Below, piece by piece: positions 1-64,000 of a stretch of 64,000 bases of DNA. The translations under genes and the position numbers were made by a program. The notes beneath the pieces were generated by a model. The model saw only the letters and a program-made list of their open reading frames with translations. It was not told the origin of the DNA and did not search any database. Origin of the DNA: Caecitellus pseudoparvulus (lineage: Eukaryota > Protista > Bigyra: Bicosoecida); NCBI GenBank assembly GCA_965644315.1, contig CBFFRQ010000214.1, positions 1-64,000 on the forward strand, read 5' to 3'. Positions within the stretch are counted from its first letter, which is position 1; every line of letters starts with the position of its first letter.

Positions 1-3000
1 CCCGTGGCCATGTGCAGGTACCCGGCGTCGCCCGTGAGCGCGGTGCCAGTGCTCAGCACCATGGCGCCGCTGTCGCCCGATGTCGACCCGCCCGACGCCA
101 GTGTGACGGCCCCGCTGCTGCCCGACTGTGTCGTGCCAGTGCTCAGCACCATGGCGCCGCTGTCGCCCGATGTCGACCCGCCCGACGCCAGTGTCACGGC
201 CCCGCTGCTGCCCGACTGTGTCGTGCCAGTGCTCAGCACCAGCGACCCCGACACACCCGTGCCCACAGCGTTGGCACTGCGCACCACCACTGCACCAGTG
301 CTGGACACCGCACCACTCCCGCTCACCACACTCACCACACCGCCCACACTGCCACCAGCAGTGCTGGCGCCAGCTGACACGTACAGGTGCCCGCCGTCGC
401 CCTGGTCAGTGCCGCCCACAGTCATGGACATGCTGCCGGCGACCCCCGATGTGGCGGCCCCCGTGGCCATGTGCAGGTACCCGGCGTCGCCCGTGAGCGC
501 GGTGCCAGTGCTCAGCACCATGGCGCCGCTGTCGCCCGATGTCGACCCGCCCGACGCCAGTGTGCACGGCCCCGCTGCTGCCCGACTGTGTCGTGCCAGT
601 GCTCAGCACCAGCGACCCCGACACACCCGTGCCCACAGCGTTGGCACTGCGCACCACCACTGCACCAGTGCTGGACACCGCACCACTCCCGCTCACCACA
701 CTCACCACACCGCCCACACTGCCACCAGCAGTGCTGGCGCCAGCTGACACGTACAGGTGCCCGCCGTCGCCCTGGTCAGTGCCGCCCACAGTCATGGACA
801 TGCTGCCGGCGACCCCCGATGTGGCGGCCCCCGTGGCCATGTGCAGGTACCCGGCGTCGCCCGTGAGCGCGGTGCCAGTGCTCAGCACCATGGCGCCGCT
901 GTCGCCCGATGTCGACCCGCCCGACGCCAGTGTGACGGCCCCGCTGCTGCCCGACTGTGTCGTGCCAGTGCTCAGCACCATGGCGCCGCTGTCGCCCGAT
1001 GTCGACCCGCCCGACGCCAGTGTCACGGCCCCGCTGCTGCCCGACTGTGTCGTGCCAGTGCTCAGCACCAGCGACCCCGACACACCCGTGCCCACAGCGT
1101 TGGCACTGCGCACCACCACTGCACCAGTGCTGGACACCGCACCACTCCCGCTCACCACACTCACCACACCGCCCACACTGCCACCAGCAGTGCTGGCGCC
1201 AGCTGACACGTACAGGTGCCCGCCGTCGCCCTGGTCAGTGGCGCCCACAGTCATGGACATGCTGCCGGCGGCCCCCGATGTGGCGGCCCCCGTGGCCATG
1301 TGCAGGTACCCGGCGTCGCCCGTGAGCGCGGTGCCAGTGCTCAGCACCATGGCGCCGCTGTCGCCCGATGTCGACCCGCCCGACGCCAGTGTGACGGCCC
1401 CGCTGCTGCCCGACTGTGTCGTGCCAGTGCTCAGCACCATGGCGCCGCTGTCGCCCGATGTCGACCCGCCCGACGCCAGTGTCACGGCCCCGCTGCTGCC
1501 CGACTGTGTCGTGCCAGTGCTCAGCACCAGCGACCCCGACACGCCCGTGCCCACAGCGTTGGCACTGCGCACCACCACTGCACCAGTGCTGGACACCGCA
1601 CCACTCCCGCTCACCACACTCACCACACCGCCCACACTGCCACCAGCAGTGCTGGCGCCAGCTGACACGTACAGGTGCCCGCCGTCGCCCTGGTCAGTGC
1701 CGCCCACAGTCATGGACATGCTGCCGGCGGCCCCCGATGTGGCGGCCCCCGTGGCCATGTGCAGGTACCCGGCGTCGCCCGTGAGCGCGGTGCCAGTGCT
1801 CAGCACCATGGCGCCGCTGTCGCCCGATGTCGACCCGCCCGACGCCAGTGTCACGGCCCCGCTGCTGCCCGACTGTGTCGTGCCAGTGCTCAGCACCATG
1901 GCGCCGCTGTCGCCCGATGTCGACCCGCCCGACGCCAGTGTCACGGCCCCGCTGCTGCCCGACTGTGTCGTGCCAGTGCTCAGCACCAGCGACCCCGACA
2001 CACCCGTGCCCACAGCGTTGGCACTGCGCACCACCACTGCACCAGTGCTGGACACCGCACCACTCCCGCTCACCACACTCACCACACCGCCCACACTGCC
2101 ACCAGCAGTGCTGGCGCCAGCTGACACGTACAGGTGCCCGCCGTCGCCCTGGTCAGTGCCGCCCACAGTCATGGACATGCTGCCGGCGGCCCCCGATGTG
2201 GCGGCCCCCGTGGCCATGTGCAGGTACCCGGCGTCGCCCGTGAGCGCGGTGCCAGTGCTCAGCACCATGGCGCCGCTGTCGCCCGATGTCGACCCGCCCG
2301 ACGCCAGTGTCACGGCCCCGCTGCTGCCCGACTGTGTCGTGCCAGTGCTCAGCACCATGGCGCCGCTGTCGCCCGATGTCGACCCGCCCGACGCCAGTGT
2401 CACGGCCCCGCTGCTGCCCGACTGTGTCGTGCCAGTGCTCAGCACCAGCGACCCCGACACACCCGTGCCCACAGCGTTGGCACTGCGCACCACCACTGCA
2501 CCAGTGCTGGACACCGCACCACTCCCGCTCACCACACTCACCACACCGCCCACACTGCCACCAGCAGTGCTGGCGCCAGCTGACACGTACAGGTGCCCGC
2601 CGTCGCCCTGGTCAGTGGCGCCCACAGTCATGGACATGCTGCCGGCGGCCCCCGATGTGGCGGCCCCCGTGGCCATGTGCAGGTACCCGGCGTCGCCCGT
2701 GAGCGCGGTGCCAGTGCTCAGCACCATGGCGCCGCTGTCGCCCGATGTCGACCCGCCCGACGCCAGTGTGACGGCCCCGCTGCTGCCCGACTGTGTCGTG
2801 CCAGTGCTCAGCACCATGGCGCCGCTGTCGCCCGATGTCGACCCGCCCGACGCCAGTGTCACGGCCCCGCTGCTGCCCGACTGTGTCGTGCCAGTGCTCA
2901 GCACCAGCGACCCCGACACACCCGTGCCCACAGCGTTGGCACTGCGCACCACCACTGCACCAGTGCTGGACACCGCACCACTCCCGCTCACCACACTCAC

Positions 3001-6000
3001 CACACCGCCCACACTGCCACCAGCAGTGCTGGCGCCAGCTGACACGTACACGTGCCCGCCGTCGCCCTGGTCAGTGGCGCCCACAGTCATGGACATGCTG
3101 CCGGCGACCCCCGATGTGGCGGCCCCCGTGGCCATGTGCAGGTACCCGGCGTCGCCCGTGAGCGCGGTGCCAGTGCTCAGCACCATGGCGCCGCTGTCGC
3201 CCGATGTCGACCCGCCCGACGCCAGTGTCACGGCCCCGCTGCTGCCCGACTGTGTCGTGCCAGTGCTCAGCACCATGGCGCCGCTGTCGCCCGATGTCGA
3301 CCCGCCCGACGCCAGTGTCACGGCCCCGCTGCTGCCCGACTGTGTCGTGCCAGTGCTCAGCACCAGCGACCCCGACACACCCGTGCCCACAGCGTTGGCA
3401 CTGCGCACCACCACTGCACCAGTGCTGGACACCGCACCACTCCCGCTCACCACACTCACCACACCGCCCACACTGCCACCAGCAGTGCTGGCGCCAGCTG
3501 ACACGTACAGGTGCCCGCCGTCGCCCTGGTCAGTGCCGCCCACAGTCATGGACATGCTGCCGGCGGCCCCCGATGTGGCGGCCCCCGTGGCCATGTGCAG
3601 GTACCCGGCGTCGCCCGTGAGCGCGGTGCCAGTGCTCAGCACCATGGCGCCGCTGTCGCCCGATGTCGACCCGCCCGACGCCAGTGTACGGCCCCGCTGC
3701 TGCCGACTGTGTCGTGCCAGTGCTCAGCACCATGGCGCCGCTGTCGCCCGATGTCGACCCGCCCGACGCCAGTGTCACGGCCCCGCTGCTGCCCGACTGT
3801 GTCGTGCCAGTGCTCAGCACCAGCGACCCCGACACACCCGTGCCCACAGCGTTGGCACTGCGCACCACCACTGCACCAGTGCTGGACACCGCACCACTCC
3901 CGCTCACCACACTCACCACACCGCCCACACTGCCACCAGCAGTGCTGGCGCCAGCTGACACGTACAGGTGCCCGCCGTCGCCCTGGTCAGTGCCGCCCAC
4001 AGTCATGGACATGCTGCCGGCGGCCCCCGATGTGGCGGCCCCCGTGGCCATGTGCAGGTACCCGGCGTCGCCCGTGAGCGCGGTGCCAGTGCTCAGCACC
4101 ATGGCGCCGCTGTCGCCCGATGTCGACCCGCCCGACGCCAGTGTCACGGCCCCGCTGCTGCCCGACTGTGTCGTGCCAGTGCTCAGCACCATGGCGCCGC
4201 TGTCGCCCGATGTCGACCCGCCCGACGCCAGTGTCACGGCCCCGCTGCTGCCCGACTGTGTCGTGCCAGTGCTCAGCACCAGCGACCCCGACACACCCGT
4301 GCCCACAGCGTTGGCACTGCGCACCACCACTGCACCAGTGCTGGACACCGCACCACTCCCGCTCACCACACTCACCACACCGCCCACACTGCCACCAGCA
4401 GTGCTGGCGCCAGCTGACACGTACAGGTGCCCGCCGTCGCCCTGGTCAGTGGCGCCCACAGTCATGGACATGCTGCCGGCGGCCCCCGATGTGGCGGCCC
4501 CCGTGGCCATGTGCAGGTACCCGGCGTCGCCCGTGAGCGCGGTGCCAGTGCTCAGCACCATGGCGCCGCTGTCGCCCGATGTCGACCCGCCCGACGCCAG
4601 TGTCACGGCCCCGCTGCTGCCCGACTGTGTCGTGCCAGTGCTCAGCACCATGGCGCCGCTGTCGCCCGATGTCGACCCGCCCGACGCCAGTGTCACGGCC
4701 CCGCTGCTGCCCGACTGTGTCGTGCCAGTGCTCAGCACCAGCGACCCCGACACACCCGTGCCCACAGCGTTGGCACTGCGCACCACCACTGCACCAGTGC
4801 TGGACACCGCACCACTCCCGCTCACCACACTCACCACACCGCCCACACTGCCACCAGCAGTGCTGGCGCCAGCTGACACGTACACGTGCCCGCCGTCGCC
4901 CTGGTCAGTGGCGCCCACAGTCATGGACATGCTGCCGGCGGCCCCCGATGTGGCGGCCCCCGTGGCCATGTGCAGGTACCCGGCGTCGCCCGTGAGCGCG
5001 GTGCCAGTGCTCAGCACCATGGCGCCGCTGTCGCCCGATGTCGACCCGCCCGACGCCAGTGTCACGGCCCCGCTGCTGCCCGACTGTGTCGTGCCAGTGC
5101 TCAGCACCATGGCGCCGCTGTCGCCCGATGTCGACCCGCCCGACGCCAGTGTCACGGCCCCGCTGCTGCCCGACTGTGTCGTGCCAGTGCTCAGCACCAG
5201 CGACCCCGACACACCCGTGCCCACAGCGTTGGCACTGCGCACCACCACTGCACCAGTGCTGGACACCGCACCACTCCCGCTCACCACACTCACCACACCG
5301 CCCACACTGCCACCAGCAGTGCTGGCGCCAGCTGACACGTACAGGTGCCCGCCGTCGCCCTGGTCAGTGGCGCCCACAGTCATGGACATGCTGCCGGCGG
5401 CCCCCGATGTGGCGGCCCCCGTGGCCATGTGCAGGTACCCGGCGTCGCCCGTGAGCGCGGTGCCAGTGCTCAGCACCATGGCGCCGCTGTCGCCCGATGT
5501 CGACCCGCCCGACGCCAGTGTCACGGCCCCGCTGCTGCCCGACTGTGTCGTGCCAGTGCTCAGCACCATGGCGCCGCTGTCGCCCGATGTCGACCCGCCC
5601 GACGCCAGTGTCACGGCCCCGCTGCTGCCCGACTGTGTCGTGCCAGTGCTCAGCACCAGCGACCCCGACACACCCGTGCCCACAGCGTTGGCACTGCGCA
5701 CCACCACTGCACCAGTGCTGGACACCGCACCACTCCCGCTCACCACACTCACCACACCGCCCACACTGCCACCAGCAGTGCTGGCGCCAGCTGACACGTA
5801 CAGGTGCCCGCCGTCGCCCTGGTCAGTGGCGCCCACAGTCATGGACATGCTGCCGGCGGCCCCCGATGTGGCGGCCCCCGTGGCCATGTGCAGGTACCCG
5901 GCGTCGCCCGTGAGCGCGGTGCCAGTGCTCAGCACCATGGCGCCGCTGTCGCCCGATGTCGACCCGCCCGACGCCAGTGTGACGGCCCCGCTGCTGCCCG

Positions 6001-9000
6001 ACTGTGTCGTGCCAGTGCTCAGCACCATGGCGCCGCTGTCGCCCGATGTCGACCCGCCCGACGCCAGTGTCACGGCCCCGCTGCTGCCCGACTGTGTCGT
6101 GCCAGTGCTCAGCACCAGCGACCCCGACACACCCGTGCCCACAGCGTTGGCACTGCGCACCACCACTGCACCAGTGCTGGACACCGCACCACTCCCGCTC
6201 ACCACACTCACCACACCGCCCACACTGCCACCAGCAGTGCTGGCGCCAGCTGACACGTACAGGTGCCCGCCGTCGCCCTGGTCAGTGGCGCCCACAGTCA
6301 TGGACATGCTGCCGGCGGCCCCCGATGTGGCGGCCCCCGTGGCCATGTGCAGGTACCCGGCGTCGCCCGTGAGCGCGGTGCCAGTGCTCAGCACCATGGC
6401 GCCGCTGTCGCCCGATGTCGACCCGCCCGACGCCAGTGTCACGGCCCCGCTGCTGCCCGACTGTGTCGTGCCAGTGCTCAGCACCATGGCGCCGCTGTCG
6501 CCCGATGTCGACCCGCCCGACGCCAGTGTCACGGCCCCGCTGCTGCCCGACTGTGTCGTGCCAGTGCTCAGCACCAGCGACCCCGACACACCCGTGCCCA
6601 CAGCGTTGGCACTGCGCACCACCACTGCACCAGTGCTGGACACCGCACCACTCCCGCTCACCACACTCACCACACCGCCCACACTGCCACCAGCAGTGCT
6701 GGCGCCAGCTGACACGTACACGTGCCCGCCGTCGCCCTGGTCAGTGGCGCCCACAGTCATGGACATGCTGCCGGCGGCCCCCGATGTGGCGGCCCCCGTG
6801 GCCATGTGCAGGTACCCGGCGTCGCCCGTGAGCGCGGTGCCAGTGCTCAGCACCATGGCGCCGCTGTCGCCCGATGTCGACCCGCCCGACGCCAGTGTGA
6901 CGGCCCCGCTGCTGCCCGACTGTGTCGTGCCAGTGCTCAGCACCAGCGACCCCGACACACCCGTGCCCACAGCGTTGGCACTGCGCACCACCACTGCACC
7001 AGTGCTGGACACCGCACCACTCCCGCTCACCACACTCACCACACCGCCCACACTGCCACCAGCAGTGCTGGCGCCAGCTGACACGTACACGTGCCCGCCG
7101 TCGCCCTGGTCAGTGGCGCCCACAGTCATGGACATGCTGCCGGCGGCCCCCGATGTGGCGGCCCCCGTGGCCATGTGCAGGTACCCGGCGTCGCCCGTGA
7201 GCGCGGTGCCAGTGCTCAGCACCATGGCGCCGCTGTCGCCCGATGTCGACCCGCCCGACGCCAGTGTGACGGCCCCGCTGCTGCCCGACTGTGTCGTGCC
7301 AGTGCTCAGCACCATGGCGCCGCTGTCGCCCGATGTCGACCCGCCCGACGCCAGTGTCACGGCCCCGCTGCTGCCCGACTGTGTCGTGCCAGTGCTCAGC
7401 ACCAGCGACCCCGACACACCCGTGCCCACAGCGTTGGCACTGCGCACCACCACTGCACCAGTGCTGGACACCGCACCACTCCCGCTCACCACACTCACCA
7501 CACCGCCCACACTGCCACCAGCAGTGCTGGCGCCAGCTGACACGTACACGTGCCCGCCGTCGCCCTGGTCAGTGGCGCCCACAGTCATGGACATGCTGCC
7601 GGCGGCCCCCGATGTGGCGGCCCCCGTGGCCATGTGCAGGTACCCGGCGTCGCCCGTGAGCGCGGTGCCAGTGCTCAGCACCATGGCGCCGCTGTCGCCC
7701 GATGTCGACCCGCCCGACGCCAGTGTGACGGCCCCGCTGCTGCCCGACTGTGTCGTGCCAGTGCTCAGCACCATGGCGCCGCTGTCGCCCGATGTCGACC
7801 CGCCCGACGCCAGTGTCACGGCCCCGCTGCTGCCCGACTGTGTCGTGCCAGTGCTCAGCACCAGCGACCCCGACACACCCGTGCCCACAGCGTTGGCACT
7901 GCGCACCACCACTGCACCAGTGCTGGACACCGCACCACTCCCGCTCACCACACTCACCACACCGCCCACACTGCCACCAGCAGTGCTGGCGCCAGCTGAC
8001 ACGTACACGTGCCCGCCGTCGCCCTGGTCAGTGCCGCCCACAGTCATGGACATGCTGCCGGCGGCCCCCGATGTGGCGGCCCCCGTGGCCATGTGCAGGT
8101 ACCCGGCGTCGCCCGTGAGCGCGGTGCCAGTGCTCAGCACCATGGCGCCGCTGTCGCCCGATGTCGACCCGCCCGACGCCAGTGTCACGGCCCCGCTGCT
8201 GCCCGACTGTGTCGTGCCAGTGCTCAGCACCATGGCGCCGCTGTCGCCCGATGTCGACCCGCCCGACGCCAGTGTCACGGCCCCGCTGCTGCCCGACTGT
8301 GTCGTGCCAGTGCTCAGCACCAGCGACCCCGACACACCCGTGCCCACAGCGTTGGCACTGCGCACCACCACTGCACCAGTGCTGGACACCGCACCACTCC
8401 CGCTCACCACACTCACCACACCGCCCACACTGCCACCAGCAGTGCTGGCGCCAGCTGACACGTACAGGTGCCCGCCGTCGCCCTGGTCAGTGGCGCCCAC
8501 AGTCATGGACATGCTGCCGGCGGCCCCCGATGTGGCGGCCCCCGTGGCCATGTGCAGGTACCCGGCGTCGCCCGTGAGCGCGGTGCCAGTGCTCAGCACC
8601 ATGGCGCCGCTGTCGCCCGATGTCGACCCGCCCGACGCCAGTGTCACGGCCCCGCTGCTGCCCGACTGTGTCGTGCCAGTGCTCAGCACCATGGCGCCGC
8701 TGTCGCCCGATGTCGACCCGCCCGACGCCAGTGTCACGGCCCCGCTGCTGCCCGACTGTGTCGTGCCAGTGCTCAGCACCAGCGACCCCGACACACCCGT
8801 GCCCACAGCGTTGGCACTGCGCACCACCACTGCACCAGTGCTGGACACCGCACCACTCCCGCTCACCACACTCACCACACCGCCCACACTGCCACCAGCA
8901 GTGCTGGCGCCAGCTGACACGTACAGGTGCCCGCCGTCGCCCTGGTCAGTGCCGCCCACAGTCATGGACATGCTGCCGGCGGCCCCCGATGTGGCGGCCC

Positions 9001-12000
9001 CCGTGGCCATGTGCAGGTACCCGGCGTCGCCCGTGAGCGCGGTGCCAGTGCTCAGCACCATGGCGCCGCTGTCGCCCGATGTCGACCCGCCCGACGCCAG
9101 TGTGACGGCCCCGCTGCTGCCCGACTGTGTCGTGCCAGTGCTCAGCACCATGGCGCCGCTGTCGCCCGATGTCGACCCGCCCGACGCCAGTGTCACGGCC
9201 CCGCTGCTGCCCGACTGTGTCGTGCCAGTGCTCAGCACCAGCGACCCCGACACACCCGTGCCCACAGCGTTGGCACTGCGCACCACCACTGCACCAGTGC
9301 TGGACACCGCACCACTCCCGCTCACCACACTCACCACACCGCCCACACTGCCACCAGCAGTGCTGGCGCCAGCTGACACGTACAGGTGCCCGCCGTCGCC
9401 CTGGTCAGTGGCGCCCACAGTCATGGACATGCTGCCGGCGGCCCCCGATGTGGCGGCCCCCGTGGCCATGTGCAGGTACCCGGCGTCGCCCGTGAGCGCG
9501 GTGCCAGTGCTCAGCACCATGGCGCCGCTGTCGCCCGATGTCGACCCGCCCGACGCCAGTGTCACGGCCCCGCTGCTGCCCGACTGTGTCGTGCCAGTGC
9601 TCAGCACCAGCGACCCCGACACACCCGTGCCCACAGCGTTGGCACTGCGCACCACCACTGCACCAGTGCTGGACACCGCACCACTCCCGCTCACCACACT
9701 CACCACACCGCCCACACTGCCACCAGCAGTGCTGGCGCCAGCTGACACGTACAGGTGCCCGCCGTCGCCCTGGTCAGTGCCGCCCACAGTCATGGACATG
9801 CTGCCGGCGGCCCCCGATGTGGCGGCCCCCGTGGCCATGTGCAGGTACCCGGCGTCGCCCGTGAGCGCGGTGCCAGTGCTCAGCACCATGGCGCCGCTGT
9901 CGCCCGATGTCGACCCGCCCGACGCCAGTGTGACGGCCCCGCTGCTGCCCGACTGTGTCGTGCCAGTGCTCAGCACCAGCGACCCCGACACACCCGTGCC
10001 CACAGCGTTGGCACTGCGCACCACCACTGCACCAGTGCTGGACACCGCACCACTCCCGCTCACCACACTCACCACACCGCCCACACTGCCACCAGCAGTG
10101 CTGGCGCCAGCTGACACGTACAGGTGCCCGCCGTCGCCCTGGTCAGTGGCGCCCACAGTCATGGACATGCTGCCGGCGGCCCCCGATGTGGCGGCCCCCG
10201 TGGCCATGTGCAGGTACCCGGCGTCGCCCGTGAGCGCGGTGCCAGTGCTCAGCACCATGGCGCCGCTGTCGCCCGATGTCGACCCGCCCGACGCCAGTGT
10301 CACGGCCCCGCTGCTGCCCGACTGTGTCGTGCCAGTGCTCAGCACCATGGCGCCGCTGTCGCCCGATGTCGACCCGCCCGACGCCAGTGTCACGGCCCCG
10401 CTGCTGCCCGACTGTGTCGTGCCAGTGCTCAGCACCAGCGACCCCGACACACCCGTGCCCACAGCGTTGGCACTGCGCACCACCACTGCACCAGTGCTGG
10501 ACACCGCACCACTCCCGCTCACCACACTCACCACACCGCCCACACTGCCACCAGCAGTGCTGGCGCCAGCTGACACGTACAGGTGCCCGCCGTCGCCCTG
10601 GTCAGTGCCGCCCACAGTCATGGACATGCTGCCGGCGGCCCCCGATGTGGCGGCCCCCGTGGCCATGTGCAGGTACCCGGCGTCGCCCGTGAGCGCGGTG
10701 CCAGTGCTCAGCACCATGGCGCCGCTGTCGCCCGATGTCGACCCGCCCGACGCCAGTGTGACGGCCCCGCTGCTGCCCGACTGTGTCGTGCCAGTGCTCA
10801 GCACCATGGCGCCGCTGTCGCCCGATGTCGACCCGCCCGACGCCAGTGTCACGGCCCCGCTGCTGCCCGACTGTGTCGTGCCAGTGCTCAGCACCAGCGA
10901 CCCCGACACACCCGTGCCCACAGCGTTGGCACTGCGCACCACCACTGCACCAGTGCTGGACACCGCACCACTCCCGCTCACCACACTCACCACACCGCCC
11001 ACACTGCCACCAGCAGTGCTGGCGCCAGCTGACACGTACAGGTGCCCGCCGTCGCCCTGGTCAGTGCCGCCCACAGTCATGGACATGCTGCCGGCGGCCC
11101 CCGATGTGGCGGCCCCCGTGGCCATGTGCAGGTACCCGGCGTCGCCCGTGAGCGCGGTGCCAGTGCTCAGCACCATGGCGCCGCTGTCGCCCGATGTCGA
11201 CCCGCCCGACGCCAGTGTCACGGCCCCGCTGCTGCCCGACTGTGTCGTGCCAGTGCTCAGCACCATGGCGCCGCTGTCGCCCGATGTCGACCCGCCCGAC
11301 GCCAGTGTCACGGCCCCGCTGCTGCCCGACTGTGTCGTGCCAGTGCTCAGCACCAGCGACCCCGACACGCCCGTGCCCACAGCGTTGGCACTGCGCACCA
11401 CCACTGCACCAGTGCTGGACACCGCACCACTCCCGCTCACCACACTCACCACACCGCCCACACTGCCACCAGCAGTGCTGGCGCCAGCTGACACGTACAG
11501 GTGCCCGCCGTCGCCCTGGTCAGTGCCGCCCACAGTCATGGACATGCTGCCGGCGGCCCCCGATGTGGCGGCCCCCGTGGCCATGTGCAGGTACCCGGCG
11601 TCGCCCGTGAGCGCGGTGCCAGTGCTCAGCACCATGGCGCCGCTGTCGCCCGATGTCGACCCGCCCGACGCCAGTGTCACGGCCCCGCTGCTGCCCGACT
11701 GTGTCGTGCCAGTGCTCAGCACCAGCGACCCCGACACACCCGTGCCCACAGCGTTGGCACTGCGCACCACCACTGCACCAGTGCTGGACACCGCACCACT
11801 CCCGCTCACCACACTCACCACACCGCCCACACTGCCACCAGCAGTGCTGGCGCCAGCTGACACGTACAGGTGCCCGCCGTCGCCCTGGTCAGTGGCGCCC
11901 ACAGTCATGGACATGCTGCCGGCGGCCCCCGATGTGGCGGCCCCCGTGGCCATGTGCAGGTACCCGGCGTCGCCCGTGAGCGCGGTGCCAGTGCTCAGCA

Positions 12001-15000
12001 CCATGGCGCCGCTGTCGCCCGATGTCGACCCGCCCGACGCCAGTGTCACGGCCCCGCTGCTGCCCGACTGTGTCGTGCCAGTGCTCAGCACCATGGCGCC
12101 GCTGTCGCCCGATGTCGACCCGCCCGACGCCAGTGTCACGGCCCCGCTGCTGCCCGACTGTGTCGTGCCAGTGCTCAGCACCAGCGACCCCGACACACCC
12201 GTGCCCACAGCGTTGGCACTGCGCACCACCACTGCACCAGTGCTGGACACCGCACCACTCCCGCTCACCACACTCACCACACCGCCCACACTGCCACCAG
12301 CAGTGCTGGCGCCAGCTGACACGTACAGGTGCCCGCCGTCGCCCTGGTCAGTGGCGCCCACAGTCATGGACATGCTGCCGGCGACCCCCGATGTGGCGGC
12401 CCCCGTGGCCATGTGCAGGTACCCGGCGTCGCCCGTGAGCGCGGTGCCAGTGCTCAGCACCATGGCGCCGCTGTCGCCCGATGTCGACCCGCCCGACGCC
12501 AGTGTGACGGCCCCGCTGCTGCCCGACTGTGTCGTGCCAGTGCTCAGCACCATGGCGCCGCTGTCGCCCGATGTCGACCCGCCCGACGCCAGTGTCACGG
12601 CCCCGCTGCTGCCCGACTGTGTCGTGCCAGTGCTCAGCACCAGCGACCCCGACACACCCGTGCCCACAGCGTTGGCACTGCGCACCACCACTGCACCAGT
12701 GCTGGACACCGCACCACTCCCGCTCACCACACTCACCACACCGCCCACACTGCCACCAGCAGTGCTGGCGCCAGCTGACACGTACAGGTGCCCGCCGTCG
12801 CCCTGGTCAGTGCCGCCCACAGTCATGGACATGCTGCCGGCGACCCCCGATGTGGCGGCCCCCGTGGCCATGTGCAGGTACCCGGCGTCGCCCGTGAGCG
12901 CGGTGCCAGTGCTCAGCACCATGGCGCCGCTGTCGCCCGATGTCGACCCGCCCGACGCCAGTGTCACGGCCCCGCTGCTGCCCGACTGTGTCGTGCCAGT
13001 GCTCAGCACCAGCGACCCCGACACACCCGTGCCCACAGCGTTGGCACTGCGCACCACCACTGCACCAGTGCTGGACACCGCACCACTCCCGCTCACCACA
13101 CTCACCACACCGCCCACACTGCCACCAGCAGTGCTGGCGCCAGCTGACACGTACAGGTGCCCGCCGTCGCCCTGGTCAGTGCCGCCCACAGTCATGGACA
13201 TGCTGCCGGCGGCCCCCGATGTGGCGGCCCCCGTGGCCATGTGCAGGTACCCGGCGTCGCCCGTGAGCGCGGTGCCAGTGCTCAGCACCATGGCGCCGCT
13301 GTCGCCCGATGTCGACCCGCCCGACGCCAGTGTCACGGCCCCGCTGCTGCCCGACTGTGTCGTGCCAGTGCTCAGCACCATGGCGCCGCTGTCGCCCGAT
13401 GTCGACCCGCCCGACGCCAGTGTCACGGCCCCGCTGCTGCCCGACTGTGTCGTGCCAGTGCTCAGCACCAGCGACCCCGACACACCCGTGCCCACAGCGT
13501 TGGCACTGCGCACCACCACTGCACCAGTGCTGGACACCGCACCACTCCCGCTCACCACACTCACCACACCGCCCACACTGCCACCAGCAGTGCTGGCGCC
13601 AGCTGACACGTACAGGTGCCCGCCGTCGCCCTGGTCAGTGGCGCCCACAGTCATGGACATGCTGCCGGCGGCCCCCGATGTGGCGGCCCCCGTGGCCATG
13701 TGCAGGTACCCGGCGTCGCCCGTGAGCGCGGTGCCAGTGCTCAGCACCATGGCGCCGCTGTCGCCCGATGTCGACCCGCCCGACGCCAGTGTGACGGCCC
13801 CGCTGCTGCCCGACTGTGTCGTGCCAGTGCTCAGCACCATGGCGCCGCTGTCGCCCGATGTCGACCCGCCCGACGCCAGTGTCACGGCCCCGCTGCTGCC
13901 CGACTGTGTCGTGCCAGTGCTCAGCACCAGCGACCCCGACACGCCCGTGCCCACAGCGTTGGCACTGCGCACCACCACTGCACCAGTGCTGGACACCGCA
14001 CCACTCCCGCTCACCACACTCACCACACCGCCCACACTGCCACCAGCAGTGCTGGCGCCAGCTGACACGTACAGGTGCCCGCCGTCGCCCTGGTCAGTGG
14101 CGCCCACAGTCATGGACATGCTGCCGGCGGCCCCCGATGTGGCGGCCCCCGTGGCCATGTGCAGGTACCCGGCGTCGCCCGTGAGCGCGGTGCCAGTGCT
14201 CAGCACCATGGCGCCGCTGTCGCCCGATGTCGACCCGCCCGACGCCAGTGTCACGGCCCCGCTGCTGCCCGACTGTGTCGTGCCAGTGCTCAGCACCATG
14301 GCGCCGCTGTCGCCCGATGTCGACCCGCCCGACGCCAGTGTCACGGCCCCGCTGCTGCCCGACTGTGTCGTGCCAGTGCTCAGCACCAGCGACCCCGACA
14401 CACCCGTGCCCACAGCGTTGGCACTGCGCACCACCACTGCACCAGTGCTGGACACCGCACCACTCCCGCTCACCACACTCACCACACCGCCCACACTGCC
14501 ACCAGCAGTGCTGGCGCCAGCTGACACGTACAGGTGCCCGCCGTCGCCCTGGTCAGTGGCGCCCACAGTCATGGACATGCTGCCGGCGGCCCCCGATGTG
14601 GCGGCCCCCGTGGCCATGTGCAGGTACCCGGCGTCGCCCGTGAGCGCGGTGCCAGTGCTCAGCACCATGGCGCCGCTGTCGCCCGATGTCGACCCGCCCG
14701 ACGCCAGTGTCACGGCCCCGCTGCTGCCCGACTGTGTCGTGCCAGTGCTCAGCACCAGCGACCCCGACACGCCCGTGCCCACAGCGTTGGCACTGCGCAC
14801 CACCACTGCACCAGTGCTGGACACCGCACCACTCCCGCTCACCACACTCACCACACCGCCCACACTGCCACCAGCAGTGCTGGCGCCAGCTGACACGTAC
14901 ACGTGCCCGCCGTCGCCCTGGTCAGTGGCGCCCACAGTCATGGACATGCTGCCGGCGACCCCCGATGTGGCGGCCCCCGTGGCCATGTGCAGGTACCCGG

Positions 15001-18000
15001 CGTCGCCCGTGAGCGCGGTGCCAGTGCTCAGCACCATGGCGCCGCTGTCGCCCGATGTCGACCCGCCCGACGCCAGTGTGACGGCCCCGCTGCTGCCCGA
15101 CTGTGTCGTGCCAGTGCTCAGCACCATGGCGCCGCTGTCGCCCGATGTCGACCCGCCCGACGCCAGTGTCACGGCCCCGCTGCTGCCCGACTGTGTCGTG
15201 CCAGTGCTCAGCACCAGCGACCCCGACACACCCGTGCCCACAGCGTTGGCACTGCGCACCACCACTGCACCAGTGCTGGACACCGCACCACTCCCGCTCA
15301 CCACACTCACCACACCGCCCACACTGCCACCAGCAGTGCTGGCGCCAGCTGACACGTACAGGTGCCCGCCGTCGCCCTGGTCAGTGCCGCCCACAGTCAT
15401 GGACATGCTGCCGGCGGCCCCCGATGTGGCGGCCCCCGTGGCCATGTGCAGGTACCCGGCGTCGCCCGTGAGCGCGGTGCCAGTGCTCAGCACCATGGCG
15501 CCGCTGTCGCCCGATGTCGACCCGCCCGACGCCAGTGTCACGGCCCCGCTGCTGCCCGACTGTGTCGTGCCAGTGCTCAGCACCATGGCGCCGCTGTCGC
15601 CCGATGTCGACCCGCCCGACGCCAGTGTCACGGCCCCGCTGCTGCCCGACTGTGTCGTGCCAGTGCTCAGCACCAGCGACCCCGACACACCCGTGCCCAC
15701 AGCGTTGGCACTGCGCACCACCACTGCACCAGTGCTGGACACCGCACCACTCCCGCTCACCACACTCACCACACCGCCCACACTGCCACCAGCAGTGCTG
15801 GCGCCAGCTGACACGTACACGTGCCCGCCGTCGCCCTGGTCAGTGCCGCCCACAGTCATGGACATGCTGCCGGCGGCCCCCGATGTGGCGGCCCCCGTGG
15901 CCATGTGCAGGTACCCGGCGTCGCCCGTGAGCGCGGTGCCAGTGCTCAGCACCATGGCGCCGCTGTCGCCCGATGTCGACCCGCCCGACGCCAGTGTCAC
16001 GGCCCCGCTGCTGCCCGACTGTGTCGTGCCAGTGCTCAGCACCATGGCGCCGCTGTCGCCCGATGTCGACCCGCCCGACGCCAGTGTCACGGCCCCGCTG
16101 CTGCCCGACTGTGTCGTGCCAGTGCTCAGCACCAGCGACCCCGACACACCCGTGCCCACAGCGTTGGCACTGCGCACCACCACTGCACCAGTGCTGGACA
16201 CCGCACCACTCCCGCTCACCACACTCACCACACCGCCCACACTGCCACCAGCAGTGCTGGCGCCAGCTGACACGTACAGGTGCCCGCCGTCGCCCTGGTC
16301 AGTGCCGCCCACAGTCATGGACATGCTGCCGGCGGCCCCCGATGTGGCGGCCCCCGTGGCCATGTGCAGGTACCCGGCGTCGCCCGTGAGCGCGGTGCCA
16401 GTGCTCAGCACCATGGCGCCGCTGTCGCCCGATGTCGACCCGCCCGACGCCAGTGTCACGGCCCCGCTGCTGCCCGACTGTGTCGTGCCAGTGCTCAGCA
16501 CCAGCGACCCCGACACGCCCGTGCCCACAGCGTTGGCACTGCGCACCACCACTGCACCAGTGCTGGACACCGCACCACTCCCGCTCACCACACTCACCAC
16601 ACCGCCCACACTGCCACCAGCAGTGCTGGCGCCAGCTGACACGTACAGGTGCCCGCCGTCGCCCTGGTCAGTGCCGCCCACAGTCATGGACATGCTGCCG
16701 GCGGCCCCCGATGTGGCGGCCCCCGTGGCCATGTGCAGGTACCCGGCGTCGCCCGTGAGCGCGGTGCCAGTGCTCAGCACCATGGCGCCGCTGTCGCCCG
16801 ATGTCGACCCGCCCGACGCCAGTGTGACGGCCCCGCTGCTGCCCGACTGTGTCGTGCCAGTGCTCAGCACCATGGCGCCGCTGTCGCCCGATGTCGACCC
16901 GCCCGACGCCAGTGTCACGGCCCCGCTGCTGCCCGACTGTGTCGTGCCAGTGCTCAGCACCAGCGACCCCGACACACCCGTGCCCACAGCGTTGGCACTG
17001 CGCACCACCACTGCACCAGTGCTGGACACCGCACCACTCCCGCTCACCACACTCACCACACCGCCCACACTGCCACCAGCAGTGCTGGCGCCAGCTGACA
17101 CGTACAGGTGCCCGCCGTCGCCCTGGTCAGTGCCGCCCACAGTCATGGACATGCTGCCGGCGGCCCCCGATGTGGCGGCCCCCGTGGCCATGTGCAGGTA
17201 CCCGGCGTCGCCCGTGAGCGCGGTGCCAGTGCTCAGCACCATGGCGCCGCTGTCGCCCGATGTCGACCCGCCCGACGCCAGTGTCACGGCCCCGCTGCTG
17301 CCCGACTGTGTCGTGCCAGTGCTCAGCACCATGGCGCCGCTGTCGCCCGATGTCGACCCGCCCGACGCCAGTGTCACGGCCCCGCTGCTGCCCGACTGTG
17401 TCGTGCCAGTGCTCAGCACCAGCGACCCCGACACGCCCGTGCCCACAGCGTTGGCACTGCGCACCACCACTGCACCAGTGCTGGACACCGCACCACTCCC
17501 GCTCACCACACTCACCACACCGCCCACACTGCCACCAGCAGTGCTGGCGCCAGCTGACACGTACAGGTGCCCGCCGTCGCCCTGGTCAGTGCCGCCCACA
17601 GTCATGGACATGCTGCCGGCGACCCCCGATGTGGCGGCCCCCGTGGCCATGTGCAGGTACCCGGCGTCGCCCGTGAGCGCGGTGCCAGTGCTCAGCACCA
17701 TGGCGCCGCTGTCGCCCGATGTCGACCCGCCCGACGCCAGTGTCACGGCCCCGCTGCTGCCCGACTGTGTCGTGCCAGTGCTCAGCACCAGCGACCCCGA
17801 CACACCCGTGCCCACAGCGTTGGCACTGCGCACCACCACTGCACCAGTGCTGGACACCGCACCACTCCCGCTCACCACACTCACCACACCCCCCACACTG
17901 CCACCAGCAGTGCTGGCGCCAGCTGACACGTACAGGTGCCCGCCGTCGCCCTGGTCAGTGGCGCCCACAGTCATGGACATGCTGCCGGCGGCCCCCGATG

Positions 18001-21000
18001 TGGCGGCCCCCGTGGCCATGTGCAGGTACCCGGCGTCGCCCGTGAGCGCGGTGCCAGTGCTCAGCACCATGGCGCCGCTGTCGCCCGATGTCGACCCGCC
18101 CGACGCCAGTGTCACGGCCCCGCTGCTGCCCGACTGTGTCGTGCCAGTGCTCAGCACCATGGCGCCGCTGTCGCCCGATGTCGACCCGCCCGACGCCAGT
18201 GTCACGGCCCCGCTGCTGCCCGACTGTGTCGTGCCAGTGCTCAGCACCAGCGACCCCGACACACCCGTGCCCACAGCGTTGGCACTGCGCACCACCACTG
18301 CACCAGTGCTGGACACCGCACCACTCCCGCTCACCACACTCACCACACCGCCCACACTGCCACCAGCAGTGCTGGCGCCAGCTGACACGTACAGGTGCCC
18401 GCCGTCGCCCTGGTCAGTGCCGCCCACAGTCATGGACATGCTGCCGGCGACCCCCGATGTGGCGGCCCCCGTGGCCATGTGCAGGTACCCGGCGTCGCCC
18501 GTGAGCGCGGTGCCAGTGCTCAGCACCATGGCGCCGCTGTCGCCCGATGTCGACCCGCCCGACGCCAGTGTCACGGCCCCGCTGCTGCCCGACTGTGTCG
18601 TGCCAGTGCTCAGCACCAGCGACCCCGACACGCCTGTGCCCACAGCGTTGGCACTGCGCACCACCACTGCACCAGTGCTGGACACCGCACCACTCCCGCT
18701 CACCACACTCACCACACCGCCCACACTGCCACCAGCAGTGCTGGCGCCAGCTGACACATACAGGTGCCCGCCGTCGCCCTGGTCAGTGGCGCCCACAGTC
18801 ATGGACATGCTGCCGGCGACCCCCGATGTGGCGGCCCCCGTGGCCATGTGCAGGTACCCGGCGTCGCCCGTGAGCGCGGTGCCAGTGCTCAGCACCATGG
18901 CGCCGCTGTCGCCCGATGTCGACCCGCCCGACGCCAGTGTCACGGCCCCGCTGCTGCCCGACTGTGTCGTGCCAGTGCTCAGCACCATGGCGCCGCTGTC
19001 GCCCGATGTCGACCCGCCCGACGCCAGTGTCACGGCCCCGCTGCTGCCCGACTGTGTCGTGCCAGTGCTCAGCACCAGCGACCCCGACACACCCGTGCCC
19101 ACAGCGTTGGCACTGCGCACCACCACTGCACCAGTGCTGGACACCGCACCACTCCCGCTCACCACACTCACCACACCGCCCACACTGCCACCAGCAGTGC
19201 TGGCGCCAGCTGACACGTACAGGTGCCCGCCGTCGCCCTGGTCAGTGGCGCCCACAGTCATGGACATGCTGCCGGCGACCCCCGATGTGGCGGCCCCCGT
19301 GGCCATGTGCAGGTACCCGGCGTCGCCCGTGAGCGCGGTGCCAGTGCTCAGCACCATGGCGCCGCTGTCGCCCGATGTCGACCCGCCCGACGCCAGTGTG
19401 ACGGCCCCGCTGCTGCCCGACTGTGTCGTGCCAGTGCTCAGCACCATGGCGCCGCTGTCGCCCGATGTCGACCCGCCCGACGCCAGTGTCACGGCCCCGC
19501 TGCTGCCCGACTGTGTCGTGCCAGTGCTCAGCACCAGCAACCCCGACACACCTGTGCCCACAGCGTTGGCACTGCGCACCACCACTGCACCTGTGCTGGA
19601 CACCGCACCACTCCCGCTCACCACACTCACCACACCGCCCACACTGCCACCAGCAGTGCTGGCGCCAGCTGACACATACAGGTGCCCGCCGTCGCCCTGG
19701 TCAGTGGCGCCCACAGTCATGGACATGCTGCCGGCGACCCCCGATGTGGCGGCCCCCGTGGCCATGTGCAGGTACCCGGCGTCGCCCGTGAGCGCGGTGC
19801 CAGTGCTCAGCACCATGGCGCCGCTGTCGCCCGATGTCGACCCGCCCGACGCCAGTGTCACGGCCCCGCTGCTGCCCGACTGTGTCGTGCCAGTGCTCAG
19901 CACCAGCGACCCCGACACGCCTGTGCCCACAGCGTTGGCACTGCGCACCACCACTGCACCTGTGCTGGACACCGCACCACTCCCGCTCACCACACTCACC
20001 ACACCGCCCACACTGCCACCAGCAGTGCTGGCGCCAGCTGACACGTACACGTGCCCGCCGTCGCCCTGGTCAGTGCCGCCCACAGTCATGGACATGCTGC
20101 CGGCGGCCCCCGATGTGGCGGCCCCCGTGGCCATGTGCAGGTACCCGGCGTCGCCCGTGAGCGCGGTGCCAGTGCTCAGCACCATGGCGCCGCTGTCGCC
20201 CGATGTCGACCCGCCCGACGCCAGTGTCACGGCCCCGCTGCTGCCCGACTGTGTCGTGCCAGTGCTCAGCACCATGGCGCCGCTGTCGCCCGATGTCGAC
20301 CCGCCCGACGCCAGTGTCACGGCCCCGCTGCTGCCCGACTGTGTCGTGCCAGTGCTCAGCACCAGCGACCCCGACACACCCGTGCCCACAGCGTTGGCAC
20401 TGCGCACCACCACTGCACCAGTGCTGGACACCGCACCACTCCCGCTCACCACACTCACCACACCGCCCACACTGCCACCAGCAGTGCTGGCGCCAGCTGA
20501 CACGTACAGGTGCCCGCCGTCGCCCTGGTCAGTGGCGCCCACAGTCATGGACATGCTGCCGGCGACCCCCGATGTGGCGGCCCCCGTGGCCATGTGCAGG
20601 TACCCGGCGTCGCCCGTGAGCGCGGTGCCAGTGCTCAGCACCATGGCGCCGCTGTCGCCCGATGTCGACCCGCCCGACGCCAGTGTCACGGCCCCGCTGC
20701 TGCCCGACTGTGTCGTGCCAGTGCTCAGCACCATGGCGCCGCTGTCGCCCGATGTCGACCCGCCCGACGCCAGTGTCACGGCCCCGCTGCTGCCCGACTG
20801 TGTCGTGCCAGTGCTCAGCACCAGCGACCCCGACACACCCGTGCCCACAGCGTTGGCACTGCGCACCACCACTGCACCTGTGCTGGACACCGCACCACTC
20901 CCGCTCACCACACTCACCACACCGCCCACACTGCCACCAGCAGTGCTGGCGCCAGCTGACACATACAGGTGCCCGCCGTCGCCCTGGTCAGTGGCGCCCA

Positions 21001-24000
21001 CAGTCATGGACATGCTGCCGGCGGCCCCCGATGTGGCGGCCCCCGTGGCCATGTGCAGGTACCCGGCGTCGCCCGTGAGCGCGGTGCCAGTGCTCAGCAC
21101 CATGGCGCCGCTGTCGCCCGATGTCGACCCGCCCGACGCCAGTGTCACGGCCCCGCTGCTGCCCGACTGTGTCGTGCCAGTGCTCAGCACCATGGCGCCG
21201 CTGTCGCCCGATGTCGACCCGCCCGACGCCAGTGTCACGGCCCCGCTGCTGCCCGACTGTGTCGTGCCAGTGCTCAGCACCAGCGACCCCGACACGCCCG
21301 TGCCCACAGCGTTGGCACTGCGCACCACCACTGCACCAGTGCTGGACACCGCACCACTCCCGCTCACCACACTCACCACACCGCCCACACTGCCACCAGC
21401 AGTGCTGGCGCCAGCTGACACATACAGGTGCCCGCCGTCGCCCTGGTCAGTGGCGCCCACAGTCATGGACATGCTGCCGGCGACCCCCGATGTGGCGGCC
21501 CCCGTGGCCATGTGCAGGTACCCGGCGTCGCCCGTGAGCGCGGTGCCAGTGCTCAGCACCATGGCGCCGCTGTCGCCCGATGTCGACCCGCCCGACGCCA
21601 GTGTCACGGCCCCGCTGCTGCCCGACTGTGTCGTGCCAGTGCTCAGCACCAGCGACCCCGACACACCCGTGCCCACAGCGTTGGCACTGCGCACCACCAC
21701 TGCACCTGTGCTGGACACCGCACCACTCCCGCTCACCACACTCACCACACCGCCCACACTGCCACCAGCAGTGCTGGCGCCAGCTGACACGTACACGTGC
21801 CCGCCGTCGCCCTGGTCAGTGGCGCCCACAGTCATGGACATGCTGCCGGCGATTCCATGATTTGATGATCCTGTTGAGATTAGGACATGCCCCGATGATC
21901 CTGAAAATGATCGTCCAGTCCCGAGATTAACAGCTCCAGAGTTGCCATTTGAGCTACGGCCAGTTTCAAGACCAAGTGACCCTGAGTCTCCGTGCTCAGT
22001 TCTTCCAGATTTGATCTCCACGGCACCAGTGTCACCTGACACTGACAGTCCAGACCCAAGTGAAACATGGCCAGATGCTCCATTCGTCGATGTTCCAGTA
22101 TGCATCATCATCTTTCCAGAGGATCCCGAAAGAATAGCATTCGCGCTACGCACCACCACTGCACCAGTGCTGGACACCGCACCACTCCCGCTCACCACAC
22201 TCACCACACCGCCCACACTGCCACCAGCAGTGCTGGCGCCAGCTGACACGTACAGGTGCCCGCCGTCGCCCTGGTCAGTGGCGCCCACAGTCATGGACAT
22301 GCTGCCGGCGACCCCCGATGTGGCGGCCCCCGTGGCCATGTGCAGGTACCCGGCGTCGCCCGTGAGCGCGGTGCCAGTGCTCAGCACCATGGCGCCGCTG
22401 TCGCCCGATGTCGACCCGCCCGACGCCAGTGTCACGGCCCCGCTGCTGCCCGACTGTGTCGTGCCAGTGCTCAGCACCATGGCGCCGCTGTCGCCCGATG
22501 TCGACCCGCCCGACGCCAGTGTCACGGCCCCGCTGCTGCCCGACTGTGTCGTGCCAGTGCTCAGCACCAGCGACCCCGACACACCCGTGCCCACAGCGTT
22601 GGCACTGCGCACCACCACTGCACCAGTGCTGGACACCGCACCACTCCCGCTCACCACACTCACCACACCGCCCACACTGCCACCAGCAGTGCTGGCGCCA
22701 GCTGACACGTACACGTGCCCGCCGTCGCCCTGGTCAGTGCCGCCCACAGTCATGGACATGCTGCCGGCGGCCCCCGATGTGGCGGCCCCCGTGGCCATGT
22801 GCAGGTACCCGGCGTCGCCCGTGAGCGCGGTGCCAGTGCTCAGCACCATGGCGCCGCTGTCGCCCGATGTCGACCCGCCCGACGCCAGTGTCACGGCCCC
22901 GCTGCTGCCCGACTGTGTCGTGCCAGTGCTCAGCACCATGGCGCCGCTGTCGCCCGATGTCGACCCGCCCGACGCCAGTGTCACGGCCCCGCTGCTGCCC
23001 GACTGTGTCGTGCCAGTGCTCAGCACCAGCGACCCCGACACGCCCGTGCCCACAGCGTTGGCACTGCGCACCACCACTGCACCAGTGCTGGACACCGCAC
23101 CACTCCCGCTCACCACACTCACCACACCGCCCACACTGCCACCAGCAGTGCTGGCGCCAGCTGACACGTACAGGTGCCCGCCGTCGCCCTGGTCAGTGGC
23201 GCCCACAGTCATGGACATGCTGCCGGCGGCCCCCGATGTGGCGGCCCCCGTGGCCATGTGCAGGTACCCGGCGTCGCCCGTGAGCGCGGTGCCAGTGCTC
23301 AGCACCATGGCGCCGCTGTCGCCCGATGTCGACCCGCCCGACGCCAGTGTCACGGCCCCGCTGCTGCCCGACTGTGTCGTGCCAGTGCTCAGCACCATGG
23401 CGCCGCTGTCGCCCGATGTCGACCCGCCCGACGCCAGTGTCACGGCCCCGCTGCTGCCCGACTGTGTCGTGCCAGTGCTCAGCACCAGCGACCCCGACAC
23501 ACCCGTGCCCACAGCGTTGGCACTGCGCACCACCACTGCACCAGTGCTGGACACCGCACCACTCCCGCTCACCACACTCACCACACCGCCCACACTGCCA
23601 CCAGCAGTGCTGGCGCCAGCTGACACGTACAGGTGCCCGCCGTCGCCCTGGTCAGTGCCGCCCACAGTCATGGACATGCTGCCGGCGGCCCCCGATGTGG
23701 CGGCCCCCGTGGCCATGTGCAGGTACCCGGCGTCGCCCGTGAGCGCGGTGCCAGTGCTCAGCACCATGGCGCCGCTGTCGCCCGATGTCGACCCGCCCGA
23801 CGCCAGTGTCACGGCCCCGCTGCTGCCCGACTGTGTCGTGCCAGTGCTCAGCACCATGGCGCCGCTGTCGCCCGATGTCGACCCGCCCGACGCCAGTGTC
23901 ACGGCCCCGCTGCTGCCCGACTGTGTCGTGCCAGTGCTCAGCACCAGCGACCCCGACACACCCGTGCCCACAGCGTTGGCACTGCGCACCACCACTGCAC

Positions 24001-27000
24001 CAGTGCTGGACACCGCACCACTCCCGCTCACCACACTCACCACACCGCCCACACTGCCACCAGCAGTGCTGGCGCCAGCTGACACGTACAGGTGCCCGCC
24101 GTCGCCCTGGTCAGTGCCGCCCACAGTCATGGACATGCTGCCGGCGACCCCCGATGTGGCGGCCCCCGTGGCCATGTGCAGGTACCCGGCGTCGCCCGTG
24201 AGCGCGGTGCCAGTGCTCAGCACCATGGCGCCGCTGTCGCCCGATGTCGACCCGCCCGACGCCAGTGTCACGGCCCCGCTGCTGCCCGACTGTGTCGTGC
24301 CAGTGCTCAGCACCAGCGACCCCGACACACCCGTGCCCACAGCGTTGGCACTGCGCACCACCACTGCACCAGTGCTGGACACCGCACCACTCCCGCTCAC
24401 CACACTCACCACACCGCCCACACTGCCACCAGCAGTGCTGGCGCCAGCTGACACGTACAGGTGCCCGCCGTCGCCCTGGTCAGTGCCGCCCACAGTCATG
24501 GACATGCTGCCGGCGACCCCCGATGTGGCGGCCCCCGTGGCCATGTGCAGGTACCCGGCGTCGCCCGTGAGCGCGGTGCCAGTGCTCAGCACCATGGCGC
24601 CGCTGTCGCCCGATGTCGACCCGCCCGACGCCAGTGTGACGGCCCCGCTGCTGCCCGACTGTGTCGTGCCAGTGCTCAGCACCATGGCGCCGCTGTCGCC
24701 CGATGTCGACCCGCCCGACGCCAGTGTCACGGCCCCGCTGCTGCCCGACTGTGTCGTGCCAGTGCTCAGCACCAGCGACCCCGACACACCCGTGCCCACA
24801 GCGTTGGCACTGCGCACCACCACTGCACCAGTGCTGGACACCGCACCACTCCCGCTCACCACACTCACCACACCGCCCACACTGCCACCAGCAGTGCTGG
24901 CGCCAGCTGACACGTACAGGTGCCCGCCGTCGCCCTGGTCAGTGGCGCCCACAGTCATGGACATGCTGCCGGCGACCCCCGATGTGGCGGCCCCCGTGGC
25001 CATGTGCAGGTACCCGGCGTCGCCCGTGAGCGCGGTGCCAGTGCTCAGCACCATGGCGCCGCTGTCGCCCGATGTCGACCCGCCCGACGCCAGTGTCACG
25101 GCCCCGCTGCTGCCCGACTGTGTCGTGCCAGTGCTCAGCACCATGGCGCCGCTGTCGCCCGATGTCGACCCGCCCGACGCCAGTGTCACGGCCCCGCTGC
25201 TGCCCGACTGTGTCGTGCCAGTGCTCAGCACCAGCGACCCCGACACACCCGTGCCCACAGCGTTGGCACTGCGCACCACCACTGCACCAGTGCTGGACAC
25301 CGCACCACTCCCGCTCACCACACTCACCACACCGCCCACACTGCCACCAGCAGTGCTGGCGCCAGCTGACACGTACAGGTGCCCGCCGTCGCCCTGGTCA
25401 GTGCCGCCCACAGTCATGGACATGCTGCCGGCGACCCCCGATGTGGCGGCCCCCGTGGCCATGTGCAGGTACCCGGCGTCGCCCGTGAGCGCGGTGCCAG
25501 TGCTCAGCACCATGGCGCCGCTGTCGCCCGATGTCGACCCGCCCGACGCCAGTGTGACGGCCCCGCTGCTGCCCGACTGTGTCGTGCCAGTGCTCAGCAC
25601 CAGCGACCCCGACACGCCCGTGCCCACAGCGTTGGCACTGCGCACCACCACTGCACCAGTGCTGGACACCGCACCACTCCCGCTCACCACACTCACCACA
25701 CCGCCCACACTGCCACCAGCAGTGCTGGCGCCAGCTGACACGTACAGGTGCCCGCCGTCGCCCTGGTCAGTGCCGCCCACAGTCATGGACATGCTGCCGG
25801 CGGCCCCCGATGTGGCGGCCCCCGTGGCCATGTGCAGGTACCCGGCGTCGCCCGTGAGCGCGGTGCCAGTGCTCAGCACCATGGCGCCGCTGTCGCCCGA
25901 TGTCGACCCGCCCGACGCCAGTGTCACGGCCCCGCTGCTGCCCGACTGTGTCGTGCCAGTGCTCAGCACCATGGCGCCGCTGTCGCCCGATGTCGACCCG
26001 CCCGACGCCAGTGTCACGGCCCCGCTGCTGCCCGACTGTGTCGTGCCAGTGCTCAGCACCAGCGACCCCGACACACCCGTGCCCACAGCGTTGGCACTGC
26101 GCACCACCACTGCACCAGTGCTGGACACCGCACCACTCCCGCTCACCACACTCACCACACCGCCCACACTGCCACCAGCAGTGCTGGCGCCAGCTGACAC
26201 GTACAGGTGCCCGCCGTCGCCCTGGTCAGTGGCGCCCACAGTCATGGACATGCTGCCGGCGGCCCCCGATGTGGCGGCCCCCGTGGCCATGTGCAGGTAC
26301 CCGGCGTCGCCCGTGAGCGCGGTGCCAGTGCTCAGCACCATGGCGCCGCTGTCGCCCGATGTCGACCCGCCCGACGCCAGTGTCACGGCCCCGCTGCTGC
26401 CCGACTGTGTCGTGCCAGTGCTCAGCACCATGGCGCCGCTGTCGCCCGATGTCGACCCGCCCGACGCCAGTGTCACGGCCCCGCTGCTGCCCGACTGTGT
26501 CGTGCCAGTGCTCAGCACCAGCGACCCCGACACACCCGTGCCCACAGCGTTGGCACTGCGCACCACCACTGCACCAGTGCTGGACACCGCACCACTCCCG
26601 CTCACCACACTCACCACACCGCCCACACTGCCACCAGCAGTGCTGGCGCCAGCTGACACGTACACGTGCCCGCCGTCGCCCTGGTCAGTGCCGCCCACAG
26701 TCATGGACATGCTGCCGGCGGCCCCCGATGTGGCGGCCCCCGTGGCCATGTGCAGGTACCCGGCGTCGCCCGTGAGCGCGGTGCCAGTGCTCAGCACCAT
26801 GGCGCCGCTGTCGCCCGATGTCGACCCGCCCGACGCCAGTGTCACGGCCCCGCTGCTGCCCGACTGTGTCGTGCCAGTGCTCAGCACCAGCGACCCCGAC
26901 ACACCCGTGCCCACAGCGTTGGCACTGCGCACCACCACTGCACCAGTGCTGGACACCGCACCACTCCCGCTCACCACACTCACCACACCGCCCACACTGC

Positions 27001-30000
27001 CACCAGCAGTGCTGGCGCCAGCTGACACGTACACGTGCCCGCCGTCGCCCTGGTCAGTGGCGCCCACAGTCATGGACATGCTGCCGGCGACCCCCGATGT
27101 GGCGGCCCCCGTGGCCATGTGCAGGTACCCGGCGTCGCCCGTGAGCGCGGTGCCAGTGCTCAGCACCATGGCGCCGCTGTCGCCCGATGTCGACCCGCCC
27201 GACGCCAGTGTCACGGCCCCGCTGCTGCCCGACTGTGTCGTGCCAGTGCTCAGCACCATGGCGCCGCTGTCGCCCGATGTCGACCCGCCCGACGCCAGTG
27301 TCACGGCCCCGCTGCTGCCCGACTGTGTCGTGCCAGTGCTCAGCACCAGCGACCCCGACACACCCGTGCCCACAGCGTTGGCACTGCGCACCACCACTGC
27401 ACCAGTGCTGGACACCGCACCACTCCCGCTCACCACACTCACCACACCGCCCACACTGCCACCAGCAGTGCTGGCGCCAGCTGACACGTACAGGTGCCCG
27501 CCGTCGCCCTGGTCAGTGCCGCCCACAGTCATGGACATGCTGCCGGCGACCCCCGATGTGGCGGCCCCCGTGGCCATGTGCAGGTACCCGGCGTCGCCCG
27601 TGAGCGCGGTGCCAGTGCTCAGCACCATGGCGCCGCTGTCGCCCGATGTCGACCCGCCCGACGCCAGTGTCACGGCCCCGCTGCTGCCCGACTGTGTCGT
27701 GCCAGTGCTCAGCACCATGGCGCCGCTGTCGCCCGATGTCGACCCGCCCGACGCCAGTGTCACGGCCCCGCTGCTGCCCGACTGTGTCGTGCCAGTGCTC
27801 AGCACCAGCGACCCCGACACACCCGTGCCCACAGCGTTGGCACTGCGCACCACCACTGCACCAGTGCTGGACACCGCACCACTCCCGCTCACCACACTCA
27901 CCACACCGCCCACACTGCCACCAGCAGTGCTGGCGCCAGCTGACACGTACAGGTGCCCGCCGTCGCCCTGGTCAGTGGCGCCCACAGTCATGGACATGCT
28001 GCCGGCGGCCCCCGATGTGGCGGCCCCCGTGGCCATGTGCAGGTACCCGGCGTCGCCCGTGAGCGCGGTGCCAGTGCTCAGCACCATGGCGCCGCTGTTG
28101 CCCGATGTCGACCCGCCCGACGCCAGTGTCACGGCCCCGCTGCTGCCCGACTGTGTCGTGCCAGTGCTCAGCACCATGGCCCCGCTGTCGCCCGTGCCCA
28201 CAGCGTTGGCACTGCGCACCACCACTGCACCAGTGCTGGACACCGCACCACTCCCGCTCACCACACTCACCACACCCCCCACACTGCCACCAGCAGTGCT
28301 GGCGCCAGCTGACACGTACAGGTGCCCGCCGTCGCCCTGGTCAGTGCCGCCCACAGTCATGGACATGCTGCCGGCGACCCCCGATGTGGCGGCCCCCGTG
28401 GCCATGTGCAGGTACCCGGCGTCGCCCGTGAGCGCGGTGCCAGTGCTCAGCACCATGGCGCCGCTGTCGCCCGATGTCGACCCGCCCGACGCCAGTGTGA
28501 CGGCCCCGCTGCTGCCCGACTGTGTCGTGCCAGTGCTCAGCACCATGGCGCCGCTGTCGCCCGATGTCGACCCGCCCGACGCCAGTGTCACGGCCCCGCT
28601 GCTGCCCGACTGTGTCGTGCCAGTGCTCAGCACCAGCGACCCCGACACACCCGTGCCCACAGCGTTGGCACTGCGCACCACCACTGCACCAGTGCTGGAC
28701 ACCGCACCACTCCCGCTCACCACACTCACCACACCGCCCACACTGCCACCAGCAGTGCTGGCGCCAGCTGACACGTACACGTGCCCGCCGTCGCCCTGGT
28801 CAGTGGCGCCCACAGTCATGGACATGCTGCCGGCGGCCCCCGATGTGGCGGCCCCCGTGGCCATGTGCAGGTACCCGGCGTCGCCCGTGAGCGCGGTGCC
28901 AGTGCTCAGCACCATGGCGCCGCTGTCGCCCGATGTCGATGTTCCGGACTTAATATTTACAGATCCGGTGTATGAAGATGATACTGCGTCCCCCGTCCCT
29001 ATTTCAACAGACCCAGAGTCACCAGATTGAGTCTTTCCGGAAGCAAGTGTGACGGCCCCGCTGCTGCCCGACTGTGTCGTGCCAGTGCTCAGCACCAGCG
29101 ACCCCGACACACCCGTGCCCACAGCGTTGGCACTGCGCACCACCACTGCACCAGTGCTGGACACCGCACCACTCCCGCTCACCACACTCACCACACCACC
29201 CACACTGCCACCAGCAGTGCTGGCGCCAGCTGACACGTACAGGTGCCCGCCGTCGCCCTGGTCAGTGGCGCCCACAGTCATGGACATGCTGCCGGCGACC
29301 CCCGATGTGGCGGCCCCCGTGGCCATGTGCAGGTACCCGGCGTCGCCCGTGAGCGCGGTGCCAGTGCTCAGCACCATGGCGCCGCTGTCGCCCGATGTCG
29401 ACCCGCCCGACGCCAGTGTCACGGCCCCGCTGCTGCCCGACTGTGTCGTGCCAGTGCTCAGCACCAGCGACCCCGACACACCCGTGCCCACAGCGTTGGC
29501 ACTGCGCACCACCACTGCACCTGTGCTGGACACCGCACCACTCCCGCTCACCACACTCACCACACCGCCCACACTGCCACCAGCAGTGCTGGCGCCAGCT
29601 GACACGTACAGGTGCCCGCCGTCGCCCTGGTCAGTGCCGCCCACAGTCATGGACATGCTGCCGGCGACCCCCGATGTGGCGGCCCCCGTGGCCATGTGCA
29701 GGTACCCGGCGTCGCCCGTGAGCGCGGTGCCAGTGCTCAGCACCATGGCGCCGCTGTCGCCCGATGTCGACCCGCCCGACGCCAGTGTCACGGCCCCGCT
29801 GCTGCCCGACTGTGTCGTGCCAGTGCTCAGCACCATGGCGCCACTGTCGCCCGATGTCGACCCGCCCGACGCCAGTGTCACGGCCCCGCTGCTGCCCGAC
29901 TGTGTCGTGCCAGTGCTCAGCACCAGCGACCCCGACACGCCCGTGCCCACAGCGTTGGCACTGCGCACCACCACTGCACCAGTGCTGGACACCGCACCAC

Positions 30001-33000
30001 TCCCGCTCACCACACTCACCACACCGCCCACACTGCCACCAGCAGTGCTGGCGCCAGCTGACACGTACAGGTGCCCGCCGTCGCCCTGGTCAGTGCCGCC
30101 CACAGTCATGGACATGCTGCCGGCGGCCCCCGATGTGGCGGCCCCCGTGGCCATGTGCAGGTACCCGGCGTCGCCCGTGAGCGCGGTGCCAGTGCTCAGC
30201 ACCATGGCGCCGCTGTCGCCCGATGTCGACCCGCCCGACGCCAGTGTCACGGCCCCGCTGCTGCCCGACTGTGTCGTGCCAGTGCTCAGCACCATGGCGC
30301 CGCTGTCGCCCGATGTCGACCCGCCCGACGCCAGTGTCACGGCCCCGCTGCTGCCCGACTGTGTCGTGCCAGTGCTCAGCACCAGCGACCCCGACACACC
30401 CGTGCCCACAGCGTTGGCACTGCGCACCACCACTGCACCAGTGCTGGACACCGCACCACTCCCGCTCACCACACTCACCACACCGCCCACACTGCCACCA
30501 GCAGTGCTGGCGCCAGCTGACACGTACAGGTGCCCGCCGTCGCCCTGGTCAGTGCCGCCCACAGTCATGGACATGCTGCCGGCGACCCCCGATGTGGCGG
30601 CCCCCGTGGCCATGTGCAGGTACCCGGCGTCGCCCGTGAGCGCGGTGCCAGTGCTCAGCACCATGGCGCCGCTGTCGCCCGATGTCGACCCGCCCGACGC
30701 CAGTGTGACGGCCCCGCTGCTGCCCGACTGTGTCGTGCCAGTGCTCAGCACCATGGCGCCGCTGTCGCCCGATGTCGACCCGCCCGACGCCAGTGTCACG
30801 GCCCCGCTGCTGCCCGACTGTGTCGTGCCAGTGCTCAGCACCAGCGACCCCGACACACCCGTGCCCACAGCGTTGGCACTGCGCACCACCACTGCACCAG
30901 TGCTGGACACCGCACCACTCCCGCTCACCACACTCACCACACCGCCCACACTGCCACCAGCAGTGCTGGCGCCAGCTGACACGTACACGTGCCCGCCGTC
31001 GCCCTGGTCAGTGGCGCCCACAGTCATGGACATGCTGCCGGCGGCCCCCGATGTGGCGGCCCCCGTGGCCATGTGCAGGTACCCGGCGTCGCCCGTGAGC
31101 GCGGTGCCAGTGCTCAGCACCATGGCGCCGCTGTCGCCCGATGTCGACCCGCCCGACGCCAGTGTCACGGCCCCGCTGCTGCCCGACTGTGTCGTGCCAG
31201 TGCTCAGCACCATGGCGCCGCTGTCGCCCGATGTCGACCCGCCCGACGCCAGTGTGACAGCCCCGCTGCTGCCCGACTGTGTCGTGCCAGTGCTCAGCAC
31301 CAGCGACCCCGACACGCCCGTGCCCACAGCGTTGGCACTGCGCACCACCACTGCACCAGTGCTGGACACCGCACCACTCCCGCTCACCACACTCACCACA
31401 CCGCCCACACTGCCACCAGCAGTGCTGGCGCCAGCTGACACGTACAGGTGCCCGCCGTCGCCCTGGTCAGTGCCGCCCACAGTCATGGACATGCTGCCGG
31501 CGACCCCCGATGTGGCGGCCCCCGTGGCCATGTGCAGGTACCCGGCGTCGCCCGTGAGCGCGGTGCCAGTGCTCAGCACCATGGCGCCGCTGTCGCCCGA
31601 TGTCGACCCGCCCGACGCCAGTGTCACGGCCCCGCTGCTGCCCGACTGTGTCGTGCCAGTGCTCAGCACCATGGCGCCACTGTCGCCCGATGTCGACCCG
31701 CCCGACGCCAGTGTCACGGCCCCGCTGCTGCCCGACTGTGTCGTGCCAGTGCTCAGCACCAGCGACCCCGACACACCCGTGCCCACAGCGTTGGCACTGC
31801 GCACCACCACTGCACCAGTGCTGGACACCGCACCACTCCCGCTCACCACACTCACCACACCGCCCACACTGCCACCAGCAGTGCTGGCGCCAGCTGACAC
31901 GTACAGGTGCCCGCCGTCGCCCTGGTCAGTGCCGCCCACAGTCATGGACATGCTGCCGGCGGCCCCCGATGTGGCGGCCCCCGTGGCCATGTGCAGGTAC
32001 CCGGCGTCGCCCGTGAGCGCGGTGCCAGTGCTCAGCACCATGGCGCCGCTGTCGCCCGATGTCGACCCGCCCGACGCCAGTGTCACGGCCCCGCTGCTGC
32101 CCGACTGTGTCGTGCCAGTGCTCAGCACCATGGCGCCGCTGTCGCCCGATGTCGACCCGCCCGACGCCAGTGTCACGGCCCCGCTGCTGCCCGACTGTGT
32201 CGTGCCAGTGCTCAGCACCAGCGACCCCGACACACCTGTGCCCACAGCGTTGGCACTGCGCACCACCACTGCACCAGTGCTGGACACCGCACCACTCCCG
32301 CTCACCACACTCACCACACCGCCCACACTGCCACCAGCAGTGCTGGCGCCAGCTGACACGTACAGGTGCCCGCCGTCGCCCTGGTCAGTGCCGCCCACAG
32401 TCATGGACATGCTGCCGGCGGCCCCCGATGTGGCGGCCCCCGTGGCCATGTGCAGGTACCCGGCGTCGCCCGTGAGCGCGGTGCCAGTGCTCAGCACCAT
32501 GGCGCCGCTGTCGCCCGATGTCGACCCGCCCGACGCCAGTGTCACGGCCCCGCTGCTGCCCGACTGTGTCGTGCCAGTGCTCAGCACCATGGCGCCACTG
32601 TCGCCCGATGTCGACCCGCCCGACGCCAGTGTCACGGCCCCGCTGCTGCCCGACTGTGTCGTGCCAGTGCTCAGCACCAGCGACCCCGACACGCCCGTGC
32701 CCACAGCGTTGGCACTGCGCACCACCACTGCACCAGTGCTGGACACCGCACCACTCCCGCTCACCACACTCACCACACCGCCCACACTGCCACCAGCAGT
32801 GCTGGCGCCAGCTGACACGTACACGTGCCCGCCGTCGCCCTGGTCAGTGCCGCCCACAGTCATGGACATGCTGCCGGCGACCCCCGATGTGGCGGCCCCC
32901 GTGGCCATGTGCAGGTACCCGGCGTCGCCCGTGAGCGCGGTGCCAGTGCTCAGCACCATGGCGCCGCTGTCGCCCGATGTCGACCCGCCCGACGCCAGTG

Positions 33001-36000
33001 TCACGGCCCCGCTGCTGCCCGACTGTGTCGTGCCAGTGCTCAGCACCATGGCGCCGCTGTCGCCCGATGTCGACCCGCCCGACGCCAGTGTCACGGCCCC
33101 GCTGCTGCCCGACTGTGTCGTGCCAGTGCTCAGCACCAGCGACCCCGACACACCCGTGCCCACAGCGTTGGCACTGCGCACCACCACTGCACCAGTGCTG
33201 GACACCGCACCACTCCCGCTCACCACACTCACCACACCGCCCACACTGCCACCAGCAGTGCTGGCGCCAGCTGACACGTACACGTGCCCGCCGTCGCCCT
33301 GGTCAGTGCCGCCCACAGTCATGGACATGCTGCCGGCGACCCCCGATGTGGCGGCCCCCGTGGCCATGTGCAGGTACCCGGCGTCGCCCGTGAGCGCGGT
33401 GCCAGTGCTCAGCACCATGGCGCCGCTGTTGCCCGATGTCGACCCGCCCGACGCCAGTGTCACGGCCCCGCTGCTGCCCGACTGTGTCGTGCCAGTGCTC
33501 AGCACCATGGCGCCGCTGTCGCCCGATGTCGACCCGCCCGACGCCAGTGTCACGGCCCCGCTGCTGCCCGACTGTGTCGTGCCAGTGCTCAGCACCAGCG
33601 ACCCCGACACACCCGTGCCCACAGCGTTGGCACTGCGCACCACCACTGCACCTGTGCTGGACACCGCACCACTCCCGCTCACCACACTCACCACACCGCC
33701 CACACTGCCACCAGCAGTGCTGGCGCCAGCTGACACGTACAGGTGCCCGCCGTCGCCCTGGTCAGTGCCGCCCACAGTCATGGACATGCTGCCGGCGGCC
33801 CCCGATGTGGCGGCCCCCGTGGCCATGTGCAGGTACCCGGCGTCGCCCGTGAGCGCGGTGCCAGTGCTCAGCACCATGGCGCCGCTGTCGCCCGATGTCG
33901 ACCCGCCCGACGCCAGTGTGACGGCCCCGCTGCTGCCCGACTGTGTCGTGCCAGTGCTCAGCACCATGGCGCCGCTGTCGCCCGATGTCGACCCGCCCGA
34001 CGCCAGTGTCACGGCCCCGCTGCTGCCCGACTGTGTCGTGCCAGTGCTCAGCACCAGCGACCCCGACACACCCGTGCCCACAGCGTTGGCACTGCGCACC
34101 ACTACTTCGCCACTTGATCCGACAGTACCTGCCCCACTCGCCATGTATAAATTTCCTCCCTGGTGCTCTTCATCTGTTGTTGTTCCTGCTTGAATGTTTA
34201 CGTTTCCTCCATTTCCGGTGTTGGTGTCTCCTGCTCTGACTGTGACGGTTCCGGAAGTGTGTTTTGAGTCACCAGTTGCAAGAACAATATGCCCGGAAGC
34301 TCCGCGATCAGTTGTTCCTGTGATAAGAGATAGCTCGCCACTGTTGCCCGCAGTTCCACTCGGTGCTGTTTGAAGAGTTACTTCACCACTGTCACCACTT
34401 TCGCTTGCACCAGAAGAAATCTTCAGGTCTCCTCCGTCGCCATGGTAAGCACTGCCTGCCTTTACCTCAATAAGGCCACCGTCGCCGGTTCCCTGGTTGC
34501 TTCCGGCATGAACATTGAGCGCTCCAGCGCCGCTTCCAGATGTTCCATCTCCTCCAAGAAGCTGAACTTCTCCGCCAGTCCCTTGCAATGATTCGCCAGC
34601 TTGTAAAAGGACTGATCCACCAGTTCCTCTGTCAGCATGCCCACCAGATACACTGATGCCTCCGGCCTTGGCAGAGCTTGCATGTGCGTCTCCGGACCGC
34701 AACAGTATCGCTCCTCCGGTCCCTTCGGTACCATTTGCGAAGCCTGCGGCAAGAGAGATGTTTCCCGAAGCAGATCGAATTCCTGTTGAGTCGCCAGTTT
34801 TCACACTAACGCTTCCAGATAGAGCTGTTGAGTGGCCACTCAACAGGGCTAGGTTGCCACTTTGAGCTCCCACCGCTGTTCCGGTCGACAACAGCACAAA
34901 GCCAGATGAAAATAAGCTTGAGTTTCCTGAGACAAAGGAAACATTACCCGCAGGCCCATAGAGGCTACTTCCCGCTGAAATGTTCACGTTGCCGCCACGT
35001 CCAGATGCTGAGTTGCCTGCGTCTATCTGTACGTGGCCACCCACTCCGTGGCCTACTTGGGTTGATCCGGCTTGGAGATACACACCTCCACCGCCCAGTC
35101 CAGCGTGCACAGAAACATCGCCTGATGCACTTTCAGCATTTCCTGTGGCAATTCGAAGCTCCCCACTTTGCTCTTGACTTGTCCCAGTCCGAAGGTCGAT
35201 GCTTCCAGAGCTCATCCCGGCGCCAGTGCTAAGGAGAACAGCACCAGATTTGCTGAAAGTGCTGTTTCCTGTCCCCACAAGCACCCTACCACTCAAGTGA
35301 TCAGATGAAGCTGATTGAACGAGAATTTCTCCTCCTTGAGCTGAGCCAACGTGGATGTCCCCTCCTGACCTTGTCGCTTCCCCGGATAGAATCTCAACCG
35401 CTCCAGCCACCTCATCAGCTGCTCCAGTTCCAACGCTGATGCTTCCAGAGTGCACGGAAGCAACCCCACTCTGAAGCTCCACACTTCCAGTTGTGGTTCC
35501 ATGACCTGATGTAAGAGAAACGCTGCCAGACTGCAAGTCAGCTGCACCTGTGCCAATCGTCACGCGCCCGTGGACTGACGAAGCCCCCGCCGCGATCAAC
35601 ACTTCGCCTGACCCAAACACCCCATCACCAGACTCAATTGCCACTGATCCAGATTGCATGGATTCTCTTGTTTGAATGAGGATTTCAGGTGTTGAGAGCT
35701 TGCCTCCTTGAACTGAAATCGACACATCTCCGCCTTGAGCTTGGGAGTCCCCACCTCGGATGCTCAAGCTTCCTCCAGTGGATGCACCACTTCCGGAATG
35801 CATGGTGATATTGCCTCCGAGTTCCGCTCCATCACCTGCGTGAATATCAACGCTTCCACCCCTGGGTCCTGAGTCAGTAGACCCGGCATGGAGCCTGAGG
35901 CTTCCTGGCTTCTCCGATGCTGCACCAGCGCCAAAATGCAATCCTCCGCCCCCAATGCCCGTTGCAATTGCCGAAAACCTTCCCGACCCATCTGAAGAAT

Positions 36001-39000
36001 CACCAGATGAAATTGAAATCTGTCCTGAGGATGATGCTTGACCAGAGGACAGTGACACTTTGGCATCCTGCCCAGGAATGGTCCCAGTCGCAGCAGCCAG
36101 TAGTTGACCACCCGCCCGCGCACTACCTGCCGCAAGAGAGATGGATCCTCCAACTTCTTGAGATTCTTTGGCCGACAGTAAAATAGAGCCGCTAGAACTT
36201 TCACTTCCAGCGAGGAGCGCAATATCACCACCTGGAGCATCAACAGACGAGCCAGTTGTTACCCGCACCCCGCCGTTCACCTTGCCAGTCGCAGCACTGC
36301 TCACTAGCACATCACCAGACGAAATCCCTGGACCAGTGTTCATGTAAATCCCCCCCGAACCTTTTGAAAGGCCTGAGATGCTCGTTTGAAGCTTGATCGA
36401 GGCACTTGAATCTTGGCTATTTGCTGCCAGTCGGATGTCACCATCAAGAGAGTGGAGGCTCACGTCGCTCTCCCCCCTGGATGAGGTACTCGCTTGAAGT
36501 CTGATTGAGCCTCCGAGTTCTGATCCGAGCCCGGACTTGACCAAAATACTCCCCCCTTCTCCGGACTCAGAGTGTCCGCCACCCAGGTGAACACTGCCAC
36601 TATTGGTCACGCCCTTTGATGCTGAGAGGTTGACATGTCCACCTTGCTCATCCGCAGACCCTGCATGGAGAGTTACATTCCCACCGAGTTGCTGCGAAGA
36701 GCCAGCCTGGATCCCAACGATCCCGCCAGACTTCTTGCCTGATCCCGCGAAAAAGGAAATGCTCCCTCCATTTTCTTCTGCAGCACCTGCACGGATGCGC
36801 ACATCTCCTGCAGATTGGGTGCCTGCACCAGTCCAAACGTCAATTTGCCCAGAAGCGGTTGAGGACGATGTCTCAACCATCACCTGCCCGCTCGAACCAC
36901 TCTCGTCGGAGGCAGTCGCCAACTTGACGAATGATTGCCGCTGAGAGCTCCCAACAGCACTGATTCTAACCGAGCTAGACCCACCAGGCCTTAATTGCCT
37001 CGCAGATAAATCAAGCAAAGCACTGCCGCCATCCCCAAGCGCTTGGGCAATCACGGTGGCATTTGCCGAACTTAATCCTTGGGCAGAAATGGACACCGTT
37101 CCATTGCTATCCTGGCCACCACCAAGCAAAGACAATGTACTGGTGCCAGCAGGCCCACCAGATGAGGAGAGCAAAGTTTCACTGTTGCCTCCAACACCAA
37201 CTTCAGCTGCAAGGAGCGTTGATGCACGTCCTCCAGCTCCAGAAGTGGCACTAAGATGAAGATCACTGCTGAGAGCCTGAGCTTGTCCAGATTCGATACG
37301 AATGGAACCGGGGCGTTGAGCTCCTGGTGCAGAGATGACAATGTTTCCACTTCCTGACGGTGATCCGGAAAGTATTTCAACTCCGCCATGGGACAACAAT
37401 GACAAATTCCCACTCTTCGAGCTTGCCTGTCCAGTCACGAAGGAAATCCCCCCGGAGGTTTCCTTGCCTTCTCCGGAGGCAAGCGTAATGTTCCCCGTGT
37501 TTAATGCAGACCCAGTCGTGATTCGCACGGGCCCGCTTTGCGAAGCATGGCTCTGTGTCGAGATGCTCACCGTCCCAGATCGAACATCCCCTGAGCCGCT
37601 TTCAATCATGACGTCCCCACTACTTGACTTGGGGTCATTTGTCGATCCAGATGCAACCACCACACTCCCTGACTCACCTTCTCCCGCGCTGCCTGTAGCT
37701 AGGACAACATCACCTGAGGAGCGCGTCGACTCACCAGTCCGAACCAAAATCGAACCACTCCCTTCAGCAGCGAGGCCGGACTGCAGACGAACACCTCCAG
37801 AAGCCCCCGTTTCCGATGTGCCAGACTGCAAAATCATATCTCCGGAAACCACTTGTGAGTTTCCACTTGACACGAAGACAGAGCCACTTGAGTTTGATGC
37901 ACTGCCAGTCGACAGGCGTACATCACCACTTGACCCCATCGCATTGCCAGACTCAAATGCCAAGTGGCCAGATACCGAAGTTGAGTCCCCGGAAAGTATT
38001 TCTGCTGCACCTGAGTTCTCTGCACCGCTGCCAGAGTGAATCGACACGCTGCCGCTGGCATCATGCGAGCTATTTCCTGACTGAGCAAGAAGTGATCCAG
38101 ATGCAATGGTTGCGTCACCAGTCTCCAGGGTCAAGGAGCTGTCCCTGTCCACAGAAGTTTTTGCCGTGATCATTATGTCACCACCTCGGTTTCCCTGCCC
38201 GCTGGCCAGCACCAGACCACCGCCTGCTCCAGATGTCGAGTGTGCGTCTCCTGCTGCGATGCCAAGCCTCGCCCCGGAACCAACAGCAGCAATCTGCACT
38301 GTTCCAGGAGCAGAGGAAGACCCAACGCCCGTGATTCTCAAATGTGCTTTGCCTTTCTCAGACTGAGACTTAATTTGTAGGCTACTTGAACCATGTGAGC
38401 TTGTTGATGACAAGAGCGTGCTTGCTTCTCTATGTTGAGATTGTGAAGTGACAGCGATTGTCGCTGCTGAAGTCTCTGAAGCAGACCGTAGTTCGGTTGA
38501 AGCATTGGAAGCCCCAAATCCATGGGACAAGACCTGGATGATCGCTGGGTTTGACGAGCTGTCTCCCGCTGTGAGGCTGAGATTGCCTTGCGGCACAGCG
38601 ATGCGCACACTTCCTTGAGCCCCATCAGCCGCAAGCAGGCTGGTCGCAGGTGAAACAGCTTGTTCTCCGGACACCAACTTGACGCCAGCGTTCAATGCTG
38701 ATGATGATTCAATCAGAATGCTGCTGCTCGCATGCTGCGAAGCGTGTGCACTGATACTTACGACTGCCTCTTCAGACTCACTTGCCTGGGCATACACTTC
38801 TATTTTGCCGCCCCCACTCTCAGTAGACCCGGCCGAGATTGTCACGTTCCCACTTCTTCCCTGTGCTTGTCCACTCTGAATGAGAACTTGGCCAGAAGTA
38901 GATGTGCCGGTACCGCTCCTAACTGAAATCGACCCTGAGCGCTGCGCTGGGCCAGTTTGAATGCGAATATCTCCGCTTGAAACTTCGGAGGACGAGCTAG

Positions 39001-42000
39001 ATATGGTGAGGTTTCCACTTCGTTTTCCGCCTCCAGATACCAACTCCAGGGAACCTCCGTGAGCATCGCCGGCTTCAGCAGCGATTCGCACATGCCCCCC
39101 CTCCTCCAAACCTGCGCCGCTCATAATGTGCACACTTCCGCCTCGCCCAGTTGATTGGCCTGTCTTCAGAAGTATGTTTCCAGAGTGTAGTGAAGCGTTC
39201 CCAGTCTGAACAGCAATGCTGCCACTTGTTCCCATGCTGGAATCTCCAGACCCAAGCTCAACACTCCCGGATTCCTCCAGCGCTTGGCCAGATGAAAGGG
39301 AAAAATTTCCACCACGATGCCCTTGGCCAGCTCGCAGCTGCAAGCTCCCAGGCGACTGATTTGAGCCGCTTGCAACCACAACAAGGCGGCCTCCTGTGCT
39401 TGCACCTCCGCCAGAGCTCAGCTCAAGACTGCCACCAGCATCACCTCCATTTCCTGCCAAAGCAGACAAGTGGGCAAGCTCTCCTGCAGCAGAAAGAGAT
39501 ACAGAGCCTGACCTGTCATGTGCGCTCCCGGAGGAGACAGTGACGCTTCCGGACTGCCTCGAAGCATCACCTGTAATCATAGATACAGATTTGGATCCTG
39601 AAAGCGACAAGCTTCCACTTTGAGATGCAACATGTGTAGCAAGTGAGATGTTTCCACTTGAAGTTGTTGCTGCTCCTGAGAGGAGCCGCACTGTACCAGG
39701 AGACGGGGCAAGGCCAGAATATATGGTGACATTACCAGAAGCCTCAGTGGCGTCTCCTGAACCGAAATATGCAGACCCAGACATGAGACTTCCTGAGTTA
39801 GACCGAATATCCACACTTCCTCCGCGAGATGCAGCACCACTAACAAGCCGGACGCCACCCCCAACTCCTTCAGCATCACCTCCCTGAACTTCGATGCCAG
39901 CACCATGCACCCCCCCACCAATGCCGCCTCGAAGCAGCAGACTTCCACCTGCTGTAAGGCCTGATCCTGAGGCAATTCGAACACTTCCACCTGTCCGTTC
40001 TGAGTCTCCAGCGACAGCTTCAATGTCACCACCCACTTCGAGACCGTCCCCAGCCTTGAGTCGAACTTGAGAGGACTCTTGAGAAGCTCCAGAGGAAATT
40101 GACACATTTCCGGCTTCACTGTACTCAGATGCAACGGTACTCACAAGTACAGAACTTGACATCCCACTTGAACTTTGAGCAAGAATCGAAACTCGCCCTT
40201 GGTCAGAGCGCTCACCAGCTGAAATGCTCACAACAGACGCGTTCTCCTGACTTGCAAATCCAGAGTCAGCAGTCAAAATTATTCGTCCATGGCCTGCCTG
40301 GGCAAAAGCAGCGAGTTGGATTTCCGCTCGTTCGCTCCCTTGCGCATTCAAGGAAGCTGTTGCTTTTGTAGAACCCGTGGCACGAAAAGCAACCTCTCCG
40401 CTCCCCCCGACACTTTTGGAAGAAATGAGAATAGCAGAAGGTCCTTGCGATTCGATGGATGTCAGTTGAACTCTACTGCCACTGTCACCGGCGGAAGTAC
40501 TGCTGATTTGGACCAAGCTGGTGTCAGAGCTTCGGGACTGGCTGCTAATTCTCACGGCCGCGGGTGAGGCACCTTCGCCTTGCGCCTTGAAAGTGATAGC
40601 TGTTTCACCCTTCACTGATGCCGTTGCATCAAGATCAATGCTTGCGTTATGAGACTCGGCATTTCCAGACTGAAATACGATGCTGGAATTGGTGCCCTGT
40701 GTAGCCCCTGCCGAAATGTCAATCCGTCCAGAAGAATGGCCAGATCCAGCTGAAATTTCCACCAGTCCACCCTCTTTTGAACTCACTCCTGCAGCCAAGA
40801 CAATACTCCCGCTGCTTTCAGAGGCAGAGCCTGAGCGGATGCTCAAAGAACCAGAGGACCTACCTTGCCCACTGCTCAGAGACACACCTCCAGAACGGGA
40901 GTGCCCGGATGCACTTGCGAGAGAAAGCTCACCAGATATTGCTGCCGAGCCAGTTTTCATTTGAATACTGCCGGACGAGTTGACCGCTTTGTTTGTGGCA
41001 ATATGAATGCTCCCCCCAGCCATGCCACCTGCCCCTGCTGACATGAGAACTTCTCCAGGGCGAACCCCTCCATCACCTGACGCGAGAGAGACACCACCAG
41101 AAACATCTTGCGCAGTTCCTGAATGCAGCTCCACGTTCCCGCTTGTTATTTGCGAAGCTCCAGAGCCCAGAGAAACGTTTCCACTCCGTAGTTCGCCTGC
41201 CCCAGAATGAAACCCCAACGAACCAGATATTGGGCCCTTTCCGGTACTGATACTAACATGTCCGCTTGCTGCAGAAGTCGAACCCCCCGTTTCAAGCCTG
41301 ATTTCACCTCCAGATCCTACCTCTGACCCTCCTGCGAACAGGTAAACACTACCGGCAGTCTCTGTGCCAGACCCGGTGCCAACCGACACAGTCCCTCCGG
41401 AACCAGAGCTTGACCCGGACCGAATCATGACCGATCCAGAGGAAACTTTTGAAGTACCTGAAGCAAGATTCATGGATCCTGACTGAAAAGATCCACTTGT
41501 CTTGACCGAAAATTGTCCGGAAATGCCGGACACGGCCCAGCCAGATCTCAGCTGAACTGAACCAGAGTGCAACTGAGACACACCTGAATCAAGAGTAACA
41601 TTACCTGAGCTCCTGAAAGCAATCGAACCAGAAGCTACTGAGGCGGTGCCTGACGAAATTGAAATACCACCGCTCTCCTCAGAGCCACTGCCGCTCGCAA
41701 TTCGCACTGAGCCGCCATGCCCTTCCGCGGAAACAAAAACTCCGGTACCAGACTTCTCTGAAGCACTCTTCAAGACAACTTGACCAGTTGATCGTTCAGA
41801 TGAACCTCCAGCTTGAATGGAAACAGTCGCGTCGTCGCCGGCAGCTTGAACAAAAACCTCGCTCTGTCCACCAACACTGTGCCCAACAAGCGTCACGTTG
41901 CTCGACCCGGAAGAATCGGAGACAGTGGCGCCAAGGTTCATCATTGCTGCTTGTTCACCATGTGCTTGTAGAAGAACTCTTGATGCCCCAGAATCACTCG

Positions 42001-45000
42001 CAGCAGTGATTGTTGCGTCGGCGAGTTGTGCACCGCCAATGCTGGACAGCTTCAGTAAAGAGGGCGTGCCAACAGCTGGCCCCGCCGCCAAATGTACAAC
42101 TCCGCTAGATTCCACGCCTGCTCCACTTTCAAGGACAAGAGGACCACTAGATTCGCTGTCCCCGCTTGAAAGGGACAATGCACCGGAACCAGAGAGTGCA
42201 TCGCCAGTCGAAACACTAATCCCACCGCTCGAGACCTTGCCCGTGGTAGCTAAACTCATTGATCCTGACTGAAACGCATTCCCAGACCGAATAATCATTC
42301 CGCCACTGGAATTTGTTCCCTTGCCTGACTCTATTCTGAGGGCGCCCCCCAGTGACGACTGCCCCGCTTGAATCGCAACATCACCGGAGACTAAACTCCT
42401 CCCGGAGGAAATAGTGACAGACCCCGAACGGGACACTGCCCGGCCTGCAATGATGCCAATGCCACCTGTTTCATGCCCTGCTCCAGACTTGAGCTGGATA
42501 CCACCACTTCTTAAACCTGATCCGGTTCGAAGGGATGTGCTGCCAGTCTCTGCTGAAGCATCCCCAGAGGCCACCAAAATACCCCCCTTTGCCCCATGCA
42601 GACGACCCGAACGAACAGAAAAATTGCCACTTTGGCTACCTCGACCACTGGCAAGCCGTACTACACCGGACGTTAACAACCCTTCCCCAGATTCAAGTAC
42701 GACATCCCCTCCTTGCTCCATCGACTGACCGGCTGCAACGAGCACGCTACCACTCACGCCCCGACTGGCAGCACTTGACACACTAACGGACCCACTGGCC
42801 CCCGCCTCGGATGGCCCCGTCGTGACGTGCACCTCACCACTTGACACAGGGCCCTGGCCCGACGCCACAGACACCCTGCCACCGGCACCAGATGCGCTGC
42901 TGCCCCCCAACACAGACACACTGCCAGATTGGACACGTGCCAAGCCACTGCCCAGCTGCACTGCACCACTGGCACTGCCAGCGTCACCGCTCATGATGTG
43001 CACCGCGCCTGACTGGCCCCCTCTTGATGTGCCTGACTGCAGATGCAACTGACCGCTCGAGCCGCCCTCCACAGCGCCGCTGCTGACCTCCACACCACCG
43101 CTACCATGGCTGCCAGCTCCCCCCAGCACACTCACACCACCTCCTAGCCCTCCATGAGACCCACCAGCCTGCAGTACGACGGACCCCCCTTCCCCACGGG
43201 CTGCAACACCAGCCTGCAGCACCACGTCGCCACCCGGCCCAGACACTGCACCCCCAGCACGGCCCGTGATGTCCCCTGATGCCCCACTCGCGCTGCTGCC
43301 CGTCGACAACAGTATGCTGCCGCTGTCACCGTCGCTGCCTGACGAGCTCACACGCACGCCACCTGCGCCTGCATGCACGTCCACGGACCCACCAGCACCC
43401 GATGCGACAGACACGGTGCCGCCTTGCGAGCCCCCCCCCGCGGCCACAGTCACATTGCCCCCCGACACTGCACCTTTGCCTGTGCCGACAAACACGTCTC
43501 CAGACACGCCAGTCGCGCTGTCCCCACTGCGCAGAGACACAGACCCGGACGCCTCGCGGCCCTCTCCACTGCGCACTTCCACGCGCCCACCAGTACCTTG
43601 CATAGACTGTCCAGCATACATGAGCAAGTCTCCGCCCGCTTTGTGGGAGCTACCAACGCTTAAAAGGATCCCTCCGCTTTGATCACCCGCTGAGGCCCCT
43701 GTTCGCATGGCGATGCTGCCGCTGCTGGAAGCATCTCCTGTGAGCACCTGAATGCTTCCCGACACAGCACCAGCCTCGCCTGTAGCAAGCCTGACTGATC
43801 CACTGGCGTGCTCAGACTGCTTGGAACTGACACTGATGTTTCCAGTCTGGCTCTCTGTGTTTGGAAGCATGGAGAACCGGCGGCTCCTGGCGTGCAGTGC
43901 TGCAAGCAAATCAATGGTGATCTTTGTCTTGTCAACTTCATGAAAGTTCTTCAAGCTGAAGTTCTTCTCAGGAAGACTCAACTCGGGGTACTCAGAAACG
44001 TACTCAGGCATGACCTCCTGGACCTCTTGCGCAATGACACCTCGAGTCTCGATGTCTTTGATGCCACGAACGCGCTGCCACTCAGGTGTGTACCGATACT
44101 TGGTCACTCGCAGGCGCAGCAAGCGCTGGAGTACATCATCATCATCCACATCTTGGATGTCCGTTTTGATGCGGCGGTCAGAAGGAGAGTACACTTGCAC
44201 GAGGTTGGCTGGAACATGAGACATGATGCGCTCCTTGCCCAAACGAAGAACAGTCCCACCAGTGACATTCGCACCTAGCATTTGCACCTGGATGGACCCA
44301 TTGCTCACTGACAGGTGCACCTGATGGCCAGCATGCATCGACAGGTTGCCGGTGGATGAGATGTTTACCCCACGGCCAAGTGCAAGTGAGGAGGCATGAG
44401 AAGCTGAGGAGGAGGATAACCTGACACTAGCATCCGAGGCAGATGAAGTTGCGGACACAGACACTGACGAAGGACCAGTTTGTGAGTCCGAAACAATACT
44501 CACGTTCGATGAGTCAGGTGCCTGCGCTACAAAACTAAGAAGGCTTTCCTGACTTGACTCAGCGACGACCTGAGTAGTTTCAGCCGACGCAAGCAGTTTC
44601 GAAGACCGAAAATCGACTTCTTGCGAGGCTTTCAGAGCGATCCCATCTCCTGACATCAGTATGGAGCCGCCCAAGGCTTCGCCAGAGGCGGATCTGCCGC
44701 TACGAATGACAACGGATCCACCCCGCCCACCTGCCGAGCTGCCACCCTGCAGAGTGACGTTGCCTGCATCCCCAGCCATGCCCACACCAGACGACACTGT
44801 CACAGACCCACTGCTGCCAGATGCCGACATGGAGCTGCCAAGCAGCAAGTCCCCACTCCGAACACCGCCAGCACCAGTCACAAGCTGCACCCGGCCACTC
44901 GCCTTCCCCCCTGCACCGGATGACACCATCACGGCGCCTCCACTCCCATCCCGACTCATGCCGGCGTGCCATGTGATGGACCCACCCTGCTCCCCCGTGC

Positions 45001-48000
45001 CACCTGCCACAGACACGCTGCCTCCCCGGCTGCCACGCTCAGCCCCGCCGACCAGCCCAGCACGCACCTGCACGTTGCCATGCAGACCCTTGCCGTCACC
45101 AGCCAGCAAGGAGACATTGCCACTCTCTGTGTGCCCTCTGCCCCCTTGCAGCAACAGTGCCCCGCCAACACCTTCGCTGCTGGAGCCGGCCGCCACAGTC
45201 ACGTTGCCACCGACTGCCTTGCCATGGCCAGCCTGCATGGTCAATGAGCCGCCACCACCACCTCGCAAGCCGCCGCTCGCGCCCGCTGCAATGACCACAT
45301 CACCCCCACCAATGCGCACACCAGCAGTGCCAGGTGTAGAGCCACCGCCCACTTCCACCGCAATGCTGCCGCTGACGTCGCCGTCCCCGCTCGACATGTG
45401 CACATGGCCACCTTCTCCGCTCAACACTGCTGATGACCCCCTCGCAAGGTGACACCACCAGAGGATCGGGCCACCAATGACACACCACCCCCGCCCTGGC
45501 CACCGCTCCCGCCTTGCACGGAAACGTTGCCAGCCACGCCAGCAGCAGCGTCCCCGCTCGCCAGCACCACGTCACCCGCAGGCCCATCTGATGCTTGGCC
45601 CGTTCGCAGCACCACAGACCCTGAGCGCTGGCCCTCCCCGCTGCTGACCAGCACAGAGCCGCTGGTGTCTCCGGCCCCACTCCTCACGCTGACGCCTCCC
45701 CCAGTCCCAGCGGTGGCGCTTCCAGCTAGAATGCGAGCATGGCCACCCTGCTTTGTGGCATTACCGGCCACCATTTCAAGCTGACCTGACTGCTGTCCGC
45801 TCCCAGTCACTACGCTGACACTGCCACTATTTGAAGCACGTCCAGACGCCACTTGGATGCTTCCAGATGTGCGCCTAGCCGAGCCCGTCGTAAGCGCCAC
45901 AGAGCCACTGGTGTCCTCTGCACTCAGTCCACTACTGAGCGCTGCAGAGCCGCTCCGGCGCACTGCTTTCCCGCTGTGAAGCTTCACAGGCCCACTCTCC
46001 GCCCCTGGCCCACTTCTGAAGCTAGCCTTACCGGAAGTTCCCATGTCTGATCTGCCAGATTTGAGCAGCACGGTACCTGACCTGACACTGCTGCGCCCAG
46101 TCGACCCATGCAAGTCACCAGAACGGGCAGCCCCGGAGCCTGTAGACACAGCAATCGCACCTGACTCGGCACCATGCCCAGACACGATCTCAACCTTACC
46201 ACTCTCTGATGCAGAGTCACCAGAAGACAGGCTCACTCGGCCGCTGGCCCCGTGACTGCTTGCACCAGTTGCCAGCGATACTTCACCACTCCGGGCCCCG
46301 TCACCTGACTGGATCTCAACACTCCCAGACTCAAACTCTGCAGCCTCAGGGGCAGTCCCACCTGATCCCACAGAAACACCACCTGATGAAGCAGACGTGC
46401 TTCCGGACCTAAGCATCACTGAGCCTGACTTCTCAAGGCCGCGGGTAGCGAGCAGAGTCCCTCCACTCCCGCTGGAGACCGCGACGCTGCCAGCTCTGTC
46501 AGCGGAGATCTCCACCTTTCCGTGGCTAGCATCAGACCCTTCTGCCACGATTTTCACTTGCCCTCCAGACTCTGCTGAACCTGTAGCCATCAATTGTACG
46601 GTCCCAGCTGATGAGCTGCCACCAGTCCCCACCAATATTCTCCCTGCATGGTCGCTCGCGATACCGTCACCCGCGGACAGACGGATATCCCCAGCATCAG
46701 TTGCAGCCCCTGTCACAACCGAAATTCCACCGGAACTTCCATCAGAGGCCGCCGTGTGCACGTCCACACTCCCTGAGCCCAGCGCTCCGGCACCAGACCG
46801 TAGCACAATACCCCCCCCTGACTTCCTGTCGCTGCCGCTGCCGCCCTGCAGAGTCATATTACCGCCTGGCCCCGCCTGGCCTGAACCAGCCAGCACAGTC
46901 ACACTGCCTCCTGACCCCAATGCATCTGTGCTGGCCCCACCCTGCAGAAGAACTGACCCACCACGCTGGCTCCCAGACCCACCAGCAACACGAGCTGCAC
47001 CTCCCTGGAGCCCATTCCCAGCTTCCACAGCGACAGAACCACCTGATCCACCCACACCAGAGCCTGCTGCGATGCTCATCGCTCCACCTTGCACCTCGCT
47101 GTGCCCTGCTTCCAATGACACGGTGCCCCCTGAGCCCTCTTCACTTGGCCCTGCGATCAATGAAATGCCACCGCTTCCAGCGCTGCCGGCGCCTGTTCCA
47201 ATGGTCACATGCCCAGACACAGCCGCAGCAGAATCACCCGTGGTGATGCTGATGGGCCCACTGCTGCGTGTGCTTACTGCACCTGTGGAGACGTACATGC
47301 CACCACTGGGCCCGCTCGAGCTGCTACCGCTGCCCACCACCACCTCACCGCCTTCACCTGCCTCTGACACGCCAGCTCGCATGGTGAGCACCCCGCCGCG
47401 CGCGCCTGCACCGGCTCGCAAAGTCACGTTCCCGCCGATCATGCCGCCCTCGCCAGCTGCCACCCGCACATTCCCAGCCTGCTCTGAGCCCGAACCAGCC
47501 AACACACTGGAGTCGCCACCAGTGCCTGCAGTGCTCTGGCCCCCCACCACTTGCACACTTCCCCCCATGCCCTCCCCTGCACCAGCGGACACGGCCACCG
47601 CTCCACCAGTTCGGCCTTGCCCACCACTCACAGATGCTTGGGCCGTGTGTGCTACAAGGCGCACGTCACCACCTGCCTGGGCGCCCAGGCCAGCTTCAAT
47701 GCGCACAGCGCCTCCACCCCCTGTGCTGCGCCCCGCCGACACAGTCACATTCCCACTTGCTCCTTGAGCTGCATCCCCAGACATCAGAGCCATGGAGCCA
47801 CTGCTGCCCGCAGATGCCAACCCAGTCTCAATGGTCACGTTGCCTGAAGTGAGACCGGGGCCACTGCGCAGCGTCAGGCTCCCCCCTGAGTGCCCGTGCC
47901 CACCCACGATCTGCACGTCACCCCCAGCGCCCTGCCCATCACCTGCACTGGCAATGACAGAGCCACCGACCGAGCCAGATCCTGCCAACAAGCTAGCGCC

Positions 48001-51000
48001 TCCGCCATGCTCATCAGCACCATCTCCGCCAGACAGCTGCATCTCGCCACCTGCACCGAGTGATGCCGATCCAGCCAGCAGTGCGACACCCCCACCCTGC
48101 AGGGCCCCGCTCCCACTCTCCATCACGACGTCCCCGCCATGCTTGCCTCCGGCGACAGAGCCTGCCTTGATGGCCACTGAACCGCCAGATCCGCCCTCCA
48201 CGCTGCGGCCTGCGCTCACTGCCACTGGCCCAGCACCGTCACGCCCAGCGCCAGAGCCCAGCACCACAGACCCGGACGTCCCCAAACGAGAGGCACCACT
48301 CACCACAGACACGTTCCCAGACCCCAATGCCCCCATTCCACTGGAGAGGAACACGCCCCCACTGGAGCCCGACGATGCCTCACCACTGCCCACCTGAACG
48401 GACCCTGACGATGCACCGCCGGAGCCAGACACGACACTCAGCGTGCCAGATGCACCCTGGGCGCTGCGCCCACTTGCCAACATGAGAGCACCACCTGTCG
48501 CGTGGCCAGCTGCATGGCCGGCCGACACAGCCACTGAACCGCCTGCACCTGCCAGGCTGCCCCCACCAACCACCTGCACCTGGCCTGCATCACCGCTTGA
48601 ACTATCACCACTGCCCATGCGCACGCTACCACTCACACCCCGACTGGCAGCACTTGACACACTAACGGACCCACTGGCCCCCGCCTCGGATGGCCCCGTC
48701 GTGACGTGCACCTCACCACTTGACACAGGGCCCTGGCCCGACGCCACAGACACCCTGCCACCGGCACCAGATGCGCTGCTGCCCCCCAACACAGACACAC
48801 TGCCAGATTGGACACGTGCCAAGCCACTGCCCAGCTGCACTGCACCACTGGCACTGCCAGCGTCACCGCTCATGATGTGCACCGCGCCTGACTGGCCCCC
48901 TCTTGATGTGCCTGACTGCAGATGCAACTGACCGCTCGAGCCGCCCTCCACAGCGCCGCTGCTGACCTCCACACCACCGCTACCATGGCTGCCAGCTCCC
49001 CCCAGCACACTCACACCACCTCCTAGCCCTCCATGAGACCCACCAGCCTGCAGTACGACGGACCCCCTTCCCCACGGGCTGCAACACCAGCCTGCAGCAC
49101 CACGTCGCCACCCGGCCCAGACACTGCACCCCCAGCATGGCCCGTGATGTCCCCTGATGCCCCACTCGCGCTGCTGCCCGTCGACAACAGTATGCTGCCG
49201 CTGTCACCGTCGCTGCCTGACGAGCTCACACGCACGCCACCTGCGCCTGCATGCACGTCCACGGACCCACCAGCACCCGATGCGACAGACACGGTGCCAC
49301 CTTGCGAGCCCCCCCCCGCGGCCACAGTCACATTGCCCCCCGACACTGCACCTTTGCCTGTGCCGACAAACACGTCTCCAGACACGCCAGTCGCGCTGTC
49401 CCCACTGCGCAGAGACACAGACCCGGACGCCTCGCGGCCCTCTCCACTGCGCACTTCCACGCGCCCACCAGTACCTTGCATAGACTGTCCAGCATACATG
49501 AGCAAGTCTCCGCCCGCTTTGTGGGAGCTACCAACGCTTAAAAGGATCCCTCCGCTTTGATCGCCCGCTGAGGCCCCTGTTCGCATGGCGATGCTGCCGC
49601 TGCTGGAAGCATCTCCTGTGAGCACCTGAATGCTTCCCGACACAGCACCAGCCTTGCCTGTAGCAAGCCTGACTGATCCACTAGCGTGCTCAGACTGCTT
49701 CGAACTGACACTGATGTTTCCAGTCTGGCTCTCTGTGTTTGGAAGCATGGAGAACCGGCGGCTCCTGGCGTGCAGTGCTGCAAGCAAATCAATGGTGATC
49801 TTTGTCTTGTCAACTTCATGAAAGTTCTTCAAGCTGAAGTTCTTCTCAGGAAGACTCAACTCGGGGTACTCAGAAACGTACTCAGGCATGACCTCCTGGA
49901 CCTCTTGCGCAATGACACCTCGAGTCTCGATGTCTTTGATGCCACGAACGCGCTGCCACTCAGGTGTGTACTGATACTTGGTCACTCGCAGGCGCAGCAA
50001 GCGCTGGAGTACATCATCATCATCCACATCTTGGATGTCCGTTTTGATGCGGCGGTCAGAAGGAGAGTACACTTGCACGAGGTTGGCTGGAACATGAGAC
50101 ATGATGCGCTCCTTGCCCAAACGAAGAACAGTCCCACCCGTGACATTGGCACTTGAAATGCTGACATCGAATCCAGCCTGAGAGCTAAATGTAGATGAAG
50201 CGGCATGTGTTCTCAAAAGCCCAGAGGTGGATAGTGATGCTCCTAATTCAGACACAGATAGTACTGATGATTCGGACCGCGACTGGCTGCGCGCAACAAG
50301 CTGGACAGAACCACCAGGACCGTTAGACGAGACTGATATTCTCGAAGACTCTTGCCATGGTTCCCCTGCTGCAATGCTCACGTCGCCTCCACGCCCGACG
50401 CCGTCGCCAGCATGAAGCACCACGCTTCCACCATCATTGCCACGCCCAGCCACAAGTGCCAACTTGCTACCTACGCCCTCTGCCGTGGATGAGCTCAGCA
50501 GCTCAATCCCTGTGCCACTCTCATGCTCGCCAGATGCAGCTGCCACGACCACACCATGCCCTGCCAGGCCCAGCTGTGCTCCAGCAGTCACCGACACGCC
50601 ACCCGCGCCGCCGACTACCTGCACGCCCCCGCCTTCACCACTGCTTGACTCCCCACCAGCAATCAACACCGAACCGCTGCCCACAGCAGCACCACTGCCG
50701 CCCATCAAGCTCACAGACCCGCCCCGCCCACCTGCCGAGCTGCCACCCTGCAGAGTGACGTTGCCTGCATCCCCAGCCATGCCCACACCAGACGACACTG
50801 TCACAGACCCACTGCTGCCAGATGCCGACATGGAGCTGCCAAGCAGCAAGTCCCCACTCCGAACACCGCCAGCACCAGTCACAAGCTGCACCCGGCCACT
50901 CGCCTTCCCCCCTGCACCGGATGACACCATCACGGCGCCTCCACTCCCATCCCGACTCATGCCGGCGTGCCATGTGATGGACCCACCCTGCTCCCCCGTG

Positions 51001-54000
51001 CCACCTGCCACAGACACGCTGCCTCCCCGGCTGTCACGCTCAGCCCCGCCGACCAGCCCAGCACGCACCTGCACGTTGCCATGCAGACCCTTGCCGTCAC
51101 CAGCCAGCAAGGAGACATTGCCACTCTCTGTGTGCCCTCTGCCCCCTTGCAGCAACAGTGCCCCGCCAACACCTTCGCTGCTGGAGCCGGCCGCCACAGT
51201 CACGTTGCCACCGACTGCCTTGCCATGGCCAGCCTGCATGGTCAATGAGCCGCCACCACCACCTCGCAAGCCGCCGCTCGCACCCGCTGCAATGACCACA
51301 TCACCCCCACCAATGCGCACACCAGCAGTGCCAGGTGTAGAGCCACCGCCCACTTCCACCGCAATGCTGCCGCTGACGTCGCCGTCCCCGCTCGACATGT
51401 GCACATGGCCACCTTCTCCGCTCAACACTGCTGATGACCCCCCTCGCAAGGTGACACCACCAGAGGATCGGGCCACCAATGACACACCACCCCCGCCCTG
51501 GCCACCGCTCCCGCCTTGCACGGAAACGTTGCCAGCCACGCCAGCAGCAGCGTCCCCGCTCGCCAGCACCACGTCACCCGCAGGCCCATCTGATGCTTGG
51601 CCCGTTCGCAGCACCACAGACCCTGAGCGCTGGCCCTCCCCGCTGCTGACCAGCACAGAGCCACTGGTGTCTCCGGCCCCACTCCTCACGCTGACGCCTC
51701 CCCCAGTCCCAGCGGTGGCGCTTCCAGCTAGAATGCGAGCATGGCCACCCTGCTTTGTGGCATTACCGGCCACCATTTCAAGCTGACCTGACTGCTGTCC
51801 GCTCCCAGTCACTACGCTGACACTGCCACTATTTGAAGCACGTCCAGACGCCACTTGGATGCTTCCAGATGTGCGCCTAGCCGAGCCCGTCGTAAGCGCC
51901 ACAGAGCCACTGGTGTCCTCTGCACTCAGTCCACTACTGAGCGCTGCAGAGCCGCTCCGGCGCACTGCTTTCCCGCTGTGAAGCTTCACAGGCCCACTCT
52001 CTGCCCCTGGCCCACTTCTGAAGCTAGCCTTACCGGAAGTTCCCATGTCTGATCTGCCAGATTTGAGCAGCACGGTACCTGACTTGACACTGCTGCGCCC
52101 AGTCGACCCATGCAAGTCACCTGAACGGGCAGCCCCGGAGCCTGTAGACACAGCAATCGCACCTGACTCGGCACCATGCCCAGACACGATCTCAACCTTA
52201 CCACTCTCTGATGCTGCGTCACCAGAAGACAGGCTCACTCGGCCGCTGGCCCCGTGACTGCTTGCACCAGTTGCCAGCGATACTTCACCACTCCGGGCCC
52301 CGTCACCTGACTGGATCTCAACACTCCCAGACTCAAACTCTGCAGCATCAGGGGCAGCCCCACCTGATCCCACAGAAACACCACCTGATGAAGCAGACGT
52401 GCTTCCGGACCTAAGCATCACTGAGCCTGACTTCTCAAGGCCGCGGGTAGCGAGCAGAGTACCTCCACTCCCGCTGGAGACCGCGACGCCGCCAGCTCTG
52501 TCAGCGGAGATCTCCACCTTTCCGTGGCTAGCATCAGACCCTTCTGCCACGATTTTCACTTGCCCTCCAGACTCTGCTGAACCTGTAGCCATCAATTGTA
52601 CGGTCCCAGCTGATGAGCTGCCACCAGTCCCCACCAATATTCTCCCTGCATGGTTGCTCGCGATACCGTCACCCGCGGACAGACGGATATCCCCAGCATC
52701 AGTTGCAGCCCCTGTCACAACCGAAATTCCACCGGAACTTCCATCAGAGGCCGCCGTGTGCACGTCCACACTCCCTGAGCCCAGCGCTCCGGCACCAGAC
52801 CGTAGCACAATACCCCCCCCTGACTTCCTGTCGCTGCCGCTGCCGCCCTGCAGAGTCATATTACCGCCTGGCCCCGCCTGGCCTGAACCAGCCAGCACAG
52901 TCACACTGCCTCCTGACCCCAATGCATCTGCGCTGGCCCCACCCTGCAGAAGAACTGACCCACCACGCTGGCTCCCAGACCCACCAGCAACACGAGCTGC
53001 ACCTCCCTGGAGCCCATTCCCAGCTTCCACAGCGACAGAACCACCTGATCCACCCACACCAGAGCCTGCTGCGATGCTCATCGCTCCACCTTGCACCTCG
53101 CTGTGCCCTGCTTCCAATGACACGGTGCCCCCTGAGCCCTCTTCACTTGGCCCTGCGATCACTGAAATGCCACCGCTTCCAGCGCTGCCGGCGCCTGTTC
53201 CAATGGTCACATGCCCAGACACAGCCGCAGCAGAATCACCCGTGGTGATGCTGATGGGCCCACTGCTGCGTGTGCTTACTGCACCTGTGGAGACGTACAT
53301 GCCACCACTGGGCCCGCTCGAGCTGCTACCGCTGCCCACCACCACCTCACCGCCTTCACCTGCCTCTGACACGCCAGCTCGCATGGTGAGCACCCCGCCG
53401 CGCGCGCCTGCACCGGCTCGCAAAGTCACGTTCCCGCCGATCATGCCGCCCTCGCCAGCTGCCACCCGCACATTCCCAGCCTGCTCTGAGCCCGAACCAG
53501 CCAACACACTGGAGTCGCCACCAGTGCTTGCAGTGCTCTGGCCCCCCACCACTTGCACACTTCCCCCCATGCCCTCCCCTGCACCAGCGGACACGGCCAC
53601 CGCTCCACCAGTTCGGCCTTGCCCACCACTCACAGATGCTTGGGCCGTGTGTGCTACAAGGCGCACGTCACCACCTGCCTGGGCGCCCAGGCCAGCTTCA
53701 ATGCGCACAGCGCCTCCACCCCCTGTGCTGCGCCCCACCGACACAGTCACATTCCCACTTGCTCCTTGAGCTGCATCCCCAGACATCAGAGCCATGGAGC
53801 CACTGCTGCCCGCAGATGCCAACCCAGTCTCAATGGTCACGTTGCCTGAAGTGAGACCGGGGCCACTGCGCAGCGTCAGGCTCCCCCCTGAGTGCCCGTG
53901 CCCACCCACGATCTGCACGTCACCCCCAGCGCCCTGCCCATCACCTGCACTGGCAATGACAGAGCCACCGACCGAGCCAGATCCTGCCAACAAGCTAGCG

Positions 54001-57000
54001 CCTCCGCCATGCTCATCAGCACCATCTCCGCCAGACAGCTGCATCTCGCCACCTGCACCGAGTGATGCCGATCCAGCCAGCAGTGCGACACCCCCACCCT
54101 GCAGGGCCCCGCTCCCACTCTCCATCACGACGTCCCCGCCATGCTTGCCTCCGGCGACAGAGCCTGCCTTGATGGCCACTGAACCGCCAGATCCGCCCTC
54201 CACGCTGCGGCCTGCGCTCACTGCCACTGGCCCAGCACCGTCACGCCCAGCGCCAGAGCCCAGCACCACAGACCCGGACGTCCCCAAACGAGAGGCACCA
54301 CTCACCACAGACACGTTCCCAGACCCCAATGCCCCCATTCCACTGGAGAGGAACACGCCCCCACTGGAGCCCGACGATGCCTCACCACTGCCCACCTGAA
54401 CGGACCCTGACGATGCACCGCCGGAGCCAGACACGACACTCAGCGTGCCAGATGCACCCTGGGCGCTGCGCCCACTTGCCATCATGAGAGCACCACCTGT
54501 CGCGTGGCCAGCTGCATGGCCGGCCGACACAGCCACTGAACCGCCTGCACCTGCCAGGCTGCCCCCACCAACCACCTGCACCTGGCCTGCATCACCGCTT
54601 GAACTATCACCACTGCCCACGAGCACGCTACCACTCACGCCCCGACTGGCAGCACTTGACACACTAACGGACCCACTGGCCCCCGCCTCGGATGGCCCCG
54701 TCGTGACGTGCACCTCACCACTTGACACAGGGCCCTGGCCCGACGCCACAGACACCCTGCCACCGGCACCAGATGCGCTGCTGCCCCCCAACACAGACAC
54801 ACTGCCAGATTGGACACGTGCCAAGCCACTGCCCAGCTGCACTGCACCACTGGCACTGCCAGCGTCACCGCTCATGATGTGCACCGCGCCTGACTGACCC
54901 CCTCTTGATGTGCCTGACTGCAGATGCAACTGACCACTCGAGCCGCCCTCCACAGCGCCGCTGCTGACCTCCACACCACCGCTACCATGGCTGCCAGCTC
55001 CCCCCAGCACACTCACACCACCTCCTAGCCCTCCATGAGACCCACCAGCCTGCAGTACGACGGACCCCCCTTCCCCACGGGCTGCAACACCAGCCTGCAG
55101 CACCACGTCGCCACCCGGCCCAGACACTGCACCCCCAGCATGGCCCGTGATGTCCCCTGATGCCCCACTCGCGCTGCTGCCCGTCGACAACAGTATGCTG
55201 CCGCTGTCACCGTCGCTGCCTGACGAGCTCACACGCACGCCACCTGCGCCTGCATGCACGTCCACGGACCCACCAGCACCCGATGCGACAGACACGGTGC
55301 CGCCTTGCGAGCCCCCCCCCGCGGCCACAGTCACATTGCCCCCCGACACTGCACCTTTGCCTGTGCCGACAAACACGTCTCCAGACACGCCAGTCGCGCT
55401 GTCCCCACTGCGCAGAGACACAGACCCGGACGCTTCGCGGCCCTCTCCACTGCGCACTTCCACGCGCCCACCAGTACCACCAGCGCCCCCTCCGAGGAGG
55501 ACTGCACCGCCGGTCCCATTCACCGACACACCTGCCTGCACGACCACGGACCCGCCCTCTCCTGTCTCGGATGCACCGGCACTCACCCGCACTGAGCCAC
55601 TGGACCCCTGGCGTGCAGATCCGCTGCGCACCGTCACAGACCCAGTGTTCCCAGATACTGCCGCGCCGCTCTGCACCAGCACAGCACCACTTGATGTGCT
55701 GCCTGCTCCATCTTGACTCGACACACGCACGCTGCCTGAGGCGTGCGCGGACTCGGGGCCCTCGTAAAAGCGTTCTTGGCGCGCCTGCATCGCAGCCAGC
55801 ACGTCCACTGACAACGATGCGTAGTCAATGCCTGGCACAAGAGAACCGTTCAAGCCTGGTACCATGCGCACGTGCTCTGGAAGTGCTGCTTGCACATCCT
55901 CAGCCGACAGCACATGATCTGCACCTGGTCCACCCTGGCGTACCTTGAGCTGCATCAAGCGACCCAACACTTCCCGCTTCTCCTCTGCTGTCACAGTTGG
56001 CGCATCAGCGATGCCCGTCGGCACTCGCTGCAGTAGGCGCTTCACTGTCATGTCTCCCTGCACTGTCATGCCATCAGCAGTCAGCTTCAGAGCTGGTGCG
56101 CCGCCAACATTGACACTGACACCTTCACCCCCACTTTGCACAGTCAACGCACCGGTCGACTCCACACTCACGTTCCCTGCAGACTCCAGCGAAATGCCTG
56201 ACGCACTCAGTGCCACCGAGCTGCCCCCACCCACAACGGACACTTCATGCCCTTGCACAGCTACACCCCCTTGTGGACCCTCGCTTGATCTCCCTGCTGC
56301 AATGCTCACGTCGCCTCCACGCCCGACGCCGTCGCCAGCATGAAGCACCACGCTTCCACCATCATTGCCACGCCCAGCCACAAGTGCCAACTTGCTACCT
56401 ACGCCCTCTGCCGTGGATGAGCTCAGCAGCTCAATCCCTGTGCCACTCTCATGCTCGCCAGATGCAGCTGCCACGACCACACCATGCCCTGCCAGGCCCA
56501 GCTGTGCTCCAGCAGTCACCGACACGCCACCCGCGCCGCCGACTACCTGCACGCCCCCGCCTTCACCACTGCTTGACTCCCCACCAGCAATCAACACCGA
56601 ACCGCTGCCCACAGCAGCACCACTGCCGCCCATCAAGCTCACAGACCCGCCCCGCCCACCTGCCGAGCTGCCACCCTGCAGAGTGACGTTGCCTGCATCC
56701 CCAGCCATGCCCACACCAGACGACACTGTCACAGACCCACTGCTGCCAGATGCCGACATGGAGCTGCCAAGCAGCAAGTCCCCACTCCGAACACCGCCAG
56801 CACCAGTCACAAGCTGCACCCGGCCACTCGCCTTCCCCCCTGCACCGGATGACACCATCACGGCGCCTCCACTCCCATCCCGACTCATGCCGGCGTGCCA
56901 TGTGATGGACCCACCCTGCTCCCCCGTGCCACCTGCCACAGACACGCTGCCTCCCCGGCTGCCACGCTCAGCCCCGCCGACCAGCCCAGCACGCACCTGC

Positions 57001-60000
57001 ACGGTGCCATGCAGACCCTTGCCGTCACCAGCCAGCAAGGAGACATTGCCACTCTGTGTGTGCCCTCTGCCCCCTTGCAGCAACAGTGCCCCGCCAACAC
57101 CTTCGCTGCTGGAGCCGGCCGCCACAGTCACGTTGCCACCGACTGCCTTGCCATGGCCAGCCTGCATGGTCAATGAGCCGCCACCACCACCTCGCAAGCC
57201 GCCGCTCGCACCCGCTGCAATGACCACATCACCCCCACCAATGCGCACACCAGCAGTGCCAGGTGTAGAGCCACCGCCCACTTCCACCGCAATGCTGCCG
57301 CTGACGTCGCCGTCCCCGCTCGACATGTGCACATGGCCACCCTCTCCGCTCAACACTGCTGATGACCCCCCTCGCAAGGTGACACCACCAGAGGATCGGG
57401 CCACCAATGACACACCACCCCCGCCCTGGCCACCGCTCCCGCCTTGCACGGAAACGTTGCCAGCCACGCCAGCAGCAGCGTCCCCGCTCGCCAGCACCAC
57501 GTCACCCGCAGGCCCATCTGATGCTTGGCCCGTTCGCAGCACCACAGACCCTGAGCGCTGGCCCTCCCCGCTGCTGACCAGCACAGAGCCGCTGGTGTCC
57601 CCGGCCCCACTCCTCACGCTGACGCCTCCCCCAGTCCCAGCAGTTGCATCACCAGCGTGCAGCGAAATGGTTCCAGATCTCTGCTCGCCTTTTCCAGTTG
57701 ACAGTGAAAGATTTCCAGACTGTTGACCTTGACCGGTTTCTATTTTGACAAGGCCGGATGCTGCTCCTTTGCCTGTCTGCATCATGATGTCACCAGAGGT
57801 TTGATTCGAGTTACCGGTCCCAAGTGAAAGGTTTCCACTTCTGCGAATTCCAAAACCTGTGTGAACATTCATGTCACCACTTTCTATTCCCTCTCCTGTC
57901 AGAAGCAAAATTGCTCCTGTCTTTTCCCCTGCTGTTCCAGTCGCAACGTAGACCATGCCAGTTTCATACCCTTCCCCGGATTTAAGTGATACACCTCCAG
58001 AGGAACTGAGAGCACTGCCACTTGCGACAGAAACTGACCCCGACACAATGCTTTTACCTGAGGAGACTGAAACGTTTCCACTCCGAAGGCCGGCCGAGCC
58101 ACTTGACACTGCAATTGACCCTCCTTGATCTCCTCCATGACCTCCAGACACGAGAATATCTCCGGCAGACGATTCTCCATTCCCGGTCTTCAGTGTCAGA
58201 TCTCCACTTTGGGCCGCGTCTCCTGTCATTGCCATAATTGAGCCAGAATTCGCCTCTGCGTTCGCGGTTTGAAGAAGCACGCCGATGAAGTCTGCTGGAG
58301 ATGTACCACTTACAGACTTGAAGGCACCAGAAGTCATCTTTATACTATGACCCACAACTCTTATATCCGACATGTCGGCATAGGACCCAATGCTAACATT
58401 GCCACCGCTTTCACTACCAGCACCAGCGTGCAAAAGAACACTCCCACCTGATGTTCCTGAACCAGCCAAAATATGCACACCCCCGCCACTTTGTGTTGAG
58501 AAACCACTCTCAACGCGCACATCACCAGACTGCTCCACTGACGCACCTGACCCAAGAGTCACAGAGCCAGATGCACTGCTTGACTTCCCCGTCTGCAGCA
58601 GAATGTCACCTGAGCGTGCTTCCGCGTTCCCCGTCCCAAGCTTCAAGCTCCCTGACATTCCATCAGAGGCCGCCGTGTGCACGTCCACACTCCCTGAGCC
58701 CAGCGCTCCGGCACCAGACCGTAGCACAATACCCCCCCCTGACTTCCTGTCGCTGCCGCTGCCGCCCTGCAGAGTCATATTACCGCCTGGCCCCGCCTGG
58801 CCTGAACCAGCCAGCACAGTCACACTGCCTCCTGACCCCAATGCATCTGTGCTGGCCCCACCCTGCAGAAGAACTGACCCACCACGCTGGCTCCCAGACC
58901 CACCAGCAACACGAGCTGCACCTCCCTGGAGCCCATTCCCAGCTTCCACAGCGACAGAACCACCTGATCCACCCACACCAGAGCCTGCTGCGATGCTCAT
59001 CGCTCCACCTTGCACCTCGCTGTGCCCTGCTTCCAATGACACGGTGCCCCCTGAGCCCTCTTCACTTGGCCCTGCGATCAATGAAATGCCACCGCTTCCA
59101 GCGCTGCCGGCGCCTGTTCCAATGGTCACATGCCCAGACACAGCCGCAGCAGAATCACCCGTGGTGATGCTGATGGGCCCACTGCTGCGTGTGCTTACTG
59201 CACCTGTGGAGACGTACATGCCACCACTGGGCCCGCTCGAGCTGCTACCGCTGCCCACCACCACCTCACCGCCTTCACCTGCCTCTGACACGCCAGCTCG
59301 CATGGTGAGCACCCCGCCGCGCGCGCCTGCACCGGCTCGCAAAGTCACGTTCCCGCCGATCATGCCGCCCTCGCCAGCTGCCACCCGCACATTCCCAGCC
59401 TGCTCTGAGCCCGAACCAGCCAACACACTGGAGTCGCCACCAGTGCCTGCAGTGCTCTGGCCCCCCACCACTTGCACACTTCCCCCCATGCCCTCCCCTG
59501 CACCAGCGGACACGGCCACCGCTCCACCAGTTCGGCCTTGCCCACCACTCACAGATGCTTGGGCCGTGTGTGCTACAAGGCGCACGTCACCACCTGCCTG
59601 GGCGCCCAGGCCAGCTTCAATGCGCACAGCGCCTCCACCCCCTGTGCTGCGCCCCGCCGACACAGTCACATTCCCACTTGCTCCTTGAGCTGCATCCCCA
59701 GACATCAGAGCCATGGAGCCACTGCTGCCCGCAGATGCCAACCCAGTCTCAATGGTCACGTTGCCTGAAGTGAGACCGGGGCCACTGCGCAGCGTCAGGC
59801 TCCCCCCTGAGTGCCCGTGCCCACCCACGATCTGCACGTCACCCCCAGCGCCCTGCCCATCACCTGCACTGGCAATGACAGAGCCACCGACCGAGCCAGA
59901 TCCTGCCAACAAGCTAGCGCCTCCGCCATGCTCATCAGCACCATCTCCGCCAGACAGCTGCATCTCGCCACCTGCACCGAGTGATGCCGATCCAGCCAGC

Positions 60001-63000
60001 AGTGCGACACCCCCACCCTGCAGGGCCCCGCTCCCACTCTCCATCACGACGTCCCCGCCATGCTTGCCTCCGGCGACAGAGCCTGCCTTGATGGCCACTG
60101 AACCGCCAGATCCGCCCTCCACGCTGCGGCCTGCGCTCACTGCCACTGGCCCAGCACCGTCACGCCCAGCGCCAGAGCCCAGCACCACAGACCCGGACGT
60201 CCCCAAACGAGAGGCACCACTCACCACAGACACGTTCCCAGACCCCAATGCCCCCATTCCACTGGAGAGGAACACGCCCCCACTGGAGCCCGACGATGCC
60301 TCACCACTGCCCACCTGAACGGACCCTGACGATGCACCGCCGGAGCCAGACACGACACTCAGCGTGCCAGATGCACCCTGGGCGCTGCGCCCACTTGCCA
60401 ACATGAGAGCACCACCTGTCGCGTGGCCAGCTGCATGGCCGGCCGACACAGCCACTGAACCGCCTGCACCTGCCAGGCTGCCCCCACCAACCACCTGCAC
60501 CTGGCCTGCATCACCGCTTGAACTATCACCACTGCCCATGCGCACGCTACCACTCACACCCCGACTGGCAGCACTTGACACACTAACGGACCCACTGGCC
60601 CCCGCCTCGGATGGCCCCGTCGTGACGTGCACCTCACCACTTGACACAGGGCCCTGGCCCGACGCCACAGACACCCTGCCACCGGCACCAGATGCGCTGC
60701 TGCCCCCCAACACAGACACACTGCCAGACTGAACACGTGCCGAGCCACTGCCCAGCTGCACTGCACCACTGGCACTGCCAGCGTCACCGCTCATGATGTG
60801 CACCGCGCCTGACTGACCCCCTCTTGATGTGCCTGACTGCAGATGCAACTGACCGCTCGAGCCGCCCTCCACAGCGCCGCTGCTGACCTCCACACCACCG
60901 CTACCATGGCTGCCAGCTCCCCCCAGCACACTCACACCACCTCCTAGCCCTCCATGAGACCCACCAGCCTGCAGTACGACGGACCCCCCTTCCCCACGGG
61001 CTGCAACACCAGCCTGCAGCACCACGTCGCCACCCGGCCCAGACACTGCACCCCCAGCATGGCCCGTGATGTCCCCTGATGCCCCACTCGCGCTGCTGCC
61101 CGTCGACAACAGTATGCTGCCGCTGTCACCGTCGCTGCCTGACGAGCTCACACGCACGCCACCTGCGCCTGCATGCACGTCCACGGACCCACCAGCACCC
61201 GATGCGACAGACACGGTGCCACCTTGCGAGCCCCCCCCCGCGGCCACAGTCACATTGCCCCCCGACACTGCACCTTTGCCTGTGCCGACAAACACGTCTC
61301 CAGACACGCCAGTCGCGCTGTCCCCACTGCGCAGAGACACAGACCCGGACGCCTCGCGGCCCTCTCCACTGCGCACTTCCACGCGCCCACCAGTACCACC
61401 AGCGCCCCCTCCGAGGAGGACTGCACCGCCGGTCCCATTCACCGACACACCTGCCTGCACGACCACGGACCCGCCCTCTCCTGTCTCGGATGCACCGGCA
61501 CTCACCCGCACTGAGCCACTGGACCCCTGGCGTGCAGATCCGCTGCGCACCGTCACAGACCCAGTGTTCCCAGATACTGCCGCGCCGCTCTGCACCAGCA
61601 CAGCACCACTTGATGTGCTGCCTGCTCCATCTTGACTCGACACACGCACGCTGCCTGAGGCGTGCGCGGACTCGGGGCCCTCGTAAAAGCGTTCTTGGCG
61701 CGCCTGCATCGCAGCCAGCACGTCCACTGACAACGATGCGTAGTCAATGCCTGGCACAAGAGAACCGTTCAAGCCTGGTACCATGCGCACGTGCTCTGGA
61801 AGTGCTGCTTGCACATCCTCAGCCGACAGCACATGATCTGCACCTGGTCCACCCTGGCGTACCTTGAGCTGCATCAAGCGACCCAACACTTCCCGCTTCT
61901 CCTCTGCTGTCACAGTTGGCGCATCAGCGATGCCCGTCGGCACTCGCTGCAGTAGGCGCTTCACTGTCATGTCTCCCTGCACTGTCATGCCATCAGCAGT
62001 CAGCTTCAGAGCTGGTGCGCCGCCAACATTGACACTGACACCTTCACCCCCACTTTGCACAGTCAACGCACCGGTCGACTCCACACTCACGTTCCCTGCA
62101 GACTCCAGCGAAATGCCTGACGCACTCAGTGCCACCGAGCTGCCCCCACCCACAACGGACACTTCATGCCCTTGCACAGCTACACCCCCTTGTGGACCCT
62201 CGCTTGATCTCCCTGCTGCAATGCTCACGTCGCCTCCACGCCCGACGCCGTCGCCAGCATGAAGCACCACGCTTCCACCATCATTGCCACGCCCAGCCAC
62301 AAGTGCCAACTTGCTACCTACGCCCTCTGCCGTGGATGAGCTCAGCAGCTCAATCCCTGTGCCACTCTCATGCTCGCCAGATGCAGCTGCCACGACCACA
62401 CCATGCCCTGCCAGGCCCAGCTGTGCTCCAGCAGTCACCGACACGCCACCCGCGCCGCCGACTACCTGCACGCCCCCGCCTTCACCACTGCTTGACTCCC
62501 CACCAGCAATCAACACCGAACCGCTGCCCACAGCAGCACCACTGCCGCCCATCAAGCTCACAGACCCGCCCCGCCCACCTGCCGAGCTGCCACCCTGCAG
62601 AGTGACGTTGCCTGCATCCCCAGCCATGCCCACACCAGACGACACTGTCACAGACCCACTGCTGCCAGATGCCGACATGGAGCTGCCAAGCAGCAAGTCC
62701 CCACTCCGAACACCGCCAGCACCAGTCACAAGCTGCACCCGGCCACTCGCCTTCCCCCCTGCACCGGATGACACCATCACGGCGCCTCCACTCCCATCCC
62801 GACTCATGCCGGCGTGCCATGTGATGGACCCACCCTGCTCCCCCGTGCCACCTGCCACAGACACGCTGCCTCCCCGGCTGCCACGCTCAGCCCCGCCGAC
62901 CAGCCCAGCACGCACCTGCACGTTGCCATGCAGACCCTTGCCGTCACCAGCCAGCAAGGAGACATTGCCACTCTCTGTGTGCCCTCTGCCCCCTTGCAGC

Positions 63001-64000: not shown

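What the first reader, a model, noticed from the sequence alone, without database searches (positions are those of the whole stretch)
1..64000. One apparently intron-less reading frame of >21,000 codons, open at both ends
Seen: after correcting five single-base indels, the window is a single minus-strand frame with no start, stop, intron-like gap or intergenic DNA; 41.9 kb is stop-free even uncorrected. Inference: the full protein is in the size class of the largest known proteins and would be fragmented by normal annotation. At ~15 aa per strand and 0.48 nm per beta layer, this window alone gives ~1,400 strands. That is roughly 0.3-0.7 micrometre of fibre, depending on whether one or two strands per chain form each layer.
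Basis: partly seen in the sequence, partly recalled or inferred. Interest (0 to 1): 0.85.

Follow-up and report, generated by a model that had tools for sequence, protein, structure and literature searches.

The report
Giant fibre polyprotein with internal S74 chaperones
The whole 64-kb window is an internal piece of one enormous minus-strand gene for a serine/glycine-rich fibre protein, interrupted by phage-type self-cleaving chaperone domains, so it is probably a precursor cut into several very long fibres and not one 21,000-residue chain.

Summary
The minus strand is stop-free in five abutting frames: 4,991, 1,260, 14,013, 1,105 and 200 codons. They are separated by exactly five single-base length differences from paralogous repeat copies, at 49063, 45437, 3703, 3688 and 564. 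No start, stop or non-coding DNA is present.

The product is about 21,325 aa (1.93 MDa). It is built of about 1,300 fourteen-residue repeats (S-G-s-V-x-L-x-S-G-x-s-x-x-s) that match no Pfam, PHROG or PDB family.

Two are canonical Peptidase_S74 with an intact S-D-R-R-I-K motif (Ser at 50060 and 44182). Two are degenerate copies lacking Ser and Lys (about 61976 and 56057).

The nearest relatives, at 38-54% identity, are uncharacterised oomycete proteins and unnamed eukaryotic assemblies. These also carry several S74 domains inside one ORF.

About 55 of the 64 kb is recent amplification: four copies of a 6-kb module and about 78 units of 459 or 369 bp, all about 99% identical.

Most likely this is a secreted, trimeric fibre polyprotein that self-cleaves at the two active sites. 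The fold of the repeat, the cleavage, expression and the true array length remain untested.

The parts
1..64000 (-). One continuous coding frame, read as five abutting stop-free pieces (63998-49064, 49062-45438, 45436-3704, 3687-565, 563-1). No start codon context, stop or intergenic DNA. About 21,325 aa, 1.93 MDa.
49063..49063 (-). Single-base length difference (one base short, in a C-run on + strand) relative to 3 paralogous copies; frame switch 1.
   Evidence: searches show the paralogue reading through
45437..45437 (-). Single-base length difference (one base short, in a C-run) relative to 3 paralogous copies; frame switch 2.
3688..3703 (-). Two single-base length differences (3688 and 3703, each one base short) relative to 57 paralogous copies; together they make frame switch 3.
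564..564 (-). Single-base length difference (one base extra) relative to 16 paralogous copies; frame switch 4. TRF sees it as a 370-bp period instead of 369.
42738..64000 (-). Higher-order tandem repeat: about 3.6 modules of 5.88-6.00 kb (about 1,970 aa each), 99.1-99.8% identical. The copies are mosaic: two end in a degenerate ICD-like domain and two in a canonical one. GC3 0.58-0.61.
61655..61976 (-). Degenerate ICD-like domain 1. Its C-terminal half aligns with the canonical ICD (35% over 71 aa, in register). The Ser-Lys site is absent and there is no Pfam hit.
55736..56057 (-). Degenerate ICD-like domain 2, a copy of the above.
49721..50312 (-). Non-periodic neck plus canonical Peptidase_S74 domain 1. 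Pfam core is 50060-49875; the Ser of S-D-R-R-I-K is at 50060.
43843..44668 (-). A different non-periodic neck plus canonical Peptidase_S74 domain 2. Pfam core is 44182-43997; the Ser of S-D-R-R-I-K is at 44182. The modelled ICD fold matches MyRF ICA and phage K1F ICD.
34100..42737 (-). Non-repetitive (at DNA level) run of diverged 14-residue repeats: 2,877 codons, GC 54%, GC3 0.43, Ser 21%, Gly 19%. Non-periodic interruptions lie at 42103-41830, 40687-40399, 38587-38305 and 37309-36889.
1..34102 (-). Array of about 78 tandem units of 459 bp (153 aa, about 11 coils) or 369 bp (123 aa) in irregular order. Median identity to the consensus is 99.6%; GC 71%, GC3 0.81.
21698..22156 (-). Lone divergent unit in the array: 65% nt and 62% aa identity to the consensus, GC 56%, GC3 0.47. 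The differences are confined to its first 330 nt.

Best explanation
The window is an internal segment of one very large, uninterrupted gene of a eukaryote. The nearest named kin are oomycetes and the organism is unidentified. The gene encodes a secreted, probably N-glycosylated, Ser/Gly-rich fibrous protein made of about 1,300 fourteen-residue strand-turn repeats.

Phage-type intramolecular chaperone (S74/ICA) domains are embedded in the repeat tract, each preceded by a non-periodic neck. Inferred mechanism: three chains associate; each chaperone domain nucleates and proof-reads trimeric folding of the repeat tract on its N-terminal side. The two domains that keep the Ser-Lys dyad then cut the chain in front of their Ser, as in phage tailspikes and in MYRF, where the domain is also internal. 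The two Ser-less copies would act only as permanent registration knots.

The giant open frame would therefore be a polyprotein. It would yield at least three fibre segments with different C-terminal necks, the last of them over 14,700 residues.

Shown: the open frame, the repeat, the four domains, the intact motif, the modelled fold and the kinship. Inferred: trimer formation, cleavage, secretion and fibre geometry. The five frame breaks are most likely consensus errors in 99%-identical repeats. The extreme length comes from recent amplification of a 6-kb module and a 459-bp unit.
For: The frame is open with five indels only in near-identical repeats, two of them in homopolymer runs. There are zero stops in 2,877 non-repetitive codons against 128 expected. 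PF13884 scores 57.9 and 55.3 bits against a cut-off of 22. The S-D-R-R-I-K motif is intact and aligns to the MYRF cleavage motif. In the AlphaFold model the ICD part has pLDDT above 90. Its best PDB match is MyRF ICA 7dc3 (E 2e-7, TM 0.76, rmsd 2.3 A), followed by K1F 3gw6 and GA-1 3gud. BFVD matches are phage tail fibres with ICDs and a Bathycoccus virus S74 protein. PHROG tail-fibre families match the neck plus ICD. The degenerate copies are homologous to the canonical ones but lack Ser and Lys. Relatives matching across neck plus ICD (about 230 aa, 38-47% identity, E 1e-38 to 1e-54) come from Phytophthora infestans, P. sojae and Aphanomyces astaci, and the same repeats flank them. Unnamed eukaryotic assemblies carry 2-3 S74 domains in one ORF, only some with Ser. 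A relative's gene starts with a PSI-like cysteine motif and ends in a non-repeat domain of about 150 aa. N-x-S/T sequons are enriched: 48-61% of Asn against 22-27% expected, Fisher p 1.6e-4 and 5e-4. Array variants are biased to synonymous changes: 9 of 14 against 28.5% expected, p 0.006. The S74 domain's role as trimer quality control followed by self-cleavage at SDxxxK is described in PMC10769870.
Against: There is no expression, protein or read-level evidence. The AlphaFold monomer model of the repeat tract was unusable (pLDDT 57, no secondary structure), so the fold, the oligomeric state and the fibre length are not established. If any of the five indels is genuine, the first would end translation 12 codons further on, at 49025. 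The 34-kb array contains no chaperone domain, so it is unclear how more than 10,000 residues of near-identical repeats would find register. Differences between module copies show no significant synonymous excess (8 syn, 11 nonsyn, p 0.14). The PSI match in the relative is below Pfam's threshold (18.5 against 23.1 bits). Eukaryotic origin of the window itself rests only on homology. The array length could be an assembly product.
Confidence: 0.6

Rival explanations
1. The gene family is the same, but the frame breaks are genuine. On this reading the locus is a recently inactivated or truncated gene, or several shorter products, and most of the 64 kb is a decaying or freely expanding coding-derived satellite, not a translated giant protein.
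For: There are five frame-shifting indels in 64 kb. The arrays are 99% identical, so open frames there say little about selection. Module copies show no significant synonymous excess. The GC3 drift of the arrays (0.43 to 0.81) suggests that conversion dynamics dominate over codon-level selection.
Against: All five indels lie in near-identical repeats where consensus errors are expected, and two are in C-runs. No substitution anywhere creates a stop. The non-repetitive 8.6 kb downstream of the first two breaks is perfectly open (log10 P = -57). Array variants are biased to synonymous changes (p 0.006).
Confidence: 0.15
2. The gene is real, but its size is an assembly artefact. The 459-bp array and the 6-kb modules would have been over-expanded or mis-joined by the assembler, and polishing would have homogenised the copies.
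For: Copies are 99-100% identical over 34 kb and 21 kb. The indels are typical of long-read consensus. Relatives from other assemblies are only about 5,000 aa and have no DNA-level arrays.
Against: The irregular order of 153-aa and 123-aa units, a 154-aa unit, an embedded divergent unit and shared non-singleton variants are not what simple over-expansion produces. The modules are mosaic, with different necks and different ICD types. The relatives come from very fragmented assemblies, in which arrays would collapse or end contigs; L001's gene runs off its contig.
Confidence: 0.12
3. The sequence is not from a cellular eukaryote. It would be a giant adhesin gene of a GC-rich bacterium, or a fibre gene of a giant virus or an integrated viral element.
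For: The S74 domain is commonest in phage and bacterial fibres. Polinton-like viruses and a prasinovirus carry S74 fibre proteins (PMC12220804). The array has 71% GC. Bacterial proteins of up to 85,804 aa have been predicted (bioRxiv 10.1101/2023.11.21.568195).
Against: Bacterial, archaeal and viral collections match only the S74 core of about 65-130 aa at 31-52% identity. Matches across the whole neck plus ICD, and to the repeats, are oomycete or eukaryotic. The sequon enrichment fits the eukaryotic secretory pathway. A 64-kb open frame exceeds whole PLV genomes (14-40 kb; PMC12220804). No other gene of any kind lies in the 64 kb.
Confidence: 0.07

Closest known systems
Phage tailspike and tail-fibre proteins with a C-terminal intramolecular chaperone domain (K1F endosialidase, T5 L-shaped fibre pb1, gp37-like fibres)
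   Same: The domain is Peptidase_S74 with the S-D-x-x-x-K motif. The predicted fold matches 3gw6 and 3gud. PHROG tail-fibre families match the neck plus ICD. The domain sits at the C-terminal end of a repetitive beta-rich tract.
   Different: Here the domain is internal and occurs four times in one frame, twice without the catalytic residues. It is followed by thousands more residues. The fibre repeat is a different 14-residue unit with no PHROG or Pfam match. The size is 20-fold larger or more. The context is not viral.
MYRF (myelin regulatory factor) ICA domain
   Same: It is the closest solved structure by sequence (7dc3, E 8e-13) and by fold (TM 0.76). It is a eukaryotic protein in which the domain is internal and, from established knowledge, still trimerises and self-cleaves.
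   Different: No Ndt80-type DNA-binding domain or any other Pfam domain is present in the window. The domain is flanked by fibre repeats on both sides. It occurs in multiple copies.
Uncharacterised oomycete 'Peptidase S74 domain-containing' proteins (P. infestans PITG_01491, P. sojae PHYSODRAFT_500080, A. astaci DYB28_000574) and unnamed assemblies GCA_024449685.1, GCA_024449835.1 and GCA_024449875.1
   Same: They share the neck plus ICD (38-47% identity over about 230 aa), the same G-x-h-x-h repeats on both sides, several ICDs per ORF with a mix of Ser-containing and Ser-less sites, and fragmentation by gene callers.
   Different: Database models are 300-1,800 aa fragments, and the one gene traced end to end is about 5,000 aa. 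ICD spacing is about 390 aa, against about 1,970 aa here. They have no DNA-level tandem arrays. I found no paper that describes them.
Bdellovibrio MAT (mosaic adhesive trimeric) fibres
   Same: They are a cellular, not viral, use of S74-chaperoned trimeric beta-helical surface fibres with variable tips (PMC10769870).
   Different: They are bacterial and about 1,000 aa, with a single terminal S74 domain and an unrelated repeat.
Giant proteins (titin; PKZILLA-1, 45,212 aa; bacterial giant proteins up to 85,804 aa)
   Same: The size class is similar: at least 21,325 aa with both ends missing (bioRxiv 10.1101/2024.01.29.577497 and 10.1101/2023.11.21.568195).
   Different: This one is not an enzyme assembly line or an Ig/Fn3 spring. 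It is a low-complexity fibre repeat, probably processed after translation, and most of its length is very recent amplification.

Membership tests
Peptidase_S74 / intramolecular chaperone auto-processing domain | Match to PF13884 above the gathering score | tested here: met
   57.9 and 55.3 bits against a cut-off of 22 for the copies at 50060 and 44182. The two copies at about 61976 and 56057 give no hit.
Peptidase_S74 / intramolecular chaperone auto-processing domain | Catalytic Ser-Lys dyad in S-D-x-x-x-K | tested here: met
   S-D-R-R-I-K is present in both canonical copies and aligns to the MYRF motif. It is absent from the two degenerate copies.
Peptidase_S74 / intramolecular chaperone auto-processing domain | ICD fold | tested here: met
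   The AlphaFold model has pLDDT above 90 over the ICD. Foldseek finds 7dc3 (E 2e-7, TM 0.76, rmsd 2.3 A), 3gw6 and 3gud.
Peptidase_S74 / intramolecular chaperone auto-processing domain | Position at the C-terminal end of the protein, released as a small fragment | tested here: not met
   Both canonical copies are followed in frame by about 1,830 and more than 14,500 further residues. MYRF is a known exception with an internal domain.
Peptidase_S74 / intramolecular chaperone auto-processing domain | Trimer-dependent autoproteolysis | not testable with these tools
   This needs expression of wild-type and Ser-to-Ala fragments, or proteomics.
Phage or viral fibre gene | Lies among virion or other viral genes; close viral relatives exist | tested here: not met
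   There is no other gene in the 64 kb. IMG/VR matches cover only the S74 core at 31-52% identity. L042 and L003 are ordinary 832-aa phage fibres.
MYRF-type transcription factor | Ndt80-like DNA-binding domain N-terminal to the ICA domain | tested here: not met
   Pfam finds only PF13884 in about 12,750 residues scanned on either side, out of about 21,300 in the window.
YadA-like 14-residue beta-roll head of trimeric autotransporters (a resemblance recalled from memory) | Match to the head-repeat families or to solved heads | tested here: not met
   There is no Pfam hit even at E 10. There is no PDB sequence hit by phmmer or by profile; only non-significant FwdC and spurious linker matches appeared.
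Oomycete-type multi-ICD fibre proteins (undescribed family) | Neck plus ICD homology, with G-x-h-x-h 14-residue repeats on both sides of the ICD | tested here: met
   E 1e-38 to 1e-87 over query residues of about 54-282. Repeats were counted in the relatives. Repeat-only matches were found to A. astaci and P. fragariae.
Proteins of more than 20,000 residues | One uninterrupted translated frame | tested here: inconclusive
   The frame is uninterrupted only if five single-base indels are errors. No reads, cDNA or peptides are available.

The most novel reading that the evidence does not exclude
A cellular eukaryote makes micrometre-scale extracellular filaments from a single gene of more than 64 kb. 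The product would be a trimeric beta-structured polyprotein of over 2 MDa per chain. Phage-derived chaperone domains would be re-used as internal, alternately cleaving and non-cleaving, registration points, so that one translation product is folded segment by segment and cut into fibres with different tips. It would be the largest known fibrous beta-protein and a new way of using the S74 domain. Candidate structures, which are pure speculation, include flagellar hair filaments and cyst or spore surface hairs of stramenopiles.
Probability: 0.3. Interest if true: 0.85.

Novelty: new variant of a known kind. Interest (0 to 1): 0.72.

Why it matters
If the frame is genuine, this is one of the longest coding sequences known, and both of its ends are still missing. 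It also exposes a family of eukaryotic surface-fibre genes that current annotation shreds into anonymous fragments, including in oomycete pathogens.

The repeated internal S74 domains, some active and some catalytically dead, pose a concrete and testable question: how can a very long homotrimeric repeat protein be kept in register and then cut to length? The phage and MYRF literature has not addressed this.

The GC3 gradient that follows copy number is also a clean natural example for studying conversion-driven base composition inside a coding array.

Tried and rejected
- AlphaFold on a 450-aa repeat segment, using an alignment of paralogous and orthologous segments, gave pLDDT 57 and no secondary structure. 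I did not use it and did not fold-search it.
- A PDB sequence search with a 1,000-aa repeat stretch found nothing. The profile search gave only a spurious nanobody-linker hit and non-significant FwdC beta-helix hits.
- Pfam at E 10 and PHROGs on repeat segments gave nothing.
- An exact look-up of the window's 1,197-aa ORF in the assembly collection found no record, so the source organism stays unknown.
- A search for giant kin of 2,745-8,734 aa found none.
- Metagenome, GTDB-genome and IMG/VR scans found only distant S74 cores.
- Literature searches on the oomycete proteins, on S74 in stramenopiles and on the assemblies' accessions found nothing.
- A possible link to the Phytophthora Lpv high-molecular-weight repeat glycoproteins could not be tested, because no Lpv sequence was at hand.
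- I rejected reading the frame switches as gene boundaries, because the paralogous copies read straight through the same sequence.
- I rejected the + strand open frames as genes.
- The five pieces were always searched apart, by reference.
- Nothing in the window was taken for human sequence.
Full report
**1. The observation**

The minus strand of the window is stop-free in five abutting stretches. They are 63998-49026 (4,991 codons), 49203-45424 (1,260), 45571-3533 (14,013 codons, 42.0 kb), 3723-409 (1,105) and 602-1 (200). Every switch of frame lies inside a repeat that has near-identical copies elsewhere in the window.

I aligned each switch region against those copies. This gives exactly five single-base length differences:
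- 49063 and 45437: each one base short, in a C-run on the + strand.
- 3703 and 3688: each one base short.
- 564: one base extra.

The paralogous copy reads straight through the same sequence in frame. The switches are therefore indels and not gene boundaries.

**2. Chance and coding strand**

In a repeat of 459 = 3 x 153 bp at 71% GC, any frame of the unit that lacks a stop stays open through the whole array. This explains the 6,079-codon open frame on the + strand. That frame is confined to the array, translates to a Pro-rich sequence without a family match, and is an antisense shadow.

The decisive stretch is the non-repetitive 34.1-42.7 kb part (GC 54%). The minus frame has no stop in 2,877 codons. 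The other five frames have 60-149, and 128 are expected (log10 P = -57). The longest open run in 200 shuffles was 231 codons. Domain and homologue matches are also all in this frame.

**3. Anatomy, from N to C (high to low coordinates)**

(a) 64000-42738 holds about 3.6 copies of a 5.88-6.00-kb module of about 1,970 aa. The copies are 99.1-99.8% identical but mosaic.

(b) 42737-34100 is a run of diverged repeats that is unique at the DNA level.

(c) 34102-1 holds about 78 tandem units of 153 aa or 123 aa in irregular order. Their median identity to the consensus is 99.6%.

Throughout, the protein is Ser/Gly-rich (Ser 21%, Gly 19% in the unique part). It is built of a 14-residue repeat, S-G-s-[VIL]-x-[LIV]-x-[SAT]-G-x-s-x-x-s. 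The autocorrelation peaks at 14 and 28, and motif spacing is most often 14. There are about 1,300 G-x-h-x-h motifs in all. In the window this amounts to 21,325 aa and 1.93 MDa.

The repeat matches nothing in Pfam (even at E 10), in PHROGs, or among PDB sequences.

**4.

Pfam finds Peptidase_S74, the intramolecular chaperone and auto-protease of phage tailspikes, twice inside the frame. The hits are at 50060-49875 (57.9 bits) and 44182-43997 (55.3 bits), against a cut-off of 22.

Both copies keep the motif S-D-R-R-I-K. It aligns with the cleavage motif of MYRF, which is the best PDB sequence match (7dc3, E 8e-13).

I built an AlphaFold model of the neck plus domain from a 74-sequence alignment. 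Its pLDDT is above 90 over the domain. It superposes on the MyRF ICA domain (E 2e-7, TM 0.76, rmsd 2.3 A). The next matches are the K1F endosialidase chaperone (3gw6) and GA-1 (3gud). In the viral structure library it matches phage tail fibres with this domain and a Bathycoccus virus S74 protein. PHROG tail-fibre families match the neck plus domain.

The two other modules carry a degenerate homologue at the equivalent place (about 61976-61655 and 56057-55736). Its C-terminal half aligns in register with the canonical domain (35% over 71 aa, E 7e-11). The Ser and Lys are gone, and Pfam no longer sees it.

Each domain is preceded by a non-periodic neck of about 100-200 aa. The necks of the two canonical copies differ from each other. 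The unique part contains four or five further non-periodic interruptions without a chaperone domain.

**5. Relatives**

An exhaustive HMMER search with neck plus domain finds 749 proteins, none above 54% identity.

Hits that match across the whole neck plus domain include named oomycete proteins: Phytophthora infestans PITG_01491, P. sojae PHYSODRAFT_500080 and Aphanomyces astaci DYB28_000574. The same repeats lie on both sides of the domain in these proteins. Other such hits are proteins from three unnamed, highly fragmented NCBI assemblies and metagenome fragments. The repeat tract alone finds A. astaci and P. fragariae fragments.

In the unnamed assemblies one uninterrupted ORF carries two or three S74 domains, and only some of them keep the Ser:
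- P0004: SSDKRIK, TADERIK, PDDTRIK.
- P0001: SSDRRIK, AADSRIK.

This is the same mixture of active and Ser-less copies as in the window.

Around these genes lie ordinary eukaryotic genes (HSP70, TTL, Zip, PUB). The fibre gene itself is called as a string of adjacent same-strand ORFs.

One relative, L002, can be traced end to end at about 5,000 aa. It starts with a PSI-like cysteine motif (Pfam PSI at 18.5 bits, below the 23.1 threshold). It ends in a non-repeat domain of about 150 aa followed by a stop. It has no DNA-level tandem arrays.

Bacterial and archaeal genomes, metagenomes and IMG/VR give only the domain core of about 65-130 aa, at 25-52% identity. The best of these are ordinary 832-aa phage fibres. 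No protein of 2,745-8,734 aa with this domain was found. No paper in the library describes the oomycete proteins.

**6. Further evidence on the nature of the product**

N-x-S/T sequons take 48-61% of all Asn, against 22-27% expected. Within the coil motif, Asn at the first variable position goes with Ser or Thr two residues on (Fisher p 1.6e-4 and 5e-4). This fits an N-glycosylated secretory protein, although a structural reason cannot be excluded.

Selection on the array is weakly visible. Among 51 homogeneous units, 9 of 14 distinct variants are synonymous, against 28.5% expected (p 0.006). Between two module copies the ratio is 8 to 11, which is not significant.

**7. How it most likely works**

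Shown: the frame, the repeat, the four domains, the intact motif in two of them, the modelled fold and the kinship.

From established knowledge: in phage tailspikes, in Bdellovibrio MAT fibres (PMC10769870) and in MYRF, the S74 domain enforces trimerisation of the beta-rich tract on its N-terminal side. It then cuts in front of its Ser. In MYRF the domain is internal, as it is here.

My inference is that the product is a homotrimeric fibre polyprotein. Each chaperone domain folds and registers the module before it. The two active copies sever the chain at 50060 and 44182, giving pieces of at least 4,646, about 1,960 and at least 14,700 residues with different C-terminal necks. The Ser-less copies remain as knots.

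The fibre length cannot be stated, because the AlphaFold monomer model of the repeat was unusable (pLDDT 57). From my own recollection of known folds:
- One 14-residue coil per 0.48 nm would give about 0.7 micrometre for the window.
- A phage-type triple beta-helix would give roughly 1.3-1.5 micrometres.
- An adenovirus-type triple beta-spiral would give about 2 micrometres.

An open problem is that the 34-kb array has no chaperone domain at all.

**8. Origin of the size**

About 55 of the 64 kb is recent amplification. GC3 rises with copy number: 0.43 in the unique part, 0.58-0.61 in the 6-kb modules and 0.81 in the 78-unit array.

One unit in the middle of the array (22156-21698) escaped homogenisation over its first 330 nt. 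It has GC3 of 0.47. Where it differs from the consensus, the consensus is G/C and the unit is A/T 89 times, against 18 times the other way. This looks like GC-biased conversion during array homogenisation.

**9. Rivals**

- Genuine frameshifts, meaning a recently broken gene. Five indels is many. However, all lie where consensus errors are expected, no substitution creates a stop, and the unique 8.6 kb downstream is intact.
- Assembly inflation of the arrays. This cannot be tested without reads. The irregular unit order, the embedded divergent unit and the mosaic modules argue against simple over-expansion.
- Bacterial or viral origin. Only the domain core matches those collections, and a 64-kb frame exceeds whole polinton-like virus genomes (PMC12220804).

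**10. Verdict**

This is a new, very large and multi-chaperone variant of the known S74-chaperoned fibre. It belongs to an undescribed eukaryotic family, and it is most probably a polyprotein and not a single giant fibre.

Noticed in passing
window 1-64000 (unique 34100-42730; modules 42731-63998; array 3533-34099): Third-position GC rises with repeat copy number inside one gene: 0.43 in the unique part, 0.58-0.61 in the four 6-kb modules and 0.81 in the array of about 78 units. This suggests GC-biased conversion during homogenisation.
   Followed up: partly
window 21698-22156: A single divergent unit sits in the otherwise 99.6%-identical array. It has 65% nt and 62% aa identity to the consensus, and GC3 of 0.47. 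Differences are confined to its first 330 nt. The consensus is G/C where the unit is A/T 89 times, against 18 times the reverse.
   Followed up: partly
window 43870-43890 and 49750-49770 (approx.), just after each canonical S74 domain: A dibasic R-S-R-R motif directly follows the chaperone domain (…HARSRRFSM…). P. sojae and one metagenome relative have K-R there, and other relatives have neither. It could be a second, kexin-type processing site, but it is not conserved.
   Followed up: no
window 44350-44668 versus 50312-50100: The necks in front of the two otherwise identical canonical S74 domains are unrelated in sequence. If cleavage occurs, the released fibres would carry different C-terminal tips.
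   Followed up: partly
window 42103-41830, 40687-40399, 38587-38305, 37309-36889: Non-periodic, neck-like interruptions of about 90-250 aa occur every 470-700 residues in the unique part, without a chaperone domain. That spacing is close to the module size of the relatives. They may be vestiges of lost module boundaries.
   Followed up: no
window 3621-34190, + strand: Open frames of 6,079, 2,389 and 1,720 codons lie on the opposite strand. They are confined to the array, are Pro-rich and have no valid family match. They are antisense shadows that a gene caller could mistake for genes.
   Followed up: yes
L002:2403-18195 (GCA_024449835.1) and L001:5197-18413 (GCA_024449685.1): The relatives' genes start with a PSI-like Cys motif (CDQYKDCNICAQDDNCAWC…; Pfam PSI below threshold). 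In L002 the gene ends in a non-repeat domain of about 150 aa before the stop. They have no DNA tandem arrays. The organisms behind these assemblies could not be named.
   Followed up: partly
P0004, P0001, L002 ORFs (relatives): Where several S74 domains share one ORF, the first keeps the Ser of S-D-x-x-x-K and later ones often have Ala or Asp instead. A mix of cleaving and non-cleaving chaperone domains is therefore a family trait.
   Followed up: partly
window, all minus-strand pieces: Asn is found in N-x-S/T sequons about twice as often as composition predicts, and it co-varies with Ser or Thr inside the coil motif.
   Followed up: partly

What the first reader, a model, noticed from the sequence alone, without database searches (positions are those of the whole stretch)
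42738..63552. Candidate new system: giant fibre polyprotein with periodically spaced internal S74/ICA chaperone-autoprotease domains
Seen: four S74-like domains sit inside one reading frame at ~5.9-6.0-kb (~2,000-aa) intervals, each flanked on both sides by long beta-repeat tracts. Established: in phage tailspikes and tail fibres (e.g. K1F endosialidase) Peptidase_S74 is a single C-terminal domain that trimerises, folds the upstream triple beta-helix and cleaves itself off through a Ser-Lys dyad; in MYRF it is a single internal domain. Inference: here the domain is reused as a repeated folding/registration node along a giant homotrimeric beta-helical fibre. The two intact copies would cut the precursor before Ser at 50060 and 44182 into pieces of >4,600, ~1,960 and >14,700 aa. 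I do not know of a characterised protein with this architecture.
Basis: partly seen in the sequence, partly recalled or inferred. Interest (0 to 1): 0.93.

Follow-up and report, generated by a model that had tools for sequence, protein, structure and literature searches.

The report
Giant fibre gene with repeated S74
The whole window is part of one enormous gene, probably from an oomycete-like protist, for a glycine/serine-rich repeat protein. It carries four copies of the self-cleaving "S74" folding domain known from phage tail fibres and the animal factor MYRF, a layout that no paper I could find has described.

Summary
Exactly four S74-like sites lie on the minus strand about 5.9-6.0 kb apart. 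Two are bona fide Peptidase_S74/ICA domains: Pfam E about 1e-15, an intact Ser-x4-Lys dyad, and a predicted fold that best matches the MYRF ICA crystal structure. The other two are divergent (31% identity), lack the dyad and fail Pfam.

Three corrections apply.
- As assembled, the four are not in one reading frame. Two single-base frameshifts fall inside the span, both in 6-base homopolymer runs.
- The regular spacing comes from a very recent 3.5-fold tandem duplication (99.2-99.8% DNA identity). There are therefore only two domain types, each present twice.
- The gene fills the whole 64-kb window (more than 21,000 codons) and reaches neither end.

The closest named relatives are uncharacterised oomycete proteins from Phytophthora, Nothophytophthora and Aphanomyces (at most 53% identity). 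Three unnamed database proteins carry two or three diverged internal S74 domains about 365-390 residues apart, some with Ser replaced by Ala or Asp. The multi-S74 design is therefore conserved rather than an assembly artefact.

Trimer formation, cleavage and cellular role remain inferred. I rate it a new variant of a known kind, interest about 0.6.

The parts
1..64000 (-). One giant gene for a Gly/Ser-rich repeat protein. It runs off both ends of the window (more than 21,000 codons). As assembled it is broken by frameshifts only: two inside the finding's span and at least two more in the tandem array near the low-coordinate end. There are no in-frame stops otherwise.
   Evidence: Open-frame analysis; translations; frameshifts are 1-base differences in homopolymer runs; three 1-base gaps in the lowest 4.3 kb against other array units; no transmembrane-like segment and almost no Cys.
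42738..63559 (-). Block of about 3.5 tandem macro-repeats of 5.9-6.0 kb: roughly 63559-57641, 57640-51714, 51713-45711 and a partial copy 45710-42738. It is mosaic: the shared flanks are 99.2-99.8% identical, but the S74 cassettes are of two types.
   Evidence: Self-BLAST. Copies differ by 22 synonymous and 25 non-synonymous changes, dN/dS about 0.44, p 0.005 against neutrality.
49728..50093 (-). Intact S74/ICA domain, copy A1. The Pfam core is 49875-50060, and the dyad Ser codon starts at 50060 with Lys five residues on.
   Evidence: Pfam PF13884 E 1.2e-15 / 6e-17; family HMM E 4e-51; PDB sequence hit 7DC3 MYRF ICA E 1.2e-12; AF2 pLDDT above 90 and Foldseek 7dc3 TM 0.72.
43850..44215 (-). Intact S74/ICA domain, copy A2. 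The Pfam core is 43997-44182, and the dyad Ser codon starts at 44182.
   Evidence: Pfam E 8e-15; family HMM E 9e-51; 93% identical to A1 over 148 aa.
61671..62057 (-). Divergent S74-like domain, copy B1. It has no Ser and no Lys at the dyad positions and a shorter core.
   Evidence: Alignment; no Pfam hit; family HMM hits only the C-terminal half at E 0.036.
55752..56138 (-). Divergent S74-like domain, copy B2, identical in protein sequence to B1 over the aligned part.
   Evidence: blastp to A1 31%, E 8e-10; hhalign to the family profile, probability 99%, starting after the dyad motif; AF2 model best matches 7dc3 but weakly, E 8.7e-4, TM 0.50.
34107..42737 (-). Non-duplicated part of the same protein: 14-residue Gly/Ser beta-type repeats interrupted by Ser/Thr/Ala-rich spacer stretches. 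It contains no S74. GC 55%, GC3 0.43.
   Evidence: Translation; periodicity; family HMM negative; composition.
1..34106 (-). Tandem array of about 75 units of 459 or 369 nt (153 or 123 aa, built from 30-aa sub-repeats). Units are about 99% identical. GC 71%, GC3 0.81. It continues the same reading frame and motif style.
   Evidence: Tandem Repeats Finder; 69 regularly spaced units in the main frame; composition.

Best explanation
The window is an internal slice of one giant, intron-less cellular gene of a stramenopile-type protist. The closest named relatives are oomycetes.

The gene encodes a fibre-like protein built almost entirely of 14-15-residue Gly/Ser/Ala/Val beta-type repeats. A recently triplicated 6-kb segment in its upstream third contains four S74/ICA-type modules.

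By analogy with phage fibre chaperone domains and MYRF, each module would bring three chains into register and nucleate folding of the repeat tract on its N-terminal side. The two modules that keep the Ser-x4-Lys dyad would then cut the chain just before the Ser. The two that have lost the dyad would stay in the chain as permanent trimer clamps. The product would be a set of very long trimeric fibre pieces, with a surface or extracellular role inferred.

Shown: domain identity, dyad presence or absence, fold similarity, repeat anatomy, conservation of the multi-S74 layout in relatives, and purifying selection on the copies.

Inferred: trimerisation, cleavage, location and role. The frameshifts are also inferred, most likely, to be long-read consensus errors.
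For: - S74 identity: Pfam; PDB sequence match to MYRF ICA; AF2 plus Foldseek giving 7dc3, 3gud, 4uw8 and 3gw6; 306 phage-fibre structure matches; PHROG tail-fibre profiles hit at their C-terminal ends.
- Dyad: present in the A copies and absent in the B copies.
- Site count: exactly four sites in the window.
- Conserved design: P0001 and P0157 (78% identical, from different contigs) each have three S74 cores, and P0002 has two. Spacing is 365-390 aa, copies are 44-64% identical, and Ser is kept in some and Ala or Asp in others.
- Coding status: 14,013 stop-free codons, including 2,666 in unique 55% GC sequence. dN/dS between copies is about 0.44, p 0.005.
- Frameshifts: both lie in 6-base homopolymer runs.
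- Taxonomy: the named relatives are Phytophthora infestans, Nothophytophthora, Aphanomyces astaci and A. euteiches. There is no close match in 185,579 prokaryote genomes or in viral contigs.
Against: - The frame is broken at least four times in the window as assembled, so the locus could be a pseudogene.
- The four-copy count and 6-kb spacing rest on a 99%-identical repeat block that only long reads can resolve.
- The repeat tracts have no detectable relative in Pfam, NCBIfam, PHROGs or PDB. They were modelled at pLDDT 40-70, so their fold and oligomeric state are unknown.
- GC3 differs strongly between parts of the one gene (0.43, 0.58, 0.81).
- Neither end of the gene is in the window, so no signal peptide, anchor or promoter could be checked.
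- The B-copy fold match is weak and leans on an alignment made mostly of A-type sequences.
- The organism is not identified; the best named identity is only 53%.
Confidence: 0.55

Rival explanations
1. Partly an assembly artefact. The S74 domain and the repeat gene are real, but the number and order of 6-kb macro-repeats (and of 459-nt units) are mis-estimated, and the frameshifts are consensus errors. In that case 'four periodically spaced domains' overstates what is in the genome.
For: Copies are 99.2-99.8% identical over up to 4.9 kb. About 34 kb of 99%-identical tandem units adjoin the block. Both frameshifts in the span sit in 6-base homopolymers, a typical long-read error signature.
Against: The copies differ by 47 substitutions with an excess of synonymous changes, and they are mosaic with two different S74 cassettes. 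A simple collapse or expansion error would not produce that. Relatives independently show several S74 domains per protein.
Confidence: 0.17
2. A decaying or non-functional locus. It would be a former fibre gene that has expanded like a satellite and is now a pseudogene, so the S74 domains do nothing.
For: At least four frameshifts in 64 kb. There is extreme recent amplification with odd GC3 (0.81) in the array. Two of the four S74 copies have lost the catalytic residues.
Against: There is not a single in-frame stop in more than 21,000 codons apart from the frameshifts, including 8 kb of unique 55% GC sequence. dN/dS is about 0.44. Dyad-less S74 copies are conserved between relatives that are 78% identical, which argues they are functional variants rather than decay.
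Confidence: 0.15
3. A fibre gene of an endogenous virus or virus-like element (polinton-like virus or giant virus) resident in a protist genome.
For: Polinton-like viruses of protists commonly encode modular fibre proteins of up to 3.9k aa with an S74 domain (PMC12220804). S74 is overwhelmingly a viral fibre domain.
Against: This single gene exceeds 64 kb, larger than a whole polinton-like virus (14-40 kb per PMC12220804). The window holds no other gene. Viral contigs give only distant core matches, 30-52% over about 65 residues. In those viral fibres S74 is single and C-terminal.
Confidence: 0.05

Closest known systems
MYRF intramolecular chaperone auto-processing (ICA) domain (PDB 7DC3)
   Same: It is the best sequence match (E 1.2e-12) and the best fold match (TM 0.72, rmsd 2.2 A, 30% identity). 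The domain is internal with sequence downstream, and it has the Ser-x4-Lys dyad motif.
   Different: MYRF has one ICA domain, an NDT80-type DNA-binding domain upstream, the PF13887 extension and a transmembrane helix downstream. None of these is found here. Here the domain occurs four times among beta-type repeats.
C-terminal intramolecular chaperone domains of phage tailspikes and fibres (endosialidase 3GW6, GA-1 neck appendage 3GUD, T5 L-shaped fibre 4UW8)
   Same: Same Pfam family PF13884 and same fold class. The domain follows a long repetitive fibre-like tract.
   Different: In phages the domain is single and at the extreme C-terminus (PHROG profile positions) and is discarded after cleavage. 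Here each copy is followed by thousands of residues, two copies lack the dyad, and the host is a eukaryote.
Uncharacterised oomycete 'Peptidase S74 domain-containing proteins' (for example Phytophthora infestans PITG_01491 / XP_002908152.1, Aphanomyces astaci RLN75429.1) and the unnamed multi-S74 proteins P0001, P0157 and P0002
   Same: They are the closest sequence relatives (41-53% identity over 150-170 residues) and have the same Gly/Ser repeat flanks. P0001, P0157 and P0002 have 2-3 internal S74 domains with mixed Ser, Ala or Asp at the nucleophile position.
   Different: The database models are fragments of 390-2,100 aa. Their nodes lie 365-390 aa apart and are anciently diverged. Here the nodes lie about 1,960-2,000 aa apart in near-identical recent copies. 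None of these proteins has been studied.
Fibre proteins of polinton-like viruses in protists (PMC12220804)
   Same: They are large modular eukaryote-associated proteins carrying S74.
   Different: They have a single, usually C-terminal S74, laminin-G or collagen-type modules, and reach at most 3.9k aa. Here no such modules are found and there is no viral context.

Membership tests
Peptidase_S74 / ICA domain (Pfam PF13884, MEROPS S74) | Sequence match above the curated Pfam threshold | tested here: met
   Copies A1 and A2 score 57.9-62.1 and 55.3 bits against a cut-off of 22. Copies B1 and B2 have no hit even at E 10, so the feature is met for two of the four.
Peptidase_S74 / ICA domain (Pfam PF13884, MEROPS S74) | Catalytic Ser and Lys five residues apart | tested here: met
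   Both residues are present in A1 and A2 and absent in B1 and B2. 112 of 160 aligned relatives' domains have Ser and Lys.
Peptidase_S74 / ICA domain (Pfam PF13884, MEROPS S74) | Fold like solved ICA or CIMCD structures | tested here: met
   For the A copy the core has pLDDT above 90, and the top PDB matches are 7dc3, 3gud, 4uw8 and 3gw6. For the B copy the top match is the same but weak (E 8.7e-4, TM 0.50) and the model depends on its alignment, so it is inconclusive for B.
Peptidase_S74 / ICA domain (Pfam PF13884, MEROPS S74) | Trimer-dependent self-cleavage before the Ser | not testable with these tools
   No multimer prediction and no protein data were available.
Phage tail fibre / tailspike | Single C-terminal S74 after a receptor-binding or enzymatic fibre, in a viral genome context | tested here: not met
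   There are four internal copies. The repeat tracts hit no PHROG family. The window holds no other gene, and viral contigs give only distant matches.
MYRF-type membrane-bound transcription factor | NDT80 DNA-binding domain, PF13887 extension, and a transmembrane segment after the ICA domain | tested here: not met
   No NDT80 or PF13887 hit. No 19-residue hydrophobic segment typical of a membrane helix.
Trimeric autotransporter-type 14-residue beta-roll (YadA-like head) | Sequence match to head, neck or anchor families | tested here: not met
   The 14-15-residue period is similar, but there are no Pfam or NCBIfam hits. The resemblance is recalled from knowledge only.
Eukaryotic multi-S74 Gly/Ser repeat proteins (unnamed group: P0001, P0157, P0002 and oomycete fragments) | Gly/Ser 14-15-residue repeats with two or more internal S74 domains of mixed catalytic status | tested here: met
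   The group is defined here and is not a curated family.

The most novel reading that the evidence does not exclude
Some protists build extremely long trimeric fibres from a single precursor of more than 21,000 residues. Phage-derived S74/ICA modules would be used many times as in-chain registration nodes. Catalytically live nodes would cut the precursor into defined fibre segments, and dead nodes would remain as clamps. This would be a polyprotein-style assembly route for a cellular structure. The group could also be the missing cellular link between phage fibre chaperones and the MYRF ICA domain.
Probability: 0.25. Interest if true: 0.8.

Novelty: new variant of a known kind. Interest (0 to 1): 0.6.

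Why it matters
S74/ICA domains are known as a single C-terminal folding aid of viral fibres and as the single self-cleaving switch of MYRF. A cellular protein that strings several of them along a giant repeat fibre, mixing live and dead copies, would show a new use of the module: in-chain registration of very long trimers, with programmed fragmentation.

It would also point to an unstudied structural protein family in oomycetes, a group that includes major plant and animal pathogens. These domains match MYRF more closely than they match phage proteins, so the family also bears on how the ICA domain entered eukaryotes.

The locus shows as well that ordinary gene models in older assemblies (390-2,100 aa fragments) hide genes of this size.

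Tried and rejected
- **Giant relatives.** A word-indexed search for relatives of 2,700-8,700 aa around the S74 region found none. The same index with the 201-aa piece gave only four fragments.
- **Prokaryote genomes.** Two distant hits at 32-39%, so a bacterial origin was rejected.
- **Viral and metagenome contigs.** Only distant S74 cores.
- **Repeat tracts.** Pfam, NCBIfam, PHROGs and PDB sequence searches all found nothing.
- **MYRF extension.** The Pfam MYRF_ICA (PF13887) profile did not match.
- **Encoding contigs.** The contigs of P0001 and P0157, and the source of the window, could therefore not be examined.
- **Literature.** Seven searches found no paper on multi-S74 proteins or on S74 in oomycete cellular genes (and the read).
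- **Plus-strand ORFs.** The long plus-strand ORFs over the array (up to 6,065 aa) were rejected as coding. They are a by-product of a stop-free GC-rich unit, whereas the minus-strand frame continues the upstream protein and its motif.
- **Frames.** All searches used single-frame pieces.
Full report
**1. What is in the window**

All 64 kb is coding on the minus strand. Stop-free stretches of 4,991, 1,260 and 14,013 codons follow one another in three different frames, with short overlaps. Further stretches follow at the low-coordinate end, and the first and last stretches run off the window. The translations are one continuous kind of protein, rich in Gly, Ser, Ala and Val (G 19-26%, S 17-21%). 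It has almost no Cys and no membrane-helix-like segment.

Hydrophobic residues recur every 14-15 positions with a period-2 alternation, as in beta-strand repeats.

The window has three compositional parts:
- 1-34106 is an array of about 75 tandem units of 459 or 369 nt, about 99% identical, with GC 71% and GC3 0.81.
- 34107-42737 is unique sequence with GC 55% and GC3 0.43.
- 42738-63559 is a block of macro-repeats with GC about 63% and GC3 0.58.

**2. Checking the observation**

Pfam PF13884 (Peptidase_S74) hits two places, at E 1.2e-15 and 8e-15.

A profile of the domain core, built from 50 relatives, was run against every open segment of all six frames. It finds these two sites (E about 1e-50), two weak sites at 61823-61671 and 55904-55752 (E 0.036, C-terminal half only), and nothing else. 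A shared motif gives spacings of 5919, 5958 and 5878 nt. So four S74-like sites at 5.9-6.0-kb intervals is correct.

The two weak (B) copies are identical to each other. They are 31-34% identical to the intact (A) copies (blastp E 8e-10). They match the family profile with hhalign probability 99%, but only from the first helix onward. They lack both the Ser and the Lys and have no Pfam hit even at E 10.

**3.

(a) The four sites are not in one frame as assembled. Inside the finding's span the frame changes twice. Aligned with the paralogous copy that is open throughout, the stretch shows exactly two gaps. Each is one base long, falls where the frame changes, and lies in a 6-base homopolymer run. 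This is the usual signature of long-read consensus error, but real slippage mutations look the same. The array near the low-coordinate end has at least two more frame changes, with three 1-base gaps against other units. Apart from these frameshifts there is no in-frame stop.

(b) The periodicity is a by-product of recent duplication. The block 42738-63559 is about 3.5 tandem copies of a 5.9-6.0-kb unit at 99.2-99.8% DNA identity. It is mosaic in that otherwise near-identical flanks carry either the A or the B cassette. In effect there are two domain types, each present twice, in the order B, B, A, A along the protein.

(c) The gene is far larger than the finding's span, and the 42 kb downstream of the last S74 has no further copy.

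**4. Is it a real gene?**

The 8.6 kb of unique, 55% GC sequence is stop-free in one frame only.

The macro-repeat copies differ by 47 substitutions, 22 synonymous and 25 non-synonymous. About 28% synonymous would be expected under neutrality. This gives dN/dS of about 0.44 and p = 0.005. That argues for real, selected paralogous copies rather than random sequencing noise or dead DNA.

**5. Identity of the domains**

The A copy's best solved relative by sequence is the MYRF ICA domain (7DC3, E 1.2e-12).

An AlphaFold2 model of 315 residues around A1, built with a 51-sequence alignment, has pLDDT above 90 over the domain. It is low (40-70) over the upstream repeats. Foldseek against the PDB returns the following:
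- 7DC3 first (E 1.4e-8, TM 0.72, rmsd 2.2 A over 115 columns);
- then the phage intramolecular chaperones 3GUD, 4UW8 and 3GW6.

Against predicted viral structures there are 306 matches at E of 0.001 or better, mostly phage tail fibres. PHROG tail-fibre profiles are hit at their C-terminal ends.

The B-copy model also ranks 7DC3 first, but weakly (E 8.7e-4, TM 0.50). Its alignment consisted mainly of A-type sequences, so the model leans that way.

The repeat tracts match nothing in Pfam, NCBIfam, PHROGs or PDB sequences.

**6. Relatives and source**

A full HMMER scan of 1.84 billion representative proteins with 201 residues around A1 gave 771 hits. The best are 41-53% identical, and most are short fragments.

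Those that carry names are oomycete proteins labelled hypothetical or 'Peptidase S74 domain-containing':
- Phytophthora infestans PITG_01491
- Nothophytophthora sp.
- Aphanomyces astaci
- A. euteiches

Others come from marine and freshwater metagenomes. Two short contigs binned as archaea are probably mis-binned. MYRF proteins appear at about 35-38% identity.

Prokaryote genomes, viral contigs and metagenome contigs gave only distant S74 cores. The source is therefore most likely an oomycete or a related stramenopile. This is an inference; the organism itself is not identified.

**7. The multi-S74 layout is conserved**

P0001 (1,767 aa) and P0157 (2,114 aa) are 78% identical to each other and come from a different contig each. 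Each has three S74 cores. P0002 (920 aa) has two.

The cores lie 365-390 residues apart among the same Gly/Ser repeats and are only 44-64% identical to each other. The nucleophile position reads S, A, D in P0001, S, S, A in P0157 and S, A in P0002, while the Lys is kept throughout.

So repeated internal S74 domains, with a mixture of live and Ser-less copies, is an old and maintained feature of this protein group.

**8. Most likely mechanism**

Established knowledge of the family (phage endosialidase and fibre chaperone domains; MYRF) is that the domain trimerises. It promotes folding of the trimeric beta-structure on its N-terminal side. It then cleaves before the Ser using the Ser-Lys dyad.

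Applied here, each module would register three chains and nucleate the upstream tract. The A copies would then cut, leaving the domain at the N-terminus of the next piece, as in MYRF's C-terminal fragment. The B copies, and the Ala or Asp copies in relatives, would remain as uncleaved clamps.

Trimerisation, cleavage, fibre shape, cellular location and role are all inferred. I commit to this reading at about 0.55.

The rivals are a partial assembly artefact (0.17), a pseudogene or satellite-like decay (0.15) and an endogenous viral fibre gene (0.05). For the last, the single gene is larger than a whole polinton-like virus, whose fibres carry a single C-terminal S74 (PMC12220804).

**9. Novelty**

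No paper in the held library describes several S74/ICA domains in one protein, or S74 in oomycete cellular genes. Absence from that library is weak evidence.

The domain, its internal use (MYRF) and its association with fibres are all known. The repeated, mixed live/dead use inside a giant eukaryotic repeat protein is a new variant.

- the regular spacing is trivial;
- the frame is broken as assembled;
- copy number depends on a hard-to-assemble repeat;
- uncharacterised relatives with the same layout already sit in public databases.

**10. Limits and self-check**

I judged this to be a cellular gene, not a virus-like element or a toxin or effector gene. However, the outputs and my first notebook entry list open-frame bounds that bracket the frame changes. 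I note this here and have deleted nothing.

Noticed in passing
window 1-34106: The array holds about 75 near-identical (99%) tandem units of 459 or 369 nt, built from 90-nt (30-aa) sub-repeats. The long and short units alternate in a higher-order pattern. GC3 is 0.81 here, against 0.43 in the adjoining unique part of the same gene.
   Followed up: partly
window 3663-34193, plus strand: Very long antisense open frames (6,065, 2,362 and 1,714 aa) run over the array. They are most likely a by-product of a stop-free GC-rich repeat unit rather than genes.
   Followed up: partly
window 34107-42737, minus strand: Three or four Ser/Thr/Ala/Gln-rich, Gly-poor spacer stretches interrupt the 14-residue repeats. 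They resemble the stretch just upstream of each S74 domain, but no S74 follows them. They could be nodes that lost the domain or a different structural element.
   Followed up: no
window 1-4300: There are further frame changes in the array at the low-coordinate end: at least two, with three 1-base gaps against other units. Homopolymer context was not examined there.
   Followed up: partly
relatives P0089 and P0024 (RYE85057.1, RYG63291.1): Two close relatives with Gly/Ser repeats are labelled 'tail fiber domain-containing protein' from archaeal MAGs on contigs of 3-3.5 kb. They are probably eukaryotic contigs mis-binned into archaeal genomes.
   Followed up: no
relatives P0107 and about 20 further hits: MYRF proteins are the next-best full-length hits (35-38% identity, E about 1e-11), ahead of the phage and bacterial S74 proteins found in the locus scans. 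These protist fibre proteins may be the closest non-MYRF relatives of the MYRF ICA domain.
   Followed up: no
window 57642-58657 versus 51714-52738 and 45711-46736: One roughly 1-kb segment of the first macro-repeat copy has no strong DNA match to the equivalent segment of copies 2 and 3. The repeats are therefore mosaic rather than simple duplicates.
   Followed up: no
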